Part shown: one piece after another, positions 1-64,000 of the stretch | Numbering within the stretch: the stretch's first letter is position 1 | Layout: every line of letters begins with the position of its first letter | Origin: Planctomycetia bacterium TMED53 | GTDB taxonomy: Bacteria; Planctomycetota; UBA8108; UBA1146 | Direction: 5' to 3' | Length of the DNA: 64,000 bases | Assembly (NCBI GenBank): GCA_002167285.1 | Contig: NHDG01000060.1 | Coordinates: 6,208-70,207, forward strand | The notes under the pieces: model-generated | Database searches by the model: none | What the model was told of the DNA's origin: nothing | The model's input: the letters and a program-made list of their open reading frames with translations, nothing else | Position numbers and translations under genes: made by a program

Positions 1-2629
1 CATGAACGAGAGTTCCTAAACGGAGAGACCTTCTTCTTTCAGCGGTCAGGCGAATCGCTTTCTGTGAGGCCCGCTTTTGATCTTCTCTGGAGGCCGCAGG
101 GTCAATTTTTCGTTGGGATATCGGAGACCGATCAGCTGCGGAGCTTTTACCGGATGAGAAATCTGCGGGCTTTCCACATTGGTAGAGTGTGTTTCCAGGA
201 TTTCGCTCTGAATCATCAGCAAGCGTTGATACGAGCAAAGAGGAGTACGTCGCCTCGTAGTAATCACCTTTCTTGCCGGGTGGAGGCAGAAGCATCGTCA
301 ATGTGTGCCGTGCGCGAGTCATGGCCACATACAAGAGGCTCAAGGCTTCACTAAGCCTGTGGTTCCTCGACTGCTGATGCATTTCTGGGAAAGGTTCACC
401 AACGAGGCTCAACTGCTTTTCTGCGACATATCTGGACAAGTTTTGAGGTTGGGATTCATGTTCCAGGCTGAGAATTTGAGGAGTTGGTGTAAACCAGCGA
501 AGATTCAGTTCCGGAAGGATGACCGCATCAAACTCTAGTCCCTTGGCTTGGTGAACCGTCATTACTTGTACTGGGGAGCCTCCCGGTCTCGGAACTGGCC
601 GCTGGCGCAAAGCCGTAATCAAATCAGCGAGTCTGAGACCATGAAAACCGAGGCTTCGTACTTGCTCCATGAATTGAGAGATTCTCAATTGCTCTTCATC
701 GGGTAGGAGACGAGAGAATGCGTCGCAGATAGGGCCAAATGTTTCGGCCAGACCTGTATCAAAAATTTGTTTGCGTAAATTTGATAGTACGTCTTCCCAG
801 TCATCTTCTTGCTGCCAATGAAGGATTTGTGGGAGGGGAGAGTTTTGGACTGCGCATTTCATCATCCCATCGTCGGGATGCTCTATCGCGTCGATGAGCG
901 CCAAAAGTCTGCCGACAGCGGGTGAATCGGTGAGCGGGTTTCCACGTTCTTCACTCGCCTCTATCCCTCGAGCTTTCAGAGCAGCCACTAAGCGAGAGAT
1001 TTGTTGGTTTTTGCGTAAAAGGATGGCGATGCTGCCATCGGCTGATAATGTCCTCAGCCGTTCCACCTCTTCAAGAGTTTCTAGATATGGCCATACCTTT
1101 TCAGCTTTATCAGGGAACTCCGGCGCGATCCTCAACGTCACATGACCGTCGGGCTTTTGTCCTAACGGAGTTGCAACCTTGTGTTCAGTAAAGAGGGATG
1201 ACCAAGTATCGATAGAAGGTTGATCTCCTTCCTTTGGAGCATTCGGCGATAGATGATTGAAGGTTTGGTTGACGGTCGAAATCACAGGGTCTGAAGATCG
1301 CCACGACTCGTCGAATTGAACCTCGGAATCAGGGAGTAGTTTGCTGGCGAAGAGATCCATCACCTCGGCGCGTCCACCTCGCCAGCCATAAATCGCCTGC
1401 TTGCTATCTCCAACGCAAAAGAGGGTGCGCCCTCCAGCGCTGTCTGAAGCGAGCTCTTCGATCAAGGGGGCCAGGACTGCAAATTGTATGAAAGAGGTGT
1501 CCTGAAACTCATCGAGGAGGATATGGCGAACGGCAGCATCCATTCGATCGTCGATCAGTCCCGGTTGACCAAAAATACGAGCGTGTAAAAGGGCGACTGG
1601 AACATCACTGTAGTTGAGTCCACCCTGTTCTTTTAGGCCTCGGTTCCTGAATTCGTCATACTGACTCAAGAATTGTCCTGTAGATAAATTTTGTGTACGG
1701 ATGAGGTTACAGAATTCACTGCTGATTTGATCGAGGAAGACGCCTATCAACCGACATAGATCTTCAGGGATCTCTCTCCGATAAAAACTCAAATCACCAC
1801 TGACGACTTTTGATGCGAGGCCTGTTTTGCAAACTTCCAGTCTTTTAAGCAAGTCTTCTGACCATGCATTTCGAATGGAGTCCAGGGACTCTTCCCATTT
1901 CGTCAGCTTCTCATTGGATTTGTTGGTTGGGCAAGGGTATCGAACGAGCTCATCGAAGGCTCGATCGAGTTGATCTGAATCCGGCCCCAATTTTTCGGCT
2001 GGTAAATCCCAAGCTGATTCGGGAAACTCGCGCCACTTTTCATGAAATTGGGTGACGAGTCGATCAAGATCGGCAGCAACTTGGCTCCCAAGGCTTCCCT
2101 TGTTGAGGCGGTGCATCAAGTTTCGTGCTCCCGTGCTTCCTTGAGCACTGAGGATCTTTTGGATTGAGCTGGAACGTACCTTGGCAAGAATCTCCTCGTC
2201 GAGGATCTGCCAGCCCGGAGTAAGGCCGCATTCAAATGTGAACCCGGTGGCTACTTTCGAAAAGAAGGCGTCGAGAGTCGATACCTGACAGCGGTGCAAT
2301 TGAGAGAGGAGTTCGGTCAATGCCGGTTTGATCCATTGATTTTTTGCCTCTTCGTTGGAACAGGAACGCATCGATTGGGATAATTCTGCGAAACCTTCTG
2401 CTTGCAGAGCACTGAGCAGTTCTTCCAGACCCTCTTTGGAGAGTGCGCCAAGTAGACGCTCGAGGATCCGTTCCATGATTTCACCTGCTGCGCTCCTTGT
2501 GAAAGTGACAGCGAGAATCGAATCAGCGGGTTCACCGCTGAGGATTAATCCGAGGTAACGAGTTGTCAGTGCATACGTTTTTCCTGAGCCTGCACTGGCA
2601 CGGATCATCCGATGATAGGGGAAGCTCAT
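1..2629 (-). CDS. UvrD/AddA-type ATP-dependent DNA helicase (C-terminus cut by window edge)
   Basis: Absent from the ORF track because it runs off the window. Hand translation from the ATG at 2629 gives MSFPYHRMIRASAGSGKTYALT (Walker A), LLDEFQDT (motif II, ~1500-1530), VGDSKQAIYGWRGG (~1385-1430), TVHQAKGLEFD (~540-580) and LLYVAMTRAR (~305-340). I checked the last ~340 nt codon by codon and found no stop down to nt 1. The start overlaps the upstream stop as ATGA (2626-2629). Confidence 0.8.
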   Translation of the reverse strand, partial: MSFPYHRMIRASAGSGKTYALTTRYLGLILSGEPADSILAVTFTRSAAGEIMERILERLLGALSKEGLEELLSALQAEGFAELSQSMRSCSNEEAKNQWIKPALTELLSQLHRCQVSTLDAFFSKVATGFTFECGLTPGWQILDEEILAKVRSSSIQKILSAQGSTGARNLMHRLNKGSLGSQVAADLDRLVTQFHEKWREFPESAWDLPAEKLGPDSDQLDRAFDELVRYPCPTNKSNEKLTKWEESLDSIRNAWSEDLLKRLEVCKTGLASKVVSGDLSFYRREIPEDLCRLIGVFLDQISSEFCNLIRTQNLSTGQFLSQYDEFRNRGLKEQGGLNYSDVPVALLHARIFGQPGLIDDRMDAAVRHILLDEFQDTSFIQFAVLAPLIEELASDSAGGRTLFCVGDSKQAIYGWRGGRAEVMDLFASKLLPDSEVQFDESWRSSDPVISTVNQTFNHLSPNAPKEGDQPSIDTWSSLFTEHKVATPLGQKPDGHVTLRIAPEFPDKAEKVWPYLETLEEVERLRTLSADGSIAILLRKNQQISRLVAALKARGIEASEERGNPLTDSPAVGRLLALIDAIEHPDDGMMKCAVQNSPLPQILHWQQEDDWEDVLSNLRKQIFDTGLAETFGPICDAFSRLLPDEEQLRISQFMEQVRSLGFHGLRLADLITALRQRPVPRPGGSPVQVMTVHQAKGLEFDAVILPELNLRWFTPTPQILSLEHESQPQNLSRYVAEKQLSLVGEPFPEMHQQSRNHRLSEALSLLYVAMTRARHTLTMLLPPPGKKGDYYEATYSSLLVSTLADDSERNPGNTLYQCGKPADFSSGKSSAADRSPISQRKIDPAASREDQKRASQKAIRLTAERRRSLRLGTLVH

Positions 2630-5403
2630 CTTTCACTTCCTTCCCCAGTTTCATCATCGAGAGCAGACAGGCTTGATTCTGCATCGATCACCACTCCTGC
2701 AAATGCTCTGTCCCATGGTGCCGATAGGGTCTGAAGGACCCACTCTTCAGGAGAGAGCAATTCTGCTGCGATCTCATGCGCAACCTCGATGGCATCGGTG
2801 TAATCTTCTTCTGTCCATTTTGCGATTTGCAGTGAGTTGACAGATGTTTTTCCCGGTAGCAGGAAATAGCCAACTTCCACATCGTCGGGCAATGATTTCC
2901 CTTCGATCAAAAGTGAGGAAGCAAAATGCCGATAGAGTGGCAGTTGTAGTTTCTTCCAATCCTGTTGTTTACCAGCACTTCTCCCGTGATCCTTTTCTGG
3001 GGAAACGCCCTGTTCACTCGTTTTGTAGTCGAGAATGCGCCATTTTCTTTTCTCAGGATGGTAGTCAACCCGATCGATTCGACCAGAGACGCCAAGTTCA
3101 GAACCATCGACCTTCAGTTTGCATGTCTGCGGGTTGAGCTGAATCTCGGTCGCCATGATGCGCCATCCTTGAAAGCGCAATTTGGCCTGCTCTTGAGACC
3201 AAATCTCCAGACGAGCACGGGCTTGTTCGATTTGAACCAATACCGCAGCTCGTGGATGTTTTGCGAGCTTTGTCTTGCGATATTTTTCCAAGAGTTGGTT
3301 GGCAGCTTCAAGGATTTCCTCGGCCTCCTTGAGATCCCGATACTTCTCTGAATCCCCGTATTTTTCGAGGACCCAATGAATCATATTCCCGAAGGCCATC
3401 GGGTTCAGTTGCCGCTCTCGATCATGACTCTCTGAGTAACCAAGCTGTCTCTCCAGTTGGTAGAGAACCGGATCCAGGATCCAGCGCGAAAACCCCGTCA
3501 CAGAGATCTTTTCTGGAGTGGGTGTGTCGATCCACTTGGGAGGTCCCAATTCAACAGTGTCTTCGGATGGGGGTGAGGATGGTTCCATCAGGCGAATGCG
3601 TTTTTGCGGATCGAGAAAGTGTTTTAAACGATCGACCCCCGAGTCTCCCCTGAGTAGTAATCGCGATGGGAGTTGCGGATTACCTTGGGAATCCCGCGCT
3701 GAGATGGCGAGAACGACATCTTTGCGACCATCCAACAGGTTAAAGAGGAGATGGGTATCGCGAGCGACGCGCTCTTCATAGCCGGGAATGTTTAGTTCCC
3801 TGCGTAATGATTCGGGAATGAAAGGGTCAGCGTTGAGAGATCCCGATAGCTTGCCCTCATTGATTCCTGTCAAGATGAGGTTGGGCGTATTATCCAGAGG
3901 TAACTCGAGCCACCCCAGGCCCTCGATCGACAATGGCTCTGCCTTTTCTGCGATGGGCGTATCTTCAGTCAAAGCACAAACCAGACCGGCAAAACTCTCT
4001 GCAGAGATGGCTATGGAAGAATCCAAGCCGCACTCACGTAATTTTTCTAAAGTGTCGAACAGGATCTCATCTTCACCTTCGGGAAGAAGTGGGAGACCTG
4101 TTTCATCTGCGCCGAGAAGATTCACCAGGACTTCAAGAAATTGATCAACTCTTTGATCGAGCTGAATGTCCTCTCGATTCATAGGTTGGAATTGTTCACG
4201 TAGGTAAGTCACGGTACCTGGTGCACTCGGGTCCTCTGCGAGGGTTGGTTGACGTTGGGTACTCCAGTGGTCGATCTCCCCCAGGATTCCCAGCTTTTTC
4301 TTTTTCGTCGAGGTGTTTAAAGGGAGACGATTAAAGACGTCAGGATGCCTGACGAGAGCAGAATACGACGAGAAGGAATCGCTTGAGACGGCTTGCCGAA
4401 TTCCATCCAGGAGACGACCTGTAGAGCCCTGGGAATACGGCTTACCGGAAGCCAAATGCAGCTTCAGTTTTTGACGCCGCAGTCCCTCTTCCAATGTTGG
4501 AATCTGATCTTCATCGAGGATTCCGAGCGACACATCGGAGACGTTTTTTATTGCAGAGTTACGGCAGATTTGGTCGATGACCGCCAAGGACAAATCTCGA
4601 GGTTGATCAGCGACGAGTAGGGGAATCGATTCGGGCATCAACACTTCTTGCCACATGATTGGAATTGGGCGTCCCCACTCGTCGTATCGGTCGGCGTAGC
4701 TGGGATCGGAATCGATCCAGACTTCGCAGTGACAATTGGCTTCTAGCCAATGACGGGTTTCAGCGGCCAACTCAGGGATTGTGATGAGGATGACTTTTTG
4801 ATGTGGATCTTTTGGTTGGGTTTGTTGGAACTCGAGAGGCTGAACGCCCCAGCTTCGAAGTAGATCCAATCGACGATTTTCTAAGTCTTCAAGTGCACGT
4901 AGTCGAAGGGCTGCGTCGGTATCCCGCTGTGACAGCAGATGCGCAGCAGCACCAGGGTTAGATCCCTCCTGTTTTAATTGACGGATACTTCGTGCAAAGA
5001 CCTGACTCAGTTTGAGGAGCCCCGTTGACGATGTGTGGATTTCTTCGTCGAGTCCCAAATACTCGCGTTCGGTTGAGGTGGCTTGTTGGAGAGTCAACAG
5101 CCAGGATAGGCGTTCCTCTGCTGGAGACACGAATGGGAGGGGGCCCTCGGCGAGAATCGAGGCGATTTGCCCGGGTGTTTCGATTTGTGGTGGAATCAAA
5201 CTCTGACTGCTGCTGTGGCAACGTGTAGAGAGCTCCCTGAGGAGTAGCCTGCAGGCACGTCGCCCCGGAAGGATCACCAAATAGTCTCGGAGATCGAGGG
5301 GCCCCCCCGCAGAGGGGCGAGTGGCAAGCCCTAGGAGCCGATCGGCGATTTCGCCGAGAATCGGCTGGGATTTGCCCAGAAAGACACGCTCTATCTTGCT
5401 CAT
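2626..5403 (-). CDS. PD-(D/E)XK nuclease family protein, AddB-like partner of the helicase
   Basis: 925-aa ORF. C-terminal motif GRIDRVDYHPEKRKWRILDYKTSEQ is a RecB-type nuclease core (D...D-Y-K). It is translationally coupled (ATGA) to the downstream UvrD-like gene. There is no intact Walker A at the N-terminus and no C-terminal Cys cluster. Confidence 0.65.
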   Translation of the reverse strand: MSKIERVFLGKSQPILGEIADRLLGLATRPSAGGPLDLRDYLVILPGRRACRLLLRELSTRCHSSSQSLIPPQIETPGQIASILAEGPLPFVSPAEERLSWLLTLQQATSTEREYLGLDEEIHTSSTGLLKLSQVFARSIRQLKQEGSNPGAAAHLLSQRDTDAALRLRALEDLENRRLDLLRSWGVQPLEFQQTQPKDPHQKVILITIPELAAETRHWLEANCHCEVWIDSDPSYADRYDEWGRPIPIMWQEVLMPESIPLLVADQPRDLSLAVIDQICRNSAIKNVSDVSLGILDEDQIPTLEEGLRRQKLKLHLASGKPYSQGSTGRLLDGIRQAVSSDSFSSYSALVRHPDVFNRLPLNTSTKKKKLGILGEIDHWSTQRQPTLAEDPSAPGTVTYLREQFQPMNREDIQLDQRVDQFLEVLVNLLGADETGLPLLPEGEDEILFDTLEKLRECGLDSSIAISAESFAGLVCALTEDTPIAEKAEPLSIEGLGWLELPLDNTPNLILTGINEGKLSGSLNADPFIPESLRRELNIPGYEERVARDTHLLFNLLDGRKDVVLAISARDSQGNPQLPSRLLLRGDSGVDRLKHFLDPQKRIRLMEPSSPPSEDTVELGPPKWIDTPTPEKISVTGFSRWILDPVLYQLERQLGYSESHDRERQLNPMAFGNMIHWVLEKYGDSEKYRDLKEAEEILEAANQLLEKYRKTKLAKHPRAAVLVQIEQARARLEIWSQEQAKLRFQGWRIMATEIQLNPQTCKLKVDGSELGVSGRIDRVDYHPEKRKWRILDYKTSEQGVSPEKDHGRSAGKQQDWKKLQLPLYRHFASSLLIEGKSLPDDVEVGYFLLPGKTSVNSLQIAKWTEEDYTDAIEVAHEIAAELLSPEEWVLQTLSAPWDRAFAGVVIDAESSLSALDDETGEGSER

Positions 5404-5537
5404 TGGACCTCCTCCCCCAAAGCCCCTGCCGGAGAATCCCGAGGGGCTCGCTAAGTCAGAACTTGAAGCCTGAAAACTTCCCCGTCAAGTGCGTCTCTCT
5501 GATGGCTTGAGGGCCTTCTCAAGGGTAAAGTCCAGAT

Positions 5538-7064
5538 ATGGCTTCTCGCACAGACCCCTCCTATGGATTCGTCATCGATAACCGCAGTTGCATCGGTTGC
5601 CACGCTTGTACTGTGGCCTGCAAAACCGAGCACTCGGACCCCGTTGGGATCAACAAGACATGGGTTCAATACCTCGAAAAAGGGGTACACCCACGGGCTG
5701 AGAGGGCCTTCCATGTCCTCCGCTGTAATCATTGTGCAGAAGCACCGTGTGTGGAAATTTGCCCAACTGCCAGTTTGTCGGTTCGTAAGGATGCCATCGT
5801 CGATTTCGATCCGGGTCGTTGCATCGGCTGCAAGGCATGCATGCAGGCTTGTCCATACGACGCCATCGATATCCACCCAGAAACCGGAACTGCGACCAAG
5901 TGCAACTATTGTAGTCACAGGGTCGATGCCGGTCGCGAACCCGCCTGCGCAGTCGTCTGTCCAACTGGGGCCATCGTTACCGGAGATATGGCCGATCCGG
6001 AGAGTCGTATCTCACGTCTGGTCGCAGGTGAGCCGACGATGGTCAGGAAACCCGAAAAGGGAACACGGCCAAAAATTCATTACATCGAGGGGCATGTGGA
6101 AGCACTCGATCCTCTCGCCAGTAACAGGCCGGTCCGTACCTTGTGGGGCCAAAGAAAACCGGATGGCACTGACGAAGCTGGAGTCACGGAATCGGAAATG
6201 GTCCGTGGAGCACCCACTCGCACCTACGACATTCAACAGCGCCATGCCCTCAGTTGGGGCTGGAAGGTTAGCGCCTATCTGTGGACCAAATCCATCGCAG
6301 CGGGTGCATTGATGGTGCCAGCATTGTTATGGCCCTTCGAACGGAGAAGTCTCGTCGATGGAGCGATGGATATTGCTTGGCCCTTAGCTTTCCTATTTAT
6401 GGCTCTGACCGGCGTCTTGCTGGTGGCAGACCTCAAGAGGCCGGAGAGGTTCCTCTGGGTGTTGCTGCGGCCTCAGTGGTCTTCCTGGCTCGTCAAAGGG
6501 GCCTATGGAATCACTCTCTACAATGGAGTCATCGTGCTCGGATGGTGGAGGGGTGAAAGTAGTGCAACCCTCCTGGGATCAGTACTGCTGATCTCGGCAG
6601 GAATTCTCGGAACCTTTGTTGCCGCTTATTCGGGTTGGTTGTTTGGGCAGGCCAAGGGGAGGGATATGTGGCAATCGGCACTTTCTCCTCTGCATCTGGC
6701 TCTGCAAGCCATCGTAGCGGGCACCGCAGCCCTTTGGATGTTGAGTCCTGAATTATTGGGCGATCTCAAGGGACTCTTGCTGATCGCACTGATCTTGGAG
6801 ACCCCATTCGTTCTCTTGGATGTCCATGGACGTCACTCTACCGAGGCAGCACGTCTGGCCGCAAAATCGATCCTGAAAGGGCGGCGCGGTTCCATCTATT
6901 GGGTGGGCATCCTTGGATTAGGCAAGCTATTGCCATTGCTATGGATCGGGCTTCTCGACACTTCCTCGACGGCAGCGGTTATCCCCGCAGTATTGGCATT
7001 GTTGGGGATCGCACTTTGGGAACATCTTTGGGTGGAGGCACCACAACGCCTCCCATTGGCTTGA
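5538..7064 (+). CDS. 4Fe-4S ferredoxin subunit (DmsB/PsrB/TtrB-like) fused to an NrfD/PsrC-like 8-TM quinone-interacting membrane anchor
   Basis: Four Cys clusters are present: CIGCHACTVACK, CNHCAEAPCVEICP, CIGCKACMQACP and CNYCSHRVDAGREPACAVVCP. About 8 hydrophobic helices follow in residues ~235-505. No RRxFLK twin-arginine motif. Confidence 0.8.
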   Translation: MASRTDPSYGFVIDNRSCIGCHACTVACKTEHSDPVGINKTWVQYLEKGVHPRAERAFHVLRCNHCAEAPCVEICPTASLSVRKDAIVDFDPGRCIGCKACMQACPYDAIDIHPETGTATKCNYCSHRVDAGREPACAVVCPTGAIVTGDMADPESRISRLVAGEPTMVRKPEKGTRPKIHYIEGHVEALDPLASNRPVRTLWGQRKPDGTDEAGVTESEMVRGAPTRTYDIQQRHALSWGWKVSAYLWTKSIAAGALMVPALLWPFERRSLVDGAMDIAWPLAFLFMALTGVLLVADLKRPERFLWVLLRPQWSSWLVKGAYGITLYNGVIVLGWWRGESSATLLGSVLLISAGILGTFVAAYSGWLFGQAKGRDMWQSALSPLHLALQAIVAGTAALWMLSPELLGDLKGLLLIALILETPFVLLDVHGRHSTEAARLAAKSILKGRRGSIYWVGILGLGKLLPLLWIGLLDTSSTAAVIPAVLALLGIALWEHLWVEAPQRLPLA

Positions 7065-7076
7065 GGAGAGAGCGGG

Positions 7077-9935
7077 ATGAGCCGGATCAGCTGGATCGAA
7101 AAACTCGCAGGCCTTCTCGGCTTGGTACCCAGAGAGCGGCGGTGGCCAGAGCCGAAGCCCCATGAGGAGGGTTTGGGAAAGGGTTTGCTTCGCTATCCTC
7201 CCTTTGAAAAGTGGCTCGATGTTGAAGAGCTCGATAGTAAACGCAAGCCACGCAGATTGGCGATGGTTCCAACCACCTGCTTCAACTGTGAAGCCGCCTG
7301 TGGATTGCTTGCAGCAGTGGATCGGGACAGCAGGGAAATCTTGCGACTGGAGGGGAATCCACTTCACCCTGGCAGCCGCGGGCGAAATTGTGCCAAAGGC
7401 CCGGCAACGCTGAATCAAGTTCAAGATCCGGAGAGAATCCTCCAGCCGATGCGCAGGGTTGGCCCCCGTGGTGAGGGCAAGTTTGAACCGATCAGTTGGG
7501 ATTCAGCACTCGACCAAATTGCACAATCGATTCGCGATTGCTTCGATGGCGATCGTCATGATGAGGTGATGTACCACGTCGGAAGACCTGGCCACGAAGG
7601 TTCCGTCGAAAGAGTCCTTCAGGCATGGGGAATCGATGGCCACAACAGTCACACGACCGTTTGTTCGGCGAGTGCACGAGCGGGGTATCAGTTTACGTGG
7701 GGTTTTGATCGCCCTGCTCCCGATCATGCCAACGCACAGTTGATCCTCTTGTTGAGTGCTCACTTGGAGTCGGGGCATTACTTCAATCCCCATGCGCAGA
7801 GAATCATGGATGCGAAGCAGAGTGGGGCTCGCATCGTCGTCCTCGACCCGCGTTTATCAAACACGGCAGCCAAAGCAGATCTGTGGCTTCCGACAAGGCC
7901 GGGGACAGAGGGAGCCGTATTGCTCGCGGCGTTGAGAATCTTGATCGAAGAGGATCGTATCGATCGACAGTTTGTCCATGACTGGGTCGATTGGAGAGGG
8001 TATCTGAAGGAGCTTCACAGTTCTGAGGTCCCTTCCTTGGAAAACTTCCTGAGTAAGTTTTCCAAGCATTTGGAAAAGTGGACGCCCAGTGAAGCTGAAA
8101 GTTATGCAGGTCTCGAAGAGGGAAGTGTTCGCAAGCTCGCAGACGAGATTGCCCGGGCCGGATCTCGCATAGCTGCCCATTGCTGGAGAAGTGCTGCGAG
8201 TGGAAATCTGGGCGGATGGCAGATCGCCAGGTCTCTGGCGATTCTAAATGCCTTTACCGGTTCTTTGGGTGTGGAGGGGGGAACCTCCCCTGCGGGTTGG
8301 AATAAATTCAAGCCGAACTTCTTCTCGATGCCGGATCCGGGTAAACGATGGAATGAACTGATTTGGCCACGTCAGTATCCCACCTCGTTTTATGAGATGA
8401 GCCACTTACTTCCCCATCTTGTTGAAGATGGAGTCGGCAAGATTGGCGTTTACTTCACTCGTGTCTTCAATCCTGTTTGGACTTATCCCGATGGCATGTC
8501 GTGGATGCGGATGCTCGAAGATGAGTCGAAGGTGGGATTGCACGTCGCGTTAACTCCGACGTGGAATGAAACCGCTTATTATGCTGACTTGGTGCTGCCG
8601 ATGGGGCATTCAACGGAGCGGCATGACGTGCAAAGCCTTGAAACCCATTCTGCTCGCTGGCTTTCATTCCGACAGCCCGTGTTTAGGGCGTTGGCAAGGC
8701 TCGAAGGCAAGCCGAGTGACGACACTCGCGGGTTCAACCCTGGAGAAGTCTGGGAGGAAGACGAATTCTGGATTGAGCTCTCTTGGCGAATCGACCCCGA
8801 TGGGTCATTGGGGATCAGAAAACACTTCGAATCTCCTTACAGGCCTGGTGAGAAGGTCTCCGTAGAAGAGCAGTACCGGCATATGTTCGAGAACAGTGTT
8901 CCTGGTCTTCCTGAAGCGGCCTCCGAAAAGAACATGTCTCCGATGGAGTACATGACACGGGTAGGTGCACATGAACTTCCGGGTGAAGCGTATGAACTGC
9001 ACCGGCATGAAGTCGAACTGGGTGCTGGTGAGGTTCCAGTCGTCGATCCACAGACCGGCCTCGCGAAAGTGGATGGGAAAGTGATCGGGGTGGCAGTCGA
9101 TGGGGCAATCCGAAAAGGTTTCCCGACCCCAAGCCGAAGAATTGAGATTTATTCGGGAATCCTCGATCAGTGGGGATTTAAGGATGAGGCTCTTCCTGGA
9201 GTTCCTGCCAGTCATGTCGGCCCGGAAGCGTTGGATCCGGAGAAAGGAATCTACGTCCTTGTTCCCACCTTCCGCTTACCGACGATGATTCATTCCAGAT
9301 CGGCCAATTCGAAGCACCTGATGGAAATCTCCCATTCAAACCCTGTCTGGATCCATCCTGAAGATGCCGATCGCCATGGAATTGAAGACGGATCTCTGGT
9401 CAGGGTTGAGACAGAAATCGGTCATTTCGTGAATCGGGCCCGGGTGACTGACGGGATTCGAACCGGGGTCATCGCATGCTCCCACCATATGGGCCGTTGG
9501 CGTAAAGAAGACGGCCCTGGATCGCGCTGGAGCAGTGCCACCGTGAAGTTTGAAGACCTTCCAGACGGATCGACCCGTATGCGCAGGATTACAGGTTCAG
9601 AGCCATTCGAAAGTAGCGATGAGGATAGTGCTAGGACTTGGTGGGACGAGAGTGGTGTTCATCAAAATCTGGCGTTCCCAGTGCAAACGGATCCGGTCAG
9701 TGGAATGCACTGCTGGCATCAAAAGGTGCGATTGTCGGTAGCCCAAAAGGGAGATCAGTACGGAGATGTGGTCGTCGATCGGGAGAAGTCCCGTCAGGCC
9801 CATCGTAATTGGTTAGAGTTGGCACGTCCGGCTTCGCCCGATCGAAATGACGGAATGCGCAGACCGACAGAAATCCCAAGGCCGTTGGGTAGGGCGCCAG
9901 AGGCTTATCGATTCAAGCCTGAGTCAGGAGATTGA
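7077..9935 (+). CDS. Molybdopterin (bis-MGD) oxidoreductase catalytic subunit, substrate unknown
   Basis: 952 aa. The N-terminal FS0 motif CFNCEAACGL is followed by ...C (C-x2-C-x3-C-xn-C). Size and layout fit the DMSO-reductase superfamily, and the gene sits directly downstream of the Fe-S/membrane subunit. No Tat signal. Confidence 0.8.
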   Translation: MSRISWIEKLAGLLGLVPRERRWPEPKPHEEGLGKGLLRYPPFEKWLDVEELDSKRKPRRLAMVPTTCFNCEAACGLLAAVDRDSREILRLEGNPLHPGSRGRNCAKGPATLNQVQDPERILQPMRRVGPRGEGKFEPISWDSALDQIAQSIRDCFDGDRHDEVMYHVGRPGHEGSVERVLQAWGIDGHNSHTTVCSASARAGYQFTWGFDRPAPDHANAQLILLLSAHLESGHYFNPHAQRIMDAKQSGARIVVLDPRLSNTAAKADLWLPTRPGTEGAVLLAALRILIEEDRIDRQFVHDWVDWRGYLKELHSSEVPSLENFLSKFSKHLEKWTPSEAESYAGLEEGSVRKLADEIARAGSRIAAHCWRSAASGNLGGWQIARSLAILNAFTGSLGVEGGTSPAGWNKFKPNFFSMPDPGKRWNELIWPRQYPTSFYEMSHLLPHLVEDGVGKIGVYFTRVFNPVWTYPDGMSWMRMLEDESKVGLHVALTPTWNETAYYADLVLPMGHSTERHDVQSLETHSARWLSFRQPVFRALARLEGKPSDDTRGFNPGEVWEEDEFWIELSWRIDPDGSLGIRKHFESPYRPGEKVSVEEQYRHMFENSVPGLPEAASEKNMSPMEYMTRVGAHELPGEAYELHRHEVELGAGEVPVVDPQTGLAKVDGKVIGVAVDGAIRKGFPTPSRRIEIYSGILDQWGFKDEALPGVPASHVGPEALDPEKGIYVLVPTFRLPTMIHSRSANSKHLMEISHSNPVWIHPEDADRHGIEDGSLVRVETEIGHFVNRARVTDGIRTGVIACSHHMGRWRKEDGPGSRWSSATVKFEDLPDGSTRMRRITGSEPFESSDEDSARTWWDESGVHQNLAFPVQTDPVSGMHCWHQKVRLSVAQKGDQYGDVVVDREKSRQAHRNWLELARPASPDRNDGMRRPTEIPRPLGRAPEAYRFKPESGD

Positions 9936-9938
9936 AGA

Positions 9939-10553
9939 GTGGCTTCAGCACTTTTAGAAGGTTTGCCGCTGATCTGTGAAACTTCGCCAGATTGGGCTCC
10001 CTTGGCTAAATCAAACTTGGATGAAGTCCTCAAAGATCATGCATGGTGTGAATACAAGGCTGCTAGTGCAGGTCTCGGATTGATGGCTCGTTTTCCTGAG
10101 CATGAATTTCTACACAGGCCCATGGTTGCATTGGTTCAGGAAGAAATGCTTCACTTCCGGCAAGTGACCGATCTTCTCAAGAAACGAAATGTTCCCTTGG
10201 GGGCACCTCCTACAGATCCATACGTAAAAAAATTGCGTGGGCTTCTTTGTGCGCAGGGTTCCGGAATCGGGGGACTCGGAGACCATCTCATCGTCAATGC
10301 TTTCATCGAGGCTCGTTCATGTGAGCGGTTTCGCGTCTTGTCAGTAGCTTTGCAAGATGGCAACGACGAGGAACAGGAACTTTCAGGCTTTTACCAGCGG
10401 CTTGCGGATGCGGAAGGAAGGCACTGGGAATCTTTCCGTGACCTTGCAATGCAAGTTTGCGATTTCAAGGTGGTGCTCCGAAGGATCGAGGAAGCGGCAA
10501 AGATCGAGGCGGATCTGCTGCGATCGCTTCCGGTGGAAGCTCGGATGCACTAA
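9939..10553 (+). CDS. miaE: tRNA-(ms2io6A)-hydroxylase, short MiaE family (ferritin-like di-iron)
   Basis: 204 aa, GTG start. Motifs DHAWCEYKAAS, EEMLHFRQV, NAFIEARSCERF and FYQRLADAEGRHW match the short MiaE family as I remember it from Pseudomonas-type MiaE. Confidence 0.7.
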   Translation: MASALLEGLPLICETSPDWAPLAKSNLDEVLKDHAWCEYKAASAGLGLMARFPEHEFLHRPMVALVQEEMLHFRQVTDLLKKRNVPLGAPPTDPYVKKLRGLLCAQGSGIGGLGDHLIVNAFIEARSCERFRVLSVALQDGNDEEQELSGFYQRLADAEGRHWESFRDLAMQVCDFKVVLRRIEEAAKIEADLLRSLPVEARMH

Positions 10554-11227
10554 TGGCGAAGAAAGTTGTCGTCACCGGCTGCAGTCGAGGAATAGGGAAA
10601 GCTTTGGCGTTGGGATTCCTCGAAAGGGGGATTGAAGTCGCAGGGTGTTCTCGACAATTACCTGATATCCCAGAGTTTCAAAGCGAGCCATTTTTTCGAA
10701 GCCTGGATGTCAAAGATGATCATGGAATGAATTTGTGGGCCCAGCAGCTTTCGGATCAAGGTTTCACTCCTGATCTAGTTATCGCCAATGCCGGAATCCT
10801 GAATGTTCGAGCACCTCTGTGGGAGATTTCAGCGCAGGAGTTTGGCGAGGTGATCGATATCAACGTTAAAGGAGTACACCACACTTTTAGCGCATTCCTT
10901 CCTGCAATGCTTCAACGCAAAAGTGGTGTCTTAGTAGGATTATCATCGGGTTGGGGGAGGAGTACTTCTCCTGAGGTCGGGCCATACTGCGCTTCCAAGT
11001 TTGCGGTGGAAGGACTGGTTGGATCCCTCGCCCAAGAGCTCCCACACGGAATGGCCGCAGTGGCATTATCACCGGGAGTGGTTCACACAGAGATGCTTTG
11101 TCGAGCATTCGGCTCTTCAGAGGCTGCGCATGCAGTCGAACCAGAGGAATGGGCACGATCAGCAGTCGATTTTTTGTTGGAACTGGGAGCTTCAGACTCT
11201 GGAAGATCCTTGTCTTTCCAACGTTAG
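10553..11227 (+). CDS. Short-chain dehydrogenase/reductase (SDR)
   Basis: MAKKVVVTGCSRGIGKALA (TGxxxGIG) and YCASK (YxxxK). The ATG at 10553 overlaps the miaE TAA stop (TAATG). The track ORF start at 10457 would overlap miaE by 97 nt. Confidence 0.8.
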   Translation: MAKKVVVTGCSRGIGKALALGFLERGIEVAGCSRQLPDIPEFQSEPFFRSLDVKDDHGMNLWAQQLSDQGFTPDLVIANAGILNVRAPLWEISAQEFGEVIDINVKGVHHTFSAFLPAMLQRKSGVLVGLSSGWGRSTSPEVGPYCASKFAVEGLVGSLAQELPHGMAAVALSPGVVHTEMLCRAFGSSEAAHAVEPEEWARSAVDFLLELGASDSGRSLSFQR

Positions 11228-13107
11228 CGGTCTGCAGATTTCGAATTTTGCTGATCTTCGATCCATTGTTCCATTCTTGATCGCAAGATCTCTAATGGCA
11301 TCGAGCCTTCTGCGAGCATGTGGTCATGGAATCCACGAAGATCAAAATCTGCACCCAGTGTATCTTTTGCTTGCTGAAGGAGCGCTTTGATCTCCAGCTC
11401 ACCAATCTTGTAGGCGAGTGCTTGGCCAGGCCAGGCGATGTATCGATCCACTTCTGCTTCGATGTTCTTGCGAGTCAATGCCGAATTCTCAGACATCACT
11501 TGAATCGCCTGATCCCTGGTCCAACCCAATTGGTGAATCCCTGTATCGACCACTAATCTTAGAGCACGCCACATTTCGTAGGAGAGTTTACCGAAGCGGG
11601 AGTAAGGGTTTTGATAGAATCCCATCTGATCTCCCAAGGACTCAGCGTATAAGCCCCAGCCTTCGATATATGCTGTGAAGTGGGTAATTTTACGCCACTG
11701 GGGTAAGCCTTCCATCTCCCCTTGAAGGGCTAACTGATGGTGATGTCCAGGGACTGCCTCGTGAAGAGCAAGGGCTTCCATCTCATAAATGGGCCGACTC
11801 TTCAGGTCAAAAGTATTGGCGTAGAACCAACCGGGTTGTGAACCGTCTGCAGGTGGAGACATGTAATATGCCGTCGTCGATCGGGGCGCCTCATGAGCGG
11901 GAATTTCGCGAACTCCATAGGGAGCTCGGGGTAGGTTCCCAAATAAAGATGGCATCGCGGCATCCGCACGCTTGCAAATGTCTCTATATCCTGCAAGAAG
12001 GTCTTCAGCCGTTTTGTGATAAAAGCGAGAGTCCTCACGCAAAAAATTGACGAATGCGGCGAAATCACCATCAAAATTAACTTCGTCAATGATGCTCTGC
12101 ATTTCTTTTCTTATCCGCGCAACTTCACGGAGGCCGAGTTGATGAATTTCCATTGCGGATCGGTTCGTCGTCGTGTGTTTACGAATGCAGAAACTGTAAT
12201 ACTCATTTCCATTGGGAAATTGATATGCCCCTACCGTATCTCGAGACAAGGGTATGTAGGTTGTTTCCAGATATTGCGCGAGTTCTGCCAATGATTTTTG
12301 AACTGCTCCGCCGATGACTTTCTTTGCTCGCTCCTCCAGGGGCTTCCATTGACTCGCTGGGATTTCAGGAGGGGCCAGCCGGAATGGGTCGTAAAAGAGG
12401 GAGTCTTCCGGTTTTGGTGTTGTACAAGCCTTAAATTGATCCAAAACTCCAGAGAGAGTTACTTGCGGTGGGATAAATCCTTCGCTGACTGCTCTCTCGA
12501 GAACTTCCCTGATTCCAGCGAGATACTCTGGGACTTGTTCGAGCCTTGCTAGGTAGTCTTCGTAATCAGATTTCTGGTTGAACTGAAGTTGACTGGAAAG
12601 TCTTGGTAACCATACCTGAGGACCTCTGCGTTGATTGATAGGGGCAAGGTGTTCCCCTACGCGAATTCCATCGAGGCGATTTTCGATGATCGCAATAAGC
12701 ATTAAGGCTTGCTGCTTCTCTTGCTTGGTGACCAGAGAAAGATCCAGCGCATACATTTCATTGAAGAACTTGAAGTACTCTTGCAAGTCTCTGTCGATGG
12801 TCTTCAGTCCTGATTGGGGTAGCAATCGATTTGCTCCCTCGACCTCATGCTCGGCTGCAAGCATCGGTTGAATCGAGAGTTGGTAATCCCAAAAATCTTT
12901 GTAGATCCGGTTCAGGGACTGTCGTGTCTCTTCAGCTCCGTTGGCAGGTGGGGGCACATCCGTTTGAGCCAGTAAATCTTGAGAATAGTTCGTCAATCCG
13001 ATGAAGAAGGCGACCAAGAGACCGGCGATCGATATGAGGTTATTTTTTTGTGAGGAGCTCTGATACGAGCGTGGCTTTTGTTCCGTTATGAAATTCATCA
13101 AGCTCAT
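11224..13107 (-). CDS. DUF885 family (metallopeptidase-like) secreted protein
   Basis: 627 aa with an N-terminal hydrophobic anchor. The ALHEAVPGHHHQ motif and overall length are typical of DUF885. Confidence 0.65.
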   Translation of the reverse strand: MSLMNFITEQKPRSYQSSSQKNNLISIAGLLVAFFIGLTNYSQDLLAQTDVPPPANGAEETRQSLNRIYKDFWDYQLSIQPMLAAEHEVEGANRLLPQSGLKTIDRDLQEYFKFFNEMYALDLSLVTKQEKQQALMLIAIIENRLDGIRVGEHLAPINQRRGPQVWLPRLSSQLQFNQKSDYEDYLARLEQVPEYLAGIREVLERAVSEGFIPPQVTLSGVLDQFKACTTPKPEDSLFYDPFRLAPPEIPASQWKPLEERAKKVIGGAVQKSLAELAQYLETTYIPLSRDTVGAYQFPNGNEYYSFCIRKHTTTNRSAMEIHQLGLREVARIRKEMQSIIDEVNFDGDFAAFVNFLREDSRFYHKTAEDLLAGYRDICKRADAAMPSLFGNLPRAPYGVREIPAHEAPRSTTAYYMSPPADGSQPGWFYANTFDLKSRPIYEMEALALHEAVPGHHHQLALQGEMEGLPQWRKITHFTAYIEGWGLYAESLGDQMGFYQNPYSRFGKLSYEMWRALRLVVDTGIHQLGWTRDQAIQVMSENSALTRKNIEAEVDRYIAWPGQALAYKIGELEIKALLQQAKDTLGADFDLRGFHDHMLAEGSMPLEILRSRMEQWIEDQQNSKSADR

Positions 13108-13166
13108 TCCCTGGGCTGGAGTGAATCATCATTATAAGCCACGGTGACTGTCCGGGAATGCTCTGT

Positions 13167-13856
13167 TTAGTGTTCTTGGCCATTCGAGATCTTCGCACTC
13201 GCTGGTACGATTTGGACCTGGGCTTCGATGGATTCCGCAAGGGTGTTGTGGAATCGGTCTCGGAAATCGTCGGGGAAGAAACGATCAAGCTTTCCGGTAG
13301 CCTCTGCCAATGGAACCCCGATCACTGAAGCTCTGATCGGATCATGAATCTTGCCATCGGGCCATTGAAAGATCCCTAAGACCAACAGGCCAAAGACTAA
13401 GCCTGCCAGTGTTGCGCCCATCAATGCTCCAAGTACCCCATCACAGGTTTGCAGAGTCTTGTCGAAGAAGCTTCTGAAAAAGAAGGTGATCGTCATGGTG
13501 GAAAGGATACAAACCGTGAAAATCGCCAACCCGGCAATGATCTGCGCTCCCAGCGGTCCTACTTCTAAAACGATCGATTGAAAGGATGTCGTTCTGGAAA
13601 GTTCACCTGAAAACTGGAATGCCATGAATGCACCGGTGGTAGAGCCAAACAATAAAGCTGTGGAGCGATAGAACCCCAAGCCTGCTCCAGTAAACAGTCC
13701 CGCTAACATTCCAAGAAGGATGACGACGTCGATCCAGTTAGACTGATCCCAGAAGATCCTGAGGTTACTCAGTGCTCTGGCACCGTCCAACCACTCAGGT
13801 AGGATGGTCGTACCCGACATGACAGTAGTGATAATGTCAGGCACAATGGTGGTCAT
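13167..13856 (-). CDS. CvpA family membrane protein
   Basis: 229 aa with 4-5 TM helices. N-terminal NWIDVVILLGMLAGLFTGAGLGFYRS resembles the CvpA signature. Confidence 0.5.
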   Translation of the reverse strand: MTTIVPDIITTVMSGTTILPEWLDGARALSNLRIFWDQSNWIDVVILLGMLAGLFTGAGLGFYRSTALLFGSTTGAFMAFQFSGELSRTTSFQSIVLEVGPLGAQIIAGLAIFTVCILSTMTITFFFRSFFDKTLQTCDGVLGALMGATLAGLVFGLLVLGIFQWPDGKIHDPIRASVIGVPLAEATGKLDRFFPDDFRDRFHNTLAESIEAQVQIVPASAKISNGQEH

Positions 13857-14024
13857 GACTGGTCGACTCCTTCATGGCGGCTTCCTAATTTCCACAATTT
13901 GAGCCAGTTTTGTCAATAGAGTCTGCAGATGTGTTGGTTTAAGGCCAATATGGAGGGGATCCTTGAGGACTAGAGCACGAAGTTGCGATCTTTATGGCTA
14001 CAGTTTTCAGGATCATAGAGGAGT

Positions 14025-14837
14025 GTGATGTCTCTTTCGTCGAGTTTCCTCAGTGGTATGAACGTGGTCGTCACAGGCGCAAGTGATGGGATTGGCGCAG
14101 CCATTGCCGTCGAATTAGCTCGATCTGGTGTCGAATCTTTGATTCTTGTTGGTCGAGATGCCGATCGACTCAAAGCAGTGGCCGCTGCATGTGCTGTTCA
14201 ATGTCGTTGTGTCACTGCAGATTTGGCGACACAGGCGGGAGTCGATCACCTAATACATGAGCTCGATGGCGAAGTGGTGGATGGCCTCGTTAACAATGCA
14301 GGTGTCGGTTTGGGAGGACTTTTTGAGGAACTCCCCATAGCGACTCAGGATCGAATGATCTATCTCAATATTCAGGCCCTAACCCAGTTGAGTCATGCGG
14401 CTCTTGAACCCATGCTCCGGAGGAATAGGGGTTTTATTCTTTTTGTTGGTTCGATGATTGGTTTTGTTGGCGGGCCGGGGATGTCGGTCTACAGCGGTAC
14501 TAAGGGGTTTGTAAATCGCTTCGCAGAGAGCTTGAGATGGGAAATTTCAGGTTCGAAAGTGAGAGTCGTTTTACTGGCGCCTGGAGTGACGAGTACCTCC
14601 TTCTTTAAATCAGCAGGAATCGCTGAAACTAATATTCGTGCCGGCCAGATGACCGCTGAGGAGGTTTCTAAAGCCGCTATTCAGGGGCTTCTCGCCAATC
14701 GACCAACGATCATCCCTGGACTCAGAAATAAAATCTTGCTGTTCGGAATGCGCTGGGCTCCGCGTTGGGTGGTCGGTTGGGTTTCGAGAAGGATATTTGC
14801 CGGTATCGCAAGCCGCTCTTCCAATTCTTCTAATTAG
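14025..14837 (+). CDS. SDR family oxidoreductase
   Basis: VVVTGASDGIGAAIA (TGxxxGIG), NNAG and YSGTK motifs. Confidence 0.8.
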   Translation: MMSLSSSFLSGMNVVVTGASDGIGAAIAVELARSGVESLILVGRDADRLKAVAAACAVQCRCVTADLATQAGVDHLIHELDGEVVDGLVNNAGVGLGGLFEELPIATQDRMIYLNIQALTQLSHAALEPMLRRNRGFILFVGSMIGFVGGPGMSVYSGTKGFVNRFAESLRWEISGSKVRVVLLAPGVTSTSFFKSAGIAETNIRAGQMTAEEVSKAAIQGLLANRPTIIPGLRNKILLFGMRWAPRWVVGWVSRRIFAGIASRSSNSSN

Positions 14838-14940
14838 AAGATGGCGTCAGCCTAAATCCCTTGTTTATCGCAGAGGCACTACTTTGGTCGGATTGCAGGG
14901 GAGCAGCGATTCTTTAGCTCTTCTGATATCCGCCGCACAT

Positions 14941-15339
14941 TTAATTACGGGTCGTCGGTAATCCCCGCGAATCCCAGCCAGGGAAGGTCACATTTCCGAG
15001 CACGTCTGTTTCACCAACGAATCCACCGCGCATGTCGTGTAGATTGCTGAAACCTTTTTCGGAAAGGAGATCTGCGGCCTTTTGAGAGCGACCACCCTTT
15101 TGACAGCCGAGGATAATCTTAGTGTCCGGCTCAAATTCCTTTTCGACACAGTCAACGAACTCAGGGTTCATCCTCAGTCCTACTCCACCGTCACCTCGGA
15201 TCATCAGTGGAATATTCGTGGACTCGGGGATGTGGCCTTCGACAAACTCTTCAGGCATCCGGACATCAAGGTATTTAAAACCTTGATCAGACTGAAGTAA
15301 GTCGTGTGCCTTGTCAGGATCGATTCGCTTAATGACCAT
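14941..15339 (-). CDS. Rhodanese-like sulfurtransferase domain protein
   Basis: 132 aa with active-site loop CQKGGRS and single-domain rhodanese size. A good RBS (GGGGGAGAA) precedes the ATG. Confidence 0.75.
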   Translation of the reverse strand: MVIKRIDPDKAHDLLQSDQGFKYLDVRMPEEFVEGHIPESTNIPLMIRGDGGVGLRMNPEFVDCVEKEFEPDTKIILGCQKGGRSQKAADLLSEKGFSNLHDMRGGFVGETDVLGNVTFPGWDSRGLPTTRN

Positions 15340-15407
15340 GATTCTCCCCCAATCAACTTCAAACGCTGATAATCCGCAGTGGTCAGAGCGCTTATGCAGG
15401 GCAGTTA

Positions 15408-15437
15408 GGATTGCCCTGATTTACCCTGGATTGCCCT
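15408..15437. repeat. 3 x 10-bp tandem repeat (GGATTGCCCT / GATTTACCCT / GGATTGCCCT) in the non-coding leader upstream of the rhodanese gene
   Basis: Read directly from the sequence, 70-100 bp upstream of the ATG at 15339. Confidence 0.6.
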
Positions 15438-15702
15438 CGTGTAAAGAACACTTACGCACTGACCACAATGGACCGACCGCCAATGGGCCGACCACAACGG
15501 AATGGACTGATGTGGACAACGCTTTCGCAACCCCGCTGGGAGACAGGTTCTCTTCCGCGGCTCCCAACCCAGTCATCATCTGTTGAAATTAGGGGGGTGT
15601 CAACCAACCGGAATCCTAGTTATTTTGCCGAATATCGGCGATTTGAGACGAATTTGGGAATTAATCGATTCCATGTTGGAAGGGGGCTACTGGCGTTGAG
15701 TT

Positions 15703-16284
15703 TCAGCAGTGGAGTGATGAGGGATCGACGTTGACTCGACTTCGGGTAAGGATCCAAAGGCTCGTCAAGTTGATGGCAAAGTGGGCAGCTATACACCCGG
15801 ACAATCCGAAGAGGGGGTGTTCTGCCAAATAGCCGAGGAATAAGCCACCGAGGAATGCCAGGAAGATCCAGATTCTTAACCCCTTTTGACCGGTCCAATG
15901 GGCAAGCCCAAAAATTGCGCTGGTGATCCAAAGTCCGAGAAAAGGCTGAAGTAAAGCTCGAAACAGGAGTTCTTCAGAGATCGATGAGATGAGCGCCACA
16001 AAGAAGATTTCTTTGATGGTCCAGCCCTCAAATTGGATAGCCAAAAAGTGACTCAGTCTTTGCAAAGAAGAACTGATCATCTTGAGAAAAAGTTGAACTG
16101 CTTGAACCAAAATGCCAGCAACAGTTCCCAGCGCCATCGATTTAATGAGTCCGGAAAATGAGGTCACCACAAAAAATTCAACTCCCTCAATCCACCAGAG
16201 CAAGGAGACAGCGATGAGTGCCATGGCACCATGTGTGGCCATCGTGCCATTAAAGAGCTCGCTCGGAGAGGTGAGGGATCTCAA
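15703..16284 (-). CDS. CPBP (CAAX) family intramembrane metalloprotease
   Basis: Polytopic membrane protein with EELLFRALLQP (EExxxR) and FGLAHW (FxxxH) motifs. Confidence 0.75.
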   Translation of the reverse strand: MRSLTSPSELFNGTMATHGAMALIAVSLLWWIEGVEFFVVTSFSGLIKSMALGTVAGILVQAVQLFLKMISSSLQRLSHFLAIQFEGWTIKEIFFVALISSISEELLFRALLQPFLGLWITSAIFGLAHWTGQKGLRIWIFLAFLGGLFLGYLAEHPLFGLSGCIAAHFAINLTSLWILTRSRVNVDPSSLHC

Positions 16285-17243
16285 GAGTCTTTCCCCTGAC
16301 TTTCCCTGATCAGTGCCCGCGCGTTTCTTTGAAGTCCAGAGAAGCCTGTGCGAGTGACGGGGGTACCTGCGAAATATCTTAGGTAATCAACTTCAGAGAA
16401 TTCTAGGATCTCCTCGGCAGACTGAGGAATCGGTCGAGGGGTTAAATCGTCGTGAATTTTTGGATGGATGCGAGCAGGGCGGGTATTCCACGGGCAAACC
16501 TCTTGGCAGATGTCACAACCGAAGAGCCAGCCGTGTAACTCAGATTCTGCGGGCAAGTCTCCCTTGTGCTCGATAGTCCAATAGGAAATACATTTTCGAG
16601 CATCGACCGTTCGCGGTTTGACGATGGCATTCGTCGGACAGGCGTCGAGACAGCGGGTACAGCTTCCACAATGATCGAGGGTCGCCGGCGTTGCTTCCAA
16701 AACCCTATCTGTGACGATTCCCCCGAGAAAGAACCAGCTGCCCATCTCTCGATTGATCAACAGGCCATTCTTTCCGATCCAGCCAAGTCCGGATGCTTCT
16801 CCCCAATCGCGCTCTAGGATTGGTGAAGCATCGACACAATACCAAGTTTTCCAACGTCCCGATTGGGAGATGTGATCACAGAGAGCTTTCAGCATGGGGA
16901 CCATGACCTTGTGATAATCTCTTCCCCTGGCATACCTGGCGATCTTTGGCGCTGACGGCGGTGCCTCGATTTCGTCCTGGTATTGCAGGGACAACATGAC
17001 GACGCTCTTGGCACCTTCCAATGAATGGGTGGGGTCGAGGCGTCTCTCTGTATTTTTCTCCAGCCAGCTCATGCCGGCGTGCATGCCTGCTTGAATCCAA
17101 TCGCGGAATCGCTCCGCATGGGGTGATATGCCGGCACGAGCGATTCCCAGCGCTGAAAAACCCAGTTTGAGGGCCTCTCGGCGAAGTTCCTCAAGCTCTG
17201 AATTTTCCCCGCTTTCGGGTATGGGTATCATGGGATTCTCCAT
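16281..17243 (-). CDS. queG: tRNA epoxyqueuosine(34) reductase
   Basis: CGSCTRCLDACPTNAI and GCDICQEVCPWN ferredoxin motifs, plus CISYWTIEHKG. Length 320 aa. 4-nt overlap with the downstream CPBP gene. Confidence 0.85.
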   Translation of the reverse strand: MENPMIPIPESGENSELEELRREALKLGFSALGIARAGISPHAERFRDWIQAGMHAGMSWLEKNTERRLDPTHSLEGAKSVVMLSLQYQDEIEAPPSAPKIARYARGRDYHKVMVPMLKALCDHISQSGRWKTWYCVDASPILERDWGEASGLGWIGKNGLLINREMGSWFFLGGIVTDRVLEATPATLDHCGSCTRCLDACPTNAIVKPRTVDARKCISYWTIEHKGDLPAESELHGWLFGCDICQEVCPWNTRPARIHPKIHDDLTPRPIPQSAEEILEFSEVDYLRYFAGTPVTRTGFSGLQRNARALIRESQGKDS

Positions 17244-17249
17244 GGAGGG

Positions 17250-18215
17250 ATGTTAACCCAGATCGGAACCAATTGGAGAAGGGGGCAGCGCAATTTGACG
17301 AATCTTCCAAAGACTGATTCGAGTGAATCTCCTCGCCCCAATCCTATTACCACCGTCCTCCGATTGATGAGGGTTCAGCATTGGGCCAAGAATCTGTTTG
17401 TTCTCCTGCCACTTCCGTTTGCCCTGTCGATGGACCAAGTTCCCGATCTCCTGGTGCTGTCTCTAGGGTTGTTTGGGTTCTCCCTGCTGAGCTCAGCGGT
17501 CTACGTGTTCAATGACATTCATGACCGGACCCGGGACCAGAGCCACCCGATCAAGCGACTGCGACCTCTCGCCGCAGGCCTCGTCGATATCAGGGGGGCC
17601 TGGTTGGTGGCAGGTGGGAGCTTGATTCTAGGGTTGGGGATTTTGGGATTCTTGCCGGGAGCTGGGGTGGGAGGCCCGAAACCTTGGATCCTCGCTCTTC
17701 TATATCTTGCCGGAAACGGTGTTTACACACTGTTCGCCAGATCTGTCGCGTGGCTAGATGTGGTATTCCTGAGTGGTTTTTTTGTGCTCAGGTTGATCCT
17801 TGGATGTTCTCTCGTATTACTTCCGTTGAATGGCGGCCTTTTGGCGACAGGATTCTCTCTAGCCTTTGCCCTCGCATTGGGGAAGAGATTTTCAGAGCTG
17901 AGTTCAGGGGTCCCCAGTCATTATCGATCTAGCCTACTTCAGTACCAGGAAGATCATTTGCGCCGAGCGATGGGGATCTCTGTCGTTTTCTGCTGGATCG
18001 GCTATCTGTGGTCTTGTTATTCGATGCCTTTGTTCGTTCCTGAGAAATGGTGGTGGAGTGGGATTCCGGCGGGCGTGGGTCTCTATTTGCTCTTGGACGA
18101 GGTCCTGGTGAGAAAAAGCGGCAGGGAGCCGGTCGAGATCTTAAATGGGGCAAGGTGGTCAAGATATGTAATATCCATATGGGCCATTCTGGTGTTCCTC
18201 AGCACTCGTTACTGA
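17250..18215 (+). CDS. UbiA-family prenyl-phosphate phosphoribosyltransferase (decaprenyl-phosphate PRPP transferase-like)
   Basis: LRLMRVQHWAKNLFVLLPL and YVFNDIHDRTRDQSHPIKRLRPLAAG motifs, ~8 TM helices. The start is uncertain because the ATG at 17250 lies only 6 bp from the divergent queG ATG. Confidence 0.65.
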   Translation: MLTQIGTNWRRGQRNLTNLPKTDSSESPRPNPITTVLRLMRVQHWAKNLFVLLPLPFALSMDQVPDLLVLSLGLFGFSLLSSAVYVFNDIHDRTRDQSHPIKRLRPLAAGLVDIRGAWLVAGGSLILGLGILGFLPGAGVGGPKPWILALLYLAGNGVYTLFARSVAWLDVVFLSGFFVLRLILGCSLVLLPLNGGLLATGFSLAFALALGKRFSELSSGVPSHYRSSLLQYQEDHLRRAMGISVVFCWIGYLWSCYSMPLFVPEKWWWSGIPAGVGLYLLLDEVLVRKSGREPVEILNGARWSRYVISIWAILVFLSTRY

Positions 18216-18415
18216 GGGTGGCTAAAAAGGTCGCCATCTTGGCCGTATTTAGTGATTTTCGGACTTTAATGTCAAGTATCCAACATCGCGTGAAATGAGC
18301 TATAGGTGGCTTGAAGAGGGGAGGGCGGGTGTTATTCTTAACGCATGAGGTCTAAATATTTCCTCATTGGTATTTTATTTAAATGTTGCTCTGATTAATT
18401 ATTTGAGGTGACTGA

Positions 18416-19378
18416 ATGTTTACGACACCGTTCGAAGGAGCCTCCGGCTCAAGCAATGGTCCAATTCTTGTCGTCGGTTGGCCCGGTCTTGGGGGAGTCG
18501 CATCTTCTTGCGTCAGAAATTTGTCTGGAAGTCTCCATTCAGATAGTGTGTCTGCCCTCAATCCTGATCCTCACTTTATGGTTGATGATATTCAGGTTAA
18601 GAATGGTTTATGCTTTCCAGGTAGCCTACCAAAGCTGGTCTTCCAAAAAGTCGTCACCAAGTCGAGCAATGAACTCATCCTTTTTATTCCTGAAGCTCAA
18701 TCGCTCGATAATCCTTTAGCCCTCGCCAGGTCTGTGATCCGTTCGGCGGTCTCTAATTTTGGAGTCGAGACTGTGATTACTTTTGCAGCGATTTCGAGCC
18801 TTCTGCAGCCTGAAGATGATCCGACTGTCTGGTTCGGAAGTACCGACTACCACTTGGGAGAATCGTTGGCCAAAGCAGGAATCCCTCCGCTCAAAGAGGA
18901 GAGGATCTGTGGCTTGAATGGCCTGACACTGCTGGCTGCAGCAGAAATGGGATTAAGGGGGACCTGCCTCGTTTCTGAGATTCCCGTATGGGGACTACAC
19001 TCCCCTAACCCCAAGGCCACCAAGGCTCTCCTGAAATCATTTTGTTCCCTGCTGTCGATTCGAATGAATTTCGACCATCTCGACGGCCAAATTTCTGCCC
19101 TCGAAGACAATATGATTTCATTGCGTGACTCCTTCAATAACTACGGTGAGGAGTCTTGGCTCGCACCTGAAAATACGACGGAGTCCTATTTGGATGAGAA
19201 TGAAGCTGATGACGGAGTAAAAGCCGGCTCAAAAGAGTTGGAAGACATCGAAATTTTCTTTACTCGGGCTAGGTTTGATCGCTCCCAAACTCCACTTCTT
19301 AAAGCGGAACTGGATCGACTAGGATTGTTTAAGAAGTATGAAGATCGTTTTCTTGATTTGTTTAGGGATATGAGCTGA
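18416..19378 (+). CDS. PAC2 (proteasome assembly chaperone 2-like) family protein
   Basis: PILVVGWPGLGGVASS near the N-terminus and ICGLNGLTLLAAAEMGLRGTCLVSEIP in the middle resemble the PAC2 family pattern. RBS GAGGTG lies upstream. Confidence 0.5.
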   Translation: MFTTPFEGASGSSNGPILVVGWPGLGGVASSCVRNLSGSLHSDSVSALNPDPHFMVDDIQVKNGLCFPGSLPKLVFQKVVTKSSNELILFIPEAQSLDNPLALARSVIRSAVSNFGVETVITFAAISSLLQPEDDPTVWFGSTDYHLGESLAKAGIPPLKEERICGLNGLTLLAAAEMGLRGTCLVSEIPVWGLHSPNPKATKALLKSFCSLLSIRMNFDHLDGQISALEDNMISLRDSFNNYGEESWLAPENTTESYLDENEADDGVKAGSKELEDIEIFFTRARFDRSQTPLLKAELDRLGLFKKYEDRFLDLFRDMS

Positions 19379-19396
19379 TCTTTGATTCCCAATAAA

Positions 19397-19442
19397 ATAG
19401 AAGCCCCACCAGGTACTTTCCTGGTGGGGCTTCTATTTTTTT
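19397..19442. terminator. Bidirectional Rho-independent terminator between convergent genes
   Basis: A perfect 16-bp stem (ATAGAAGCCCCACCAG / CTGGTGGGGCTTCTAT) with an 8-nt loop is followed by T6 and preceded by an A-rich run (AATAAAAT). Confidence 0.85.
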
Positions 19443-19481
19443 AGGACTGATCCTATCTCCACACCCAGTTAGAACTCGCTT

Positions 19482-20324
19482 TTACAAGCCCTGGGCGCAA
19501 TCGAGATTGTCATTGGTGAGGTCTTCTCCGGGGTTGGGGAATGGGAACCACGGGCCTGGTCCATCGAGGAAAAACCAATAGAGAAGGAAAATCGCATCGG
19601 AAATATCCGAGACTCCATCGTCATTGGCATCCCCTGCATCCATGCAGACAGGCAGTGGCCCAGAGAGAAATGTGTAGTCGAGGTGGAAAATCACATCCGC
19701 GATATCCACTTGGCCATCCATATTGACGTCTCCACGAATGAAAACTTCTGGAACCGGTGGAATGAAGATCTCCACACTTCCCGGTGATAGAGAATCGACA
19801 GCTACAGATGTGGTTCCAAAGACCAGCATGTTGTTTATTGGAGGGGAACCGTAACCATCTTGAAGAGTAAAGTTTGAGATGGATTCGGTCGAGTTTGCCG
19901 AAATCGTACCGCGAATGAAGGCGATCTCTTGGGCAAATCCCAATGACGGAAGAGCTTGGCCATTGAAGGGCGGAAGGGCGTCAAAGAGTACTCCACAGAT
20001 AATCGTACGATTGGTCATGTCGATCTGCGCTTGTACGTACTCTGCATTGATCGCTCCAGCGAGTGTGCCCTCCACGTCAACCACCAAGTTCTCGAGGGGG
20101 AATGGTGTGGGCCCACTGAACTCAGCAGAGAAGCTGAATCCAGAGATGTCTCCGGTCCAGTTCCCCAGAATCGGAAGGTCGAAATTTCCTCCAGGCTCCG
20201 CTGAAACACTTCCGATAGACATCGAGGTGCTTTGGGCATGTAAAGCAGAGAATGGTGTCATCGCCAGCAGGAGTACCCAAACGAGAGTCAAAAGAGCACT
20301 TGGAAGTGAAGACGGAGCCTTCAC
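19482..20324 (-). CDS. Secreted cohesin-like / dockerin-like (Ca-binding EF-hand repeat) protein
   Basis: C-terminal FIRGDVNMDGQVDIADVIF...DAGDANDDGVSDISDAIFLL is a duplicated dockerin type-I-like repeat. The N-terminal beta-rich region (SVSAEPGGNFDLPILGNW..GFSFSAEF) is cohesin-like. A GTG start at 20324 gives the clean signal peptide MKAPSSLPSALLTLVWVLLLAMTPFSALHA. The track ORF extends to 20438. Confidence 0.6.
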   Translation of the reverse strand: MKAPSSLPSALLTLVWVLLLAMTPFSALHAQSTSMSIGSVSAEPGGNFDLPILGNWTGDISGFSFSAEFSGPTPFPLENLVVDVEGTLAGAINAEYVQAQIDMTNRTIICGVLFDALPPFNGQALPSLGFAQEIAFIRGTISANSTESISNFTLQDGYGSPPINNMLVFGTTSVAVDSLSPGSVEIFIPPVPEVFIRGDVNMDGQVDIADVIFHLDYTFLSGPLPVCMDAGDANDDGVSDISDAIFLLYWFFLDGPGPWFPFPNPGEDLTNDNLDCAQGL

Positions 20325-20620
20325 AGTACTAAATCTCTCGGCATTCTCATTGCAGGATTCTCTGGAAGTGCAACTTGATAAGAAAGATCTAAAAATGGAT
20401 GCACAGGGAATCTTCACCACAACAACCTCGTTTCCCACCTAGGGCGACCCGACTTGGCTGAGCCAATTCGGTTTAAAGGGCGGGCATAATGTCAGCAATT
20501 CGACACACGGATTCACTCCCGGATTTACAGACCATGGGATACTATCAATGCCGGTTGAATACATAATCCGCGTCAGAACCGATGATACCCGCTTCAGGAG
20601 GCGTCTCAAGTAGGATGCGA

Positions 20621-20664
20621 GCGGGATTCAAGCGGGATTCAAGCGGGATTCAAGCGGGATTCAA
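20621..20664 (+). repeat. 4 x 11-bp perfect tandem repeat (GCGGGATTCAA) abutting the aconitase RBS
   Basis: Read directly. The last unit runs into AAGGAG, which lies 6 nt before the ATG at 20675. Confidence 0.9.
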
Positions 20665-20674
20665 GGAGCCAGAA

Positions 20675-22930
20675 ATGATCGATATCAGCACCATTCGTCA
20701 ACTTTACGAGAAGGCTGCCCAACGCCATGACCAGGCTCGCCAAGTCCTTGGTCGGGGATTGACCCTTGCAGAAAAGATTCTGTGCTCCCATTTAGATATC
20801 TCTGAAGGGGAACTGAAATCGGTTCCTCGGCGAAGAGATGATTACTGTGATCTGAGACCTGACCGGGTGGCGATGCAAGACGCCACTGCACAAATGGCAA
20901 TCCTCCAATTCATGCAAGCGGGTTTGGATCAGGTTCAGGTCCCCTCTACCGTGCATTGTGATCACCTGATTCAAGCGCGTCATGAAGCTGAAGCGGACCT
21001 TGCTGTTGCTGAAGAAGTGAATGCTGAGGTTTATCGATTCCTGAGAAGTTCCTCCGAAAAATATGGGATCGGATTTTGGAAACCTGGATCTGGAATCATT
21101 CACCAAGTGGTCCTGGAAAATTATGCATTTCCCGGAGGATTGATGATTGGCACAGACAGCCATACTCCTAATGCGGGTGGGCTGGGTATGTTGGCGGTCG
21201 GAGTGGGTGGAGCAGACGCGGTCGATGTGATGGCCGGATTACCTTGGAATGTCCGCTGGCCCGGTGCCATCGCTGTCCGCTTGACCGGAGAATTGAATGG
21301 TTGGACCTCTGCCAAGGACGTCATCCTCAAGGTTGCTGGAGAGCTCACCGTCAAAGGTGGGACTGGAGCGATCGTCGAATACATCGGCCCCGGAGCTCGG
21401 TCGATTTCGTGCACCGGGAAGGCCACCATTACAAATATGGGAGCCGAAATTGGAGCGACCTGCTCAGTCTTCCCCTTCGATGAGGCGATGTTCTCGTACT
21501 TGGAGTCCACGGGCCGTGCGGAACTTGCTGCATTGGCTCGGGATCATGCTGACCTGCTCGTTCCTGACGAAGGAGTCGAAGTTAATGTCGCCGATTTTTA
21601 TGATCAGGTTCTCGAAATAGACCTCAGCACTCTTGAGCCGCATGTCGTGGGTCCTCATTCACCGGATAGAGCTCGACCAATTTCAGAATTGGGAGATGAA
21701 GCCCGTGAAAATGACTGGCCTTTGGATATTAGTGCAGCGTTGATTGGATCTTGCACAAACTCCTCATACGAGGATATGGATCGAGCCTCTTCAGTTGCGG
21801 ATGAAGCAGTCAAGCTTGGTCTCAAGGCTAAGAGTCAATTTCTAGTTTCTCCCGGTTCCACTCAGGTCTTTAAGACCGTTGAGCGCGATGGTCAGGCTGG
21901 CATCTTCGAAAATTTGGGGGGAACCGTTTTGGCCAATGCCTGCGGACCCTGTATTGGTCAATGGCAGCGGGATGACATGGAAAAGGGAACCTCGAATAGC
22001 ATCGTGAGCTCCTTTAACAGGAATTTCCCCGGAAGGAATGACGGGAACGCTCAAACACTCTCTTTCATCGCCAGTCCTGATTTGGTGACAGCATTTGCGA
22101 TCGCTGGAAGCCTCGACTTCAATCCACTCACCGACCTCGTCACCACTCCGAGTGGTGAACAGATCAAGCTTCCTGTACCTGAAGGGGACAGCCTTCCTGA
22201 AGAGGGCTTTGTTGTCGATACAGAGGGATTCGTTTCTCCGCCTGAAGATGGTCGATCGGTCCAAGTAGACGTCGCATCCGATAGCGAAAGATTACAACTT
22301 TTGAATCCCTTTAAGCCCCGGGAAGCAGATCAGTTGGCTGACATGCCACTCCTTTTCAAGGCAAATGGAAAGTGCACGACCGACCACATCTCACCGGCTG
22401 GGCCATGGCTCAAATACCGTGGTCATCTTGAAAACATCTCTAGAAATATGTTCTTAGGTGCGGTCAATGCATTTCACGACAGCCCCGGCTTGGGTACAGA
22501 TCTGCAAAGTGGTGCCAGTAAGCCTCTCCACGAAATTGCACAGTCCTTAAGAGATCAGGGGAAGTTTTGGACCGTTGTCGGAGATGAAAATTACGGAGAA
22601 GGATCGAGCCGAGAGCATGCGGCCATGTCTCCAAGGTTCATGGGTTGTGGGGCAGTGATTGTGAGATCTTTTGCACGCATTCATGAAACGAATCTCAAAA
22701 AGCAGGGAGTTTTGCCGCTTCGATTCAAGGATCCTGCCGATTATGACAAGGTTCTCCAAGGTGACGTGGTGACGATCGAAGGACTCGACCAATTCGGCCC
22801 AGGCAGCAGCCTCACAGCGATTTTCCGCCACCAAGACGGATCGGAAGATCGCGCCGAGTGCAGTCACACATGTAGTGAAAGTCAGGTGAATTGGTTTTGG
22901 GCGGGAGCAGCCTTAAATACCCTTACCTGA
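20675..22930 (+). CDS. acn: Aconitate hydratase (monomeric ~750-aa mitochondrial-type aconitase)
   Basis: DRVAMQDATAQMA, GTDSHTPNAGGLG, IGSCTNSSYEDM and NACGPCIGQW (the three cluster Cys). The start at MIDISTIRQLYEK has an AAGGAG RBS. The upstream in-frame extension (20582) consists of the tandem repeat. Confidence 0.9.
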   Translation: MIDISTIRQLYEKAAQRHDQARQVLGRGLTLAEKILCSHLDISEGELKSVPRRRDDYCDLRPDRVAMQDATAQMAILQFMQAGLDQVQVPSTVHCDHLIQARHEAEADLAVAEEVNAEVYRFLRSSSEKYGIGFWKPGSGIIHQVVLENYAFPGGLMIGTDSHTPNAGGLGMLAVGVGGADAVDVMAGLPWNVRWPGAIAVRLTGELNGWTSAKDVILKVAGELTVKGGTGAIVEYIGPGARSISCTGKATITNMGAEIGATCSVFPFDEAMFSYLESTGRAELAALARDHADLLVPDEGVEVNVADFYDQVLEIDLSTLEPHVVGPHSPDRARPISELGDEARENDWPLDISAALIGSCTNSSYEDMDRASSVADEAVKLGLKAKSQFLVSPGSTQVFKTVERDGQAGIFENLGGTVLANACGPCIGQWQRDDMEKGTSNSIVSSFNRNFPGRNDGNAQTLSFIASPDLVTAFAIAGSLDFNPLTDLVTTPSGEQIKLPVPEGDSLPEEGFVVDTEGFVSPPEDGRSVQVDVASDSERLQLLNPFKPREADQLADMPLLFKANGKCTTDHISPAGPWLKYRGHLENISRNMFLGAVNAFHDSPGLGTDLQSGASKPLHEIAQSLRDQGKFWTVVGDENYGEGSSREHAAMSPRFMGCGAVIVRSFARIHETNLKKQGVLPLRFKDPADYDKVLQGDVVTIEGLDQFGPGSSLTAIFRHQDGSEDRAECSHTCSESQVNWFWAGAALNTLT

Positions 22931-23041
22931 TTGCCGAGTCGCCGATTTATTGACATGGGATTTTTGCTCCAATGATATCCTAGGGGATATGAACTTCATG
23001 ATCGGTGAAGTTCGGGGAAGATGGAGTTGGAGAGTGATCCC

Positions 23042-24868
23042 ATGTCGAGTTCTATCCTGAGAAAACTGTTCACCACCCTTTGGATGATCCCTCTACTTTC
23101 TGTAGTCGGTGCAGGTTGGACCCCTCTTCTGGGGCAGAATATCAACTTGGAATTGACCACAACTACAACCACCGTCGCACCAGGAGAAACCTTCTTGGTC
23201 GATCTCACAGTTGACAATTCTGGAGGATTCTCTGTTCGAGGGCTCCAGCATGTCATCTCTTGGGACTCTGCTTTTCTTCGGTTGACGGCTCTTCAGCTAC
23301 CCGGGGAGCTTGCGGGTTCCCCAACCCCAGAAATCCTCGTTTGGAATGCTCCACAGCCCACCGGAACCGGTGGAGATCAGGGGTGTAGTACTTGGTGGGA
23401 TGGAAGTGGTATTGAAGCTTTAAGTCTTGGGTTGATCTTGGAAGAGACCAGCTCCGACGAGATCATCCCTCTGGCCCAAATGGAGTTTCGTGTCATCGGT
23501 AGTGCTATGAACGGAGATACCACACTGACGACACCAGATCCTGATTTGACTTGTGGTTGGATCGGATCGATCATCACTGATCCGCAAGGAGCTGTGCTTC
23601 CGACGGAGACTGACGTGTTGGAGCTTTCGGTTAGTGACGTTCCCAGGCCTACTCAGTTCAGCTGTGGGGAGGCCTCCCAAACGGTGTATTTGAGTTGGCA
23701 GGAACCTGTCAGCTACTCAACTGTGAAAATCGCCAGGGATGGTGTTCTTATCGCTGAGCTTCCAGGGGGAACTCAGAGTTATGAGGATCCAAATGCGACC
23801 CTTGGAGCAGAGCTGAATTACAGTTTGCAGGGGGTACTCTCCAATGTCTCGTCCCCTGAGGTCTCATGCCAGGTGACAGTTGATGGCTTACTCGAAGCGC
23901 CAATGAATCTCGAATGTTTCGATAATGGCGGAGCTGTATTACTGACTTGGGAGAACCCTCTCTCTTACGATCAGATAGATGTTTTTCGCCAAGGCTCTCT
24001 TTTGACGACATTGACTTCGAATGCGACCAGCTTCAGTGATGACCAACCGATCACTGGGCAAAGCGTGGATTACTTTCTGAGGGGATCTCTCGAAGGAGTC
24101 TTCAGTAGTACTGATACGTGTCAAATTTCTCTGCCAATTCCGCAAGTCCTCTTTATTAGAGGAGACGTCAATAGCGATGGGGAATTGAATCTGGTTGACC
24201 CCGTAACCACACTTCAGTTCCTGTTTGTTTCGGGTGATATGCCATGCGCTTCTGCTGCGGACTTCAACGACGACGGTAATCTGGATCTGGCCGATGCTGT
24301 CAACTTGTTGGCATACCAGTTCACGGGTGGAATGAGCCCTGCAGCGCCCTTCCCAATGGCAGGATTCGATCCCACTCCAGATTCTTTAGGTTGCGATGTC
24401 GGCTGCTTTGACTCCACTTGTGGCGCGGGAATCCCCGGTGACGAATGCAGCGGTGCCATCGATATCGGTCTTGGAACAACTCCATTTGATACCTCTGCGA
24501 TGACTGATTCACCTGAGCCGTACGATGATCTCGGGTGTGAAGGTACTCTTCTGGGGTTGATGTACTCTGATATTTGGTTTGATTTCACTGCTCCTTCAAC
24601 GGGGCTTGCAACAATCTCACTCTGCTCTTCAGAAGTTGAATTCGACTCAGACTTGGTGATTTACAGCGGGAGCTGTAGTCAGTTGACCCAAGTGGCCTGT
24701 AATGGCGATGGCGTTGATGCGCAAGGGCAAGCTTGTCCAGATTTCACTTCGAGGATCAGTGGTCTACCGATGACCGCAGGCGAGAGCTTCCTGATTCGTG
24801 TGGGTGGATTTGATTCTGTGGGACAAGGCGAGTCAGGGCCGGGATCGATTACAGTGACCATCGACTAA
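23042..24868 (+). CDS. Secreted multidomain protein: cohesin-like, 2 x Fn3-like, dockerin-like and a Cys-rich C-terminal domain
   Basis: Signal peptide MSSSILRKLFTTLWMIPLLSVVGAG. Cohesin-like APGETFLVDLTVDNSGGFSVRGLQHVISWD. Two ~85-aa repeats (..VYLSWQEPVSYSTVKIARDG.. / ..VLLTWENPLSYDQIDVFRQG..). Dockerin-like FIRGDVNSDGELNLVD...DFNDDGNLDLADAVNLL. Confidence 0.6.
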   Translation: MSSSILRKLFTTLWMIPLLSVVGAGWTPLLGQNINLELTTTTTTVAPGETFLVDLTVDNSGGFSVRGLQHVISWDSAFLRLTALQLPGELAGSPTPEILVWNAPQPTGTGGDQGCSTWWDGSGIEALSLGLILEETSSDEIIPLAQMEFRVIGSAMNGDTTLTTPDPDLTCGWIGSIITDPQGAVLPTETDVLELSVSDVPRPTQFSCGEASQTVYLSWQEPVSYSTVKIARDGVLIAELPGGTQSYEDPNATLGAELNYSLQGVLSNVSSPEVSCQVTVDGLLEAPMNLECFDNGGAVLLTWENPLSYDQIDVFRQGSLLTTLTSNATSFSDDQPITGQSVDYFLRGSLEGVFSSTDTCQISLPIPQVLFIRGDVNSDGELNLVDPVTTLQFLFVSGDMPCASAADFNDDGNLDLADAVNLLAYQFTGGMSPAAPFPMAGFDPTPDSLGCDVGCFDSTCGAGIPGDECSGAIDIGLGTTPFDTSAMTDSPEPYDDLGCEGTLLGLMYSDIWFDFTAPSTGLATISLCSSEVEFDSDLVIYSGSCSQLTQVACNGDGVDAQGQACPDFTSRISGLPMTAGESFLIRVGGFDSVGQGESGPGSITVTID

Positions 24869-25598
24869 GGTTTACCTCTTCTGGGTCCCTCGTCACGATT
24901 CGTGCTTTGCTTCCGCAAAACACGATGGCAGAACGCATGTCATGCCCCTCAGTGTCAGCAATGTATCGCCATTTATTCTCGCCGATCTCTGGTAGTTCAG
25001 ATTTGATAGGTCCCTCGAGTATTTCCGCATTCGGTTCCCCTGAAAAGTGGCGTAGGGGCAGAGTCATTCCAGCGCCATGAGCTTTTACCATCGCTTCTTT
25101 TTGTACCCAGAGGTGAAAGAATGAGGTTCTACGTTTCTCTTCTTCGGTCTTTGACCAGCCTTCCTGTTCTTCTATGGAGAAGCAGCGTTGTGCTAGATCA
25201 TCGATGGGGGATTCTTTCCTGATTCGTTCCAGGTCAATCCCCAATGGTGTTTGCTTGGAAACTGCCAGAATCGCGTATTCACCACAGTGGCTCAGATTGA
25301 ATTGGAGAGAGGCCTCTCCATTCAGGATAGGTTTGCCGTGGCCTTCTATCATCAAGGGAACCTCTGCGGGAGAGCAATCAAGGTAGTTGGCAAGGATTCG
25401 TCGCAATCCCAATCGAGATCGAAAAGAGCGTTCTCCCAATTCTGGAAAAATACCTTGATCGATTCGCGAGCGTTCCTCTTCTACGAGTTCTGCAAGATGA
25501 AAGTGAGGTTCGGCAGGGTTTCCACTGAGTGAGAACTTCCAAATTTCAATATCGATGGGGCTATCGGTTATGACGTTGGATTTAGAATCTGAATTCAT
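24849..25598 (-). CDS. pfaE: 4'-phosphopantetheinyl transferase (Sfp/PfaE type)
   Basis: GKPIL, QFNLSHCGEYAILAV, LGIDLE and FFHLWVQKEAMVKAHG (WxxKEAxxK) motifs. The ATG at 25598 overlaps the oleD stop as ATGA. The track start at 25712 would overlap oleD by 118 nt. Confidence 0.8.
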   Translation of the reverse strand: MNSDSKSNVITDSPIDIEIWKFSLSGNPAEPHFHLAELVEEERSRIDQGIFPELGERSFRSRLGLRRILANYLDCSPAEVPLMIEGHGKPILNGEASLQFNLSHCGEYAILAVSKQTPLGIDLERIRKESPIDDLAQRCFSIEEQEGWSKTEEEKRRTSFFHLWVQKEAMVKAHGAGMTLPLRHFSGEPNAEILEGPIKSELPEIGENKWRYIADTEGHDMRSAIVFCGSKARIVTRDPEEVNLSRWSL

Positions 25599-26599
25599 GT
25601 GGAGACGGACTCCGATTCGCGCAGTGAAGATCGCAGGTGCTTCATTCCTTCTTCTGTGGAGACTTTTGGAACCCAATCTAAATCTCTTTTTGCGGCCGAT
25701 AGATCGAACCAATGACTGGTCGATTGCTGTCGAACAACGAATCGGGTGACCGGTGGTTCTCCGTTGAAGAAGGGAGTTTTGTACAGCGATTCAATCAGCC
25801 AGCCTGCGAAGCGAGCGACTGCTGGAGGCAACGTGGGTCGAATCAACGGTAGCCCCTCGCACTCCAGGAATTGCTGAATCAAATCTTCTGGGGCAATCGG
25901 TTCACCATTAGAGATGAAGTATGCTTTGCCTCTGCATGCGGGATTTGAATCCAATTTTTCCAAAGCACAAATGTGAGCATCGATCGCATTGTCGATGTAG
26001 CAAGCATCAATTTTCATCCCCGGACGACGCACGAGTTTCAGTTTATTGTTCCGAGCTCTATCGATGATCCTGGGAAACAGATGGCGATCACCGGGGCCCC
26101 ATACGAGATGCGGGCGCAATGCGATGGTTTTCAATTGTTCATCATTGGCGGAGAGCACCGCGCCTTCGGCGAGAGCTTTTGTTCGCGGATAGTCGGCCAA
26201 GAAATGGTCAGGGTAGGGTTCTGATTCGTCGATACCATTCTGATCGCCTCCAGAAAAAACCACACTGGGAGACGACGTGAAGATCAACCTCTCGATGCCA
26301 TTTTTACGGCACGCATCGATCACATTTTGAGTTCCAATGACGTTGGTGCGTTCAAAATCTTCTTTGGGTCCAGAGATTGCCGCTAACGCAGCAACATGGA
26401 ACACCGCATCTACGTCACTGAATGCTGCCATCAATTGATCAAAGTGATCGAGGGATCCTCGGTAGTGAGTCCCTCCAAGATCGTTCAAATGTGGATATTC
26501 TCCCCTTTGAAAGGTGACGATTTCATGACCCATTTCGATAAGGCGTTGGGCAAGGCGGCCACCAATAAACCCACCAGCTCCAGTGATGAGGCACTTCAT
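25595..26599 (-). CDS. oleD: NAD(P)H-dependent 2-alkyl-3-oxoalkanoate reductase (3-beta-HSD/epimerase-type SDR)
   Basis: MKCLITGAGGFIGGRLAQRL Rossmann motif and YPRTK (YxxxK). 334 aa. Position after oleC with an ATGA overlap. Confidence 0.75.
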   Translation of the reverse strand: MKCLITGAGGFIGGRLAQRLIEMGHEIVTFQRGEYPHLNDLGGTHYRGSLDHFDQLMAAFSDVDAVFHVAALAAISGPKEDFERTNVIGTQNVIDACRKNGIERLIFTSSPSVVFSGGDQNGIDESEPYPDHFLADYPRTKALAEGAVLSANDEQLKTIALRPHLVWGPGDRHLFPRIIDRARNNKLKLVRRPGMKIDACYIDNAIDAHICALEKLDSNPACRGKAYFISNGEPIAPEDLIQQFLECEGLPLIRPTLPPAVARFAGWLIESLYKTPFFNGEPPVTRFVVRQQSTSHWFDLSAAKRDLDWVPKVSTEEGMKHLRSSLRESESVST

Positions 26600-28239
26600 G
26601 AAAGATATCCCCCGAGGCGGGTGGCGAGCACCTCCCTTTGAATTTTTGCATTGTGACGAATATCGACCGGGAAAGGGCCAGTGATCACTATCGCTTCAAT
26701 GAGAGTGGTCAAAGGATTTTGTTTTGCAAGTGTGGTCAGTTCATCGCGAATCTGCTGGTGAGGGATCTTCGTCGTCGGATCAGGTTCAACGCACAAGATC
26801 GGACGTTGGGAGCCGTAGGGTCCGACTCCGACAAGCGCGGTACGAAAGACACCTTGATGCCCCTCAAACATTCTTTCTGTGGCGACAGTGTCGATGGGCC
26901 CATGAGCGGTGTGGATTCTTTGACTGGTTCTACCCCTGAACCAGATATCCCCATTCTGATCTCGAGTACCGATGTCTCCGGTGCGGTGCCAGATTCGCCC
27001 ACTTGAATCCAAGTATTTGTGATCGTGATTGGCGGATTCATCAAAAAGGTATCCGCGGCTCACAGTTGATCCCGTAACCCAAATCTCGCCGACGGTGTCA
27101 GTAGGAAGAGGCTGATCTTCAGGGTTTCCCGATGGCTCAACGATCTGCATCTGCACTTCGGCGACTGGAGCACCGATGTATACGCCTTCTCCAGCGAGGG
27201 TGTGATCACGAGTTTCGAGAATCTTCTGATGACTTGTGTGGCACAGGGGGAGCCCTTCCGTTGCGCCGTATGGAGTTTCGATCGCTGTCTCAGCGGTAAC
27301 GTGCATAGCCAGGCGCTCGATCTCTTCGTGACGGGCAGGGGCGCCGGCACTGATGATTCTTCGAAGTCCTTCGATTTTTTGGCCTGAAGTATGTAAGTAA
27401 TCAGAAAGCGATTTTAAAAGCGCAGGAGAGGCGAAAAGATTGGTGACCTTGAAGTTTTTTATGAGATCCAGAAGGTGCTGGGGGTCTGCTTTTGCAGGCT
27501 TCGTGAAATCCATGACTGGAACTACAGAGGTCATTCCTATCGCTACTCCAAAGAGTCCGAAGAGTGGGAATGTTGGAAGATCTACCTCTCCGGGTGAAAG
27601 CTGGTGACAGCGAGCGAGAGCTTCGACTTGGGCTTCCAATTGTCCATGATGAGCCATCGCTCCCTTTGCTGGGCCAGTACTTCCGGAGGTGAACAAGATT
27701 GCAGCGAGTTCATCTCGATCGAGAACAGGCCCTTCGTAAGGAACCATGGAAGGGATCTTTTTTCGAAGATCTGTCAGATGATAAGTCCCCGGAGGGAATG
27801 GACCCTCGCCGACTCCAAATCGGTGTTGAATCGTCGAGCGGCTCCAGCCCAAGAGAACTCTCGCCCAATGAGCCTTGCTGACTCCGACGAAGGCTTCTGG
27901 CCGTGCTCGGTCGAGGCATGATTTTAATCCGGAGATGCCTAGGCCTGGATCGACGAGGACTGGTGGGGCACCAATTCGCAACAATGCGAAGGTACACGCA
28001 AGAAATTCTCTTCCAGGTGGAACCATCAGCACCGTCCGCATTCCCCTGCGAATCCCACGTTGAATCAGAGCATGGCAAGTTTGATCGACGAGATGGTCTA
28101 ACTCTTTGAAGGTTCGCTCCTCAAGTTGACCATTTCGAAACTCCCTCACGGCAATTTGCTCTGGATGAGCTCGAGTATGTTGGCGTAAGAGCCTGTCAAC
28201 TCCTGCCTGTGGCTGAGCGAGAGGGGCGATTAAACTCAA
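26596..28239 (-). CDS. oleC: Olefin beta-lactone synthetase (AMP-dependent synthetase/ligase family)
   Basis: ILFTSGSTGPAKG, YGATEG and TGDIG adenylation motifs. An in-frame TTG at 28239 overlaps the oleB TGA (TTGA), giving 547 aa. The track ATG at 28365 would overlap oleB by 130 nt. Confidence 0.75.
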   Translation of the reverse strand: MSLIAPLAQPQAGVDRLLRQHTRAHPEQIAVREFRNGQLEERTFKELDHLVDQTCHALIQRGIRRGMRTVLMVPPGREFLACTFALLRIGAPPVLVDPGLGISGLKSCLDRARPEAFVGVSKAHWARVLLGWSRSTIQHRFGVGEGPFPPGTYHLTDLRKKIPSMVPYEGPVLDRDELAAILFTSGSTGPAKGAMAHHGQLEAQVEALARCHQLSPGEVDLPTFPLFGLFGVAIGMTSVVPVMDFTKPAKADPQHLLDLIKNFKVTNLFASPALLKSLSDYLHTSGQKIEGLRRIISAGAPARHEEIERLAMHVTAETAIETPYGATEGLPLCHTSHQKILETRDHTLAGEGVYIGAPVAEVQMQIVEPSGNPEDQPLPTDTVGEIWVTGSTVSRGYLFDESANHDHKYLDSSGRIWHRTGDIGTRDQNGDIWFRGRTSQRIHTAHGPIDTVATERMFEGHQGVFRTALVGVGPYGSQRPILCVEPDPTTKIPHQQIRDELTTLAKQNPLTTLIEAIVITGPFPVDIRHNAKIQREVLATRLGGYLS

Positions 28240-29144
28240 ACCAACCCTCCATAAACAGGTTGTCTGTTTCTGAACTTGCGAATGATGGGGAGTAGGATCT
28301 CCGGAAACTCGTCGAGGAGAAGGTGTCCGGCCTCGGGCCAACGATGAATCTCTGCATTCGGCCACAAGGTATTCCAGTGGTGTAAAAAGTCTGTATTGAA
28401 GACTGGATCTTTTTCACCCCAGAGCAGGAGCAGGGGATGATTCCTCAGTCGTTCGAGATTTTTTTCAACTTCGTTTAACGATTCCCAAGAAGGATCTTCA
28501 CTACTGACAGGGATATCTTCGACAAATCGGTGAACCGCCAAGCGATCTTTGTAATTTTGGTATGGATACCGATACCCACTGCGCTCGGCTCGTGACAATT
28601 TTCTCGACTTCACACCGATCAACAAAGTGCCATTTAAAAAGGCATTGAGTCTTCGAATAAGCCACTCTCCCAGAGCTCCACGAGCCGGGCCTAGAATGGG
28701 TGGAAAGGCCATCCCTTGCTGGAGAGGGAAGGCTGCGGTGTTGATGGCAACCAAGTGTTCAAAGCGTTCCGGTTTTCTTCCAGCGACGCCAAATCCGATG
28801 GCTCCTCCCCAATCGTGGGCGATCAAAGTCGCCTCCGAATCGATGCCCAGGTCATCGAGCAACCTCTCCAAGTCGTCAATCCTGTCAGCAAGCCGATAAC
28901 TGTAATCGGCCTCGGAGGGTTTGTCTGAGAGTCCGCAACCTACGTGATCCACCGCGATGACGCGATTCATCGTTGAGAGACCCTGGATGAGATTTCTGAA
29001 GTGAAATGACCATGTGGGATTTCCATGAACGCAAATGATGGGCTTGCCTTCTCCCTCATCGACGTAGTTCATTCGGATCCCATTACCTCTATCCCAAGAT
29101 TTTCCGGTGAAAGGGTATTCCTCCTGGAAACTTCTCTGCTTCAT
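28236..29144 (-). CDS. oleB: Alpha/beta hydrolase, haloalkane-dehalogenase-like (beta-lactone decarboxylase OleB)
   Basis: HGNPTWSF and LIAHDWGG (Asp nucleophile) motifs. The ATG at 29144 overlaps the oleA stop as ATGA. An alternative ATG lies at 29156. Confidence 0.75.
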   Translation of the reverse strand: MKQRSFQEEYPFTGKSWDRGNGIRMNYVDEGEGKPIICVHGNPTWSFHFRNLIQGLSTMNRVIAVDHVGCGLSDKPSEADYSYRLADRIDDLERLLDDLGIDSEATLIAHDWGGAIGFGVAGRKPERFEHLVAINTAAFPLQQGMAFPPILGPARGALGEWLIRRLNAFLNGTLLIGVKSRKLSRAERSGYRYPYQNYKDRLAVHRFVEDIPVSSEDPSWESLNEVEKNLERLRNHPLLLLWGEKDPVFNTDFLHHWNTLWPNAEIHRWPEAGHLLLDEFPEILLPIIRKFRNRQPVYGGLV

Positions 29145-30199
29145 CGCCACTCCCATGCCAGCATTCGGCAGACCAGTCCACTGCCAATCCCCAAAAAGGC
29201 AACCTTGTGTCCACTTTGTAAAAACCCACGCTCTGCTGCCAACGCTGCAGTCATCGGTATCGATACGGTACCGATATTGCCAAGAAACGGAAAGGTGATG
29301 AAATCCTGGTCGGGCGAAATCCCTAGCGATGGCATGATTTCAAGACGGTGAGCTGACCCCACCTGATGGCAAATGGTTCGGTCTACATCGGATGGTTTCC
29401 AATACAGCTGTTCTAGAAATCTGTTCCAAGTTTTTACGCCCAGCTCGACCCCGTGGCGAAGTACTCCAATGGCATCTGTCTCCATGTATTCGAGACGCTC
29501 TGCAGGATCTTCGAGGTTAGGAGGAGTTTTGACTCCCCAGCGACAGAGTTGGTGCCACCGAGAATCACTTCCATGGGCAGAGCCGAGAAGGCGAGGACCT
29601 TTATCACTGATTCTACTCGACGTCAAAATCATCGCTGCGGCTCCTGATCCGCCGGTCCAAGTGGCCAGGGATTTTGTGAATAGATCCATATCAGGATTCT
29701 TTTCAATCTTGGCACAGGCGATCTCGACGATTTCCCTCGCACTTTCACAACTTACAACGACAGTTACTTCATGGCGTTGGGAGCGAATCGAATCTTCGGC
29801 GAGTACGACGGCATCGATGGCTCCCAAGCATGCGTTCGATAGATCATGAAGTTCGACATGGTCACCTGCACCAAGATGGTGAGCCACAGAGCAGGCGGTT
29901 GCGGGTTCAAATCCTTCTCGGCAAACGCCAGCGTATATGATTCGATCGACCGCCGAGATATCCATTCCCGCCCGATCCAGCGCCTTGCTCACCGCTCGAG
30001 CTGACATTTCTGATATTGAGGTATTCCGGTTCCACCAGCGGCGTTCTTTGACCCCGGTCAATTGTTCGATTTGCCCATTGGGAATCCCGAGTCGTTTCCA
30101 GGTGGAACTCATCATCTGTTCGATTTCGACACTGGTGACAACACAGGGTGCCATCTCTATTCCAGTGGCTGCCAGATGTAGTTCGGGGATCGAGGTCAT
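29141..30199 (-). CDS. oleA: OleA thiolase (FabH-like, non-decarboxylative head-to-head Claisen condensing enzyme)
   Basis: Strings close to my recollection of Xanthomonas OleA: DLSNACLGA (active Cys), GGSGAAAMIL, WHQLCRWG, CHQVGSAH, GNIGTVSIP and FLGIGSGLVCRMLAWEW. ATGA overlap with the upstream PKS gene. Confidence 0.85.
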   Translation of the reverse strand: MTSIPELHLAATGIEMAPCVVTSVEIEQMMSSTWKRLGIPNGQIEQLTGVKERRWWNRNTSISEMSARAVSKALDRAGMDISAVDRIIYAGVCREGFEPATACSVAHHLGAGDHVELHDLSNACLGAIDAVVLAEDSIRSQRHEVTVVVSCESAREIVEIACAKIEKNPDMDLFTKSLATWTGGSGAAAMILTSSRISDKGPRLLGSAHGSDSRWHQLCRWGVKTPPNLEDPAERLEYMETDAIGVLRHGVELGVKTWNRFLEQLYWKPSDVDRTICHQVGSAHRLEIMPSLGISPDQDFITFPFLGNIGTVSIPMTAALAAERGFLQSGHKVAFLGIGSGLVCRMLAWEWR

Positions 30200-33100
30200 C
30201 TTGAATTCCTGCGCTGAATGGTGAAGTCTTCCATGCTGTAGATAGGAAGATCATCTACGATGAGCATTCCATCCGCTCGAAGGAAGCCCTTTTCGTCATC
30301 GATCTCATTCACTTGAGCTTCGACGACCACTCGTTTTCTACTTGGAATCACCTGCCCCCGGTAAGTCCAGCGATGGGGAACGCCAGGAAGAATGCTTCTG
30401 TGGGTAAGTGAGCCATTTGGCCCCCAGCGATCGACGGCGATCTCTTGTAACAGTTGCAGCATCGATTCCAGGCCCAGGCTTCCTGGCCATACGGGGTCAC
30501 CCATAAAGTGAGCTTTGAAGAACCAAGCATTAGGATTCACATTGATCGATCCACGAATAAATCCCAGGCCAGAGCTTCCTCCATCGGGGATGTATAAATC
30601 GACTTCATCGAGCATGCGAAATGCTTTTGTTGGTCCTGGTTGTCTTTGATCGAGCGGGTAATACTTTCCCCTCATCGATTCTCTGGGAGAAACAGTTTTT
30701 GGTACCGCACCTGGCAGTCCTACCTGCTCTGCTAAAGCTTCTGGAGGGAAGAAGCCAAAGTAAGTCTTTCCTCGATAAAGAGGGCCCTTTGAATCATCTA
30801 CCTCTAGATCAAAGTGTTGGATCCACATCCCTGCACCGTGATCTGCTGCAGTCATTTTGACCCGAGTCGTGAGGAGTCCGCTTTCCGCAGTGATCGGTCT
30901 TTGCAGGGTGGCTTCACCACCAAGGTTTCTGAAGTGGAGGGGGTCTGGTGAGGTCAACGCTGAACCGACGTACCCAGCAAGCCAACCACAGGGTTGGAGA
31001 GCAATTTCCAACAAGATCGCAAACGGCATTTCACCACTGCCTCCAGCTGCGAAATACCAGGCGTCCGGAGGAACCATGTACTCTGCCGTGCACTCTGCGC
31101 CAGCTTTGACAACCCAAGGTTCTCCTTTGACGTCGACGATTCTATCGAGGAAACAATAAGGTGGACCGGGGAGGCGGGCGAGATATCGATCACCATCGAA
31201 GATTTCGTATCGATCCCCAAAAGCAGCCGAAGGTAATCCTGTTGCGAATGAGAGGATTTGATCATGGCTGTAGATCGTTGGCTTTGTTGAAGAGGTGAGT
31301 GGGTGATCGCCACCACCGCCAGGGGCAGTAGGCAGAATGTCAGTGTCGGCAGCAGTAGGGGAGACTGGGTGGTTACTTCGCCAAAGGTTAGTGAGGGCTT
31401 CTTCACTCAGACCAACGAGTCTCAGGGACAACCCCTCCATCTCGACGATAGGTTTTCCATCTGCGAGCATTACTGCACTTGCGATCACATATGGATTTGG
31501 CTGAAGCCCAATTTCGTGGACGTGAACTTCATAGCTGACTAATCGAGTCTCAGGGGTCACTTGTCCTCTGCACCGGAGTCTGCCTGCGATTCCAGGAACT
31601 GGCATTGCTGAAATCTCTTCAGCCTCTCCGACCCAACCCCAACTCATCAACAGGACCCTGAGTGTGTGGATGCAACTTTCGTACATCAGAGTTCCAGGCA
31701 TGACGTGATCATCGGTGAAGTGGCAAGTGAGGAACCAATCATCGGGGTGAATCTTTAATTCTCCAACGACGTGACCCAAACCGTAATCTCCACCCTTTGC
31801 TTCGATCCGGGTGATTCGATCGATCAGGGTCATCAATCCACCAGGTAGGGTCCATGGTGTTTTTAAATTAATCCCTTTAAATGCAGGACCGAACACTTGT
31901 CCGAGTTCTCCCTGCCGGAGCAGGTTGAGTGCAGTGCTATCCAAATCGGAACGGTTTGTCGATGTCGGAGGGCTCCAGTCAGCGGGGCATTTCGGTTGAG
32001 GTCGAGGACGATGGGGAGACTGAACGATGCCCCTTCCCGAAGCGAGTTCTTCTGGGGAAAAGAATCCTGCACAGCCATCGCGCATCATCAAAAATGGTTC
32101 ACCGTCCACAGTGGCATCGAATTCAAACCTGAAGAGGAGTGTCTTGTCCTGGCGGAAGAACTCGTTGATTCGGATATCGTAGATGATGCTTTTTCCCGCA
32201 GTAGGAAGGTCTGAATGAAAAGTGATTTGTGCGTCGAGGAGTCGATAGACCGATTCTCCTCGGGTATGCAAATCAGCTCCAAGAAAGCCGGAAAGAAACA
32301 GGTCCGCTTGACCGCTCTCAACGGCGATGGAGGTCGGAATCCTCCCAGAATCGAGATACCAACTACCCATCTTGACATCATGAGCTGTAACGATTCTCCC
32401 TGAGCCAAGGGTGAGGGGCTCTCCCTCCATCGATAAAATTCGATCTACCAACATCAATGGTTCGTCCGGAAGGCGAACTCTGGTTGGAAATAGATCCGCC
32501 TCTCCATGCTTCATTCCTAGAACTGGACCCACTGACCCCCGGGCAAACTCAAGGCATTGAGCTCGGTTGAACAACGCGCCTGAATCAGCCTTCGATGTTT
32601 CATTCATACGTTCAGGAGTGCTCTGGAGGTTTTTTAACTGATCTATATCTGGGTCTGCCGTTTGCTCTGTAGCAGCTGATTCGGAGGATTCGATGCGTCG
32701 GGAGACGACTCTTCGCAATCGCTCTTCCAATCGCGCCTTCCGCATATCAGGGAGGACTTTTGACTGAGCTGAGCTAGGAGCTGAGCTAGGAGATGGGACA
32801 GGAGAAGGAGGGACAGGAGAAGGGACAGGCGAAGTGACTGCAGAGATCGCTGGTTCAAGGATTTTGTTGGGTTCTTCAGAGGGATTCGTTGTCAATCTTT
32901 GCTCCCGTTCGGTCACGGGGACTACTTCGGTTGCAATTTCAGTTGGAAGTGCGGGGCTCTTCAGATTTCTTTTCATTGAGGCAGGGAGTGCGGGGACATG
33001 TCTTGGTCCTTTGCCATCGGGAATTTCTACCAAATTCTCATCGTCTCCCAATGTTCGGATCACGGCGAAAGAATCGTTTCCTAGCAAGGGTTCAAAGTTC

Positions 33101-36100
33101 ACCGGAATCCTTTCGACTGCGCATGCCAGCAATAACCTGGTCAAGCTGAGTTCCTCAGATTCTCCGCGCCAAAAGAGGGGTAGCGTCCGATAGTTTTTAT
33201 CGCCCAGAGCTTTCCTGATTAAACGTGAACAGGAAGCTCCCGGCCCAGGTTCGATAAAGATCCTCGTTCCCTGGTTCCACATCTCTTCAATCAACTGGGG
33301 GAAATCGAACCCGTGTATCGCCTGATTCAAGATCGAGTTGGCGATGTCAGCGGAATTGATAGATAGAGGCTTGGCGGAAGCCGTGCACAGAATTTTGCTT
33401 CCATTCTTTGGAGCTGTGACGGGCCAATCATGAAGAGATCGATACTCTTCGCGGACCAATTCAACTAAGGGACAGTGCACAGAGGTGACCCCTGAGAGTG
33501 GGACCGATGACCAGCCCTCGGTTTCCGTCAGCAATTTGATCTCTGTGGGGTCTCCACCGATCACCACTTCATCGGAGGCGTTTACGAGGAGCAGGAAGCA
33601 GCGTTGATATCTGCGTAATGCCCTCTCTACTTCAGTTCGGGATCGATCGACGACACAAGCGGCCCAAGGAGTTTCCTGCATTGACTTCAGGTTCCATGCA
33701 CTTCTGGCGGCTCTAAATTCGCCACCCAACCACACATCAAACAGGTCTCCTGTTTCCATCTGGTTTTGCATTTCCCGTCGTTGCTGCCACACACCTTGTG
33801 CAAAGAGCATCGCCGTTTGTCCGAGACTATGGCCACAAGAGACCACTGGCTCGATTCCAAAACCACGCAACAAGTCTGTGCCAAATCCTCCCAATGCAAC
33901 TTGGGCGAGAATCTCTTCTCGGACATCCCCTGGTAGTGGGGTCATTGGGCTCCAGAATGCTGGGTCGGAGATCATCCGATGCAGCATTCCTCCATCATCC
34001 CGAGTAGAGGTCATGGCACCGGAAAAACGGGTCAATAACTGCTGACCTGCTCCCGAATACAAGCTTCCGGATCCTGGGTAAACGAATCCGACATCACCTG
34101 CAAACCCAAGGGCAGTCGGATGCGATCTCAGTACTTCCCAACCTTCTCCGCGAAGGTCTCGTTTTTCTTCTTCAGGAACATTTTTCGTTTCTGCCAATGC
34201 TTCACAGAGGCTGCTGTAGTCCCTGAACAGTATGCCAATCGCTTTTGATGAAGAATAATCGGACGGCTGCTTGGCGAGCCAAAGTTTCGTTAATCTAGAG
34301 GCCGAAAGTTCTTCATTTGAGAGGTGTTGCAGCCAATACTCAAAATCTGACAGAGATTTGACTGAAGAGTTCCCCTCGAGGAGCACATGTCCCCAAGGTA
34401 GATCGCCATTGATGGAGATTTTATTGTCGGCAAGTTTGGGTTGAGCCATGCGCATCAATAAAGAGCCATGGTCACCCAGGCGTCCACGAAAGTCGATGCG
34501 AGTCGTTGCTTTGCCTGTCAAAGCATGTAGCCAAGGAATCGCCGGTCTATCCATGGAACTACTGGGTAGAACAGCCGCATCGAACATCATTAGGCCTTGA
34601 ATGGTGGATAGAATTGGCGTTACACAGCCGCTGTTTTCCAGTTCAGTAGGTAGAGAGACGATACGAGTTCCTGGAGTTCGCGTAGCCTTCGAAAGGTTGA
34701 TCGGATGATCGGTGGGGCTCAAAACGATGTGAGGGCGGGAGTTTTGCCACATTGCCAGCTGGGTTGCTCTTTCAGCCGGTAGGGTTCTGCTACCAGAAAA
34801 GAGGCTGTCGGCAGCAGCGCAGCCAGTTCCTTCGAGGATCCCGTAGATGTTTTGTTGATCCTTTTCCGCATCTTCAAGTCTGCGAAGGATAAGGGCTGCG
34901 GCAGCATCGGTTCTGGGAGGCAACCCTTGTCTGGCATCATTCACACGGGAAATGACGTCGAGCCCAAAATCTGCTGCAGCGACGATGACAGCATCAGTGC
35001 TTCGATCTTGCAGGCTGTGGATTCCTTGTTCGATAGCGCGGAATCCCCCCAGATCATCATTACTCACCGTATGAGATGGACCACCTGCACCGAGATCTCT
35101 GGCGATTCGACTCGCTGCGACACTACCGAGTGCACCCATGACTCGATTGGCAGTGAGGGGATCACTGACTTCATCCTGGAGTTTATTAATCCACTGATCG
35201 ACTTCTTCTGGGCGAGCTTCAATTCCGAGTTCCTTGAGCCAAGATCTTCCTCTTTCTGGAAGTATCCAGCGCAAATGAAACAAGCTACTTCTTGGATCTA
35301 AATTCAATCCAACCAGAACCGATCCACCCAAGCCCAACTCATCCATATCGGCATGCTGCAGGGCTTCGCGGCAAACTTGTAAAAGCGCCAATTGTTGAGG
35401 TAGCAGATCCCGCATCTCTGTGGGAGGGATCCTGTAATTGACTGGAGAGCTCTTCAATGGCCCGGAGGGGGCTCCCGACGACAACTTAAGTCCCTCTTCT
35501 TCTAACCACCGTGATTCCGGAATCCCGAACTGCCCCGGCAATGGGGATTGGTCGTGAGAAAATTCATCGATCGTCAGCAGCGTTGATCTCAAAGCGGAGC
35601 AATTTTTGATGGGGCCTGCCATGGCACCAAATCCCACCACGGCGATAGGGCTGTCGGAGTATCGAGTAGTGGGGGCGGTTTTAACAACTTCAACTCTTGA
35701 AGGTGAGTACTCCTCAATCAAAAGGTGAGCGTTGATACCGCCAAAACCAAAGGCACTGACTGCAGACCTTCTCGATCTACCAGTTTGCTGAAGCCATGGT
35801 TCTGCGGCGTCCGGAATTCGGAATGGAGAACTTTCTAATGGGAAACCACCAGGTGTTTGCCGTTGATCCGGAAGAGGTGGTATCTCACCATTCTTCATCG
35901 CTAAGATCACTTTTATCAATCCGGCGCTGCCAGCAGCAGTCAGCGTGTGACCGATGGAAGCTTTAATCGATCCGAGAGCGCATTGTCCAGTATTCCAATT
36001 CTGGTCGCTCCAAAGTTCCTGCAAGCTGTTTAACTCTGTTCCATCCCCAACAGGTGTTCCTGTGGCGTGACACTCGATGAAATCGACTTCAGAAGGGGAC

Positions 36101-37047
36101 CAGCCCGCCTGTTGATATGCTCGGCGCATCGCTCTGACTTGTCCCTCACCGGAAGGCGCGAGTAATCCGCCGGATCGATCATTTGAGAGGCCCCAGCCGC
36201 GAATGACACCGAGGATCGGTTCACCATTCTCTTCTGCGTCTTTCAAACGACGCAGCCGCAAGATCCCTGCTCCCTCACCGACGACCAGCCCTTGACCTCG
36301 ATCATCGAGGGGACGGCATCGTCCTTCAGGAGAGAGCGCTCGAAGTTGTGAAAAACCCATCTGGGTAAATAGTGCGTCGGGGCGAGAGACTCCTCCAGCC
36401 AAGGCATGATCACAACGATTGGAAATTAGATCATCGCATGCTTTCGAGACGGCATAGAGTGCAGAGGCGCACGCTGCATCGAGAGTCCATGCTCCAGATC
36501 TCAATCCGAGGGCTGACCTTAATGCTGTCGCGGGGAGGGAAGCATCGTGCCGGTCAAGGGGATGGCAAGTAGGGTATCCCCTTGGCCGACGGTCATCGAA
36601 ATTAATTTCTCCGAGGACCGTTTCTTCAAGGGTGTCTCCAATAATGGCATCCGCCATCGAAGAAGTAGATTCTGTCGGAAGCAGGAGTTGTCCCAGAATG
36701 ACATGTGTTCTGTCTGGATCGAGGCGAACAGGGCTGTTGCCGACCGCTTCAATTCCTGCGTGAACAGCCAACTGAACAGAGGGATCCAGGGACTTCAGCA
36801 GTTCTTGCGAAAGATCGCCGGATCGGAGTCCATTTTCGGGATGGGTCACGAATGCTCCACGAACGGCCCTCACCCGATCAGTTTTAGGATCAGCACCACC
36901 ATTGGCGATTTCGGGAGGAAGGATCCAGCGACCCGGTGGAACCTCTTGGGTGTGATCGGCACCACTGCGGACCATTTCCCAAAATTCCTTTTGATTATGG
37001 GCTCCGGGGAAGATGAACCCTATGCCGACGACTGCGATATCAGTCAA
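30196..37047 (-). CDS. pfaC: PUFA-synthase subunit, PfaC-like with embedded acyltransferase: KS-CLF-AT-DH(FabA)-DH(FabA)
   Basis: 2283 aa. KS: DAACASALY (~36461-36489), ECHATGTP and GHTLTAAG. A second KS-like domain lacks the Cys and is read as CLF. AT: GHSLGQ (~33816-33840). Pro/Ser linker SPVPSPVPPSPVPSP. Two FabA-type DH motifs: CHFTDDHVMPGTLMYE (~31691-31736) and AHFMGDPVWPGSLGLE (~30475-30524). The TTG start overlaps the pfaA stop (TTGA). Confidence 0.85.
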   Translation of the reverse strand: MTDIAVVGIGFIFPGAHNQKEFWEMVRSGADHTQEVPPGRWILPPEIANGGADPKTDRVRAVRGAFVTHPENGLRSGDLSQELLKSLDPSVQLAVHAGIEAVGNSPVRLDPDRTHVILGQLLLPTESTSSMADAIIGDTLEETVLGEINFDDRRPRGYPTCHPLDRHDASLPATALRSALGLRSGAWTLDAACASALYAVSKACDDLISNRCDHALAGGVSRPDALFTQMGFSQLRALSPEGRCRPLDDRGQGLVVGEGAGILRLRRLKDAEENGEPILGVIRGWGLSNDRSGGLLAPSGEGQVRAMRRAYQQAGWSPSEVDFIECHATGTPVGDGTELNSLQELWSDQNWNTGQCALGSIKASIGHTLTAAGSAGLIKVILAMKNGEIPPLPDQRQTPGGFPLESSPFRIPDAAEPWLQQTGRSRRSAVSAFGFGGINAHLLIEEYSPSRVEVVKTAPTTRYSDSPIAVVGFGAMAGPIKNCSALRSTLLTIDEFSHDQSPLPGQFGIPESRWLEEEGLKLSSGAPSGPLKSSPVNYRIPPTEMRDLLPQQLALLQVCREALQHADMDELGLGGSVLVGLNLDPRSSLFHLRWILPERGRSWLKELGIEARPEEVDQWINKLQDEVSDPLTANRVMGALGSVAASRIARDLGAGGPSHTVSNDDLGGFRAIEQGIHSLQDRSTDAVIVAAADFGLDVISRVNDARQGLPPRTDAAAALILRRLEDAEKDQQNIYGILEGTGCAAADSLFSGSRTLPAERATQLAMWQNSRPHIVLSPTDHPINLSKATRTPGTRIVSLPTELENSGCVTPILSTIQGLMMFDAAVLPSSSMDRPAIPWLHALTGKATTRIDFRGRLGDHGSLLMRMAQPKLADNKISINGDLPWGHVLLEGNSSVKSLSDFEYWLQHLSNEELSASRLTKLWLAKQPSDYSSSKAIGILFRDYSSLCEALAETKNVPEEEKRDLRGEGWEVLRSHPTALGFAGDVGFVYPGSGSLYSGAGQQLLTRFSGAMTSTRDDGGMLHRMISDPAFWSPMTPLPGDVREEILAQVALGGFGTDLLRGFGIEPVVSCGHSLGQTAMLFAQGVWQQRREMQNQMETGDLFDVWLGGEFRAARSAWNLKSMQETPWAACVVDRSRTEVERALRRYQRCFLLLVNASDEVVIGGDPTEIKLLTETEGWSSVPLSGVTSVHCPLVELVREEYRSLHDWPVTAPKNGSKILCTASAKPLSINSADIANSILNQAIHGFDFPQLIEEMWNQGTRIFIEPGPGASCSRLIRKALGDKNYRTLPLFWRGESEELSLTRLLLACAVERIPVNFEPLLGNDSFAVIRTLGDDENLVEIPDGKGPRHVPALPASMKRNLKSPALPTEIATEVVPVTEREQRLTTNPSEEPNKILEPAISAVTSPVPSPVPPSPVPSPSSAPSSAQSKVLPDMRKARLEERLRRVVSRRIESSESAATEQTADPDIDQLKNLQSTPERMNETSKADSGALFNRAQCLEFARGSVGPVLGMKHGEADLFPTRVRLPDEPLMLVDRILSMEGEPLTLGSGRIVTAHDVKMGSWYLDSGRIPTSIAVESGQADLFLSGFLGADLHTRGESVYRLLDAQITFHSDLPTAGKSIIYDIRINEFFRQDKTLLFRFEFDATVDGEPFLMMRDGCAGFFSPEELASGRGIVQSPHRPRPQPKCPADWSPPTSTNRSDLDSTALNLLRQGELGQVFGPAFKGINLKTPWTLPGGLMTLIDRITRIEAKGGDYGLGHVVGELKIHPDDWFLTCHFTDDHVMPGTLMYESCIHTLRVLLMSWGWVGEAEEISAMPVPGIAGRLRCRGQVTPETRLVSYEVHVHEIGLQPNPYVIASAVMLADGKPIVEMEGLSLRLVGLSEEALTNLWRSNHPVSPTAADTDILPTAPGGGGDHPLTSSTKPTIYSHDQILSFATGLPSAAFGDRYEIFDGDRYLARLPGPPYCFLDRIVDVKGEPWVVKAGAECTAEYMVPPDAWYFAAGGSGEMPFAILLEIALQPCGWLAGYVGSALTSPDPLHFRNLGGEATLQRPITAESGLLTTRVKMTAADHGAGMWIQHFDLEVDDSKGPLYRGKTYFGFFPPEALAEQVGLPGAVPKTVSPRESMRGKYYPLDQRQPGPTKAFRMLDEVDLYIPDGGSSGLGFIRGSINVNPNAWFFKAHFMGDPVWPGSLGLESMLQLLQEIAVDRWGPNGSLTHRSILPGVPHRWTYRGQVIPSRKRVVVEAQVNEIDDEKGFLRADGMLIVDDLPIYSMEDFTIQRRNSR

Positions 37048-40000
37048 TGCTGGGTCTCTTCCGAAAGTTCTTGCTGTTGGAATGCCTCCACCAGGGCAGC
37101 ATCGATGACGACTTCAGCGCCGGAGAGAGTCATAAGTGGCTCGCCATTTTCATTTAGAACTTCGGCTTTGGCGCTTGCCAATGATGTACTGAATTGCTCC
37201 AGTTCGACTCTGGTTTCAAGTTCGCCCATGCGAGCGTGCCCATGAACTCGAAGTTCAGATATTGAGCAGGGGAGACAAGGAGCGCCAACGGTATCGTTAC
37301 TCCAAATAATCAGTGCCTGAAAGATGGCGTCCAGTCGAAGAGGATCCAGCAGCCAGAATGGAAGTAATGGCGATCGGAATCCCTTACCAGGAGATGGCGT
37401 ACCAATAGCGGTAAAGGTGATCCCCTCATCGTTCATGCCCAGGATTTTATTCAGGCATCGGAAACTGTCACCGTGGAATAGAAGATCCCCATGGTCGGCA
37501 GCTGGAGCAGTTGTTCGTGCACTAATCTTCGAGGAGACTTGTTTTTGTTGTCCCAGAAGGACTTCCGCTTTGGCGTGAAGTCGGGCTTCATGATCGCGGC
37601 TGCGAATTTCCACGGGAACAGAGAGTTGATCGCCATTGTAAGTGGGAGGACCGCTGAAAAACGCGAGCTGAGCGATTTCTCTCCCGCCGATGACGATTCC
37701 TTTCAGGACTCTGAAATTGCTGATGCCAATAAAGTCGAGACCCGGGTTCCGATGTGCGGCTACCTGGGCGCACCACTCAACCAGTAAGGCGGCAGGAATT
37801 ACTGCACGACCTTGAAGGACATGATCACGAAGTGTTGGGTCACTCTCACAGGAGATATCGAGTGCCAATTGCTCTTCCCATGGGATCTCTGAAGAAATCG
37901 CAGGTTGTTGGGAAGGTACGACAGCAGGTTTGGAAATTTCCTTGCGAGTGACCTTCGGGCCAGGGAACTCCCCAATCTCATGTAGGAAGTCATGATGAGT
38001 TCCAAAAGATTTCAGTGCGATGTGATGACAGTGCGCTTGGGATCGAACCTGAGAGACGAAATGATCGGCTCCCTGCGCTAAATCGATCAATCCCACTCCT
38101 TCTGAATGGAAGAGATCTCTGAGGCCGGAATCGACCATGCCGCCATCCCAAGGCCCCCAGCCGATGCTGTTTACGTGGCAGCTTGGCCGCTGTTGAGACT
38201 CTCTGATCGCCAGTTGGTTCAAAGTTTCGTTGGCTGCGGCATAGTCCGATTGCCCTTTTCGACCCAAGGTTGCCGTGGTCGAGGAGAAAAATTGAACCAA
38301 GTGGAGATCGTCAGTTGAGCAAAGATCGAGCAAGTGCAGAGCAGGATCCACTTTGGTTTGCCAAACCTTGACAAAATCTTCATCCGATTTGTCTACGATC
38401 CAACTATCTGCCAAAACTCCAGCGCCATGGATGATTCCTTTGACAGAACCATGACGCTGTCGTGCTTCATTGAGTACTGCTTCAAGGGAATCACGCTGGC
38501 GAACATCAACGGAGCGGTAGGTCACTTCGCAACCGCGGGATCTGAGTTGCTCAATTCTATGAAGGATCTCTCGCGATTGCCTGATCAGATTCGCTTCACC
38601 GCGAATGACAGCCGGAGATTTTTCTCTTGCGGCCAGCTCGAAGAGTTTCGCCTCCAGTGACTCATCGGGAACTCCATGAGCCCAGTTGGGTTCGTGGCCA
38701 GGCTCTGGAGTTCTACCCAGCAGATACAAAGCAGGACTCGAGTCACGGGTCAGCGCCTCCAAGCATTCAGCGGTGACTCCGCGGGCTCCTCCGGTCACGA
38801 TCAAAAGATCCCCTGAGTTGATCGGAGATCGACCAAAATGTTCTGGCTGGATCGCTTCTAGATACAACTCTTGTCGACCTCCTTGTTGAAGACCGACCCA
38901 GCGCTCTTCACCATGAAAGATCTCTTCAGTCACTTCTCGGGCGATCTTTGCAGGGGGAACTTCTACAGATTCAAGATCGATTCCGCGCACGACAAAGTCG
39001 GCCCATTCTCTGGCAGCGCAACGGGTCATGCCCAATAAAGCGCCTCCGAGGGAGGACTCACTAAGGTCGGCCCCTGAGCTTTGATCTGAAGAGATTCCGA
39101 AGTGTCCACCCAGTCGGGTGATGACGTGAAGTGAAGATTGGCCTTTGGGGTGCTGGCGGAGACGCTTTCCAGCCTCTCGTATCCAGCGGAATGCCTCTAG
39201 AGGTTCGTTTGAACCAGGTTCCAACGATCCAATCAGAATCATTCCGCCTAATTCACAATGAGGTGATTGGATCGGAGTGTTGTCATTCATACTCCAATGC
39301 CTGGCATCCACATTACGCTGGGAGAGTTCTTTTACAATTTCTTCTCTGAGGAGGGGATCACTTCCGATGACCCACCACTGCGCTTCTTTGTCGAGTTCGA
39401 GTTCTGTCGTAGTTTCCCTTTGGGGGAGTGTTCGAACTGCTGGTTTTGCGAGAATCAGTGGATTCGAGTTTGTGGCACTTGGAATGCTTGGTTCGGGAAC
39501 TTCCGAAGTGGTCGAGATCCCATCGGTTTGGTCATACCAACTGGAGATTTGTTGAATCGTTCGTAAAGTTGCGAGCTGATCGGCAGGGATAGCCGGTAGA
39601 TCGGGACGGTGCTGCCTCAGTGCTGAGAGAATCTCAACTCGCTTAATGCTGTCAATTCCCAGGTCTGATTCCAAGTCGAGTTCAACTCCAATGGCATCTT
39701 CCGGATATCCCGTTTTTTCAGCGATTACTGAGAGTAAGAGCGGAATCAGTATTGCAGATTCGGACGGCTCGGAGCTCTCGGAGGGAAGAGGAGTCGGCTC
39801 TATATTAGGCGCGGTTTCGACTGCGGCTTCGAAGGTTACCCCGGAAGTATTTGTTTCAGGTGATAAGGCTTCTACCAATTGGAGAATCGTGCGCAAGGAC
39901 CCCAGCTGCTCAGGTGGAATCGTCGGTAGATCACTTCGCTTTTGTTTCAGGGCAGAAAGTATTTCCACTCGTTTGATGCTGTCGATTCCCAAATCACCTT

Positions 40001-43000
40001 CAAGATCCAGGTCCGTGCCGATAGCATCCGTGGGATATCCAGTCTTCTCTGAAATGATCTCTCTCAGCAAGTCCGCAAGACGTGAGGTCGGTTGTGTCTC
40101 AGCAACAGTCAAAGTGTTGATGGGAGAATCGGTAGATCCAGGATCAATAGTGGGTGTGGGTTGGTTTGGCCCGTTGTTGGAAAGTTCACTCAATGATGGA
40201 GTTTCAGAGTAGTGATCGATAATTGCGGAGATGGTGCGCAGTGATCCCAGTTTTTCTGCGGGCAATGCTTCTAAGTCGGGTCGGTGTTGGCGCAAAGCAG
40301 AGAGAATTTCCACGCGTTTGATGCTGTCTATACCAAGATCTCCTTCGAGATCGAGGTGGATATCTATCGCGCTCTCTGGGTAACCGGTCTTTTCCGCAAC
40401 CACTTCGATCAGTAGATCTTTCAACGGATTTTGTAGGCTTGCTGATACTGTCTCTGTACGAACTTCGAAGCTGGAAGGCTCAGGTTCTCCCGAGGCAGCA
40501 TCTGTCATAGGTATCGCTGCCGCAGTATTTCCAGCAGGTAGATAATGATCCACCATTGCATTCAATGTACGGAGTGACCCCAAGATCTCTGGCGACAGTG
40601 TTGGTAAATCGGGTTGCTGTTGCCGGACAGCTGACAAAATTTCTACCCGCTTGATACTGTCGATTCCCAAATCAGCTTCTAGATCCATGGAGGGATCGAT
40701 CGCCTCGAGGGGGTACCCTGTTTTTTCAGCGACGACCTCTGTCATGAACTTCAGAAGCGGCATTCGCTCTGGGGCCGTTTCTGGGGTTGAAGACTTTTCA
40801 ATCGACTCCGAAGCAACCATTGATTCAGATTCGTTGAGCTTTGTCGGTGCCTCTTCAATCTCCGAATAATGGGAAGAGTGGCTAGTGGGAGGGCTTCCTG
40901 GATTCACGCTTCCTGAATTCACGGTTTCTGAATTCAAGGAGAGTGACAAGGCCTCTTCAGCATTCCGTTGTGAGCGATCCAGTAATTCTCTGATCTCCTG
41001 AGCCTGTTCGAGGAGATCCATCAAAGCTTCCTGCTGATCGAGCAAGTTCGATGAGGATTGAACTGTTACTCCAACTTCTTTTGAAGCGGTCAGCGGTAAC
41101 TCGGGTGGGAGATTTACTCGAGCGCTAGAGCTTGCAGGTAGATGGGCTGGAGGTCCGGGCACGGGTCGTGCTTCCCGAGATGGGAGTCCTTCTCCAGGGC
41201 GTAAGTTTGCTCCTCGCAGTGATACCGCTGGACCTTTTCCTGTTACCTCTGGAGCCTGTGTTCGAGGTTTCCAAGTAGAAAGTTGGATGGGGTAACCCCT
41301 GCTTGCGATGACGGCAACAGTCCTCGCCAAAGCCCGAGAGTCTTCTTCACTTCCATCGATACTTTGAACCGTGATATTTCCCGGATGGGAAGCAGTGATG
41401 GATCGAATCAATCCACCGAGTACTTTCCCGGGTCCGACTTCAATAAATGTGGTGGCTCCTTGATTGACCATCGATTCAATCATCTCTTTAAAGAGCACCG
41501 GTTTTGCAATCTGGTGGGCTAGAAGAGAGCGGCAGGTTGTTTCGTCGAATGGATAAGGTTGCCCTGTTGAATTTGCGAAAACTTTTCCGGAGGGTTGGCC
41601 GAATCCGACTTTTTGCAAAACTTCTTCGAATGGTTGTGCTGCCGAAGCCACTTTGCTGGAGTGAAAAGCAGCGGAAACAGGAAGAGGGATACAGCGGATC
41701 CCCCGACTCTCAAGAAGTGATTTTGCAGCTTCTATCGCATCGAAACCGCCAGAAAGGACCGCTTGTTCAGGAGCATTTCTATTGGCAACGACGAGATCTG
41801 GCCAGTTTTCTTGAACGAGTTTTTCGAGCTCATTCAGTGGAAGTTGAACGGCGAGCATGGTGCCAGCATCCATTCCGCCTGCTTCTGCCATCAGGCGTCC
41901 ACGGAAGTTGGACAGTTGATGGAAATCAGATTCGCTGATGGAGCCGCTGGCAGCCAGGGCTGTCAGTTCACCATATGAGTGCCCTGCAAAGAGGTCGGCT
42001 TGAACTCCCAATCCGGTCAAAATTCGGAAACAGCCCAGGCTGACGGCTCCGATGGCAGGTTGTGCCACCTCTGTTCTTCGCAACTGCTCATCCAGGGAGT
42101 TTTCGTCACTGTTCCAAGAATGTACGGGCCATATCTTGGCTGCCAATCCGGTTTCATTTTCGGGATTCCAGTAACTGGATTCTGCGGCATCCAGGGTTTC
42201 CATCATCGCCGGAAAACGGCAGGCGAGATTTCTTCCCATGTTGATTTTTTGGGATCCTTGGCCCGGGAATACCATGGCTAATGATCCCTGAACTGGGCCA
42301 TGATCTCGATCGATACCAGCCGGGAGTTGCCAACGAGCCGTTTCCTCTTGTGACAATTTTTGCAAGGCTTGATCGAGGAGATCAGCGAGAGAGCCAGCGC
42401 CCGAGTAGGTGATCAGTAATCGGTGCTCTGCTGTGTGTCGGAATGATTGTCGAGTTTCACGGGCCATAGTAGAAATGGAAGAAGTGGAGTGATCATCTAG
42501 CAACCTGCTTCGGAAATCTCGAATCGTTGCTGACAAAGCTTCTTTTTCATCCGCCGAAAATGCCAAAATTTCAGTGATTCCTTGCCAATCGGTTTCACTT
42601 CGCCTTGTGTTCGCTTCTTCAAGAACTGCGTGAAAGTTACTCCCTCCAAAACCGAAGGAGGAGACAGCAGCACGTCTGGGATATTCAGATGGGCGTACCC
42701 ATGGACGAGCAACCTCTTCCACATGGAATGGGCTGCTGGGATCGGACAAGGCTTCAAGAGGCTTACGAATCTTCAGGCTCGGTGGTTGAACTTTGTGGTG
42801 CAATGCAAGTACAGCTTTGATGAGGCCCGCTGCTCCTGCTGCTGCCTTGGTGTGTCCGATTTGAGACTTCACAGAACCCAGTGCCACGCTGCCAGGGGTT
42901 GTCCCTGCTTGGCGATAAACCTCGTCGAGAGCTTTGAGTTCCGTGGCGTCGCCGACAGAAGTTCCTGTTCCGTGAGCTTCGACCATACCAATCGTACTGG

Positions 43001-44057
43001 GTGACACATTTGCGAGTTGGTAGGCGTCATTCAGCGCTCGCTGTTGGCCGGGGGCAGTTGGGGCGTAGATTGCCGCTCCCTTTCCGTCGGAAGAAGTTCC
43101 GACGGAAAGGAGGTGGGCATAAATCTTGTCGCCATCACGAATGGCGTCTTCTGACCTTTTTAGGACGACAACTCCAAGACCTTCCCCAAGTACGGTTCCA
43201 TCGCCATTTGCGTCAAAGGGGCGAGCATCACCAGTGGGCGAAAGAGCTGGGGTTTTCGAAAAACACATGTACATAAAAATGTCATTGAATGTGTCAACTC
43301 CACCAGTCACGACTAAATCTGATTTACCACTCCGCAATTCCAGTGCCGCAAGATGGACTGCGGCGAGGGAGGAAGCGCAGGCGGCATCGGTGACACAATT
43401 GGTTCCGTGGAGGTCAAGGCGATTGGCGATTCGACCAGCGACGACATTTCCTAATAGCCCCGGGAAAGAGTTCTCTTGCCAATCGACATATCCCTCAGAG
43501 ATCTTTCGGACGACGTCCTCGGCGATCTTGTCATCAACTCCTGATTCCCTGAGAGCTTTCCACCACAGCGGATGACCAAGACGAGCCCCCAGGGGAATTA
43601 CTAATTCGAGTGCACCCGTGACTCCGAGAATCACAGAGGCTTTCCTGCGATCAAAAGTTTTATTGGCATCGTAACCAGCATCTGTCAGGGCTTGCCGAGC
43701 AGCGACGAGACCCAGTAACTGAGATGTGTCGGTCGCTTCAAGGTCCCTTGGAGTAATCCCATAGTCCAAAGGATGAAATGGAATCGGCGAGAGGAATGCT
43801 CCTCGATTGCCGTAGGTTCTGTCAGGAGAGTTCTTATCGGGGTCGTGGTAATCACCCTCAGTCCAATAACCCTCGGGGACTTGCTCGATGTGATCACGAC
43901 CTGAACGAAGTCCCGCCCAATATCCATGGCGATCTTGGCTTCCAGGAAAAAGACAGCCGAGGCCGACGACAGCGATGTCGTCGTGCGATCGATTTGGGGA
44001 AAGCGACGGATTCGCAGAATCCCTTTGAGAGGGAGAGGATTCGTTGGGGCGCGTCAT
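37044..44057 (-). CDS. pfaA: PUFA-synthase subunit PfaA-like: KS-MAT-4xACP-KR-DH(PKS type)
   Basis: 2337 aa. KS: DAACASSLAA (Cys codon ~43377-43379) and EAHGTGT. MAT: GHSYGELTA (~41971-41984). Four LGIDSIKRVEILSA ACP cores. KR: LIVTGGARGVTAE (~38779-38808). DH: LRDHVLQGRAVIPAA (~37791-37832). Confidence 0.9.
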   Translation of the reverse strand: MTRPNESSPSQRDSANPSLSPNRSHDDIAVVGLGCLFPGSQDRHGYWAGLRSGRDHIEQVPEGYWTEGDYHDPDKNSPDRTYGNRGAFLSPIPFHPLDYGITPRDLEATDTSQLLGLVAARQALTDAGYDANKTFDRRKASVILGVTGALELVIPLGARLGHPLWWKALRESGVDDKIAEDVVRKISEGYVDWQENSFPGLLGNVVAGRIANRLDLHGTNCVTDAACASSLAAVHLAALELRSGKSDLVVTGGVDTFNDIFMYMCFSKTPALSPTGDARPFDANGDGTVLGEGLGVVVLKRSEDAIRDGDKIYAHLLSVGTSSDGKGAAIYAPTAPGQQRALNDAYQLANVSPSTIGMVEAHGTGTSVGDATELKALDEVYRQAGTTPGSVALGSVKSQIGHTKAAAGAAGLIKAVLALHHKVQPPSLKIRKPLEALSDPSSPFHVEEVARPWVRPSEYPRRAAVSSFGFGGSNFHAVLEEANTRRSETDWQGITEILAFSADEKEALSATIRDFRSRLLDDHSTSSISTMARETRQSFRHTAEHRLLITYSGAGSLADLLDQALQKLSQEETARWQLPAGIDRDHGPVQGSLAMVFPGQGSQKINMGRNLACRFPAMMETLDAAESSYWNPENETGLAAKIWPVHSWNSDENSLDEQLRRTEVAQPAIGAVSLGCFRILTGLGVQADLFAGHSYGELTALAASGSISESDFHQLSNFRGRLMAEAGGMDAGTMLAVQLPLNELEKLVQENWPDLVVANRNAPEQAVLSGGFDAIEAAKSLLESRGIRCIPLPVSAAFHSSKVASAAQPFEEVLQKVGFGQPSGKVFANSTGQPYPFDETTCRSLLAHQIAKPVLFKEMIESMVNQGATTFIEVGPGKVLGGLIRSITASHPGNITVQSIDGSEEDSRALARTVAVIASRGYPIQLSTWKPRTQAPEVTGKGPAVSLRGANLRPGEGLPSREARPVPGPPAHLPASSSARVNLPPELPLTASKEVGVTVQSSSNLLDQQEALMDLLEQAQEIRELLDRSQRNAEEALSLSLNSETVNSGSVNPGSPPTSHSSHYSEIEEAPTKLNESESMVASESIEKSSTPETAPERMPLLKFMTEVVAEKTGYPLEAIDPSMDLEADLGIDSIKRVEILSAVRQQQPDLPTLSPEILGSLRTLNAMVDHYLPAGNTAAAIPMTDAASGEPEPSSFEVRTETVSASLQNPLKDLLIEVVAEKTGYPESAIDIHLDLEGDLGIDSIKRVEILSALRQHRPDLEALPAEKLGSLRTISAIIDHYSETPSLSELSNNGPNQPTPTIDPGSTDSPINTLTVAETQPTSRLADLLREIISEKTGYPTDAIGTDLDLEGDLGIDSIKRVEILSALKQKRSDLPTIPPEQLGSLRTILQLVEALSPETNTSGVTFEAAVETAPNIEPTPLPSESSEPSESAILIPLLLSVIAEKTGYPEDAIGVELDLESDLGIDSIKRVEILSALRQHRPDLPAIPADQLATLRTIQQISSWYDQTDGISTTSEVPEPSIPSATNSNPLILAKPAVRTLPQRETTTELELDKEAQWWVIGSDPLLREEIVKELSQRNVDARHWSMNDNTPIQSPHCELGGMILIGSLEPGSNEPLEAFRWIREAGKRLRQHPKGQSSLHVITRLGGHFGISSDQSSGADLSESSLGGALLGMTRCAAREWADFVVRGIDLESVEVPPAKIAREVTEEIFHGEERWVGLQQGGRQELYLEAIQPEHFGRSPINSGDLLIVTGGARGVTAECLEALTRDSSPALYLLGRTPEPGHEPNWAHGVPDESLEAKLFELAAREKSPAVIRGEANLIRQSREILHRIEQLRSRGCEVTYRSVDVRQRDSLEAVLNEARQRHGSVKGIIHGAGVLADSWIVDKSDEDFVKVWQTKVDPALHLLDLCSTDDLHLVQFFSSTTATLGRKGQSDYAAANETLNQLAIRESQQRPSCHVNSIGWGPWDGGMVDSGLRDLFHSEGVGLIDLAQGADHFVSQVRSQAHCHHIALKSFGTHHDFLHEIGEFPGPKVTRKEISKPAVVPSQQPAISSEIPWEEQLALDISCESDPTLRDHVLQGRAVIPAALLVEWCAQVAAHRNPGLDFIGISNFRVLKGIVIGGREIAQLAFFSGPPTYNGDQLSVPVEIRSRDHEARLHAKAEVLLGQQKQVSSKISARTTAPAADHGDLLFHGDSFRCLNKILGMNDEGITFTAIGTPSPGKGFRSPLLPFWLLDPLRLDAIFQALIIWSNDTVGAPCLPCSISELRVHGHARMGELETRVELEQFSTSLASAKAEVLNENGEPLMTLSGAEVVIDAALVEAFQQQELSEETQH
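39535..40775 (-). repeat. Four tandem ~330-bp coding repeats (ACP domains of pfaA)
   Basis: DSIKR-encoding cores recur at ~39640-39665, ~39971-39996, ~40315-40340 and ~40648-40675. The antisense shadow ORFs in the track repeat MLSIPxS...GYPVFS. Confidence 0.85.
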
Positions 44058-45766
44058 GAAGAATTCCTCACGGTATCATTGAAGTTCATGGGATAGGGCT
44101 GATTGCCAAGATTCGGCAACACAGGATCGAACCAGGATCCTGAGGGAATTTGGTAACCGTACCGAGTGATGTCCTGAGCTCGGGTACGAACTGCCGCTCC
44201 GTACATCAAAGCATGGGCAACGGTGGCGACCCGTCTTTCACCAGCATTTTCAAGAATGCTGCCTTGGACCCACTCATTGAATGCTCCCATCGCTGGTCCG
44301 CACCAAACTTGGTAATCAAGGGCTCTTTCTGGGTTTCCGCTATTGGCCCAATCAGAGGATTTGCCAAGGTACCAGCGGAAAATGAGGGCCATGCGATGAT
44401 GTGAGTCTGACTCTGCTCTCTCTACTTGAGCAGGCTCTCTTTCGAGGAAGAAGTTTCGTGTGTGATTCCACACCTCTTCCAGAGGCATTCGAAAGATTTC
44501 TTTTTCAATACGAGCACGATCATTGACCGGAATTTCATCGATAGACTGATGGCTGCGATAAAGGTCTAAGAGTCTTCGCGCACGAGTTCCAAACATGGTG
44601 CCTCTGCGTAAAACCTGAAGGTGTACGCCCATCTCGAACATATCGGATGCCGGCGCCATGATGACATCTGCAGGCCCGGCTTGGGCGAGTAGATCTTTGA
44701 CGACAGGACTGGTTCCCGATTCGACGCAGGCTTGGTGCACGGAACCGACCACCACATATCCAGCTCCTAGTGCAAATGCTGAGGCGATCGCCGAGGGAGT
44801 GCCGAGTCCGCCTGCAGCACCGACTCGAACTTGGCGGGCTCTGGGAAGGTTGACTGCGATGTTGTCTCGTAGGTCGCAAAATGCTGGCACCAACGTGGAG
44901 AGAGGGCGGTTATCGGTGTGCCCTCCAGAATCGGCTTCTGCGGTGAGATCATCGCAAATCGGCCACTCACGAGCCCACTGTGCTTGATCTGCGGTGATTT
45001 CTCCCCGTTCAAGAAAGCTGCGTACCCACTCTTCTGGAGCCGGGGAGAGGAATCTCTTCGCGACTTCGAGACGCGAAGCTTTTGCCATAATGGAGATTTG
45101 CGGAGTGACCTTGCCGTTGACGTCGCGTTGTAAGCTTTGAATCCGCAATTTGACTAATGGCTCGGTCAAGTCGAGGTACGCACTCGCTTCAACATGGCGA
45201 ACTTTACGCGATCCCAAAATACGAGCCACTTCTGATTCGATCGTCGGCTCTGAGGGGCTATGGATGAGATTGCACCCCCAGGATCCACCTGGGTTTCTTT
45301 GTTCCAACTCTTCTAAAGCTTTGATCACGCGATCGGGAGTTTGTCCTGCCGCACCATAAAAAGCCAAGTTTCCTTGATGGGCCAAAGCAGAGACTAGTTC
45401 GGTGCTGGCGATTCCATTTGCCATGGAGCCACCTACGTATGCCTGCTTCAGTTGGTGATCTTGAATAAACTCGCTGCTTCCTAATGCTGTGGGTGGAATA
45501 GGGGGCAGGTAACCTTGAATCTGATCAGCAGTGACGGATGAAGAAGCGAAGTGATCATTTTCAGAGTTGGAGGCTGTCGTGAAAATTTGTGGATGATGGC
45601 TCTGGCCAGCGATGAGCCAAGCGCTATTGAGATTGGAAAATACTTCAGAGAAAGACACTTCCCGGAGGGCTTGAGTTTGGTTCAGTTTTTGAAACAAAGA
45701 GGGCTGCTGAGGAGCACCCTGGTGGTGTTCTCCCTGACCTTCATTTCCACCGAACCCGGTTGCCAT
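44054..45766 (-). CDS. pfaD: PfaD-family enoyl reductase (FMN-dependent, nitronate monooxygenase-like)
   Basis: 570 aa with YVGGSMANGIASTELV, GAAGGLGTP and SGGHTDNRP-type TIM-barrel ER motifs. It is the first gene of the cluster and is ATGA-coupled to pfaA. Confidence 0.8.
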   Translation of the reverse strand: MATGFGGNEGQGEHHQGAPQQPSLFQKLNQTQALREVSFSEVFSNLNSAWLIAGQSHHPQIFTTASNSENDHFASSSVTADQIQGYLPPIPPTALGSSEFIQDHQLKQAYVGGSMANGIASTELVSALAHQGNLAFYGAAGQTPDRVIKALEELEQRNPGGSWGCNLIHSPSEPTIESEVARILGSRKVRHVEASAYLDLTEPLVKLRIQSLQRDVNGKVTPQISIMAKASRLEVAKRFLSPAPEEWVRSFLERGEITADQAQWAREWPICDDLTAEADSGGHTDNRPLSTLVPAFCDLRDNIAVNLPRARQVRVGAAGGLGTPSAIASAFALGAGYVVVGSVHQACVESGTSPVVKDLLAQAGPADVIMAPASDMFEMGVHLQVLRRGTMFGTRARRLLDLYRSHQSIDEIPVNDRARIEKEIFRMPLEEVWNHTRNFFLEREPAQVERAESDSHHRMALIFRWYLGKSSDWANSGNPERALDYQVWCGPAMGAFNEWVQGSILENAGERRVATVAHALMYGAAVRTRAQDITRYGYQIPSGSWFDPVLPNLGNQPYPMNFNDTVRNSS

Positions 45767-45925
45767 CGATCGCCCCCTGACTGCCTGGAACTTGCGAGCA
45801 GGAGAAGGCCTGTTCGCAATCGCTCAAGATACATCCGGTAAAGCATGGAAGCACCCAGATTGGGGGGTGTAGGGGCTGATTGGAGGAAATTTACCGGGAT
45901 TCGTCCCAGGAGCGGTTCAACCTCT

Positions 45926-48667
45926 TCAGGGCTGCACAATCAGCTCGTAGGAGAGATCCCCTGTCGTCGGAGAATCGGGGCCAGAGACCCTCAGTAGCAT
46001 GAATCCAGCGGGATTTGAGAGGGTTCCCAGGAGGAAAGGATCGAAGAAGAAGGGGGGGACTGCTACCGCAGACTGGAGAGTTGCCAAGCTCGCGGGGTCC
46101 ACCTGCTCGATGGTCGGGATCATCAAAGATCCTTGGCGGCGGCAGATCAACTCCACTTGGAGAGACGTGGTGGGGCTCACCTGTAAAAGAAACCAGTCCA
46201 CATCATTGGGTGTCTCCAATCCCCCAGATATACGGAGACTCCTGGCTGGAATCAGGGGCGTGGTCGAAGGATCATCATTCAGTAAGTCCAATGACGGGTC
46301 CTCCTCCACATGGAGGCCAACTTGATATGGGAAAACCCGATAGAGATCTGAACCATTATCCAATCCCGAATGGGGTAGAACTTTTATCGTGACTCGTTCG
46401 CCGGGAATCAGACCGGGCATGAGCAGATGCAGTTTTTCTCCATCGAGAACTTTGGTGGCATTTAGAGTTTCATTGACTCCGTTGACAAAAACGAACACCG
46501 AATTGACCACCTGCTCAGATGGAGGTCTGGAAAAGTGAAGAACCCAGCTGTCAGAGGATTGTGGTGTTGCTGGAGAAGGATCAATTGAAAACAACTGCGC
46601 TTGGCTGGAGGGGTCGGGAAGTGCAGGATCTGGCCCCACAAATGAGAGCGGATTGTTTCCACTCGGGCCAATATTTTGCGGTAGTTGGTCTTCTCCCAGC
46701 GTGAAGGGATTGCCGTTATTGAGTGCTAGAGAATCGTTAAGAGGGGTGGAGTCCTCAATAGGGCCAAATCCGTCTTCCCAGACGAAAATAGCCACTCCGC
46801 CGGGAGTACGTTGCGGTGGTGGATCTACGAGATACCTACCACTTTCGAGGATCGTGCAGGTGCGCAGGACACCATCGTCACCCAACTCGATCTTTTGACC
46901 GCTGGCTAATGGGAGAGGAGCAGTGGTGAAGAGGGTCTCATCAGGAAGCCACTGACCCCATTGATATGTTTCTGGTTCAGCGAGCACCATTGGTTCACCG
47001 AAGCGATTAAAGTTGCCTGAAAAATCTGGCTGAATTGATCCAGGAAGTAGGCTGTATCTCACGGTTGTCAGATCGTATTCAGAACTCAAGCCTGTCACGA
47101 TACTGTCCTGAACCTGAATCATTCCACGAGGATTTTCTAACGGAGAAAGACCGCTGCCCGAGATCCAGCAATTGGTTACGAAAACACTACACAGGTCCAA
47201 TATCGATACTCCGACACGACCATTTCCTAGGATATTACAGTTTCGAATCAGAGCCTCTGACCCTGTGGGTATCGATGAAACAGAAACTCCATCGGTTCCA
47301 TTGGCGGAGATTTGACAGCGGCTGACTCGAAATGCAGCCGGTGCATCCCCGTCTAAGAAAACACCGGACAGGCCATTATCATTAATCAGGGAATCATCGA
47401 TTCGAACTCGAATGTCAATTTGATCCTCTGGGGTTGAATCGATATCGATGACGATGCCCTCAAGAAAGTTGTCGGTGACTTCGCAGTTGCGAATTTTTAC
47501 TTTAGATCCTGAGGGAAGATTAGCCTCAGGGAGTGTTCCCTCAATGGCTGCGAGATCAAGGTCAATTCCTTCGTCTCCATTGCGAAGTACCCTGCAGCGA
47601 CTGATTTCAACTTCAGCTTCTCGACCGAAGCCTGAATAGATCCATTGGCTTTCGATGCCTTCGTTGAGATTGTCACGGATTTCTGAGTTATCGATGGTGA
47701 TCTTGGGAATTCCGACGATTCGAAGTCCCTCTCCGTTGCAGTTACTAATGAGGCAATCAGCAACAAACGCCTCGATGGTGTTTCCTTCAAGGAAATCACT
47801 TCTGAAGTCAACTCCTTGAGTGATGGCTCCAGACATTTGGCAACGGGTGATCCTGCAGTAGCAATCTTCGGCATAAACGCAGCTTTCTGCGATGTTGTTT
47901 CCTGCCAGGATGAGTCCATCGATCCCGCTCAATAGATCACCCGGTCGAATATTGACGAGATCGGTTGGGAAAAGGATGCCGAATTGACTTGGTTGCTGGA
48001 GTGGGTCCCGGAGATTTGGATCAAAGGACGAATCAAATCCTCCGAAGACCATCATCCCTGGGAGAAGGAACAGGTTTTCAGGATAGAGTCCTTCAGAGAT
48101 GTGAAAGTTTACGCCTCCCAGTGAGAGACTCGCTGCGATCGCCTGCCCCATTGTTGGGAATGCCGATTGCGGAGTCTCCCCATCGGCCCCTGACAGAGGT
48201 GCACCTGAGCGTACATATCTGATCGTGTTGGGAGTGACGGGCCACGACGGCATCTCCGTACTGACTTCCAGATCGGAATCGCGAGCGAGGACGAGAACTT
48301 CAACCGTAATCCCATTCTGCAATTCTTCAATTCGAATGCTGGTATCTCCAGCGATGATTGCAGTCGGTTCACTGAAGTCTTTCGGTTCTCCCAGAGGCGT
48401 AACAAATACCAAGTATTCGATGAGCTCGGGATCCGTGAAATCATCGTTGGCAGGTTCCCAAGAGACTTGGATCCATTCGTCACCACCGATGAGATCGGTG
48501 ACTCCACCAAATCTTGGTTGGGTGACGATCGCCAAACCGCTGGATCCGAGTCCGGAAGGCCCCTCACTAGGGATCTGATCAATCGTTGGCCTAGCTGGTG
48601 GTGTAAATCTATCGCAGCCCATCGATAGCAGGATTAGCAATAGTAGGAATTGACTTATCCGCACCAT
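45926..48667 (-). CDS. Lipoprotein with Fn3-like domain and right-handed parallel beta-helix (PbH1/CASH) repeats
   Basis: Lipobox MVRISQFLLLLILLSMGC. Fn3-like WIQVSWEPANDDF..YLVF. At least 6 repeats of the type I(R/S)xCxIxxNxxxGIxI (e.g. IRNCEVTDNFLEGIVIDI, VSRCQISANGTDGVSVSS). Confidence 0.65.
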   Translation of the reverse strand: MVRISQFLLLLILLSMGCDRFTPPARPTIDQIPSEGPSGLGSSGLAIVTQPRFGGVTDLIGGDEWIQVSWEPANDDFTDPELIEYLVFVTPLGEPKDFSEPTAIIAGDTSIRIEELQNGITVEVLVLARDSDLEVSTEMPSWPVTPNTIRYVRSGAPLSGADGETPQSAFPTMGQAIAASLSLGGVNFHISEGLYPENLFLLPGMMVFGGFDSSFDPNLRDPLQQPSQFGILFPTDLVNIRPGDLLSGIDGLILAGNNIAESCVYAEDCYCRITRCQMSGAITQGVDFRSDFLEGNTIEAFVADCLISNCNGEGLRIVGIPKITIDNSEIRDNLNEGIESQWIYSGFGREAEVEISRCRVLRNGDEGIDLDLAAIEGTLPEANLPSGSKVKIRNCEVTDNFLEGIVIDIDSTPEDQIDIRVRIDDSLINDNGLSGVFLDGDAPAAFRVSRCQISANGTDGVSVSSIPTGSEALIRNCNILGNGRVGVSILDLCSVFVTNCWISGSGLSPLENPRGMIQVQDSIVTGLSSEYDLTTVRYSLLPGSIQPDFSGNFNRFGEPMVLAEPETYQWGQWLPDETLFTTAPLPLASGQKIELGDDGVLRTCTILESGRYLVDPPPQRTPGGVAIFVWEDGFGPIEDSTPLNDSLALNNGNPFTLGEDQLPQNIGPSGNNPLSFVGPDPALPDPSSQAQLFSIDPSPATPQSSDSWVLHFSRPPSEQVVNSVFVFVNGVNETLNATKVLDGEKLHLLMPGLIPGERVTIKVLPHSGLDNGSDLYRVFPYQVGLHVEEDPSLDLLNDDPSTTPLIPARSLRISGGLETPNDVDWFLLQVSPTTSLQVELICRRQGSLMIPTIEQVDPASLATLQSAVAVPPFFFDPFLLGTLSNPAGFMLLRVSGPDSPTTGDLSYELIVQP

Positions 48668-48688
48668 TCAGACCTCAAAAATCAGACC

Positions 48689-50491
48689 TCAAAAGTAGTA
48701 CTTGAATTGGATCGAAGAAAACCAACCGGAATCAGGATTTGTACCAAATGCATCTCCAGGTTGAAAAAATCCGACTTCAAATTCCATGTCCAGCTGATCG
48801 AAGACATCGTTCAATCCGATGACGAGATCGATTTCTGTACCCAACTCAGAGTCAATTCCGTTTGGGCTAATCTTGAGTCTGGATCTGCGTAGAAAGTCCG
48901 CCGGCTCTACTTGATTATACTGGTGAAAGGCAATATCTACGCTGGTGTTTTCCCTAGGCAAGAAGCCGGCACCAAGGGTGAGTATCGACATGTTCGATAG
49001 CTCGGGTCTCAGCAATACACCTAGATACCTGTAGGAAGAAATTCCAAAGTATCGGGAATTATTGTCCTGGTAGCCTGTTTGCCTAAAGTTGTTGTCTGTG
49101 CCATCGTCGGGATCGTCATCTCCTGATCCCCAAGCCCAGCCACCAAACACGTATGGTTTTCCCCACAAATCGCCAAATCTTCTGGCAGCTTTAAGGTCGA
49201 ACCCAAAGGCAGAGATTTCGTCAAATCCAGATACGCCGGCAACGTAGGCGGCGTCAGCCCACCAGCGCAAGTCTCCACCCATGGTTCTTCCGTGAGACTG
49301 CAAGCCGATGAAGAAAGGGGATTCATTGGGAAGTTGAACGGTCAATTCGGGGTCGAATTCGCGATCCTGAATTACATCAATAATATAAAGCGAATGTTGG
49401 GTTTTTGATTCTGGTCGATAGGTGCCAACCAATATGTGCTGGTGTCGATCCTTCAACTCGACAGGTGGATCTCCAAAAAATGTCGACCATGAAGCCTCAA
49501 CTGAGTAGGGGCCTTCTTCCCAAATCAAACGCACCGCATCCAGTGAGCTGTCGTAAAACCACTCTCTGCCTTCGTCAAAATCCATTCGTCCTATTTGAAG
49601 AGAAATGGGATAGCCACCGATGCCGCGTTGGAAGTAATACAGCTCTTCCAATCCAAGGTCTTCTTCAGAGAGGGTTACTGCTTCGTCATCTTCGTCAGTT
49701 GTCGAACTTTTTGATCGACCTTTTCCAAAAATGAAACGATCTTCGTCGATGGACCAAAGGGCTTGCAGCGAGATGGACCACTCTTTGTCGGTTCTATCTG
49801 CTTGATCTAAATCAGAGAGATCAAGGTTGTTGCGCTCTTCGAACTCATAGTAGAGCCTTCCGGCAAGTCCTAACCGACCGTCAAGATAGCTTCTGCGCGA
49901 ATTTGGTCTCCGCTCATCCCGGTCATACAAAGGCTTCGCAATTTTGCGAAATACTCCACCGGGTATTTCAGTGGAATTTCCAATCCGACAAGGGATTCCA
50001 TGAATGATGAGGATTGGGACACCATCTTCATCGATTTCTTGCGCTTCTACGTATCCCTCTAACTCCAAGAGCCCGATTTTTCTTTCTGAAGGTGAAGTCT
50101 CAACTTCAACTTCGATGGCTTTGAAAACCAATGGAGAAACAAATTCACCTTCAATTTCGACTCGCCAACCGATTTGAATCTCATCAAGTTCGTGCGATTC
50201 CTCATCATCTTCGGAGTCGTCGAAATCAGTTTCTTCATCGATGAGGATGGTGAAGGGGCCAACCTTCATCTGAGATTGGTCTGTGTAAACCGCATCGACA
50301 AATCCTTTGATCTCTAGATAGTCATCGTCTTCTTCCCGAACTAATTTGACGGCCTCAAGAACTTCGCCGTCGAATCTTCCATCTACTTCTACTCGGGTTC
50401 CCGCGGGGAACTGAATTTCATTCTTCGAATCGTCGGATTCTGCGGATTGCCCAAGAAGCAAAAATGTCACCAATATCATGTTGATGTTCAT
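48689..50491 (-). CDS. Outer-membrane beta-barrel of the alginate-export (AlgE-like) family with acidic N-terminal beta-rich periplasmic region
   Basis: Signal peptide MNINMILVTFLLLGQSAES (its ATG overlaps the upstream stop as ATGA). FRQTGYQDNN motif, alternating beta-strand pattern and C-terminal ...SSIQFKYYF (terminal Phe). Confidence 0.6.
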   Translation of the reverse strand: MNINMILVTFLLLGQSAESDDSKNEIQFPAGTRVEVDGRFDGEVLEAVKLVREEDDDYLEIKGFVDAVYTDQSQMKVGPFTILIDEETDFDDSEDDEESHELDEIQIGWRVEIEGEFVSPLVFKAIEVEVETSPSERKIGLLELEGYVEAQEIDEDGVPILIIHGIPCRIGNSTEIPGGVFRKIAKPLYDRDERRPNSRRSYLDGRLGLAGRLYYEFEERNNLDLSDLDQADRTDKEWSISLQALWSIDEDRFIFGKGRSKSSTTDEDDEAVTLSEEDLGLEELYYFQRGIGGYPISLQIGRMDFDEGREWFYDSSLDAVRLIWEEGPYSVEASWSTFFGDPPVELKDRHQHILVGTYRPESKTQHSLYIIDVIQDREFDPELTVQLPNESPFFIGLQSHGRTMGGDLRWWADAAYVAGVSGFDEISAFGFDLKAARRFGDLWGKPYVFGGWAWGSGDDDPDDGTDNNFRQTGYQDNNSRYFGISSYRYLGVLLRPELSNMSILTLGAGFLPRENTSVDIAFHQYNQVEPADFLRRSRLKISPNGIDSELGTEIDLVIGLNDVFDQLDMEFEVGFFQPGDAFGTNPDSGWFSSIQFKYYF

Positions 50492-51585
50492 TTGAAGACC
50501 CCTTGCCATTTCCCTGTTCCCATTAGTAACTCTTCCAGATCTTCTTCTATTTTTTGCAAGAGATCGGAAGGTCTTTGCCGACGTGAGTAAATCAGAAGCA
50601 ACCGTGCAAATGTAGACGCGGTCCAGGTCTTTAGTCTTTCACTTGGAATACCACTTTGCGCGAGCATATTCGAAATTCTGGAGGCGCATTCCAGCCAAGG
50701 GACTGGTAGTCCCTGAAGAGATCGCAGACGGAGATGAGCAATGATATTTCCTGCATCGAGGGCCGGATCAGAGATCGCCAGTAAGTCTAAGTCTAGAAGA
50801 GTTACTGTTGATTCTGATATCAAGACTTGCTTGTCGTGAAAATCCCTGTGGCAAACTACTGGTGGTATCTCATTTAAAGATTTCAAACGTTCGATCACCG
50901 TATCAACCAGCCTTTTTACACCAGTAGGGGGCGCAGCCAGAATTCTGTGAAAAACTTCGTCTCTTTTTTGTAAAATTTTAATCTCGTCTTTTGCTGAATG
51001 AGTGGGAAGAGTGTTATCAGCCTCACTCTTTGCCAACCAAGACAAGATGTCAACTATGCTATCGATGTGAGTGGAATCCCATTGCCCAGATTTCCACAAT
51101 TCATTGAGGCTTTTACCCTGGGCTTCTTTAACGGTGAGCACCAAATTTTTGTGGTCCCATTGAGTGATCTCTGGAATAGAAATCGAATTGTCTGGAGACT
51201 TTTTCGAGAGGTATTGCCAACGTTCGAGGACTTGGCGGTTCTTTCTGAACACTTTTGCGAAGCAATTGTCTCCTAGCCTGAAAATAGCGCGGCTCCCCAA
51301 GCGCCAAGCCAGTAGCTCCACGGAGATTCCATTTGTTATCCAATGATTAATCACTGAAGAAAGTGCCGGAAGTCTCCTGTCTTCAAGGGGGTGCTGTTCT
51401 TTGAGTTTTCCCTTTTCTGATAGGTGGTACCACTTTGTTGCGTTCTCTCCTGATTGCCCATGCAGGCAGTACCAGCCACCCTTTCGAGATTCTTCCACGC
51501 GGAGCCATGGCCCGGTGCTTTCAAGTGCATTGGCTAATTCAGGAATCAAGTGCTGGGTCCAAAGATCAGAATCTTGACTATTCAT
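50488..51585 (-). CDS. Aminoglycoside-phosphotransferase (APH)/choline-kinase-fold kinase, substrate unknown
   Basis: Catalytic loop CHRDFHDKQVLI and Mg-binding LLDLDLL. Confidence 0.6.
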   Translation of the reverse strand: MNSQDSDLWTQHLIPELANALESTGPWLRVEESRKGGWYCLHGQSGENATKWYHLSEKGKLKEQHPLEDRRLPALSSVINHWITNGISVELLAWRLGSRAIFRLGDNCFAKVFRKNRQVLERWQYLSKKSPDNSISIPEITQWDHKNLVLTVKEAQGKSLNELWKSGQWDSTHIDSIVDILSWLAKSEADNTLPTHSAKDEIKILQKRDEVFHRILAAPPTGVKRLVDTVIERLKSLNEIPPVVCHRDFHDKQVLISESTVTLLDLDLLAISDPALDAGNIIAHLRLRSLQGLPVPWLECASRISNMLAQSGIPSERLKTWTASTFARLLLIYSRRQRPSDLLQKIEEDLEELLMGTGKWQGVFK

Positions 51586-52903
51586 CTTTCAGACCCTCCA
51601 GCAATCTGAGGCAGCGATCAACAGCTGAGGTCAGTTCATCGGGCCATGTGGGTGATAAAGATCTGAACGGTTCAAATGCTTTACGCAAACAAGCCAGCGA
51701 CCTGCCGAGATTGATTTCACCTTCAGAGATCTTCTGTGGGGTGACAGATTGATACGAGTCGAGTAGATGAGTGACGACAGCTTCTGATACACCACTTGAG
51801 ATCAAATCTTCCATCAAATTTGCTAAATCAAAGCAAGCATAGCCTCTTCCAGCTCGATCAAAGTCGAGAAGGTACAAATCCTTGTCGTCAGACAGAATCT
51901 GTTTTTGATGGAGATCCCCATGTGCAAGAACTGAAGAATGAAGGCTTAAGGTTGGCAGCTTCTTCTTAAGTCGATTTGCAAGAGTCAAAAGATTGAATCG
52001 AACCTCTGGAAGTAGGCGAGATAGATCCTCAATCAGGATATCGACTTCCATGACCAAAACTTGAGGTGGAGAGTGGGTGGTAAGTTCTAATGGAATTTGG
52101 TGGAACTCATTGATTGCCTTCGCAGTATTTTCAATCAGTTCAGTAGAGCGTTCTGCACCAAAATCGGGGTGTTTGCCATCGATCCATTCATGGCCAAAGA
52201 TATTCATTGCTGGGCTTGTTCCTACAAACCTTGGTGTCTTAAAGTGGTTGCAGCCTTCTGTTGCATTGGAGATTGAAAGCGCCAAATTTTTGGATTGGGT
52301 AATCGACTTTCTATTCTCGATTTTCAAATGCAGTAGTTTACGAATTTTTAAGTCTTCTTGGAGGTTTCGTAACTTGAGCTTGGTTTGAAGTACTGCTCGC
52401 CTTCCGGGTTTATAAGCGATCAATTTGTGGCGAGTAAGGCTGCGTTGAAGTCTCCATTGGTCGTAGCTAATTGCACCCAGCATGGGTTCAATTAATCGTC
52501 GGAACCGATTGGGTTCAAAAATTCTTCTCAACTGAGGAATCTCTTCATCTCCTGGGAATGGCAAGCACACAGCCATCAATTCTTCATCGACGAATGGCTT
52601 TAAGTGGGCGGAGCTTGCGCCCAAATTTTTGGCCACTATCTTTTCGTGAAATTCCTTAGCTGAGGAGAGGGTCGAGAATAGACGAACGTTCATGCCTTGT
52701 GGAGGGGAATCAGCAGTTCCCGGTTCAGTCCCACTGATGAACAGTCTACACGACTCCGGTTTGTTACGCAGGTATCGGATGGAACTTGGCAGGTCTGGTA
52801 TGTCAAAGACCAGTCCGGATTTTTGCCACTCTTTCCAAGGCTCTCCGGAAAGAAATGACGAAAGACCCGGTGGTGCTTGTTTAGGTACTGGGAAACCACT
52901 CAT
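51578..52903 (-). CDS. APH-fold kinase with ~200-aa N-terminal extension, substrate unknown
   Basis: AHGDLHQKQILSD and LLDFDRAGRGYACFDLANL motifs. Confidence 0.6.
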   Translation of the reverse strand: MSGFPVPKQAPPGLSSFLSGEPWKEWQKSGLVFDIPDLPSSIRYLRNKPESCRLFISGTEPGTADSPPQGMNVRLFSTLSSAKEFHEKIVAKNLGASSAHLKPFVDEELMAVCLPFPGDEEIPQLRRIFEPNRFRRLIEPMLGAISYDQWRLQRSLTRHKLIAYKPGRRAVLQTKLKLRNLQEDLKIRKLLHLKIENRKSITQSKNLALSISNATEGCNHFKTPRFVGTSPAMNIFGHEWIDGKHPDFGAERSTELIENTAKAINEFHQIPLELTTHSPPQVLVMEVDILIEDLSRLLPEVRFNLLTLANRLKKKLPTLSLHSSVLAHGDLHQKQILSDDKDLYLLDFDRAGRGYACFDLANLMEDLISSGVSEAVVTHLLDSYQSVTPQKISEGEINLGRSLACLRKAFEPFRSLSPTWPDELTSAVDRCLRLLEGLKDE

Positions 52904-54744
52904 GAATTTCCTCCCAACAGCTTTCGTGGGAGTATTCTTTCGGTGATCTGACCACTCTTCAGAACTATTCTGGATTCAAAACTGGAGGTCAATTCTTCGT
53001 CATGGGATATGACAATCAAGGTTTTGCCTTTGAAGTCCTCTAGCAGCATTTGCTGAATCAAAGTTCTGCTTTCAGGATCAATCGCTGTGGTCGGTTCATC
53101 TAGGACGACAATGGGGGAGTTTCGCAGCAATACGGTGCTGAGTGTGAGTCTGCGCTTTTCACCTCCCGAAAGATCCTGGCCTCCCTCTGTAAGTTCTCGA
53201 TCCAAACCATCAGGATCATCGAGGAGGAAGTCGCATCTCGCTCGCTTTAACGCATCAATCATTTGTTCCTCTGAAGCGTCTGGCTTGTGGAATTGTAGGT
53301 GTTCCCGAACGCTGCCTGACAAGATGAAGCTCTCCTGTAACACGATGGAGAGTTGCTCTCTCATGCTTTTTAGTTCCCAATTTTTAATGGGAATGCCGTC
53401 GATTGAAATGTGTCCTTCATCTGGCTCGAAGAGTCGGAATAACAAAGCGGTCAATGTGGTCTTCCCTGAACCGTTGGGCCCAGTCAAAACCACATGCTCC
53501 CCTTCAGAAATATCAAGGTTCAAATTGTTGATGACCTTGCGATCGGGGTCTTCCGATTGGGTTTGATCTTCAGCGAGTGAAGTGGAGGTCGAGTGGTAGG
53601 AAAATGTCAAATTCCGAAATTGAATAGATCCTTTGAATGGCGGAGCCTCGACGGCATCAGGATGATCTGATTCTTCAGGATTGATCGTTAAAATTTCTGA
53701 TATTCGATCTGCACATGCCGCTGCTTTACCAATTTTTCCTGATAGTCGGGCTGCTTTTCGTAAAGGTTTCTGTAATGAACGAACATATGAAATGAAAACC
53801 AATAGATCCCCTGGTGTCATCGCTGCCCCGGCGAATTGAGGGGACTCTGAGCTGATCAACACCCGGTATGCTCCTGCCAGGAGAACTACCGATAGGCCCC
53901 CAGCAAAAATTAACTCTGTCCACCTAGAAAGGGCTGCTTGGAGCCTCGTTGCCCGGACACCCTGACGTAAGGAGGATCGATTTTTACGAGCAAACTTTCG
54001 AACTACTTCAGATTCACGCCCTAAAGTCTTAATCAACTTCAATGAGGACAAGCCCTCACCAGTCGTGAAAGCGATGTCGCCTTCATGTTCTCTTTGCTTT
54101 TTAGCGACTTTGGTAATTTTGACACTGAAGACTCTGGCCAATACGGTAATCAAAACCAGAACCACCAATGAAACCAATGAAAGTTGCCAATCGATCAGTC
54201 CCATCAATGCCAAGGTAACAACAGCCTGTAGAAGCCTTCCGAAAAAATCGATCAGTTCTGTAGAAAGCACATCCCTGAGCATCGGTACGTCGCCCGTGAT
54301 TCGTACCAATAGGTCTCCCAGCTTTTGGTCTCTGTGAAACCTCAATGAAAGGAGCAAGAGGTGGGAGTAAACACGCTTACGTAGTTTCATGATCATTCGC
54401 TGACCGGCAACTGCACTGGTTACAGTTCTGATATATCCGGCGATTCCTTGCCCCACTGAAATCAGAAGTACTGCGAGGCTGACGAATGCTAAGAATTGAA
54501 TTGGCTGGCTGGCAGGCCACTCTGGATTAATAAACGGGAGAGTGTCTGCATTTTTTGGCATCAGTAGGCCGTCGAAAATATACTTCACTGGCCATGGAGC
54601 TAGTAGAGCGAATCCGATTTCAAAAATTAGTGCAACAGAAGAGGCTCCAAGAAGGGGTGCTTGAGCCTTGAGAAGATCACCGTGTTTACCAGTGATCGTG
54701 CGCCAATCATGGAGACCTTTTTTTAAGGTAGTCGAGGCGCTCAT
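52900..54744 (-). CDS. ABC exporter, fused permease/ATPase (MsbA/PglK-like type I exporter)
   Basis: About 6 N-terminal TM helices. GPNGSGKTT (Walker A), LSGGEKRR (signature) and VVLDEPTTAID (Walker B). Confidence 0.85.
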   Translation of the reverse strand: MSASTTLKKGLHDWRTITGKHGDLLKAQAPLLGASSVALIFEIGFALLAPWPVKYIFDGLLMPKNADTLPFINPEWPASQPIQFLAFVSLAVLLISVGQGIAGYIRTVTSAVAGQRMIMKLRKRVYSHLLLLSLRFHRDQKLGDLLVRITGDVPMLRDVLSTELIDFFGRLLQAVVTLALMGLIDWQLSLVSLVVLVLITVLARVFSVKITKVAKKQREHEGDIAFTTGEGLSSLKLIKTLGRESEVVRKFARKNRSSLRQGVRATRLQAALSRWTELIFAGGLSVVLLAGAYRVLISSESPQFAGAAMTPGDLLVFISYVRSLQKPLRKAARLSGKIGKAAACADRISEILTINPEESDHPDAVEAPPFKGSIQFRNLTFSYHSTSTSLAEDQTQSEDPDRKVINNLNLDISEGEHVVLTGPNGSGKTTLTALLFRLFEPDEGHISIDGIPIKNWELKSMREQLSIVLQESFILSGSVREHLQFHKPDASEEQMIDALKRARCDFLLDDPDGLDRELTEGGQDLSGGEKRRLTLSTVLLRNSPIVVLDEPTTAIDPESRTLIQQMLLEDFKGKTLIVISHDEELTSSFESRIVLKSGQITERILPRKLLGGNS

Positions 54745-55898
54745 CGTATCGCCTCTACAGCTTTGAGGATCTGCTGGGCGCGCATTTTCCAGGTTGCATT
54801 ATTTAAGACCCAGTCTCTGCATTTCTTGCCCAAGTCCGGTTGCTGATCCAGTCGCGATAAAACCTTTTGTATTCCTTTGGCAAACTCAGCTGGGTTCCCA
54901 GGGGTGATCAGTGCTCCACGATCTTCTTTAATCAGTTCGGAGATTTGTCCGCGATCAGTGGCAACGACAGGCAGTCCACAGCTGAAGTACTCAAAGATTT
55001 TCAAAGGAGAGAACCAGAACTCATCCATCTGGGGATAAGGTGCGACGCCCAAATCGCAATGCCCCAGCCAGGATCCGACAGCGGAGTGAGGGATACTTCC
55101 TGTGAAATGAACCCTTCCTGAAAGCCCTTTGTTTTGGACACTGACTTCAAAGGCATGTTTTCCAGGTCCGTCGCCAATACATAAGAGGTGAGCATCAGAG
55201 CCGAGTTCTTTGACTAGAATTTCGAAAGAGTGAAGTAAATCGTCGATGCCGTGCCATGGCCTGAATGTTCCAGTGAAACCTATGAGTGGAACGTCATTCG
55301 GGGGGAGATTACTGGGTCGCTTCGAATCTGAAGGTTTAAAGACTTCTTGGTCAACTCCGTTGGGAACCAGTTCTACTCCCTCACTATGCCCACGTTCTGA
55401 TTCAACCCACTCTTTGATCTCTTTGGAGACACAGATGACGACATCGGATTCCCTTAGAAGAAGACGAGAGAGACCACTGGCAAGATTTTCATTCGCCAGT
55501 TGACGATATTTTTTTGATTCTAAAGCAAGAGGGCTATTCACTTCCAAGACGAATGGAACTTCGTGTTTCCTAGCGAGGTAAAGGCCTCCGGGGTGCCACA
55601 GGCTATATCGCTCATACACAAAGTCATGAACGGTTTCGACATTATCGAGGCGTGCTAGAAAAAGCCGGCTTTCCCTCTCTTCTACAGATTTATGTTTCTT
55701 GCGAGGGGGGAGTTCCATCTCATGTATCGGCACTCCTTCAAGTTCTGTTGCCTCGGGTCGAATGGTGTACAAATCACCACCCAATCCGAGTTGGCGGAAT
55801 GCCTTACAGATCGATGCCACATGAATGCTTGCGCCCTTTTGACCAGGAACGGGGATTCCGGGATCTGCGCAAATGTAGGTGAAGTTGCTCAGAGTCAT
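54741..55898 (-). CDS. Glycosyltransferase, GT4-like (GT-B fold)
   Basis: 385 aa. N-terminal GxxxPGQKGASIHV and a C-terminal E-x7-E-like region (SPLKIFEYFSCGLPVVATD). Confidence 0.7.
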   Translation of the reverse strand: MTLSNFTYICADPGIPVPGQKGASIHVASICKAFRQLGLGGDLYTIRPEATELEGVPIHEMELPPRKKHKSVEERESRLFLARLDNVETVHDFVYERYSLWHPGGLYLARKHEVPFVLEVNSPLALESKKYRQLANENLASGLSRLLLRESDVVICVSKEIKEWVESERGHSEGVELVPNGVDQEVFKPSDSKRPSNLPPNDVPLIGFTGTFRPWHGIDDLLHSFEILVKELGSDAHLLCIGDGPGKHAFEVSVQNKGLSGRVHFTGSIPHSAVGSWLGHCDLGVAPYPQMDEFWFSPLKIFEYFSCGLPVVATDRGQISELIKEDRGALITPGNPAEFAKGIQKVLSRLDQQPDLGKKCRDWVLNNATWKMRAQQILKAVEAIR

Positions 55899-55900
55899 CG

Positions 55901-57166
55901 TTATTCCCCGTGCAGGGCACTGCTTTCAAAGTGAGCCTTGAGAGTGCCAACATTTGTTGAAAGATTGAAAAGAGTCTCTGCTCTTTTTCGTGCTGAACCG
56001 ACTTCCCAATCTCCTGATTCCACACGGCTTTTGAGATTTTTGATTCCTTCAGCCATGGCTTTGGCATTCCCAGGTTCAACTAACTCGCCAGAGCCGTCAG
56101 CCAAGATCTCCGGACAACCTGTCAATGTTGTGGAGACCGCTGGTAGATCTAAAGCGAGAGACTCGAGGAGAACTGTGGGCAGGGCATCCATATTGCCGTC
56201 TGCGTCAGGGATGCAAGCGAGAGCCATCATGGTCGCTTCGGAGCAGCTTCTTCTTACTTCTTCGATAGGAAGGGCTCCTAAAAACTTTACGTGATTTTCA
56301 AGGCCGAGTCGCTGGCTCAAGTGAAGGAGGCTCTCTTGGTCTTCACCATCTCCGATGATGCTGACTTCCAAGTTCAATTCTTCATCTAATAGCATCCGCA
56401 CGGATTCAAGGAGCACGCCAAAACCCTTTTTGGGAACCAGGCGTCCGACACTGATGATTTTGATGGGATCTGCACTCAAAGGACTTCTATCAGTTGGAAC
56501 TTCAAAGAAATCCAAATTGATTCCGTTGTAGAGCTTTTTGACCTTTTCAGCATCGATACCAGGAGTGTGGTCGAGAATGTACTTACGATTAAAGTCACTG
56601 ACCGTGATCGCAAAGGCGGATTTTTCGGTCAGTTCCCGAAATAGATTTCTATTGACGGTTTCTCGGAAGATATCCTTTGCATGACATGTAAATGAAAATG
56701 GGATTCCGTAGAGAATGTTGACCAATGCGGCCATGCGGGTGGAAATCGTGGCGAAGTGCGCATGAAGATGCTGAACTCCTCGCGATTTCGCCAAAGCGCC
56801 GATCCAGAGAGCTCGCAAAAGCATGTCGAGCTCTTTAGGAATCGAATGTTCACGCAAGAAATCGACAGCTTTTTGCCAGCGGTCCATACTAGGAACTAAT
56901 CCGGGCGGCAATTTCGATAATTTGTCCCAGTAAGATTCAGGCTTTTCTCTAAGAACGTATTCGATGGTGAGTTTGAGCTCGCTGAGGCTCCCGTGGAAAC
57001 GACCATCCCCTGGGGGCATTAGGCTGAAGACCTCAACTTCGACACCTTGTCGTTCAAGTTCAAGAATTTCATTCAAAATGAAAGTCTCTGACAACCTTGG
57101 AAACATTTTCAGAATGTAACCAACCTTGAGAGAGTGTTTAGGCTCTGAGGAGCTTTCCTTCGACAT
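55901..57166 (-). CDS. Glycosyltransferase, GT4-like (WcaL-type N-terminus)
   Basis: VGYILKMFPRLSETFILNEILELERQG resembles the WcaL-like family. C-terminal ..LLESLALDLPAVST. The start at MSKESS (57166) is chosen to limit overlap. The track ORF extends to 57283. Confidence 0.7.
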   Translation of the reverse strand: MSKESSSEPKHSLKVGYILKMFPRLSETFILNEILELERQGVEVEVFSLMPPGDGRFHGSLSELKLTIEYVLREKPESYWDKLSKLPPGLVPSMDRWQKAVDFLREHSIPKELDMLLRALWIGALAKSRGVQHLHAHFATISTRMAALVNILYGIPFSFTCHAKDIFRETVNRNLFRELTEKSAFAITVSDFNRKYILDHTPGIDAEKVKKLYNGINLDFFEVPTDRSPLSADPIKIISVGRLVPKKGFGVLLESVRMLLDEELNLEVSIIGDGEDQESLLHLSQRLGLENHVKFLGALPIEEVRRSCSEATMMALACIPDADGNMDALPTVLLESLALDLPAVSTTLTGCPEILADGSGELVEPGNAKAMAEGIKNLKSRVESGDWEVGSARKRAETLFNLSTNVGTLKAHFESSALHGE

Positions 57167-58430
57167 CGTAATCTTCTTTCCGAACTCGATTCTGTTGTTG
57201 GGTAAGGACGTCCTCGACCCTGGAGAGGAAGTTTCCGATTCCATCCATGCACAGCCCTGCTTCCTCTGCAGAAGGCGGCTCATGAATATCTAAAGACTCT
57301 TGAATCGTTTTCTTCAACAAGTGGGGAGACAGATCTTCAGGGTGGATGACCTTCAAGAGGTTTAACTCAGAAAACTTTGAGGCCCGAAGCCATTGCTCCA
57401 TACGTGGCTTGACTCTGGGGACGATGATGGTGGGTTTACGAACAGCGATCGCTTCCAATGTAGCGTTGTAACCACCCATTGAGACGATGGCGTCTGCGGA
57501 CCGTAAATGGTCCTCTAGGTGCGTTGTGAATCGTAAGATTTCAAGATTACGACAGCCCTGGAAGCGGTTGATGAGTGCTCGGGCAACCGATCGATCCATA
57601 TGTGGACCGGTGATCAGTGTCCCCAGGAATTTCTCAGGATTTTTGCCTAGAGCTTCAAGAAAAGTCGATCCCAGTGGAGTGCCATCTTCGCCACCTCCTG
57701 CGACGCAAACGATCTTCTTTTGGGAAGGGAACTTTCTCCGCAACGAGTTGAGGATCTCTTGATCCAAGGGGTTGGGTCTAATTCGACGGAGATATCCCAG
57801 GTAATCGATGCGTTCTCGAGTCTTCGGGGTGAGATTGTAAAGGCCTCCCAGATCGAAGATTTCCCGGTTGCCGTATACCCAAATATGATCGTAAAGAGAT
57901 TCAACGAGAAGATTGCTACCAGATCTCTTCCAACTCTCTTGAACAGATTGGCTTTCGTCAATGATGTCGCGCAGCCCTATCGCGAGTTGAGTTCCTCGTG
58001 ACTTGAGATCGGCGAGAAGCGGGACCAGTTCTCCAGTTAGACCTGTCGGGACATGATCGACAACGAGTAGATCAGGATCGAATGAAAGGAGTTCTCTTCT
58101 GATTTTGTCGCGTCTGCGTTCAAGGGCTGACAAAAGATCTAGTTGCGGATTTCGAGGGATATACCTGCCCTCTTCATCCTTTGTGACTGGCTCCATGAGG
58201 ACGAGTCGAGTATTCGCTGGGAGTTGGAAGAAGCTTGCCTTAGGCGATCCAGTAAGAAGTAAAATCTCAACATTGTCGAGGTGCTCTTGGACCCGATGCG
58301 CCAAGAGTAGGCAGCGTCGAAAATGCCCAAGCCCAAATCCGTCATGGCTGTAGAGAGCCAATCTACGGGGCTGGGGGGGGGTCACCCCTCGCAATTGGGA
58401 AATTGTGTCTTCACCCAAGTTCATCGACAT
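57138..58430 (-). CDS. Glycosyltransferase of the GT28-C-terminal/COG4671-like type (first gene of the operon)
   Basis: LALYSHDGFGLGHFRRCLLLAHRV N-terminus and C-terminal ..SMGGYNATLEAIA. Carries a C9 homopolymer at codons 17-20. Confidence 0.6.
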   Translation of the reverse strand: MSMNLGEDTISQLRGVTPPQPRRLALYSHDGFGLGHFRRCLLLAHRVQEHLDNVEILLLTGSPKASFFQLPANTRLVLMEPVTKDEEGRYIPRNPQLDLLSALERRRDKIRRELLSFDPDLLVVDHVPTGLTGELVPLLADLKSRGTQLAIGLRDIIDESQSVQESWKRSGSNLLVESLYDHIWVYGNREIFDLGGLYNLTPKTRERIDYLGYLRRIRPNPLDQEILNSLRRKFPSQKKIVCVAGGGEDGTPLGSTFLEALGKNPEKFLGTLITGPHMDRSVARALINRFQGCRNLEILRFTTHLEDHLRSADAIVSMGGYNATLEAIAVRKPTIIVPRVKPRMEQWLRASKFSELNLLKVIHPEDLSPHLLKKTIQESLDIHEPPSAEEAGLCMDGIGNFLSRVEDVLTQQQNRVRKEDYDVEGKLLRA

Positions 58431-58470
58431 GCCTCTCGTGACCCACTATGAAATGGTCAGAGAAATAACC

Positions 58471-58485
58471 GCAAATCAAATACCA
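58471..58485 (-). promoter_or_regulatory. Candidate sigma54 (-24/-12) promoter: TGGTAT-N5-TTGC
   Basis: The minus strand reads TGGTATTTGATTTGCG. GG and GC show the canonical 12-nt G-to-G register, 41 nt upstream of the ATG at 58430. A sigma54-dependent activator gene lies immediately upstream. Confidence 0.4.
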
Positions 58486-58605
58486 TAAAGAAGGTATCGT
58501 GGGGGGGGCTTAATGGGAGCTTGCATGTTTTTTGTAAGTCGTTATTTTTAAATGAGATACGTGAATCGAATAGGGCGGGGAGACGGAGCCGAGAAGGGTT
58601 TTGGG

Positions 58606-58679
58606 CGGCCGAATATAGCCATGAGGAGTAGCGGCTAACTTTGTCGGTTGAATATGGCCACCCCCGGCGAAATGTAGCC
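58606..58679. promoter_or_regulatory. Three phased 15-bp direct repeats (candidate enhancer/UAS)
   Basis: CGGCCGAATATAGCC (58606-58620), CGGTTGAATATGGCC (58645-58659) and CGGCGAAATGTAGCC (58665-58679). Spacing is 39 and 20 bp, 120-200 bp upstream of the candidate -24/-12 element. Confidence 0.35.
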
Positions 58680-58686
58680 TAGGCCC

Positions 58687-60072
58687 TTACAGCCCTCTTT
58701 TATCGAGTCTATGCCGTAAAGCTCCACGTGTCAGTCCCAACAATCGGGCGACTTCCGAGACATTACCGCTGGTGAAGTCCAGTGCCTGTTGGAGTAGTCG
58801 GGTTTCCACTTCAGCAAGAGTGCAGGAATGGTCGGAAAAATCGAATTGGATGTTGTCCAGTGCCAGTGGTCCATGCACCACATTACCTTCACTCCCATGC
58901 AAGTCGAGGGAGGGAGAAGCGAGGGTGTCTTCTGCGCTAATCAGCACCATTCTCTCGATGGTATGTGCCAACTCGCGAATATTTCCTGGCCAGCTGTACT
59001 TGCGTAACTCCGCACGAACTGAATCTGGAATATCCAGCTGTTCCTTACGATATTTCTTCCCATGGATTTCAACAAAGTGATCGATCAGGAGATCTAGGTC
59101 TTTGCCACGATCTCTGAGGGCTGGAAGTGTGATAGAGACGACCTTCAATCGGTAGTACAAGTCCGATCGAAATGAACCATCCCGGGATGCTTGTTCCAAA
59201 TTTTGGTTCGTTGCTGCGATGATTCTGACATCCGCAGAGTATTCACGGGTTCCCCCAACTCGGCGGACTTTTTTGGTTTCAAGCACATTGAGTAATTTGG
59301 TTTGCATTTCGAGGGGCATATCGCCGATCTCATCGAGAAAGATCGTCCCTCCAGCTGCAACTTCAAAGAGGCCCTGTTTCTGTTGAGAGGCCCCGGTGAA
59401 TGAGCCCTTTTCATGGCCAAAGAGTTCACTCTCGATCAAGTCTTTGGGTAGTCCGCTACAGTTGACCTGTAAGAAGGGGAATCTTGATAAGCTTCCCTTT
59501 TCATGAATGTGTTTTGCTAGCAAATCCTTACCGACACCGGTTTCACCACCGATCAATACGGTTGGAAGTTCGGCAGCTTTGTCGATGGGGATTTGAGACA
59601 ACTGATCGACCACTTCTAAGACTTGTTTGATCGCTGGACATTCCCCTACGATCGACTGTTTCTCAGTAAGGGCAGAAACACGTTCATGTGCATCAACCAG
59701 TCTTCTCATCTCGGCATTTTGAAGCTCTCGCTCGACGACAAGGTTGAGTTCTTCCAGGTCGAGAGGCTTTTCTAGATAATCGAGAGCGCCTTCTTTCATC
59801 GCCTCGACCGCGCTGTCGACTGAAGCGAATGCTGTCACCATCAGTACGGGGACTTCCGGAAGCTCTTGGCGCAAGCTTCTTAGGACCTCTAGTCCATCGA
59901 TGTCAGGAAGTTGAACGTCGAGGATCGCCATATCGATCGACTCGTTTTTGATAATTTTAAGAGCTTCCGCGCCAGTCTCTGCGGGGAGGCAACGATGGCC
60001 TCCACGACCTAACTCAAGTGTCAGTGATTGAAGCAGAGGAATCTCATCATCCAGAATGAGGATCTGTGCCAT
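58687..60072 (-). CDS. Sigma54-dependent Fis-family response regulator (REC-AAA+-HTH, NtrC type)
   Basis: REC domain with ILDVQLPDIDG. AAA+ domain with GETGVGKDLLAK, EKGSFTGA (GAFTGA variant) and FLDEIGDM. C-terminal HTH GNVSEVARLLGLTRGALRHRL. Confidence 0.9.
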   Translation of the reverse strand: MAQILILDDEIPLLQSLTLELGRGGHRCLPAETGAEALKIIKNESIDMAILDVQLPDIDGLEVLRSLRQELPEVPVLMVTAFASVDSAVEAMKEGALDYLEKPLDLEELNLVVERELQNAEMRRLVDAHERVSALTEKQSIVGECPAIKQVLEVVDQLSQIPIDKAAELPTVLIGGETGVGKDLLAKHIHEKGSLSRFPFLQVNCSGLPKDLIESELFGHEKGSFTGASQQKQGLFEVAAGGTIFLDEIGDMPLEMQTKLLNVLETKKVRRVGGTREYSADVRIIAATNQNLEQASRDGSFRSDLYYRLKVVSITLPALRDRGKDLDLLIDHFVEIHGKKYRKEQLDIPDSVRAELRKYSWPGNIRELAHTIERMVLISAEDTLASPSLDLHGSEGNVVHGPLALDNIQFDFSDHSCTLAEVETRLLQQALDFTSGNVSEVARLLGLTRGALRHRLDKRGL

Positions 60073-61546
60073 CTCCTGCTCCTTCCTCGCCTTCTCGGGC
60101 TTCTGTACTTCGTAACGGGATGGTCAGTTTAAACTGACTGCCGATTCCCAGTTCGGATTCCACTTCGATCTGTCCACCATGTCCGGCCACGATCCGCTGA
60201 GAGAGTGACAGGCCCAATCCAAGTCCCGACTTTTTCGTCGTAAAGTATGGCTTGAAGAGGTTTGACAGAGTCTCCTCCGACATTCCGTGACCGTCATCGG
60301 AGACCTCGATGATGATGACTTCACCCTCAGATCTCCCGGATAATCTTACCACACCACCAGGATCACAGGACTCAATCGCATTATTAAGCAGGACCAAGAT
60401 GGTCTGTTCGATCTTTCTTTCGTCAATTTTTACCTTAGGAATTGGACCCGTTATCGTAAATTCTACCGAAACCTGTCTCTTGTCTGCGTAGCCTTTTACC
60501 GCTTCACAAATCGATGGAATTCGAGCTTCCAATTCTGCCTCACCATAGCTCAACTTGATCGGTTTAAGGCCCTTGAGAAGATCTTTGAGCCATCTGTCTG
60601 CACGGTCTACAGTCTCCAAAATCTGCATTAGAGACTGGTCAGAATCACTTCCCTTTTCGGAACGTAATCGGGTTTGAGCAAGGGCTCTGATACTCCCTAG
60701 AGGGTTTCTGACGTTGTGCGCGATGGTGGCAGTCATTTCACCTACTGCCGCAAGGCGTTCACGGTCGACTAATTGGGCTTGGGTTTTTGAGATTTCTGCT
60801 GACATCGATTCGACGTCTCTTGCCAGTAGACCTAGTTCATCCTGTGAAGTGATGGGGATTATTTCGCCATATCGGCCCCCAGAGATCTCTCTGGTTGCAC
60901 TTGAGAGTAATTCGAGGGGAGTGACGATCCAGTGTCTGACAAGGAAATAAAATCCAAGTCCAAAGATGATCAGTGCGAATGCGGTTCCTTGGAAGATGAG
61001 CTTCAGGCGCGCGTAACTAAGGTTTGATTCGATCTCCAATTCCTTCATTTGATTTTGGAGCTGAGTTTCCAAAGCTTGTAAGGCGACTGTCATGTCAGGG
61101 ATTAAACGGTTTTTGAGCCATTTGCGGGGGAGATCCAGGTTTCGTGAATCTGTTCCTTCTTCATCAAGGTATCGAAGGGCTCTTTTCACGGCTCTGTCGA
61201 AATCGGTGACAGGTTTGGAGAGGGATTCGATAGATGTTCGAACAGTTTTCGATTCCTCATCCAGATCTGTGATCATTCTTCGAATCGTTTCTTTGCAAAT
61301 GTCCAGTCGCCCAAAGAATCTGGTGCGATCCGCTGGTTGCCAATTTGCCAAGTCCTCAATTTCTGCACTTGCTGAGAGTAATAGATCTCGAATCTTGCCC
61401 GCTGATATGAGTCGATCTCTTCCTGCTGACCCTTCGGCGACGGTTTTATCCAAATCTTGAATCACATTGAGAGATAGAATCCCAACTGAGAAGAAGAGAA
61501 GAAGCAAACCAGAAAAGAGTAGTCGGAGTCGAGTTCTGATGAGCAT
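60047..61546 (-). CDS. Sensor histidine kinase (2 TM, periplasmic sensor, HAMP, HisKA, HATPase_c)
   Basis: H-box MTATIAHNVRNPL, N-box LLNNAIES and G-boxes DDGHGM / GLGLGLSLS. The start at MLIRTRLRLLF (61546) is chosen over the track start at 61606, which overlaps the upstream gene by 56 nt. Confidence 0.85.
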   Translation of the reverse strand: MLIRTRLRLLFSGLLLLFFSVGILSLNVIQDLDKTVAEGSAGRDRLISAGKIRDLLLSASAEIEDLANWQPADRTRFFGRLDICKETIRRMITDLDEESKTVRTSIESLSKPVTDFDRAVKRALRYLDEEGTDSRNLDLPRKWLKNRLIPDMTVALQALETQLQNQMKELEIESNLSYARLKLIFQGTAFALIIFGLGFYFLVRHWIVTPLELLSSATREISGGRYGEIIPITSQDELGLLARDVESMSAEISKTQAQLVDRERLAAVGEMTATIAHNVRNPLGSIRALAQTRLRSEKGSDSDQSLMQILETVDRADRWLKDLLKGLKPIKLSYGEAELEARIPSICEAVKGYADKRQVSVEFTITGPIPKVKIDERKIEQTILVLLNNAIESCDPGGVVRLSGRSEGEVIIIEVSDDGHGMSEETLSNLFKPYFTTKKSGLGLGLSLSQRIVAGHGGQIEVESELGIGSQFKLTIPLRSTEAREGEEGAGDGTDPHSG

Positions 61547-61550
61547 CGAA

Positions 61551-63731
61551 TCACCGATTCCCTTTGAGATCATATTGGAATCGAAGTGGTTGCTCAGGTT
61601 TCCCACGATGCGCCGGGATCAAAACAAGTAATTCAAGAACGCCTGATTTTGATTTCAAATCAGAGGTAGTGACTAAGAATGAATCTGCGGTGAAATCTAA
61701 TTTCGTTGACTGTGGTTGCCCGTCCAAAGTCAAAGTTACCTGCGGTTGAGGTTGGTCCTGATTAAGGAAAATCCTCCATGACAAGCGGTCTGAGGCGGTC
61801 AGTGATCCCTTGGCTGGGGAGATACCGACGACTTCGGTGATTCGAGGATTGATGGGGGCTGGCAGTCGATCAAGTTCTCCAGAGCTCACGGATCCAGAGG
61901 GCAAATTTGAGATGCTCGACCATAGCCTCGGGCTTGCGCTTTTTAGAGGATTGGAACCCGGAGTGAGTTCGCATTCGATGAGTTGTACCGTTGGGAGCTC
62001 TGTTAATTCATCAAGGACCGCAGATTCCCCATTCGAGTGAAGCGAGGAGTGCACCAATTTCAGTAAGCCGGCACTCGAATTGACCGCACCATGTAGCCCA
62101 TTTTGACTGAGTTCACTATCTCTCACTCGCACCAATGCATCTGTTGAATCACCAGACAGGTATAACCCCGCACTCCCACGATTACCGATCAATTCCGAAT
62201 ATGAAACTGAGTAATCTCCTTGTGCATCCGTATCGAGATATATGCCGGATTTTTTGTTTTCGCGAATAGAGCAGTGCTCAACTCGGATTCTTAAATCAAC
62301 GGGATCTGCATCTGTGTAACGAAGATCAAGCCCTAGACCATGGTCTTCGTTTTTAAAGCAATCGACGCCAAGGAGGCTGATGCGAACACGAGGGGTGTCT
62401 TTGGGATCATCTCCAACTGGTTTAGCAATGCGAAGGTGAAATCCGATATCACCATTATTAGAGATCTCAACTCTATGTAGATCGAGGCGAGTTTTTTCAC
62501 CATGCACCGGTTGAAGAGAGGGTGCAGAGATACCACTCTGCTCGTTCGCTCGAAATCGGCTTTCGCGGATGGAGAGATCAACGAATCCCTCTATTCGTAA
62601 ACCGTCCCCCTGATTCTTTTCGATGTCGCAATACAGAATAGCCCCGGAGGCTTCGCCCCCGTCGTCGACATCCGTTTCGATTTGTACCCCTTTGTCGACA
62701 AAACCTTCGATCAAGCAATGGGATATCCTAAGCACACAATCGTCTGCGACGATTGCCCTGCGAGCGATTCCCTCACCAGGAAAGAGAAATCCATCGATCA
62801 CCACGAGGCTTTTTCCCGGAGGGATGATGATCGAGTCTTTGTTTTTAGCGCCCTTTACGATGGTTTTATTGATCTTAGGCAGAGAGAGGCTGCTAAATCC
62901 GCTTGCGAAGCCACCATAGAGACTCATGCCATCGAAGAGGAGAAATTGTTCCGGATACGTTCCAGCGGCAACAAAGATGTTTACGCCAGGTAGGCCAATG
63001 GCTGCACCGATTGCTTCATCGATGGTTTTTATTGCGGACTGAGGGTGTGTTCCTGAACCTGAAGATTCTACCGAGCTATCAACAAACAGAACCGGATTGG
63101 GTACCGCTGACCATTCAAGCTCGTTGTCGTCGGACTTTCCCGAGGGATCACTAGCTCGAACGACGACATGACAAGAAGTGCCATTTTCCAAACCGGTTAA
63201 ACGGCATGAAGTGACCCCCGGTTCGGTGATGAGTAGAGGGGGTGCATTGAAATCTTGTTTACCAGAACGATTCGCTAGGAAAATGTGATAGCGAATCTGA
63301 TCTGATGGAGAGTAGTCATCTACTGCCATCGACCACGTGAGATACAATTCACGATCACCTGCAATGAGTTGTTTTAAGCCCATGAATCGAGGTGGAGATA
63401 GATCCTGATCGGGCGGATCAAAGGAGGACTCATTGGGTGGAATCCTGGGTGGAGTCATGGGTAGTTCGAATGTATGAGGTGGGAGAGTGGAGGTGTCAGT
63501 TGTTTGAACTTTTTCAACTGGCGGAAGTGGCGACATTTGTGGTTTCGAGACCGGATCACAGCCACCAATAAAAAGAAGCGCACAAATGCAAAGGAGTTGA
63601 ATGAAGTCGATTTGGGCTAGTAAGTTTGACTCCCCATTAGAACTCACTTCATGAACTTTGTTCACACCGGTGACCATACCGGTAATACCGGTGCAGCAGT
63701 CAGCAAGGTGGGATGGGCCTTTGACGTTCAA
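61551..63731 (-). CDS. Beta-helix (PbH1) repeat lipoprotein with Fn3-like domain, paralog of 45926..48667
   Basis: Lipobox-like LLCICALLFIGGC. Fn3-like ELYLTWSMAVDDYSP..YHIFLA. GTYPEQFLLFDGMSLYGGFASGF aligns with GLYPENLFLLPGMMVFGGFDSSF of the 913-aa protein. At least 6 PbH1-type repeats. The exact start is uncertain. Confidence 0.6.
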   Translation of the reverse strand: MNVKGPSHLADCCTGITGMVTGVNKVHEVSSNGESNLLAQIDFIQLLCICALLFIGGCDPVSKPQMSPLPPVEKVQTTDTSTLPPHTFELPMTPPRIPPNESSFDPPDQDLSPPRFMGLKQLIAGDRELYLTWSMAVDDYSPSDQIRYHIFLANRSGKQDFNAPPLLITEPGVTSCRLTGLENGTSCHVVVRASDPSGKSDDNELEWSAVPNPVLFVDSSVESSGSGTHPQSAIKTIDEAIGAAIGLPGVNIFVAAGTYPEQFLLFDGMSLYGGFASGFSSLSLPKINKTIVKGAKNKDSIIIPPGKSLVVIDGFLFPGEGIARRAIVADDCVLRISHCLIEGFVDKGVQIETDVDDGGEASGAILYCDIEKNQGDGLRIEGFVDLSIRESRFRANEQSGISAPSLQPVHGEKTRLDLHRVEISNNGDIGFHLRIAKPVGDDPKDTPRVRISLLGVDCFKNEDHGLGLDLRYTDADPVDLRIRVEHCSIRENKKSGIYLDTDAQGDYSVSYSELIGNRGSAGLYLSGDSTDALVRVRDSELSQNGLHGAVNSSAGLLKLVHSSLHSNGESAVLDELTELPTVQLIECELTPGSNPLKSASPRLWSSISNLPSGSVSSGELDRLPAPINPRITEVVGISPAKGSLTASDRLSWRIFLNQDQPQPQVTLTLDGQPQSTKLDFTADSFLVTTSDLKSKSGVLELLVLIPAHRGKPEQPLRFQYDLKGNR

Positions 63732-63805
63732 ACTACTCTCCCGAAAAAGAGGGAAGTCTCTATCTCATGTAAGTTTACAACATCTTTCTGAGTCCGTCCC
63801 GAGCC

Positions 63806-64000
63806 TCATTCCGCCGTCGCGAGGCCGATTCTGTTGACTTCAGCAGAGACTGAACCAGAACCGGAAAATTCGGGATCTCCGCTGTAGTAGAGGACGAATT
63901 TGGAGAAATCAGGCTCCGGGTTATTGGCCGGATCAAATGTATCCGGAACTCGCATGAAAATGTCGGGATGTTTCACATCGTCAGAATCAAAAGCTTCGAC
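63806..64000 (-). CDS. C-terminal fragment of a protein running in from beyond the window (possibly a beta-propeller glycosidase-like protein)
   Basis: Hand translation of the minus strand gives VEAFDSDDVKHPDIFMRVPDTFDP...KFVLYYSGDPEF...RIGLATAE, ending at a TGA (63806-63808). The frame is open to nt 64000. The product guess rests only on the D..V..P.....YYSG pattern. Confidence 0.35.
   Translation of the reverse strand, partial: VEAFDSDDVKHPDIFMRVPDTFDPANNPEPDFSKFVLYYSGDPEFSGSGSVSAEVNRIGLATAE

Follow-up and report, generated by a model that had tools for sequence, protein, structure and literature searches.

The minus strand of the window (the whole stretch of 64,000 nucleotides of DNA analysed here) carries between positions 24849 and 45766 eight intact and consecutive genes, which in the list of open reading frames follow one another in the order pfaD, pfaA, pfaBC, oleA, oleB, oleC, oleD and a phosphopantetheinyl transferase (PPTase) gene. 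The identities that an earlier note had assigned to these genes from the letters alone were borne out at family level for all eight by profile matches and motifs. The only gap of the unit is a 159-nt intergenic region upstream of pfaD (45767..45925, minus strand, from the ORF coordinates), presumed to be the promoter region, where no sigma-70-like site was detected, the scan giving no more sites than shuffled sequence. Terminator-like signals inside the eight-gene unit did not exceed background, and the eight cistrons very probably share one mRNA.

Pfa-type synthase and PPTase

The first gene, pfaD (44054..45766, minus strand), has a single start codon in its open frame and encodes the 570-aa enoyl reductase subunit of a Pfa-type synthase, which reached 568 bits against TIGR02814 (cutoff 449) over residues 93-530; an identical protein occurs on a Tara Oceans scaffold (L081). 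The product of pfaA (37044..44057, minus strand; 2337 aa, KS-MAT-4xACP-KR-DH) scored 1443 bits against TIGR02813 (cutoff 1010), with Pfam matches to KS, Acyl_transf_1, four PP-binding stretches, KR and PS-DH, and with the motifs DAACAS (KS cysteine), HGTGT, GHSYG (MAT) and four copies of LGIDSI. The third gene (30196..37047, minus strand), called pfaC-like in the earlier note, is a pfaBC fusion of 2283 aa with the layout KS-CLF-AT-DH-DH (KS-CLF-AT-DH2), as indicated by motifs and by Pfam matches comprising two ketoacyl-synt stretches and FabA domains. Only one KS cysteine is found in this protein, the second KS-like domain (CLF) being devoid of the active-site residue, and it also contains two FabA-type DH histidine motifs and an internal AT with an intact GHSLG motif, which scored 77 bits against the PfaB-family model TIGR02816 (residues 984-1281), under the cutoff of 144. 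Residues 1-696 align 1:1 with PDB 6RIW ('ORF10' in the entry), a PfaC KS-CLF didomain. [quoted passage not shown]

The last gene of the unit (24849..25598, minus strand) encodes a pfaE-type PPTase of 249 aa counted from the ATG at 25598, an Sfp/HetI-like 4'-phosphopantetheinyl transferase with ACPS and AASDHPPT_N matches and a score of 110 bits against the HetI-type model NF042922, under its cutoff. PPTases of the PUFA type have been characterised by the motifs P0 (hRxhLS), P1a (x[G/D]xP) and P1b ([F/S]NxSH) (PMC3098273). The window protein has P1a (HGKP) and P1b (FNLSH), as well as WVQKEA, and a near-match only to P0 (LRRILA, with Ala for Ser).

Ole enzymes

The oleA gene (29141..30199, minus strand) encodes a 352-aa head-to-head Claisen-condensing thiolase that scored 388 bits against NF006720 (cutoff 285). 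Its assignment as FabH was rejected, since the protein reached 159-166 bits against the Xanthomonas OleA structures versus at most 67 bits against FabH and keeps the catalytic Glu/Cys/His/Asn set: E98, C124, H278 and N308 align with E117, C143, H285 and N315 of XcOleA and are invariant across 34 homologues. By sequence it is a true OleA, and the earlier call, which would have been in doubt had the protein grouped with FabH, holds on these scores. The next gene, oleB (28236..29144, minus strand), encodes a 302-aa alpha/beta-hydrolase of the haloalkane-dehalogenase type, presumed to be the beta-lactone decarboxylase, with 97 bits against Abhydrolase_1; its best NCBIfam matches are haloalkane dehalogenase models, of which the dehalogenase-like NF002938 gave 169 bits, under the cutoff as expected for an OleB.

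The adenylating enzyme encoded by oleC (26596..28239, minus strand; 547 aa with the TTG at 28239 as start) reached 561 bits against NF006754 (cutoff 478) and 460 and 459 bits against the olefin beta-lactone synthetase models NF045785 and NF045786, whose equivalog cutoffs are 850 and 900. It is a clear relative that lies outside the curated Shewanella/Xanthomonas equivalogs. In the same line, the product of oleD (25595..26599, minus strand; 334 aa), a 2-alkyl-3-oxoalkanoate reductase-like SDR, scored 172 bits against 3Beta_HSD and 371 and 368 bits against NF042422 and NF042423 (cutoff 580), these two being its top matches far ahead of the next, HpnA, at 124 bits. Both OleC and OleD fall under the narrow NCBIfam equivalog cutoffs, and so belong to a lineage that has diverged from the enzymes characterised in Shewanella and Xanthomonas. 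Compared with the OleABCD system of Xanthomonas campestris (3ROW, 4KU5 and further structures), the window unit shares the OleA fold family, the catalytic Glu/Cys/His/Asn residues and the oleA-B-C-D order, whereas the Xanthomonas enzymes use FAS II-derived acyl-CoA substrates and have no pfa partner; the alignment moreover revealed a 13-residue insertion in the window OleA relative to XcOleA.

A chain of four-nucleotide overlaps

In-frame overlaps of stop and start codons were found at 7/7 junctions of the unit: ATGA at 44054, where the ATG of pfaA overlaps the pfaD stop, TTGA at 37044, where the TTG of pfaBC overlaps the pfaA stop, ATGA at 30196 and 29141, TTGA at 28236, and ATGA at 26596 and 25595. 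At four of them (pfaD/A, pfaA/C, pfaC/oleA and oleC/D) the open frame offers no start but the overlap one ahead of the homologous region, while longer alternative starts exist at the other three (oleB, 29150/29156; oleC, 28365; PPTase, 25712). For oleC the overlap start is the sole one in the relatives L002 and L005 and is also backed by the beginning of the NCBIfam profile alignment, and the overlap ATG of the PPTase gene is the sole start in L001 and L002. The two alternative oleB starts, at -6 and -12, lie in codons of the OleA C-terminus (LAWEWR*, with W351 invariant in A1), so that an overlap of exactly 4 nt is not provable at this junction, where it is certainly 4, 10 or 16 nt; the 4-nt-overlap ATG of oleB is found in 8/8 compared loci. 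The earlier claim of exactly 4 nt at seven junctions therefore stands for the tetranucleotides, present at all seven positions, but has to be relaxed for oleB, whose start could give 10 or 16.

An in-frame NTGA is retained at each of the seven junctions in L001-L007, related loci with OleA identities of 63-77%; the TTGA between pfaA and pfaBC is kept in L001, L003, L005, L006, L007, L084 and L086, and the oleC/oleD overlap of 4 nt recurs across phyla in 47 of 53 loci. Both this conservation in the seven related loci and the comparison with the remaining same-strand junctions of the window, roughly 4 of about 19 of which are 4-nt overlaps versus 7/7 in the unit, indicate that the pattern is not due to chance. 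Such overlaps are nevertheless common in other operons of the genome, and thus need not mean a special coupling here; their conservation suggests that translation is probably coupled through the stop/start overlaps.

Distribution of linked pfa and ole genes

The linked architecture is not new, being already published for Geobacter and widespread in public genomes. Frequent linkage of ole genes with pfa-like clusters had been pointed out (Shulse & Allen 2011, PMC3098273), and Geobacter bemidjiensis, a producer of C31:9, carries pfaD-A-B-C-oleA-B-C-D-pfaE in tandem (Yoshida et al. 2016, PMC4882568). The neighbourhood survey of pfa/ole contiguity proposed in the earlier note was run on related OleA genes and revealed linkage in most cases, with pfaC directly upstream of oleA in 58/71 evaluable loci from Planctomycetota, Desulfuromonadales, Desulfobacteraceae, Gammaproteobacteria, Elusimicrobiota and Verrucomicrobiales; in 49 of 58 loci oleB is in synteny with both oleA and oleC. 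The layout of the window unit is shared by two cultured planctomycetes, Aquisphaera insulae (L065) and Singulisphaera sp. GP187 (L076). Only one detail has not been described before, namely that marine planctomycete MAGs of one clade conserve the unbroken chain of 4-nt overlaps.

The G. bemidjiensis cluster and the window unit have an identical order on one strand, which starts with the enoyl reductase and goes on through PfaA, a PfaB/C unit and oleABCD to the terminal PPTase, and both contain a pfaBC-type KS-CLF-AT-DH2 protein and a PPTase carrying the PUFA-type motifs P1a and P1b; the same order is found in the related Geobacteraceae/Desulfuromonadales loci L051, L057, L079 and L163. The hosts differ, however, G. 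bemidjiensis being an anaerobic deltaproteobacterium and the window host an uncultured marine planctomycete from a Tara Oceans metagenome scaffold, and the window OleA is only ~47-49% identical to Desulfuromonadales proteins. Moreover, loci of the Geobacter type show gaps of tens to thousands of nucleotides at several junctions, at times with inserted genes, whereas the window unit has overlaps throughout.

Proposed pathway and alternative readings

Taken as a whole, the locus is best explained, with good though not complete confidence, as a Pfa-type synthase feeding OleABCD to give a C31:9-type polyolefin in an uncultured marine planctomycete. The PfaE-type PPTase would turn the four ACP domains of PfaA into their holo form, on which PfaA, PfaBC and PfaD would iteratively assemble a medium-chain polyunsaturated acyl chain. 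In Shewanella the Pfa-built chain passed to OleA is 16:4n-3, and the in vivo OleA substrate comes from the Pfa synthase ACPs (PMC6463001). OleA would then join two such polyunsaturated chains head-to-head into a 2-alkyl-3-oxo acid, to be reduced by OleD and closed by OleC with ATP into a beta-lactone, whose decarboxylation by OleB would leave a central cis double bond. The arithmetic of C31:9 fits this scheme, both in carbons (16+16-1 = 31) and in double bonds (4+4+1 = 9).

This idea, already advanced in the earlier note, agrees with published proposals for the cluster type and with the n-C31:9 of many planctomycetes. In this regard, Type I pfa-like clusters, with a pfaBC fusion and known from Deltaproteobacteria and a planctomycete, were proposed as suppliers of olefin precursors (Shulse & Allen, PMC3098273), and n-C31:9 is 'often present in planctomycetes', with no PUFA in the fatty-acid tables of those strains (PMC6995999, PMC3327967). 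Homology and literature together make the reading as a dedicated C31:9-type polyolefin pathway well supported; the hydrocarbon that the unit yields is probably the C31 polyene typical of planctomycetes, a product and a chain length that we infer. That it would do so rather than act as a membrane-PUFA pathway is likewise our reading of the genes.

The same pathway may still lead to another product, if the chain is not 16:4 and the outcome is a polyene such as C31:8 or C29 to C33, or if it stops at the ketone or beta-lactone. We regard this as unlikely, even if Desulfotalea has C31:8 alongside C31:9 (PMC2649909), descriptions of planctomycetes give 9-10 double bonds, OleC and OleD are divergent and under the equivalog cutoffs, and the domains do not reveal chain-length control. 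Against it, the hydrocarbon described from planctomycetes is n-C31:9, as it is from G. bemidjiensis with its identical gene order, and a stalled pathway is unlikely with all of the ole genes intact and in synteny.

Other doubts concern the exclusive dedication of the polyolefin pathway, as the internal PfaB-like AT could off-load free or lipid-bound PUFA as well. In Shewanella and Photobacterium (Sukovich et al. 2010; Allemann et al. 2019, PMC6463001), whose enzymology would be the same, the 16:4n-3 from which OleABCD makes C31:9 is supplied by the Pfa synthase. There, however, EPA or DHA for membranes comes from this synthase too, the pfa and ole loci are unlinked or form separate operons, PfaB stands as a protein of its own, pfaD is the last gene instead of the first, and the system includes an associated PfaT thioesterase. 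A PfaT-like thioesterase aids optimal output in these two genera (PMC6463001); none was found within the window. A synthase feeding membrane lipids too, so that the unit is not dedicated to the hydrocarbon, would be in line with the single Shewanella Pfa synthase that serves both EPA and C31:9, where OleA competes for intermediates (PMC6463001), with the intact GHSLG motif of the AT, and with the role described for PfaB as a terminal acyltransferase setting the final PUFA product (PMC12895367). It is nonetheless improbable, as planctomycetes containing C31:9 have fatty-acid tables without long-chain PUFA (PMC6995999, PMC3327967) and the physical union of pfa and oleABCD is kept across phyla, which argues for the olefin as the selected product.

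Least probable of all, and by our estimate very improbable, is an unconnected juxtaposition in which the pfa-like genes make another planctomycete lipid, such as (omega-1)-hydroxy C30-C32 fatty acids, Ole uses ordinary FAS II chains and the overlaps reflect genome compaction only. Planctomycetes do hold unusual long-chain hydroxy fatty acids (PMC6995999, PMC3327967), and many other junctions of the window are 4-nt overlaps as well, but the pfaC-oleA adjacency in at least six phyla goes beyond what common descent of adjacent genes can account for, the planctomycete hydrocarbon is polyunsaturated and not obtainable from FAS II products, and Shewanella genetics revealed an olefin dependent on pfa (PMC3098273, PMC6463001).

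Gene Content of the Unit and Domains of the Synthase

The eight-gene minus-strand unit that the earlier note placed at 24849-45766 is borne out by the ORF map of the window, where eight minus-strand ORFs follow one another uninterrupted, and by Pfam and NCBIfam profile scans, from which the gene identities were taken. The first ORF encodes a PfaD-family enoyl reductase (TIGR02814, 568 bits against a cutoff of 449), followed by PfaA (TIGR02813, 1443 bits), with KS, MAT, four PP-binding, KR and PS-DH domains, and by a PfaC-like protein of 2283 aa that comprises a KS, a second KS-like domain, an internal PfaB/FabD-like acyltransferase and FabA-type dehydratases. Next come an OleA-like thiolase (NF006720, 388 bits against a cutoff of 285), an OleB-like alpha/beta hydrolase resembling haloalkane dehalogenases, an OleC-like adenylating enzyme and an OleD-like SDR. 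For the last two, the top matches (function-specific ones in the case of OleC) are two 'olefin beta-lactone synthetase' models (460 and 459 bits) and two '2-alkyl-3-oxoalkanoate reductase' models (371 and 368 bits), respectively, all scores lying below the equivalog cutoffs of those models. A 4'-phosphopantetheinyl transferase (PPTase) of the Sfp/HetI type closes the series.

Inspection of motifs found DAACAS, HGTGT, GHSYG and four copies of the ACP site LGIDSI in PfaA, together with a single KS cysteine, the acyltransferase motif GHSLG and two FabA-type histidine motifs in the PfaC-like protein. Because only one KS cysteine is present, the second KS-like domain of the latter is read as a chain-length factor. 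Moreover, residues 1-696 of this protein align position for position with PDB 6RIW, an entry labelled 'ORF10' that we take to be a PfaC KS-CLF didomain. Judged by these motifs, the Pfa synthase of the unit is intact.

A different start for pfaC is given in the ENA annotation of a metagenome scaffold (L082, position 9237), 72 nt downstream of the TTG codon (window 36975-37047), which shortens the protein from 2283 to 2259 aa. This start was rejected and the TTG preferred, because the ENA call clips 24 residues covered both by the KS profile and by the alignment to PDB 6RIW, which runs from residue 1, and the TTGA overlap is also conserved. The ENA start, probably a mis-call, hides that overlap in automated annotation.

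Identity of OleA

A grouping of the OleA-like protein with FabH had been named beforehand as an outcome that would speak against the reading. In a PDB search with the window protein, Xanthomonas OleA structures came out on top with 159-166 bits and FabH reached at most 67 bits, so that the protein is of the OleA type; the possibility of a FabH paralogue was rejected on these and the NCBIfam scores. Residues E98, C124, H278 and N308 align with Glu117, Cys143, His285 and Asn315 of the Xanthomonas enzyme (XcOleA, residue offset derived from a 358-residue construct), and among 34 aligned homologues none of these four catalytic positions varies. The closest OleA relatives, with 74-79% identity, belong to Planctomycetota/Planctomycetia MAGs. 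Two marine metagenome sequences encode the exact PfaD protein: a 152-kb Tara Oceans scaffold (ERZ28654788, TARA_SAMEA2591128 scaffold_17) and a further marine-metagenome contig. These matches identify the host as an uncultured marine planctomycete.

A Known and Widespread Cluster Type

The linkage of pfa and ole genes is already known and widespread. Shulse & Allen 2011 (PMC3098273) defined the pfa-like cluster of 'Type I', marked by a pfaBC fusion, in Geobacter, other Deltaproteobacteria and one planctomycete, and the gene order published for Geobacter bemidjiensis by Yoshida et al. (PMC4882568) is exactly that of the window. In vivo, the link between pfa and ole runs through OleA, as Allemann et al. 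2019 (PMC6463001) showed; they also note that the two operons adjoin each other in Photobacterium profundum. Ole genes go unmentioned in a 2026 survey of PUFA-synthase hybrids (JACS Au).

The neighbourhood survey proposed in the earlier note gave the same picture of contiguity. An OleA alignment was run against one genome per GTDB species and matched more than 589 loci, of which the 80 most similar were taken with 10-kb flanks, a sample biased towards the OleA subfamily of the window; the eight proteins of the window served as local tblastn queries to assess gene content. Of the 71 loci with at least 1 kb of sequence upstream of oleA, 58 carry, immediately upstream and on the same strand, the C-terminus of a PfaC homologue (median gap 50 nt). 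Downstream, oleB-C-D are present in 49/58 loci with at least 5 kb, and a PPTase gene follows oleD in 32 of the 48 that contain oleD and at least 6 kb beyond it. Carriers in this sample comprise Planctomycetota, among them cultured Aquisphaera insulae and Singulisphaera sp. GP187, as well as Phycisphaerae, Desulfuromonadales, Geobacteraceae, Desulfobacteraceae, Gammaproteobacteria, Elusimicrobiota, Verrucomicrobiales and a Gemmatimonadota MAG. In a PfaD-anchored scan of metagenome contigs, the family generally followed the order pfaD-pfaA-pfaC.

The locus is a new, uncultured marine planctomycete member of an already known cluster type. It carries the tandem pfa-ole-pfaE cluster into an abundant uncultured marine lineage, and leaves the understanding of the Pfa and Ole pathways unchanged.

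Several variants of the arrangement were seen. Cultured Geobacter sp. DSM 9736 shows the order PfaA-PfaBC-OleA-OleB-(one inserted gene)-OleC-OleD, the insertion (12086-14569 of its locus, L163) encoding a Flg_new-domain protein; insertions in the ole block also occur in several gammaproteobacterial loci. DNA separates oleA from oleB by ~1.26 kb in L016, L022 and L042, by ~4 kb in L039 and by ~8.6 kb in L064. Gammaproteobacterial OleA proteins have ~50 extra residues and reach roughly 399 aa. In a Desulfobacteraceae MAG (L050, 1-11029), a stretch of ~2.7 kb without any PfaC match lies between PfaD-PfaA and oleABCD; this may be a variant without pfaBC at that point or reflect an error of assembly.

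Stop/Start Overlaps

The earlier note had also claimed an overlap of exactly 4 nt at all seven junctions of the unit. The tetranucleotides themselves were all recovered (ATGA at 44054, 30196, 29141, 26596 and 25595, TTGA at 37044 and 28236); the exact length is less certain at the oleB junction, where the overlap is 4, 10 or 16 nt. The overlapping start is the sole start codon in frame at four of the seven junctions, and longer ORFs are possible at the other three. Among the relatives compared, it is the sole one for the PPTase gene in L001 and L002 and for oleC in L002 and L005, all within the L001-L007 planctomycete clade, and NCBIfam OleC alignments begin ~16-24 residues past the oleC TTG. 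In the case of oleB, two extra starts are available in frame, 6 and 12 nt further upstream, within the codons of the OleA C-terminus (LAWEWR*). Conservation cannot separate these options because the extra starts sit inside those codons; W351 of OleA is invariant in the OleA alignment.

By gene coordinates, ~4 of the ~19 same-strand junctions elsewhere in the window are 4-nt overlaps, versus 7/7 in the unit. In-frame NTGA is present at all the junctions of the unit in seven related Planctomycetota loci with OleA identities of 63-77% (the automated junction table misses three junctions in L002, L004 and L005, where an explicit check found in-frame NTGA), and the pfaD/pfaA ATGA is seen again in the further loci L084, L085, L086 and L095. 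The overlap pattern is not due to chance. Across the 80 loci, the oleC/oleD overlap of 4 nt recurs in 47 of 53 evaluable cases from at least six phyla, and the remaining junctions have one in only ~25-40% of cases. The complete chain was found only in the window and in its planctomycete clade (L001-L007), with L037, L046 and L070 among the few other loci nearly reaching it. This conserved gapless arrangement is the only feature of the locus for which we found no description, and amounts to a descriptive refinement.

It is conceivable, and rather improbable, that the eight-cistron chain has been selected in this marine clade for fixed-ratio, co-localised translation of a physical Pfa-Ole megacomplex, in which OleA would load directly from the ACPs of PfaA through a closed channel that never releases the PUFA. 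Overlaps of 4 nt also abound in the operon next to the unit. On the practical side, the unit is compact, its 20.9 kb being free of intergenic DNA, and would be a handy single-fragment candidate for making polyunsaturated hydrocarbons in a heterologous host.

Proposed Pathway

Homology, synteny and the literature all speak for the earlier interpretation of a Pfa synthase feeding OleABCD, the individual steps being drawn from established knowledge of the Ole pathway and the cited papers. The PPTase would load the four ACPs of PfaA, and PfaA, PfaBC and PfaD would then build a polyunsaturated medium-chain acyl-ACP, whose Shewanella counterpart is 16:4n-3. Two such chains would be condensed by OleA, and the product reduced by OleD, converted into a beta-lactone by OleC and decarboxylated by OleB; 16:4 plus 16:4 would yield a C31 chain with nine double bonds. 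For this locus we infer the product identity, a single transcript and translational coupling.

The alkene n-C31:9 is a characteristic neutral lipid in planctomycete species descriptions, 'often present in planctomycetes', and long-chain PUFA are absent from the fatty-acid tables of the same descriptions (PMC3327967, PMC6995999). The locus would offer a concrete genetic basis for this old chemotaxonomic marker. No PfaT-like hotdog-fold thioesterase was found among the other ORFs of the window. Promoter and terminator scans returned fewer sites than shuffled sequence and were uninformative on operon boundaries; the promoters of planctomycetes may depart from the sigma-70 consensus.

Neighbouring Genes

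Upstream of pfaD, a second tightly packed minus-strand operon (45926-58430) encodes three glycosyltransferases, an MsbA-like ABC transporter, two APH-family kinases, an Alginate_exp-type outer-membrane barrel (porin) and a 913-aa right-handed beta-helix protein, and probably serves to export an exopolysaccharide or a glycolipid. Its kinase, porin and beta-helix genes adjoin pfaD in five related loci (L083-L086 and L095), with beta-helix identity down to 29%. Membership in the unit was considered and rejected: the operon is treated as a neighbour because 159 nt separate its end from pfaD, and its place there is kept only within the planctomycete clade. Further upstream, a minus-strand set (58687-63731) encodes a sigma-54-dependent response regulator, a HAMP histidine kinase and a second beta-helix protein; these genes may be regulators of the glycosyltransferase operon. 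Neither tRNA genes nor Rfam families at gathering thresholds were detected in the whole 64-kb window (1-64000).

At the opposite end, the 3' end of the PPTase gene overlaps by 20 nt (24849-24868) with that of a convergent plus-strand ORF (23021-24868, 615 aa), leaving no room for a terminator between them. The sole match of this ORF is a weak, galactose-binding-domain-like one.

Follow-up and report, generated by a model that had tools for sequence, protein, structure and literature searches.

The closest described relatives of the locus studied here are pfa clusters of Type I, in which a pfaBC fusion is linked to ole genes and which have been proposed to supply olefin precursors (Shulse & Allen 2011, PMC3098273). 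This cluster type has a cultured representative with a known product; Geobacter bemidjiensis Bem, a producer of C31:9, has pfaD, A, B, C, oleA-D and pfaE arranged as a tandem series (Yoshida et al. 2016, PMC4882568). With regard to release of the chain, Allemann et al. (2019) proposed from experiments in the Shewanella system that it is handed directly to OleA; OleA together with pfaA-E gave rise to a 31:8 ketone in fadD-null E. coli, such that OleA draws 16:4 without FadD, and EPA still fell tenfold with an OleA that was catalytically dead (PMC6463001). The accessory gene pfaT/orf6, which encodes a hot-dog thioesterase, tends to be linked to the pfa or ole operons of PUFA producers, but is unlinked in Shewanella (PMC6463001). 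A further published off-loading candidate is the PfaB-type AT; ATs of this type bind, transfer or hydrolyse long-chain acyl groups, use acyl chains of C16 and longer as substrates and catalyse transfer from acyl-CoA to ACP (PMC12895367). How chains are handed on in Pfa-type synthases is a general question, broader than any one locus, and an answer would aid the engineering of polyene hydrocarbons and of PUFA chain length.

We analysed a stretch of 64,000 nucleotides from Planctomycetia bacterium TMED53 (the window), in which eight tightly overlapping genes span about 21 kb in the order pfaD-pfaA-pfaBC-oleA-oleB-oleC-oleD-PPTase; all eight, and hence all features given below by window coordinates, lie on the minus strand. 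The first gene encodes a pfaD-like enoyl reductase of 570 aa (44054..45766; TIGR02814, 568 bits against a cut-off of 449; PF03060 NMO), and its stop overlaps by 4 nt the start of a pfaA-like subunit of 2337 aa (37044..44057; TIGR02813 omega_3_PfaA, 1443 bits against a cut-off of 1010), which comprises KS, malonyl-AT, four tandem ACPs, KR and a PKS-type DH (Pfam ketoacyl-synt, Acyl_transf_1, PP-binding x4, KR, PS-DH). The pfaBC gene (30196..37047) starts with a TTG codon, its overlap with the stop of pfaA being TTGA (4 nt). Its own stop overlaps the oleA start, as the earlier note on this DNA had stated, and this overlap reads ATGA at 30196-30199; both junctions were read directly. ORF coordinates, which also gave the pfaD/pfaA overlap, indicate a further one between oleC and oleD. 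The last gene encodes an Sfp/HetI-type phosphopantetheinyl transferase (24849..25712; PF01648 ACPS and AASDHPPT_N), the pfaE equivalent, with a match to NF042922 HetI (E=9e-32) that is under the cut-off for that model. Read from its sequence, this is a translationally coupled operon of a marine Planctomycetota MAG from an uncultured organism.

The pfaBC product (2283 aa, from direct ORF reading with Pfam/NCBIfam domain matches) consists of a KS, a chain-length-factor (CLF) half, an AT, a Pro/Ser linker and two FabA-type dehydratase units. The KS domain (residues 1-455; 35683..37047), matched by PF00109/PF02801 at residues 3-451, carries catalytic C193, H327 and H367, all invariant in an alignment with 13 homologues. 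The second, chain-length-factor-like KS half (residues about 466-900; 34348..35652; PF00109, E=1.4e-11) has no catalytic Cys motif, the sole C[AS]S motif of the whole protein being that at 193, and conservation of the KS His region is lost in it. Residues 3-696 match 6riw, the solved KS-CLF chain of a PUFA synthase, with E=8e-91. The low-complexity linker, rich in Pro/Ser and charged residues (residues about 1330-1490; 32578..33060), was considered as the site of a hidden domain, which was rejected on the grounds that it gave no Pfam match at E<=1 and is unconserved across the 13 homologues. An active KS with a CLF half, a PfaB-type AT, a double DH and PfaA, PfaD and PPTase neighbours together identify the predicted protein as the PfaBC fusion of a PUFA-type secondary-lipid synthase that belongs to Type I in the sense of Shulse & Allen. 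The KS-CLF-AT-DH-DH order in one protein, which had been proposed for this ORF before, is hence borne out by the Pfam/NCBIfam domains and by the matches to 6riw and, for the AT, to 9RY8. The same holds for the statement that there is no separate pfaB gene, as no second pfaB/AT gene was found in the genome, an assembly of 2.98 Mb with a completeness of 83%, where only the PfaA-MAT and the FabD of FAS II were detected.

The C-terminal part is made up of two units, each a pseudo-hot-dog followed by a FabA-type DH, at residues about 1495-1880 (31408..32565; PF07977; catalytic H1776) and about 1925-2272 (30232..31275; PF07977 and the AlphaFold2 model; catalytic H2180); both His residues are invariant in the alignment with 13 homologues. 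PF07977 FabA scores 267 bits in four stretches, with FabA domains at 1734-1870 and 2139-2272, and the last match reaches profile position 137 of 138 at residue 2272, 11 residues before the stop. The earlier note had also seen the protein end right after the second DH, with no TE, AGPAT or reductase motif, and this stands: none of these families was found in pfaBC at E<=0.1-1 (Pfam/NCBIfam), and neither an alpha/beta-hydrolase TE nor an SDR-type R domain gave a Pfam/NCBIfam match at the C-terminus. Structure prediction, which had been suggested as a check for a cryptic C-terminal domain or a TE or acyltransferase fold, returned two FabA-like hot-dog folds for the last 390 aa (AlphaFold2; pLDDT 90.3, pTM 0.91), with a last strand that runs up to residue 387 of 390. 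In a fold search with this model the top solved matches were FabA (31-33% identity, rmsd 2.2-2.4 A), and double-hot-dog thioesterases appeared as remote fold matches only (10-12% identity, rmsd 7-8 A). Profile coverage, model and fold search thus rule out a cryptic C-terminal domain. As a notable trait of this protein, however, the missing terminal domain did not hold up, since all 120 closest homologues stop 98-117 aa past the DH2 His, which makes its absence the norm for the family; the observation is real, but ordinary. Canonical PfaC likewise ends after DH2.

Downstream of pfaBC, the operon contains what we identify as a full OleABCD set. The oleA gene (352 aa; 29141..30199) encodes a thiolase-type head-to-head condensing enzyme (NF006720, 388 bits against a cut-off of 285) with conserved Cys, His, Asn and Glu motifs. 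Among solved structures it is closest to chains of the 3fk5/3row series (E about 1e-47; PDB title '3-oxoacyl synthase III'), which we take to be Xanthomonas OleA, and FabH chains follow at about 1e-17. The oleB-like gene (306 aa; 28236..29156) encodes an alpha/beta hydrolase with Abhydrolase_1 and haloalkane-dehalogenase-like matches, and its position after oleA is kept in related loci. The oleC-like gene, an ORF of 589 aa (26596..28365), encodes an AMP-dependent beta-lactone synthetase (NF006754, 561 bits, above cut-off); matches to the olefin beta-lactone synthetase models reach 460 bits, under cut-offs of 850-900. The model matches to this ORF begin at residue 58-66, and its translation probably starts some 50 codons past the GTG. 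The oleD-like gene (334 aa; 25595..26599) encodes an NAD(P)H 2-alkyl-3-oxoalkanoate reductase with 3Beta_HSD/Epimerase matches and a match to NF042422 OleD (E=7.7e-111, 371 bits) under the cut-off of 580. As these OleC and OleD equivalog scores are under the curated cut-offs, orthology rests on best match and synteny; OleB, OleC and OleD have the expected folds, and the gene order is kept in more than 40 loci.

The explanation that best joins these observations, and in which we have considerable confidence, is that of a Type I PfaB-PfaC fusion subunit within a pfa-ole operon for C31:9 via OleABCD, with chain exit through OleA. Judged by its homologues in Geobacter bemidjiensis and Shewanella, the Pfa synthase would use the four tandem ACPs of PfaA to build a polyunsaturated C16-class chain (16:4n-3), and OleABCD would join two 16:4 chains head to head to yield the C31:9 polyolefin hentriacontanonaene, which is predicted as the product of the Planctomycetia operon on the basis of homology only. 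The catalytic Cys of OleA would take the first acyl chain, and OleA would condense it with a second thioester and then release the beta-keto acid; with exit through OleA, a terminal thioesterase would be unneeded, and Pfa synthases of this family have none. Direct hand-over from ACP to OleA is plausible here and had already been proposed for Shewanella in 2019; we give roughly even chances to OleA taking both chains directly from PfaA-ACP; release by some route beyond those discussed here appears improbable. In pfa-linked OleAs, a conserved loop that is inserted past the LCRWG motif could be an ACP- or synthase-docking element. This candidate is part of a more tentative reading, in which OleA may be a dedicated chain terminator that docks on the tandem ACPs and releases by condensation instead of hydrolysis, the AT having been adapted to gate chain length or to relay chains from ACP to CoA or from ACP to OleA.

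The embedded AT is where the earlier description of a protein with no obvious off-loading domain was right only in part, as it is correct for the C-terminus but overlooked an internal PfaB-type AT (residues about 980-1321; 33085..34110; 9RY8 and TIGR02816). Its GHSLG motif at residue 1072 contains the catalytic S1074, and its best solved relative is Shewanella (S. baltica) PfaB, 9RY8, with E=7.3e-29 over the whole AT, against about 5e-6 to 1e-5 for the next-best AT/MAT (malonyl transferase) chains. In the alignment with 9RY8, S1074 corresponds to S457, H1191 to H573 and T1099 to N482, and Thr1099 occupies the position of the malonyl-binding Arg. The TIGR02816 pfaB_fam model matches with E=1.4e-21 versus 2.3e-9 for fabD; its score of 77 bits is below a cut-off of 144 that applies to the whole protein and was set for free-standing PfaB. 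Pfam Acyl_transf_1 scores the ATs of the Planctomycetota clade to which the window protein belongs below threshold; ATs of this clade have a MAT-like His beside the catalytic Ser, an Asn partner and no malonyl-binding Arg. The Ser-His dyad (S1074 and H1191) is invariant in the alignment with 13 homologues, and its invariance across ole-linked homologues indicates that the AT domain is under selection. The domain is thus predicted to be catalytically intact and most likely handles long-chain acyl groups, through chain-length gating or acyl relay.

These properties bear on the possibility, to which we give less weight, that the AT itself is the off-loading catalyst and shifts 16:4 from PfaA-ACP to CoA or a discrete carrier, OleA then using acyl-CoA as in Xanthomonas. 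The invariant dyad, the missing malonyl-binding Arg and the PfaB match are consistent with such a relay, the acyl-CoA to ACP transfer of PfaB (C16 and longer) is chemically reversible (PMC12895367), and OleA enzymology was established with acyl-CoA, according to work cited in PMC6463001. The ketone formed in fadD-null E. coli (Allemann 2019, PMC6463001) also fits, because a PfaB-mediated relay from ACP to CoA likewise needs no FadD. By contrast, the tenfold loss of EPA with dead OleA points to physical contact between OleA and the synthase (PMC6463001), and the transfer demonstrated for PfaB runs in the opposite direction, from acyl-CoA to ACP. In addition, a Tyr at the position corresponding to the GHSLG His was reported to be essential in Moritella PfaB (PMC12895367), so that the GHSLG AT of this clade may differ in behaviour from characterised PfaBs and act unlike those with GYSMG.

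Exit through OleA must also be weighed against hydrolysis, in which the AT or an unlinked hot-dog thioesterase of the YbgC/FadM type would free the acid and an acyl-CoA synthetase would re-activate it for OleA. Some ATs of the PfaB type reportedly act as hydrolases (Hayashi 2020; Almendariz-Palacios 2021; both cited in PMC12895367), and deletion of pfaT in Shewanella lowered PUHC tenfold (PMC6463001), an effect interpreted, however, as that of an editing, type II TE (PMC6463001). Unlike in the PUFA producers described above, no linked 4HBT-type thioesterase (pfaT/orf6) was found in the operon or in an ORF scan of the 64-kb window, and no thioesterase-like ORF was seen in the gap between pfaBC and oleA in the nine related loci that have one. 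Four generic YbgC/FadM-family genes are present, all on other contigs of the genome, but their 4HBT_2 family is near-universal (12 of 14 control genomes); the assembly is 83% complete, which leaves room for an unlinked pfaT-like gene. Since the ketone in fadD-null E. coli speaks against a free-acid intermediate (PMC6463001) and the route would waste ATP, we consider hydrolytic release unlikely.

The linkage of pfa and ole genes was evaluated across 65 informative loci, those in which the genome sequence continues for 1.5 kb or more downstream of pfaBC. Downstream oleA genes were found in 53 of these, oleA was within 250 bp of pfaBC in 44, and the ATGA overlap between the two genes recurs in at least 17; the layout extends to Planctomycetota, Geobacteraceae/Desulfuromonadales, Acidobacteriota, Gemmatimonadota, Verrucomicrobiota, Elusimicrobiota and others. 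OleA is present in all eight same-genus genomes and in most genomes of the same family and order. Longer ORFs in the pfaBC-oleA gaps mentioned above looked oxidoreductase-like or metallo-hydrolase-like by eye. Natural PfaBC-OleA fusions, as Rosetta-stone evidence, were represented by two apparent cases, both artefacts: in one (L029) the tblastn alignment had crossed a stop codon, and in the other (L090/G026) high GC had produced a long open frame, pfaBC having its own stop and oleA lying in another frame. The remaining 12 of the 65 loci, in which ole genes are not directly downstream, would agree with a synthase that mainly makes membrane PUFA or another secondary lipid, with an intermediate diverted by the ole genes, as in Shewanella, where one synthase yields both EPA and C31:9; Shulse and Allen also raised this possibility (PMC3098273). 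We regard it as having little probability for the present locus, given that the eight genes overlap in one operon in which translation of oleA is coupled to that of pfaBC, that pfaBC has no AGPAT or other lipid-incorporation domain, and that the pfa-ole linkage is conserved across phyla. The preferred reading, exit through OleA, can be addressed conveniently with compact ole-coupled operons such as this one, which are complete in about 21 kb, have no linked thioesterase and are suitable material for distinguishing direct reading of ACP-bound chains by OleA from an AT relay.

Compared with known systems, the likeness of the pfaD-pfaA-pfaC+AT layout to myxobacterial pfa1-pfa2-pfa3, to which the earlier note had pointed, is a fair one. 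The myxobacterial clusters (Sorangium, Aetherobacter) are reportedly (Gemperlein et al. 2014) also ER-first, with the AT between CLF and DH in the third subunit, so that both gene order and position of the embedded AT are shared. Myxobacterial Pfa3 is said to end in a 1-acylglycerol-3-phosphate O-acyltransferase domain that puts PUFA into lipids, whereas the planctomycete protein has no C-terminal AGPAT, ending 11 residues after the FabA profile with a model that closes in the hot-dog sheet; to our knowledge, no ole genes follow the myxobacterial clusters. The KS-CLF-AT arrangement is likewise found in subunit B of the thraustochytrid PUFA synthase (KS-CLF-AT-ER), the AT-like domain of which is implicated in product release in work cited in PMC12895367; unlike the present system, that synthase is eukaryotic, has its DH on another subunit and a fused ER, and yields free DHA/DPA. 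Shewanella and Photobacterium, which produce EPA and C31:9 with pfaEABCD and oleABCD, have an equal set of catalytic domains and no integrated TE, and their OleA condenses Pfa-derived 16:4, a step for which the equivalent here is predicted by homology. Their PfaB, by contrast, is a protein of its own with a pseudo-KS at the N-terminus, their gene order differs, and their pfa and ole genes form separate or, at most, adjacent operons, whereas here there is one operon. A closer match than the myxobacterial layout is found in Geobacter bemidjiensis, whose Type I pfa-ole tandem cluster (PMC3098273, PMC4882568) has the identical gene order (ER first, PPTase last), oleA directly downstream, and a KS-CLF-AT-DH2 fusion that ends after DH2. 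Geobacteraceae homologues align with pfaBC over its full length at 40-45% identity. The window protein itself falls into a distinct clade of Planctomycetota, with members that are 50-71% identical and an AT motif of GHSLG rather than GYSLG, and the locus adds one marine planctomycete example to the cluster type described in 2011.

Between 45766 and 24849, the minus strand carries eight genes, taken as window ORFs, in head-to-tail order, with neighbours overlapping in succession. They encode a PfaD-family enoyl reductase (44054-45766; TIGR02814, 568 bits, above the cut-off), a PfaA-type subunit (37044-44057; TIGR02813, 1443 bits) with KS, malonyl-AT, four PP-binding, KR, and PKS-DH domains, the 2283-aa PfaBC fusion protein (30196-37047), OleA (29141-30199), OleB (28236-29156), OleC (26596-28365), OleD (25595-26599), and a Sfp/HetI-type phosphopantetheinyl transferase (PPTase; 24849-25712). 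The flanks are unrelated, with a beta-helix lipoprotein gene upstream and a convergent gene for a secreted protein, followed by aconitase, downstream. The pfaA stop and the TTG start of pfaBC share TTGA, while the pfaBC stop overlaps the oleA start, as the earlier note had stated, in an ATGA that lies a few bases downstream of AGGA. The public gene call for the PfaBC protein (P0005, 2259 aa) begins at Met25 and loses the conserved KS N-terminus IAVVGIG (window 36973-37047); a start at the TTG at 37047, overlapping the pfaA stop, is more likely. The longest ORFs of oleC (GTG start; approximately 28200-28365) and of the PPTase gene (TTG start; approximately 25600-25712) overlap the preceding genes by approximately 130 and 118 nt, respectively; because the family matches begin approximately 45-60 residues into these ORFs, the true starts of both genes are probably further downstream.

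The domain order previously proposed for PfaBC, KS-CLF-AT-DH-DH, agrees with Pfam matches and with an alignment of residues 3-696 to a solved KS-CLF chain of a PUFA synthase (6riw; E=8e-91). The KS domain occupies residues 3-451 (Pfam ketoacyl-synt N and C), and its residues C193, H327, and H367 are invariant in a 13-sequence alignment; the second KS-like half (approximately 466-900; PF00109, E=1.4e-11) has no catalytic Cys motif and fits a putative chain-length factor. The AT domain (approximately 980-1321) is followed by a Pro/Ser-rich linker (approximately 1330-1490) that is not conserved, and then by two FabA-type dehydratases (1734-1870 and 2139-2272; PF07977), each with a second hot-dog ahead of it and each carrying the FabA signature HFxxD.V.PG, in which the His (H1776 and H2180, respectively) is invariant in the same alignment. 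The FabA match runs to profile position 137 of 138 and ends at residue 2272, leaving 11 residues to the C-terminus, so that the protein does stop right after the second dehydratase. The last 390 residues, modelled by AlphaFold2 from 36 homologous C-termini (pLDDT 90.3, pTM 0.91), form two hot-dog folds and nothing further, the final strand ending at position 387 of 390. When this model was compared with the PDB by Foldseek, the top match was 2cf2, an early fatty-acid-synthase architecture entry, and FabA chains aligned at 31-33% identity (rmsd 2.2-2.4 A), while double-hot-dog thioesterases appeared as generic fold neighbours only (10-12% identity, rmsd 7-8 A); this structure-prediction check upholds the view that there is no cryptic C-terminal domain. 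The observation set out in the earlier note is therefore borne out in each detail. A homologue search of 5.8 billion proteins yielded more than 3000 relatives, and all 120 of the closest, which were examined for their C-terminal end, stop 98-117 residues past the catalytic His of DH2 (full-length entries, 2028-2513 aa); judged from these sequences, termination directly after DH2 is the norm of the family. The PfaBC homologue of some Planctomycetales MAGs (L057:10001-15415, L058:10001-15478, and L059:14984-20209) seems to end after the first DH unit, its tail being similar to the DH1-DH2 linker, and oleA lies approximately 100 bp or less downstream; these loci would represent a single-DH variant of the pfa-ole operon.

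The statement that PfaBC carries no obvious off-loading domain was inaccurate, as the embedded AT is of the PfaB type. Its best solved relative is Shewanella baltica PfaB (9RY8), with E=7.3e-29 across the whole AT fold, while the next-best AT/MAT chains, including malonyl transferases, reach approximately 5e-6 to 1e-5. The Ser of GHS1074LG aligns with S457 of 9RY8 and H1191 with H573, Thr1099 stands at the position of the Arg that binds malonyl in MATs (N482 in PfaBs), and GSGSL replaces their N-terminal GQGSQ. There is, as claimed, no separate pfaB; in the genome (2.98 Mb, 83% complete), tblastn matched only this operon and, on another contig, FabD/FabF of the FAS II system. Rather than loading malonate, PfaB-type ATs bind acyl chains of C16 or longer and transfer them, set product length, have been reported to hydrolyse acyl-ACP, and are current candidates for product off-loading (PMC12895367). 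PfaBC thus contains the one domain class suspected in the field of off-loading. The motif GHSLG (window 33826-33840, residues 1070-1076) is found in the window's clade (loci L006-L008, L043, and L047), whose members share 50-71% identity and come throughout from Planctomycetota or unclassified MAGs. GYS[LM]G prevails among the other fusion proteins (55 of 65 loci), and those of Gemmataceae carry GLSLG; in Moritella PfaB, the motif Tyr was reported to be essential, with neither His nor Leu able to substitute (2026 study, PMC12895367). N1156 is invariant, and the equivalent Asn pairs with the corresponding His in the PKS MAT DynE8. Together with an Acyl_transf_1 (Pfam) score of 21 bits, below threshold, these features suggest that the AT has a somewhat different active-site network, leaving its classification unchanged. 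Neither S1074 nor H1191 varies among the diverse homologues of the 13-sequence alignment, and from this constancy of its active site in ole-coupled synthases, the AT must perform some essential function there.

The best solved matches of OleA (E approximately 1e-47) are the 3fk5/3row-series chains, which we take to be Xanthomonas OleA (PDB title, 3-oxoacyl synthase III), and it retains the NAC(L) Cys, HQV His, GNIG Asn, and FEP Glu motifs. Relative to chain 3fk5, nearly all pfa-linked OleAs (window and L006-L084) carry an insertion directly after the conserved LCRWG, at residues approximately 222-236 in the window; it is typically approximately 8-15 aa long but spans 40-65 aa in the OleAs of Gemmataceae, Planctomycetaceae, and certain others, and may be a synthase- or ACP-docking or substrate-channel element. 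Gene content, intact catalytic residues, and tight coupling are seen directly in the window, while the pathway steps follow by homology: the PPTase would prime the ACPs of PfaA, on which PfaA, PfaBC, and PfaD would build a 16:4n-3-type chain; OleA would condense two such chains, OleD would reduce the product, OleC would form a beta-lactone, and OleB would decarboxylate it to the C31:9 olefin.

Direct hand-over of the chain to OleA, as suggested in the earlier note, is reasonable, but it is not a new idea, having been proposed and partly tested by Allemann et al. (PMC6463001). In that study, fadD-null E. coli expressing pfaA-E and oleA made the 31:8 ketone, EPA was approximately tenfold lower even with catalytically dead OleA, and the authors concluded that acyl groups pass from the Pfa ACPs straight to OleA. 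We give this direct route about an even chance. The fadD-null result is also compatible with a relay in which the PfaB-type AT moves the chain from ACP to CoA, since this transfer needs no ligase; we regard such a relay as a tentative possibility. Release by hydrolysis and re-activation appears improbable: no thioesterase-like ORF was seen between pfaBC and oleA in loci that have a gap there, and Allemann et al. describe the orf6/pfaT thioesterase as an accessory editing enzyme (PMC6463001). The genome does hold four YbgC/FadM-type hot-dog thioesterase genes, all on other contigs, but their presence is uninformative because their family, 4HBT_2, was detected in 12 of 14 control genomes. Some other route is given equally little weight. 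The compact operon offers a model for resolving chain release by Pfa-type synthases.

When one genome per species was scanned, at least 590 relatives came up; 80 loci were fetched, and the window's eight proteins were mapped onto these. Of the loci, 65 extend at least 1.5 kb past pfaBC, and among these oleA lies downstream of pfaBC in 53 and within 250 bp of its stop in 44; the 4-nt ATGA overlap recurs in at least 17 loci. Across the fetched loci, oleB, oleC, oleD, and often the PPTase gene usually come next, with pfaD and pfaA upstream. The loci belong to Planctomycetota (Gemmatales, Phycisphaerae, Brocadiia, and the window's own clade), Geobacteraceae/Desulfuromonadales, Desulfobacterales, Acidobacteriota, Gemmatimonadota, Verrucomicrobiota, Elusimicrobiota, Hydrogenedentota, Sumerlaeota, and Gammaproteobacteria. 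Cultured relatives with this operon include strains of Gemmata, Zavarzinella, and Aquisphaera (L048, L066, and L074). The contig L006 (QNYK01000079.1), labelled "Bacillota bacterium MAG", carries an operon 54-65% identical to those of the planctomycete clade; it is probably mis-binned or mislabelled, a pfa-ole cluster of Firmicutes being the less likely reading. In the lineage of the window, OleA was found in 8/8 same-genus, 15/17 other same-family, and 6/6 same-order genomes, but in only 1/10 from other families of the class; by implication, operon presence tracks that of OleA. As OleA is near-constant within the family and order and rare in the class's other families, this distribution suggests one acquisition at approximately the order level, followed by vertical descent.

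The operon is of the type that Shulse and Allen named "Type I", for which the pfaBC fusion is the defining feature and which was described from Geobacter, Desulfuromonas, Pelobacter, and the planctomycete Gemmata; these authors found ole genes often linked to Type I clusters and proposed the latter as suppliers of olefin precursors (PMC3098273). In G. bemidjiensis, a C31:9 producer, pfaD, A, B, C, oleA, B, C, D, and pfaE are arranged in tandem (Yoshida et al., PMC4882568), and C31:8 and C31:9 hydrocarbons have been on record for Planctomycetes since 2009 (PMC2649909). The pfaBC gene of the window is thus a real, functional-looking further member of a known, published cluster type.

Follow-up and report, generated by a model that had tools for sequence, protein, structure and literature searches.

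All eight genes examined here lie on the minus strand of the window (the whole 64,000-nt stretch of DNA that was analysed), and gene calls made independently on the source scaffold (scaffold_17 of the TARA Oceans metagenome ERZ28654788) reproduced the co-directional arrangement and the junctions of –29, +2, –4, –4, –8, –4 and +21 nt that an earlier note on this DNA had described. The eight genes form a tightly coupled operon. They are enclosed in a single-strand gene string of approximately 39 kb, in which a beta-helix paralog, a histidine kinase and a sigma-54 response regulator precede them and a PfaD/PfaA/PfaC-type PUFA synthase, oleABCD and a PPTase follow. Pfam assignments were judged against gathering scores, which were exceeded by each of the domain calls proposed earlier for the eight genes. 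The Pfam scan of these genes and their neighbours also agreed with the absence of Wzx, Wzy and synthase components, detecting no domain of the Wzx, Wzy, OPX, PCP, GT2 synthase or TPR type.

The first gene (57138..58424, minus strand) encodes a GT-B glycosyltransferase of the GT28/GT1-like type (Glyco_tran_28_C, 43.9 bits), for which the closest PDB sequences were weak matches to GT1 UDP-glycosyltransferases (YjiC, OleD-type). Two GT4 glycosyltransferases with Pfam Glycos_transf_1/Glyco_transf_4 domains follow on the same strand, namely GT4 a (55901..57166; gene call of 421 aa) and GT4 b (54741..55898), and their top NCBIfam matches both scored below cut-off (EpsE at 164 bits with a cut-off of 400, and TIGR04063 at 107 bits, respectively). 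The next gene (52900..54744, minus strand) specifies an exporter-type ABC half-transporter of TMD-NBD architecture (ABC_membrane 156.5 and ABC_tran 108.8 bits). Its earlier designation as MsbA-like holds at the level of the fold, but its NCBIfam score of 296 bits against MsbA (TIGR02203) fell short of the cut-off of 602, and the scores for the glucan exporter (214 bits) and PglK (134 bits) likewise indicated family-level similarity. Several TM segments were predicted in the ABC protein and N-terminal signals in the barrel and beta-helix proteins described below, while the glycosyltransferases and kinases carry neither. The GT28-like enzyme, itself devoid of a TM segment, is a candidate for the initiating glycosyltransferase acting on a lipophilic acceptor.

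Kinase 1 (51578..52903, minus strand; APH 46.5 bits) has an APH/choline-kinase fold with an N-terminal extension of approximately 150 aa, and kinase 2 (50488..51585, minus strand; APH 33.9 bits) is its distant paralog (hhalign against the kinase 1 profile, 99.5%). In keeping with the APH-fold assignment made earlier, both scores lie above gathering and the model of kinase 1 (pLDDT 88.6) retrieved small-molecule kinases in Foldseek; these matches were generic (TM 0.45–0.6), and substrate specificity is not readable from the fold. The catalytic Lys, Glu, Asp and DFD residues are invariant across phyla, the invariant positions comprising K194, D330, Q335 and D347 in kinase 1 and, across phyla, K111, E201, H246, D248, H250, Q253, D265 and D267 in kinase 2. 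Judging from these residues, the kinases are catalytically intact, sugar-kinase-like enzymes. Roughly half of the top 141 representatives were two-domain fusions of kinase 1 and kinase 2.

The barrel gene (48689..50491, minus strand) encodes an AlgE-family outer-membrane barrel with an N-terminal beta-rich DUF5666 domain (Alginate_exp 104.8 and DUF5666 35.8 bits). AlgE was the sole significant PDB relative of its profile (E 1e-16) and accounted for all of the top 17 Foldseek matches (E 2e-19) of its model of approximately 18 strands (pLDDT 72.6), bearing out the alginate-export family membership. The acidic N-terminal extension reported earlier is indeed present, as TDFDDSEDDEESHELDE at approximately residues 94–110 of the precursor, but it is not a free tail because it is situated within the DUF5666 region and is partly conserved. 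The barrel has a pI of 4.3, and a crude strand-phase count, a rough method applied to a moderate model (pLDDT 72.6), yielded 23 acidic versus 14 basic lumen-facing side chains. An anionic cargo would call for an electropositive pore such as that of AlgE, which this barrel does not resemble, and its acidity counts against such a cargo.

The last gene (45926..48667, minus strand; Beta_helix 66.7 bits) encodes a 913-aa accessory beta-helix protein, periplasmic or surface-located, with a lipobox-like signal, its N-terminal LLSMGC being the one feature that marks it as a putative lipoprotein. The AlgG-type resemblance previously ascribed to it stands at the level of the fold, but no sequence relative of the protein was detectable in the PDB. 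It is present in the close clade, with similar genes in seven distant Planctomycetota loci, and is 31% identical over 440 aa (E 7e-64) to the paralog upstream (61551..63731, minus strand; Beta_helix 55.3 bits), a clade-level accessory with a lipobox-like N-terminus and one N-terminal hydrophobic segment.

Next to this paralog are a sensor histidine kinase (60047..61546, minus strand; Pfam HAMP-HisKA-HATPase, two TM segments, gene call of 499 aa), whose periplasmic part is not DUF5666-like, and an NtrC-type sigma-54-dependent response regulator (58687..60072, minus strand; Response_reg, Sigma54_activat at 216.6 bits, and HTH_8), the gene of which adjoins the cassette in all close relatives. One histidine kinase in a related locus carries a DUF5666 sensor. 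Approximately 45 nt upstream of the first glycosyltransferase, the element TGGTATTTGATTTGCG (GG-N10-GC; 58470..58485, minus strand) reads as a sigma-54-type promoter, and a TGGC-N7-TTTGC-like element occupies the same place in at least 16 of 18 related loci. A sigma-54-type promoter is conserved beside the gene of a sigma-54 activator. The earlier note had missed this promoter and the two-component pair, as well as the downstream PUFA-synthase/ole cluster.

That cluster, likewise on the minus strand, starts with a PfaD-family enoyl reductase (44054..45766; TIGR02814, 568 bits versus a cut-off of 449) and continues, according to Pfam, with PfaA-like (KS-AT-4xACP-KR-DH) and PfaC-like (KS/CLF plus four FabA DH) megasynthases (30196..44057) and with oleA-oleB-oleC-oleD-like genes and a PPTase (24849..30199). 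Olefin beta-lactone synthetase (460 bits) and 2-alkyl-3-oxoalkanoate reductase (371 bits) were the best specific matches of OleC and OleD, respectively, both below the equivalog cut-off. These neighbours match the known pfaD-pfaA-pfaBC type found with oleABCD and polyolefin synthesis in Deltaproteobacteria and Gemmata; within the text covered by a term look-up, the paper on that type yielded no glycosyltransferases, kinases or ABC transporters.

Conservation was assessed in 54 species-level genome loci that reach 8 kb or further upstream of a related barrel. The three glycosyltransferases, the ABC gene and two kinase genes were all found in 38 of these loci, and at least three of the first four together with a kinase in 46. 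The earlier eight-gene set was only partly upheld by this co-occurrence analysis: the operon is real, but the unit conserved across phyla comprises seven genes (the GT28-like glycosyltransferase, two GT4s, the ABC half-transporter, two paralogous APH-fold kinases and the AlgE-like barrel), and the beta-helix lipoprotein is a clade-level accessory. This unit recurs, at times reshuffled, in other Planctomycetota, in Gammaproteobacteria, in a Rhodospirillales MAG and in Nitrospirota-type MAGs, with all seven genes retained in shuffled order in Woeseia, Lysobacterales and Halioglobus MAGs. Because full synteny persists in relatives whose barrel is just 34–45% identical, the arrangement is not a chance one. 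A genome of 76.7% GC, whose ETF-alpha clusters at ≥90% identity with Aquipuribacter (Actinomycetota), contains GT28-GT4-GT4-ABC-K1-K2 in the same order without the barrel. This single genome is probably a mislabelled actinobacterium, its label being corrected here by inference, and the barrel tracks the outer membrane in that it is missing from this one probable monoderm version. Elsewhere, accessory sulfotransferases occur in four related loci and sulfatase/alkaline-phosphatase-superfamily proteins in eight (with DUF5666, below the Pfam cut-off or marginal, in two of three scanned).

The closest known systems each resemble the cassette in part. Pseudomonas alginate secretion (AlgE, the Alg8/Alg44 synthase, AlgK, AlgX and AlgG) likewise uses a true AlgE-family barrel of approximately 18 strands, and AlgG lies beside the barrel in the alg operon just as a right-handed beta-helix protein does here. 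The cassette differs in lacking a GT2 synthase, a c-di-GMP receptor, a TPR lipoprotein and any acetylation or lyase genes, in its ABC half-transporter as the inner-membrane step, and in a barrel with an extra DUF5666 domain and, on the crude count, an acidic instead of a basic lumen. The ABC-dependent E. coli O9a polymannan O-antigen (GT4 enzymes WbdA/B/C, the kinase-methyltransferase terminator WbdD, and Wzm/Wzt) offers cytoplasmic GT4 synthesis, kinase modification before export, ABC export of the finished product and an initiating transferase encoded elsewhere, whereas the cassette has a fused TMD-NBD exporter rather than an ABC-2 type Wzm/Wzt, two APH-fold kinases and no methyltransferase, and a barrel but neither ligase nor OPX. 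Half-transporters of the MsbA, PglK and NdvA(ChvA) type, which flip lipid-linked glycans or export cyclic glucans, share the architecture with family-level similarity, but no equivalog cut-off was reached, the cassette has no partner oligosaccharyl transferase or glucan synthase, and its transporter is coupled to kinases and an outer-membrane barrel. Finally, the Myxococcus EpsX/EpsY D1D2-OPX/18-strand barrel translocon places an AlgE-like barrel outside a synthase-dependent pathway (Schwabe et al., bioRxiv 10.1101/2022.04.04.486985), but it belongs to a Wzx/Wzy-dependent system that requires both an OPX and a PCP, and no Wzx/Wzy, OPX or PCP is encoded here. As proposed earlier, the cassette maps onto no named system: none of its proteins reached an NCBIfam equivalog cut-off, and it was named neither by these equivalogs nor in the literature searched. 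It is uncharacterised yet widely conserved, and its putative route of synthesis and export is so far undescribed.

With slightly better than even confidence, we regard the cassette as a dedicated pathway, governed by sigma-54 and a two-component system, in which a short glycan is built on an acceptor, phosphorylated and exported through the envelope. The product is most likely a phosphorylated glycoconjugate that leaves via the ABC pump and the barrel without OPX, PCP, TPR protein or synthase. The histidine kinase and response regulator would switch on the sigma-54 promoter; on the cytoplasmic face, the GT28/GT1-like enzyme would glycosylate a lipophilic or lipid-linked acceptor, which the two GT4 enzymes would extend. 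Because they are fused in many relatives, the two kinases may act as a pair, phosphorylating sugar hydroxyls of the product or capping its end. The MsbA/PglK-type half-transporter would then carry the product over the inner membrane and the AlgE-like 18-strand barrel over the outer membrane, with the fused periplasmic DUF5666 domain possibly substituting for the missing OPX, PCP or TPR adaptor. In the marine planctomycete clade, the product may be bound or modified by the two beta-helix lipoproteins once it has left the cytoplasm, and the physical joining to the PUFA-synthase/ole olefin cluster probably reflects co-ordinated envelope remodelling. The non-canonical phosphorylated glycan or glycolipid export suggested earlier is strengthened by the cross-phylum conservation, the barrel's absence from the probable monoderm and the catalytically intact kinases, and accessory genes at other loci, which handle anionic esters, lend it support, whereas the identity of the product and the phosphorylation step are what we infer. 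Counting against it, nucleotide-sugar genes, an initiating phosphoglycosyl transferase and a ligase are all missing from the cassette, and ABC proteins of this fold can import as well.

Among the alternatives, it is unlikely that the kinases, instead of modifying the product, activate sugars as sugar-1-kinases at the anomeric position (as maltokinase or N-acetylhexosamine kinases do), with the sugar-1-phosphates supplying the glycosyltransferases either as such or following nucleotidylation elsewhere, and an unphosphorylated glycan, e.g. an alpha-glucan-like polymer, being exported. GT4 includes sugar-1-phosphate-using enzymes (CAZy), the acidic barrel speaks against anionic cargo, and a GlgB-like gene adjoins the actinobacterial copy. 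Actinobacterial maltokinase (Mak/Pep2) and the glucosamine kinase family share with the cassette kinases the APH fold, a length of approximately 440 aa and the catalytic loop H-G/R-D-x-H-x-G/K-Q, with Gln replacing the usual Asn; the H-x-D-x-H-x-x-Q loop aligns with HGDFHVGQ of glucosamine kinase 6hwj, and among the listed Foldseek matches maltokinase alone spans all 441 residues of kinase 1, N-terminal part included (468 columns). However, the profile matches to both families were weak (E 1e-4 to 1e-2), Pfam detected no Mak_N_cap, the cassette has no nucleotidyl transferase, TreS or GlgE, its kinases are a paralogous pair or fusion, and the sulfotransferase/sulfatase-type accessories of other versions point to ester-decorated products. 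A little less likely still is a single unit of the eight genes with pfa/ole, glycosylating, phosphorylating and exporting a PUFA-synthase/Ole-derived long-chain lipid (e.g. a hydroxylated intermediate), analogous to heterocyst glycolipids with their HglE-type synthases, glycosyltransferase and exporter. The single strand throughout, the 159-nt gap before pfaD without a terminator-like hairpin, the pfaD/pfaA adjacency kept by 16 loci with barrel identities as low as 34% and the likeness of the first glycosyltransferase to GT1/GT28 enzymes acting on lipophilic acceptors argue for it. Against it, the pfa/ole linkage is confined to one marine planctomycete clade, of which one member (L030) has no pfaD downstream, and copies of the seven-gene core from several phyla have neither pfa nor ole genes within 10 kb; there is neither a thioester reductase nor a hydroxylase, and the candidate sigma-54 site before pfaD is not retained in the related loci compared. 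Moreover, established Ole chemistry is expected to end in a hydrocarbon, which offers no group for glycosylation (Shulse & Allen, PMC3098273).

We consider it very unlikely that the cassette makes a small secreted natural product (a glycoside or a glycosylated peptide), with phosphorylation as a biosynthetic or self-protection step. Precedents are streptomycin-6-phosphate export and the class V lanthipeptide kinases; peptides and antibiotics are among the substrates of ABC exporters with this fold, and the AP-superfamily enzymes beside the barrel at other loci could strip an ester after export. Both kinases did match the class V lanthipeptide kinase LxmK in NCBIfam, but weakly (27–30 bits) and far under the cut-off of 315. 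A precursor peptide is missing, as are lyase, cyclase and sugar-tailoring genes, the only ORF in the intergenic region upstream of the first glycosyltransferase has 16 codons, and the 2124 representative clusters at E ≤ 1e-30 are unusually broad for a specialised metabolite. Also disfavoured, as extremely improbable, is an LPS-core-type locus with GT4 core transferases, sugar kinases resembling WaaP/WaaY, and MsbA as lipid A flippase: the GT4s, kinases and MsbA-like top match make the gene content superficially similar, but the MsbA cut-off was missed, the kinases match APH rather than the Kdo/WaaP family (Kdo kinase, 18.6 bits versus a cut-off of 142), and no GT9 or GT30 heptosyl or Kdo transferases accompany them. 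In addition, the cassette is found in a probable actinobacterium, and an AlgE-type barrel has no known part in LPS transport.

The eight co-directional genes on the minus strand (window 45926-58424) consist of a seven-gene cassette, which encodes a GT28-like glycosyltransferase (57138-58424), two GT4 glycosyltransferases, an ABC half-transporter, two kinases (kinase 1 and kinase 2) and an AlgE-like barrel (48689-50491), and of a beta-helix gene. Together they form part of a long minus-strand gene run. Gene calls made independently of the earlier note, in an exact-sequence match from the TARA Oceans metagenome (ERZ28654788, scaffold_17), reproduced exactly the gene junctions that it had read (-29, +2, -4, -4, -8, -4 and +21 nt). 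Its domain claims were borne out by a profile search as well, in which every Pfam assignment exceeded the gathering score: Glyco_tran_28_C, two pairs of Glyco_transf_4 and Glycos_transf_1, ABC_membrane with ABC_tran, two APH folds, DUF5666 with Alginate_exp, and Beta_helix. Hydrophobic segments were absent from the glycosyltransferases and kinases, and were found as expected in the ABC protein, the histidine kinase and the signal-bearing barrel and beta-helix proteins.

Upstream of the eight genes, the strand also carries genes for a second beta-helix protein, a HAMP histidine kinase and an NtrC-type sigma-54 activator. The two beta-helix proteins are paralogs (31% identity, E 7e-64), and a sequence search of the PDB returned no match for the downstream one. 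Between the regulator and the first glycosyltransferase gene, ca. 45 nt upstream of the latter, we located a sigma-54-type element (GG-N10-GC; TGGTATTTGATTTGC at window 58485-58471, TGGTATTTGATTTGCG at 58470-58485, minus strand), and nearly all related loci have a corresponding TGGC-N7-TTTGC element at this position. The neighboring response regulator matches Sigma54_activat with 216.6 bits. With correctly spaced –24 GG and –12 GC elements next to the gene of an enhancer-binding protein, the cassette is thus predicted to be a sigma-54-dependent operon. A further candidate upstream of pfaD (TGGGTGCTTCCATGC in the window) was not conserved among relatives, and no shared promoter is therefore claimed.

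Conservation was surveyed in one genome per GTDB species, by combining a barrel profile scan with tblastn using all window proteins. This co-occurrence analysis, which the earlier note had called for, revealed that the cassette genes are kept together across phyla in two tiers. In the first, a clade of closely related marine Planctomycetota, 16 loci had the complete arrangement with pfaD, and one locus (L030) was the exception. In the second, more distant tier, the barrels are ca. 28-39% identical and the genes for GT28, GT4, GT4, ABC, kinase 1, kinase 2 and barrel are still clustered, with a reshuffled order in some loci. The carriers in this tier are other Planctomycetota, Gammaproteobacteria (Woeseia, Lysobacterales, Halioglobus, Competibacteraceae) and MAGs of Rhodospirillales and Nitrospirota/Manganitrophaceae. 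Upstream sequence was long enough in 54 loci, and in 38 of these the three glycosyltransferase genes, the ABC gene and two kinase genes accompanied one another. Nearly every carrier is a MAG. Homologues of the barrel and kinase 1 were few in a 5.8-billion-protein index, where those with a named source were Planctomycetota MAGs. The order histidine kinase, response regulator, GT28, GT4, GT4, ABC, kinase 1, kinase 2, barrel, beta-helix, pfaD, pfaA was kept in gene contexts with barrel identities of 61%, 45% and 34%.

A genome deposited as Jannaschia sp. R86511 carries GT28-GT4-GT4-ABC-K1-K2 in the order of the window (27-36% identity), with a hexapeptide acyltransferase in place of the barrel, and is the single, probable monoderm example. 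Taken together, the distant and monoderm loci indicate that the core is a six-gene inner module, to which an outer-membrane barrel is added in diderms, while the beta-helix proteins and the linkage to pfa/ole genes are lineage-specific additions. The Jannaschia record itself (L089; GCA_042466345.1, JAXHCD010000001.1:3695191-3716501), labelled as alphaproteobacterial, has 76.7% GC in this region and an ETF-alpha that falls in a 90% identity cluster with Aquipuribacter (Actinomycetota), and is probably mislabelled. Planctomycete-like cassettes with a barrel also occurred in MAGs labelled Bacillota (L017, QNYK01000079.1) and Candidatus Paceibacteria (L076, JBLIMI010000408.1), which suggests binning or labelling errors. 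A metagenomic ENA contig (L092; ERZ925375, 1-12082) encodes GT28-GT4-GT4-ABC, one kinase and a GT4-methyltransferase fusion, with a small unrelated OMP of 298 aa replacing the AlgE-like barrel. A Dehalococcoidia match (P0118) was discarded as a carrier because of its unrelated APH context, and no match came from the PLSDB plasmids when a kinase 2 of gammaproteobacterial origin served as the tblastn query.

Both kinases could be assigned to the APH fold, as the earlier note had proposed, with 46.5 and 33.9 bits against a gathering score of 23.2. Structure models were made for kinase 1 and the barrel, and the former (pLDDT 88.6) confirmed the kinase fold, with generic small-molecule kinases as its matches (PsiK, choline kinases, maltokinase, APHs and homoserine kinase). 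In the kinase 1 family K194, E266, D330 and D347 are kept, with K194, D330 and D347 invariant, and in a cross-phylum alignment of kinase 2 K111, E201, H246, D248, H250, Q253, D265 and D267 are invariant. Judged from these residues, both kinases are predicted to be catalytically competent. Their catalytic loops read HGDLHQKQ (kinase 1) and HRDFHDKQ (kinase 2), with Gln replacing the Asn of most APH enzymes. The loop of the kinase 2 profile was aligned by HMMER to HGDFHVGQ of glucosamine kinase 6hwj, and the HGD-x-H-x-G-Q catalytic-loop pattern of the maltokinase/glucosamine kinase family was recovered. Full-length homology to this family was not found: the similarity (E 1e-4 to 1e-2) covers only about 60-90 residues, the N-terminal Mak_N_cap was not detected in the cassette proteins with Pfam, and neither TreS nor GlgE domains turned up among the eight genes and their neighbors.

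Kinase 1 and kinase 2 are distantly related paralogs (hhalign 99.5%, E 9e-23). The kinase 2 family counts 2124 relatives at E<=1e-30 (HMMER, 1.84 billion representatives), and about half of the best 141 of these 2124 are two-domain proteins of 650-1050 aa with a kinase 2-like C-terminal half. Single-protein fusions of a kinase 1-like and then a kinase 2-like part are numerous among the related proteins P0134-P0273 and also occur in L035:6816-9338, and this Rosetta-stone evidence argues that the two kinases act together. Cluster look-ups for ten fused kinases returned metagenomic entries only.

The proposed alginate-export barrel matched PF13372 with 104.8 bits (gathering score 25.2), and AlgE was the only significant PDB relative of the family profile (E 1e-16). 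Its model, of moderate quality (pLDDT 72.6), displays ca. 18 strands in residues 207-599 following a beta-rich N-terminal domain, and the top 17 Foldseek matches in the PDB were all AlgE (E 2e-19, target-normalised TM-score ca. 0.65). The acidic stretch that the earlier note had described as an N-terminal extension is present, but sits inside this beta-rich domain. A crude strand-phase count on the moderate model placed 14 K/R against 23 D/E residues facing the lumen, and the barrel has a pI of 4.3; this rough method does not support an anion-selective lumen. Residues ca. 455-490 (WGSGDDDPDDGTDNNFRQTGYQDNNSRYFG), in a low-confidence part of the model, are very strongly conserved and Asp/Asn-rich, resembling a calcium-binding loop; the same stretch was the pattern that worked in cross-phylum searches.

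Several further gene products accompany the barrel in distant loci. Proteins of the sulfatase/alkaline-phosphatase superfamily were found in eight of these, often directly after the barrel (L039:4266-6284, L045:11134-13071 and L040:766-2814), and two of the three that were scanned gave a DUF5666 match near or below the Pfam cut-off. A HisKA_2 histidine kinase (L047:9990-12320) carries DUF5666 in its periplasmic part, so that this domain, on the barrel, on sulfatase-type accessories and on one histidine kinase, recurs on three different periplasmic components. The sensor domain of the window's own histidine kinase had no similarity to DUF5666. CarboxypepD_reg proteins were present in 15 distant loci and PAPS-type sulfotransferases in four; in gammaproteobacterial versions, sulfotransferase genes (PF13469) lie beside the ABC gene (L064:13636-14667, L085:9880-10875 and L073:2473-4536).

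On the 3′ side of the beta-helix gene, the strand continues with a complete PfaD/PfaA/PfaC-type PUFA-synthase-like cluster, in which the PfaA-like and PfaC-like proteins are megasynthases, and then with oleA-oleB-oleC-oleD-like genes and a PPTase gene (24849-45766, minus strand). PfaD (44054-45766) exceeded its NCBIfam cut-off as a PfaD-family enoyl reductase (568 versus 449 bits), whereas OleC (460 versus 850 bits) and OleD (371 versus 580 bits) are best specific matches that nevertheless remain below the equivalog cut-offs. The 159-nt gap between the beta-helix gene and pfaD contains no intrinsic terminator-like hairpin, which is not proof of read-through. Shulse and Allen (PMC3098273) associated a ‘Type I’ pfa-like cluster with ole genes and the synthesis of polyolefins. 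The pfa/ole half of the window matches this arrangement of ‘Type I’ pfa-like and ole genes, proposed to yield long polyolefins.

The exit routes of surface glycans are thought to be few, namely Wzx/Wzy with OPX, ABC-2 with OPX, synthase with barrel, and a recently proposed short-OPX/barrel composite. Parts of different export routes are mixed in the cassette, which also has a conserved pair of kinases and lacks the usual adaptors. Although its barrel belongs to the AlgE family, the locus is not alginate or any other synthase-dependent system (alginate, cellulose, PNAG or Pel type), lacking a GT2 synthase/co-polymerase and a TPR partner; Pfam detected no GT2, PilZ or TPR domains in the eight genes or their flanks. 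Neither is it a Wzx/Wzy pathway. ABC-2/OPX export of capsule or O-antigen (KpsMT, Wzm/Wzt) does not fit, since the transporter is of the ABC_membrane type and Poly_export and Wzz domains were not found. With MsbA the ABC protein shares only the fused TMD-NBD exporter architecture, and its scores fell below the equivalog cut-offs of the lipid A flippase (296 versus 602 bits for TIGR02203; 238 versus 867 for NF008381). Neither the ABC protein nor any of the glycosyltransferases reached an NCBIfam equivalog cut-off. The nearest relatives of the first glycosyltransferase with a solved structure, which are weak matches, belong to the GT1 enzymes, whose substrates are lipophilic small molecules that they glycosylate. 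In function, the nearest analogue known to us is the O9a pathway of E. coli, which combines GT4 enzymes, a terminating kinase and ABC export, although its transporter and kinase families differ from those of the cassette. The composite OPX/barrel model depends on both OPX and PCP proteins (Schwabe et al., bioRxiv 10.1101/2022.04.04.486985), whereas the cassette contains neither. Full-text literature on alginate export with APH/GT/ABC/phosphotransferase, on DUF5666 and on Planctomycetes hentriacontanonaene yielded no description of the cassette, which we therefore rate as an undescribed but widely conserved combination of known parts.

The reading with the best support is a pathway for regulated biosynthesis and export. 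In the cytoplasm, three GT-B enzymes would assemble a short glycan on an acceptor that is lipophilic or lipid-linked, and this product would be phosphorylated by the kinase pair. The ABC half-transporter would carry it over the inner membrane, and the AlgE-like barrel, equipped with a periplasmic domain of its own, would carry it over the outer membrane, after which clade-specific beta-helix lipoproteins might bind or act on it. The analysis establishes the structure of the operon, the identity of its domains, the intact catalytic residues of the kinases, the conserved promoter and the co-occurrence of the genes, whereas acceptor and sugars, the place and purpose of the phosphorylation, and the transport direction are what we infer here. 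The rough estimate of an acidic lumen points against the anionic cargo of this export reading, and together with the pI of the barrel suggests that the cargo may not be simply anionic, or that cations may bridge it. A product derived from the pfa/ole lipid, as the linkage in the marine clade might imply, is weakened by the existence of cassettes without pfa: neither pfa nor ole genes occur within 10 kb of the distant-tier cassettes. An LPS core product was rejected, because profile scores are too low (Kdo kinase 18.6 versus 142 bits, arguing with the lack of heptosyl/Kdo transferase domains against a Kdo/WaaP-type core kinase) and a probable actinobacterial copy exists. Two further rivals are less likely than the export pathway. 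The kinases might be sugar-1-kinases; maltokinases, which like glucosamine kinase phosphorylate sugars, are also among their weak matches. Alternatively, the product might be a small natural product. A RiPP/lanthipeptide was rejected, as LxmK matches were far below cut-off and neither a precursor nor a lyase was found.

A bolder extension of the export pathway, which we regard as rather unlikely, is that the cassette represents a fourth kind of trans-envelope glycan route. The kinase pair would then tag an oligosaccharide or glycolipid built in the cytoplasm, and the MsbA-fold ABC half-transporter would pass it to the AlgE-like barrel, whose fused DUF5666 would take over from OPX, PCP and TPR adaptors as a product-binding module that is also found on accessory esterases and one sensor kinase. 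Such a route would be widespread over bacterial phyla and, in marine Planctomycetota, co-ordinated with polyunsaturated lipid and olefin synthesis. 

The cassette itself is widespread, as the 2124 representative clusters of the kinase 2 family alone indicate. Its carriers, among them marine Planctomycetota, Woeseia and Nitrospirota-type lineages, belong to groups that matter in the environment and are mostly uncultured. Knowing the product would put a name to a large set of ‘hypothetical/APH family’ genes, test phosphorylation as a general glycan export tag, provide a first function of DUF5666, and possibly explain the coupling of surface chemistry with polyunsaturated lipid production in these carriers.

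In the remainder of the window, the minus-strand string stops at a convergent gene and aconitase, and the other genes are housekeeping. On the plus strand (5538-9935), a 4Fe-4S/NrfD fusion protein followed by a molybdopterin oxidoreductase forms a respiratory-type complex unrelated to the cassette, with genes for a PD-(D/E)XK nuclease-domain protein (2626-5403), MiaE, QueG, a UbiA prenyltransferase and the aconitase nearby.

Follow-up and report, generated by a model that had tools for sequence, protein, structure and literature searches.

What controls an envelope-glycan operon in an uncultured planctomycete, and does the 256-bp gap in front of it hold the switch? In Planctomycetia bacterium TMED53, the 64,000-nt stretch of contig NHDG01000060.1 analysed here (the window) carries genes for a sensor kinase and a response regulator on one side of this gap and a glycosyltransferase gene on the other. 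The original prediction, made from the window alone, was that this two-component system switches on the glycan operon through a sigma-54 promoter and repeats upstream of it. We put the probability that the gap is a sigma-54-dependent control region, with a three-dyad enhancer for the adjacent two-component activator, at roughly four in five (0.82). Its elements are real, are conserved in sequence and position over about 19 species and are specific to the orthologous locus. Transcriptional regulation in uncultured marine Planctomycetota is almost wholly undescribed, and such a region would provide a regulatory handle on an uncharacterised and widely conserved envelope glycan, possibly hydrocarbon, operon.

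Gene context of the gap

The minus strand carries all genes from 63731 down to about 24849 (Table 1). A beta-helix protein is encoded first, followed by the kinase and the activator, whose genes overlap by 26 nt. The REC-AAA+(GSFTGA)-HTH activator and its partner kinase had been recognised from the translated sequence, and Pfam bears both assignments out, with REC, AAA+ and HTH_8 domains in the activator and HAMP, HisKA and HATPase domains in the kinase encoded by the overlapping upstream gene. The activator is the best-conserved protein of the locus. Its AAA+ domain matches PF00158 with E = 2e-64, its motifs are intact (D8, D9 and D52; Walker A GETGVGKD; GSFTGA at 223-228; Walker B FLDEIGD) and its Fis-type HTH, GNVSEVARLLGLTRGALRHRL, is nearly invariant across orthologs. 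The nearest solved structures are those of Aquifex NtrC1, the top match (1ny5 and 4l4u; E = 1e-91), and NtrC4. The activator falls below every NCBIfam equivalog cut-off tried, including those of NtrC, AtoC, PrsR, ZraR and LuxO. It scores 394.5 bits against a cut-off of 558.6 for the NtrC model TIGR01818, 387.8 against 714 for the AtoC model and 330.9 against 502.6 for the PrsR model TIGR02915, while the kinase scores 193 against 646 for the AtoS model and 105.6 against 300 for the PrsK model TIGR02916.

After the GT28 gene come two GT4 genes, an MsbA-like ABC exporter, two APH-fold kinases, an AlgE-like porin and a second beta-helix protein. A 159-nt gap then precedes genes for a PfaD-like enoyl reductase and for PfaA-like (KS-AT-4xACP-KR-DH) and PfaC-like (KS-CLF-2xFabA) megasynthases, beyond which lie OleA/B/C/D-like genes and a PPTase. 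As neither terminator nor sigma-70 signals are in excess inside 44000-58440, the transcript may run on into the pfa/ole genes. The controlled transcription unit is probably larger than the glycan operon named as the target in the original prediction, and may include pfaD/A/C, oleABCD and the PPTase gene. Autoregulation and a second target within the window were considered and rejected, there being no dyad cluster upstream of the beta-helix and kinase genes or in the 45767-45925 gap.

Table 1. Coordinates of the genes flanking the gap and of the elements within it (window numbering).
Feature	Position	Strand	Description
Beta-helix protein	61551-63731	minus	first gene in the minus-strand series
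Sensor histidine kinase	60047-61606	minus	TM, ~150-aa periplasmic helical domain, TM, HAMP, HisKA, HATPase
NtrC-family enhancer-binding response regulator	58687-60072	minus	461 aa; REC, AAA+ with GSFTGA, HTH_8 (Pfam)
Intergenic gap	58431-58686		256 bp, between activator gene and GT28 gene
Dyad 1, distal	58665-58680	minus	AGGCTACATTTCGCCG; centre 188.5 bp upstream of GG, predicted at ~-213; 6 nt past the activator stop
Dyad 2	58645-58660	minus	TGGCCATATTCAACCG; centre 168.5 bp upstream of GG, predicted at ~-193
Dyad 3, promoter-proximal	58606-58621	minus	TGGCTATATTCGGCCG; centre 129.5 bp upstream of -24 GG, ~-154 from predicted start
A+T-rich spacer	58520-58560	minus	candidate DNA-bending site, with IHF-like AAATAACGACTTA (58547-58535)
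Sigma-54 type -24/-12 promoter	58470-58485	minus	TGGTAT-TTGAT-TTGCG, TGGTATTTGATTTGCG; GG 58484-83, GC 58472-71
Predicted transcription start	58457-58461	minus	~58459, from usual sigma-54 geometry with the C of GC as -12
GT28/MurG-like glycosyltransferase	57138-58430	minus	operon gene 1, ATG at 58430

Promoter, spacer and repeats

Read on the minus strand, the gap runs from the activator TAA through three repeats, an A+T-rich stretch and a C8 run to TGGTATTTGATTTGCG and a leader of about 39 nt. The promoter motif is present as predicted, TGGTAT-N5-TTGCG occupying 58485-58470 with GG and GC in the -24/-12 register, and the predicted distance of 41 nt to the first glycosyltransferase gene is likewise correct, counted in positions from the C of GC to the ATG at 58430. 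Two hallmarks of a sigma-54 promoter are found here, namely TGG-N8-TTGC, its GG and GC exactly one helical turn apart, in the correct orientation before a gene and, in the neighbouring regulator, an AAA+ activator with a GAFTGA-type loop (GSFTGA). The -24 box of the window (TGGTAT) and the base after its -12 box (TTGCG) deviate from the consensus TGGCAC/TTGCW. By itself, the -24/-12 motif shows no enrichment in the 64-kb window (4 matches with at most one mismatch against 5.1 expected), and strict TGG-N8-TTGC on the motif strand arises in the shuffled intergenic region with P = 0.009. The significance of the promoter comes from its conservation in orthologous loci, which is described below. 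From the predicted start, the leader to the ATG would be about 29 nt.

Metatranscriptomes (three runs from two studies) yield sparse, short, low-depth and unstranded contigs, which are patchy over the glycosyltransferase genes, lie outside 58235-58561 with its promoter and leader, and give no 5' ends. One contig from an RNA run spans 58562-58782 and crosses the activator stop and the dyads, a pattern that would fit read-through transcription or DNA carry-over. With this contig, and with no terminator behind the activator gene, a degree of read-through out of the upstream operon is likely and could give basal expression of the glycan operon.

A source of sigma-54 was also sought. No rpoN is present among the ORFs of the window that were scanned with Pfam (all but five, which lie between 16.3 and 24.9 kb), and a regular-expression search for the RpoN-box motif gave no match in the window or in all 190 fetched loci (1.8 Mb). 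Indirect support for rpoN comes from the intact activator, from the conserved promoter and from the literature. The cultured planctomycete R. baltica has rpoN as RB6491 (PMC2754498), and Planctomycetes "often possess RpoN" (PMC3372290).

The spacer between promoter and repeats contains the most A+T-rich 30-mer (80%); the A+T-rich stretch reads TCATTTAAAAATAACGACTTACAAAAAAC on the minus strand. An IHF site or an intrinsic bend is common, though not obligatory, at this place between an enhancer and its promoter. Across the 19 loci, 11 have a match of 7-8 of 9 to the IHF consensus WATCAANNNNTTR at an offset of -60 to -62 from TGG. Single matches are weak, 8 of 9 being reached in 10% of shuffles.

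The three 15-mers of the original prediction lie where they were placed, at 58606-20 (CGGCCGAATATAGCC), 58645-59 (CGGTTGAATATGGCC) and 58665-79 (CGGCGAAATGTAGCC), with start spacings of 39 and 20 bp; on the minus strand they read GGCTACATTTCGCC, GGCCATATTCAACC and GGCTATATTCGGCC. The last ends 7 nt from the activator stop codon TAA (58689-87). Their description as helically phased direct repeats holds only in part. The copies do share one orientation, but each forms a 16-bp dyad of imperfect symmetry (TGGC-N8-GCCA, with AT at its centre) rather than a simple repeat, and while 20 bp corresponds to 1.9 helical turns and is roughly in phase, 39 bp corresponds to 3.7 turns, about 100 degrees off-face. 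Dyad symmetry suits a dimeric Fis-type HTH. An upstream activating sequence is expected to hold at least two dyad sites some 80-250 bp upstream of the promoter, and the gap holds three 16-bp dyads at such distances. Their arms are poorer than the family consensus (AGGC..GCCG, TGGC..ACCG and TGGC..GCCG). With at most one mismatch, the degenerate 15-mer has 3 matches in the 64 kb against 0.17 expected, and none of 100 shuffles reaches 3, a test that is partly circular because the pattern was derived from the same three copies; there is no further copy in the 64-kb window. In shuffles, at least three GG[CT]-N8-[GA]CC dyads in the 256-bp gap occur with P = 0.00065.

Other readings of the gap itself were rejected. 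It contains neither an intrinsic terminator nor a sigma-70-like promoter, has no match in Rfam and no RNA structure beyond that of shuffles (z = -0.24, 77/200 shuffles as good), and none of its ORFs bears a sign of conservation. Every test of an RNA element, a terminator, a sigma-70 promoter or a small ORF was negative. Phase variation at the G8 tract beside the promoter was also discarded, as the one difference that other metagenomes show nearby is 58508 G>T (G7T), with the length unchanged.

Conservation across orthologous loci

With the activator protein as query, 18 orthologous loci were recovered from uncultured, mostly marine Planctomycetota MAGs at 59-92% identity. The gene order beta-helix/kinase/activator, gap, GT28/GT4/GT4/ABC/APH is kept in all 18 and in L106, and the kinase is retained in every ortholog whose DNA extends that far. 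The 19 gaps, including that of the window, were anchored without alignment gaps on the T of the -24 box, and pairwise identity was averaged over clade representatives. Identity is 0.97 at the seven positions of the core promoter (TGG and TTGC), and 0.33 in the spacer, 0.33 in the repeat region overall and 0.27 in the leader, values that are essentially random. TGG-N8-TTGC is found in 18/18 orthologous gaps, one of them with GGG in place of TGG. Several of these promoters, such as TGGCATTACATTTGCA, are nearer to consensus than that of the window, and the distance from the T of TGG down to the likely glycosyltransferase start is 55-65 nt in most loci. For near-identical strains, the promoter is unchanged in three independent metagenome assemblies, and the dyads are unchanged in two of these and in a fourth assembly, as far as the contigs cover them.

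The dyads are equally constrained in place. In the 17 closest gaps, 56 of the 62 pattern matches fall at three or four fixed places, and in all 17 close orthologs dyads are centred 187.5-189.5, 166.5-168.5 and 126.5-129.5 bp upstream, counted from the first G of the -24 GG. A fourth dyad, centred at 107.5-108.5 bp, is present in the L012-L016 clade. The 51 distinct sites give the consensus TGGCYAnATnnnGCCA. Positions left free in the search pattern are conserved too (T1 in 39/51, Y5 in 51/51, A6 in 35/51, A8 in 43/51, T9 in 40/51 and A16 in 39/51), which argues for an imperfect 16-bp dyad with a central AT. The left half is better kept than the right, and all copies have the same orientation. 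Centre-to-centre spacings are 20-23, 39-40 and 19 bp, of which the first alone comes close to whole helical turns; the most strictly conserved feature is the distance of each site to the promoter. In the L007-L016 clade an extra block is conserved, ATATCGACAnnTCnnGAC, which lies 22-40 bp before the -24 box. This clade also carries the canonical GAFTGA loop, GSFTGA being found in the clade of the window and in L017 and L018. That the promoter is kept in both the GSFTGA and the GAFTGA clades argues that GSFTGA is functional. Phylogenetic footprinting over 18 loci, with dyads in 17, thus strongly supports the proposed sigma-54 switch.

Specificity of the elements

When one mismatch is allowed, TGGC-N8-GCCA has a density of 9.0 per kb in orthologous gaps against 0.64 per kb in 277 kb of flanks, a 14-fold difference. 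A general motif of related activators was rejected as an explanation, since behind 59 non-orthologous activator genes (about 40% identity) the same pattern is unenriched, with 0.17 per kb over the 300 bp downstream. A scan for the strict three-dyad pattern in one genome per species (185,579 species) returned 110 stretches, of which 80 were fetched. Within these 80, TGG-N8-TTGC lies within 220 bp only at orthologous loci (L091, L106, L114, L134, L139 and L154), L106 being a new ortholog, and a further orthologous locus, L126, has a GGG variant of the -24 box. The other stretches are chance matches in GC-rich genomes or tandem repeats. The idea of a wider regulon was accordingly dropped, since dyads and -24/-12 motif were combined only at the orthologous locus among the 80 of 110 stretches fetched. 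A Thermoanaerobaculaceae locus from the same scan, L094, looks analogous. In the literature, no paper was found for the motif TGGC-N8-GCCA or its variants.

Discussion

The match between this arrangement and that of E. coli atoS-atoC-atoD leads us to propose a classical sigma-54 enhancer mechanism for the window locus. Its course would be as follows, with the dyad-binding protein, the DNA bend, the number of dimers per hexamer, the start site, the signal and the length of the transcript all being predicted. The kinase, presumably sensing the periplasm, would phosphorylate Asp52 of the activator. Activator dimers would occupy the three dyads, with centres about 154, 193 and 213 bp upstream of the predicted start, and the three dimers may combine into one AAA+ hexamer. 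About 80 bp before the start, the A+T-rich IHF-like segment may bend the DNA and aid looping, whereupon the hexamer, by means of its GSFTGA loops and ATP hydrolysis, would convert the closed complex that sigma-54 RNA polymerase forms at TGGTAT-N5-TTGCG into an open one. Transcription would then proceed from near 58459 through the GT/ABC/kinase/porin genes of the envelope-glycan operon and might continue into pfa-ole. Read-through from the activator gene, which has no terminator, could express the operon as well. The pairing of this activator with these dyads is suggested by their adjacency and co-conservation.

The closest known parallel is E. coli atoSC-atoDAEB rather than Vibrio syp, the example named in the original prediction. 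In both the ato and the window locus, kinase, activator, gap and target operon follow one another on one strand, and AtoC and the window activator, each of 461 aa, are 38% identical end to end. The AtoC and AtoS models are among the best NCBIfam matches for the window activator and kinase, although scores far below the equivalog cut-offs indicate that the window proteins are not orthologs of AtoC and AtoS. The atoC-atoD gap matches that of the window element for element, with the activator stop codon, then a 20-bp inverted-repeat pair, then an IHF-like block rich in A+T, and finally TGGCAC-N5-TTGCT before the target gene. AtoC reportedly binds the atoC-atoD palindrome at about -146 to -107. 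The recognition sequence of the window locus differs from that of AtoC, and its family has three or four separate dyads over 60-80 bp at -130 to -215, whereas ato has one palindrome pair nearer to the promoter. The systems also differ in their targets, an envelope glycan/lipid operon in the window and short-chain fatty-acid catabolism in ato, and in their loops, GSFTGA in the window activator and GAFTGA in AtoC.

NtrC, the top NCBIfam match, has the REC-AAA+-HTH_8 architecture in common with the window activator, and at glnAp2, as in the window, several dyad sites lie upstream of a -24/-12 promoter. NtrC dimers bound at enhancer dyads assemble into a hexamer. The NtrC site is TGCACCA-N3-TGGTGCA, from which the window consensus TGGC-N8-GCCA differs, and, unlike in the NtrC system, no nitrogen-assimilation genes are nearby. 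An NtrC-type regulator beside a glycosyltransferase/export locus is also seen for SypG/syp of Vibrio fischeri, PrsK/PrsR and VpsR of V. cholerae. The PrsR model is the fourth-best NCBIfam match to the window activator, and VpsR is among its PDB matches. PrsK/PrsR loci, however, specify PEP-CTERM/exosortase EPS, and the window showed neither PEP-CTERM nor exosortase genes; the syp enhancer sequence is not known to be related to the window dyads. Gene content also sets the window apart from the syp, PrsR and VpsR loci, with its MsbA-like exporter, APH-fold kinases and AlgE-like porin followed by pfa/ole.

Alternative explanations differ in what they make of the dyads. If the promoter is real but the dyads are bound by another protein, such as a repressor, a nucleoid protein or a different activator, the window activator would act from solution or from other sites. 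The departure of the window dyads from the consensus arms is in keeping with such a binder, and the conserved block in the L007-L016 clade hints at further factors. Nonetheless, the dyad cluster is found only directly downstream of a gene for an activator ortholog, an invariant HTH goes together with a maintained site consensus, and the number, symmetry and distance of the sites (-130 to -215) are typical of NtrC-family enhancers, as comparison with atoC-atoD illustrates. We consider a different binder to be rather improbable.

The prospect is slimmer still that the elements act within the RNA of a read-through kinase-activator-GT transcript, in processing, in translational control or at the 3' end of the activator mRNA. 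The missing terminator after the activator gene and the RNA-run contig over 58562-58782 are what such a role would lead one to expect, but the gap folds no better than its shuffles and is without a match in Rfam, and only TGG and TTGC, across 8 nt that vary, and the 4-bp arms of the dyads, around cores that vary, are conserved. A bipartite core and short conserved arms are the signature of protein-DNA contact rather than of base-paired stems. A third possibility, that the elements regulate nothing and are matches by chance or copies of a dispersed genomic repeat, would account for a -24/-12 pattern that by itself occurs at the chance rate in the window. This explanation is close to refuted by the position-specific conservation in about 19 species against a randomised background, by the absence of another 15-mer copy from the 64-kb window together with a near-chance density in 277 kb of related flanks, and by the shuffle probability of 0.00065 for three or more dyads.

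A sigma-54-dependent control region served by the adjacent activator is therefore preferred. A more ambitious version of it would make the dyads a rigid, stereospecific enhancer platform instead of one flexible in position, its three or four dimer sites staying within 1-2 bp of set distances from the -24 element (about 18, 16, 12 and 10 turns) in species whose intervening DNA is randomised, with TGGCYAnATnnnGCCA as an undescribed specificity of an NtrC subfamily and the platform as the single environmental master switch of a ~33-kb glycan-export/PUFA-synthase/OleABCD transcript. We find this extended version doubtful, if well short of implausible. Were it true, export of a phosphorylated surface glycan would be coupled to PUFA-synthase/OleABCD hydrocarbon synthesis in abundant marine Planctomycetota.

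In its mechanism the switch is a textbook one, and the new part is a candidate recognition motif for a subfamily of NtrC-family activators. Promoter and activator could be rebuilt in E. coli, which would make the signal and the regulon approachable without cultivation. Natural GSFTGA and GAFTGA variants both accompany the conserved -24/-12 promoter, and the tight conservation of the enhancer-promoter distance is a modestly interesting datum on enhancer geometry.

Proposed control regions of orthologous loci

The activator (58687-60072) is the best-conserved protein of the locus, with 59-92% identity across the orthologous Planctomycetota loci L001-L018; the corresponding ranges are 36-79% for the sensor kinase, 39-80% for the glycosyltransferase GT28 and 29-57% for the beta-helix protein. 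L007-L016 share a clade-specific conserved block, ATATCGACA(C/T)nTC(T/G)(C/T)GAC, between an A+T-rich block and the -24 box of the sigma-54-type promoter, 22-40 bp upstream as counted from the -24 T; it is a candidate operator through which a further regulator might act. The window's clade lacks this block. L017, the most divergent marine ortholog, carries two enhancer-promoter modules in tandem within a 1.1-kb gap (L017:7395-8510). The DNA between the modules is rich in homopolymers and holds no convincing ORF, and the arrangement could have arisen by duplication of the control region or could serve a small RNA transcribed from a sigma-54 promoter.

Features of the window and of related loci
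Feature	Position	Description
C9 run (coding sense)	window 58373-58381	codons 17-20 of first glycosyltransferase
C8 run	window 58501-58508	16 nt upstream of -24 box
PUFA-synthase and Ole genes	window 24849-45766	PfaD/PfaA/PfaC-type PUFA synthase, then OleA, OleB, OleC, OleD, PPTase; same strand as glycan genes
Clade block, example copy	L008:7083-7101	
L017 module 1	7715 (TGGTCCGTGACTTGCT)	dyads, then AAAACGACTTACA, then TGGTCCGTGACTTGCT
L017 module 2	7992-8172 (dyads); 8190 (TGGCCCTCATCTTGCC)	four-dyad cluster, then TGGCCCTCATCTTGCC

The window has a perfect TGGCTCTCTACAGCCA dyad at 58345-58360, within the glycosyltransferase gene and downstream of the predicted transcription start by ~100 nt, of which orthologs have versions with one mismatch. 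Because it overlaps the codons for a conserved (L/I)A(L/F)YSHDG motif, constraint on the coding sequence probably accounts for this dyad. A layout analogous to that of the window locus occurs in a different phylum, in a Thermoanaerobaculaceae MAG (L094:2950-3460, minus strand), where three TGGC-N8-GCCA-type dyads follow the end of an activator gene whose product is 40% identical, with GGGCACGAGCCTTGCG and a gene for a small secreted protein ~85-125 bp beyond them. This resemblance may be a coincidence of GC-rich DNA or may reflect HTH specificity in common.

Homopolymer runs, signs of expression and downstream genes

Neither the C9 nor the C8 run is kept in the orthologs. Three other metagenome assemblies have T at position 58508, so that the plus strand reads G7T; the base is substituted and the length of the tract is unchanged. 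In run X1 contig breaks coincide exactly with the homopolymer run at 58371-58382, and a contig of run X2 reads across it without change. Over window 55800-59403, short contigs 95-100% identical to the glycosyltransferase genes occur in three metatranscriptome runs from two studies, one aquatic and one of a hydrothermal vent, and are scarcer over the activator gene than over the glycosyltransferase genes. These matches suggest that the operon is expressed in situ, with DNA carry-over as an alternative source of the contigs.

Only a 159-nt gap, in which there is no terminator call and no dyad, parts the glycan genes from the Pfa/Ole genes. The latter are predicted to encode a polyolefin hydrocarbon pathway, with OleA KSIII-like, OleB an alpha/beta hydrolase, OleC an AMP ligase and OleD of the 3-beta-HSD family.
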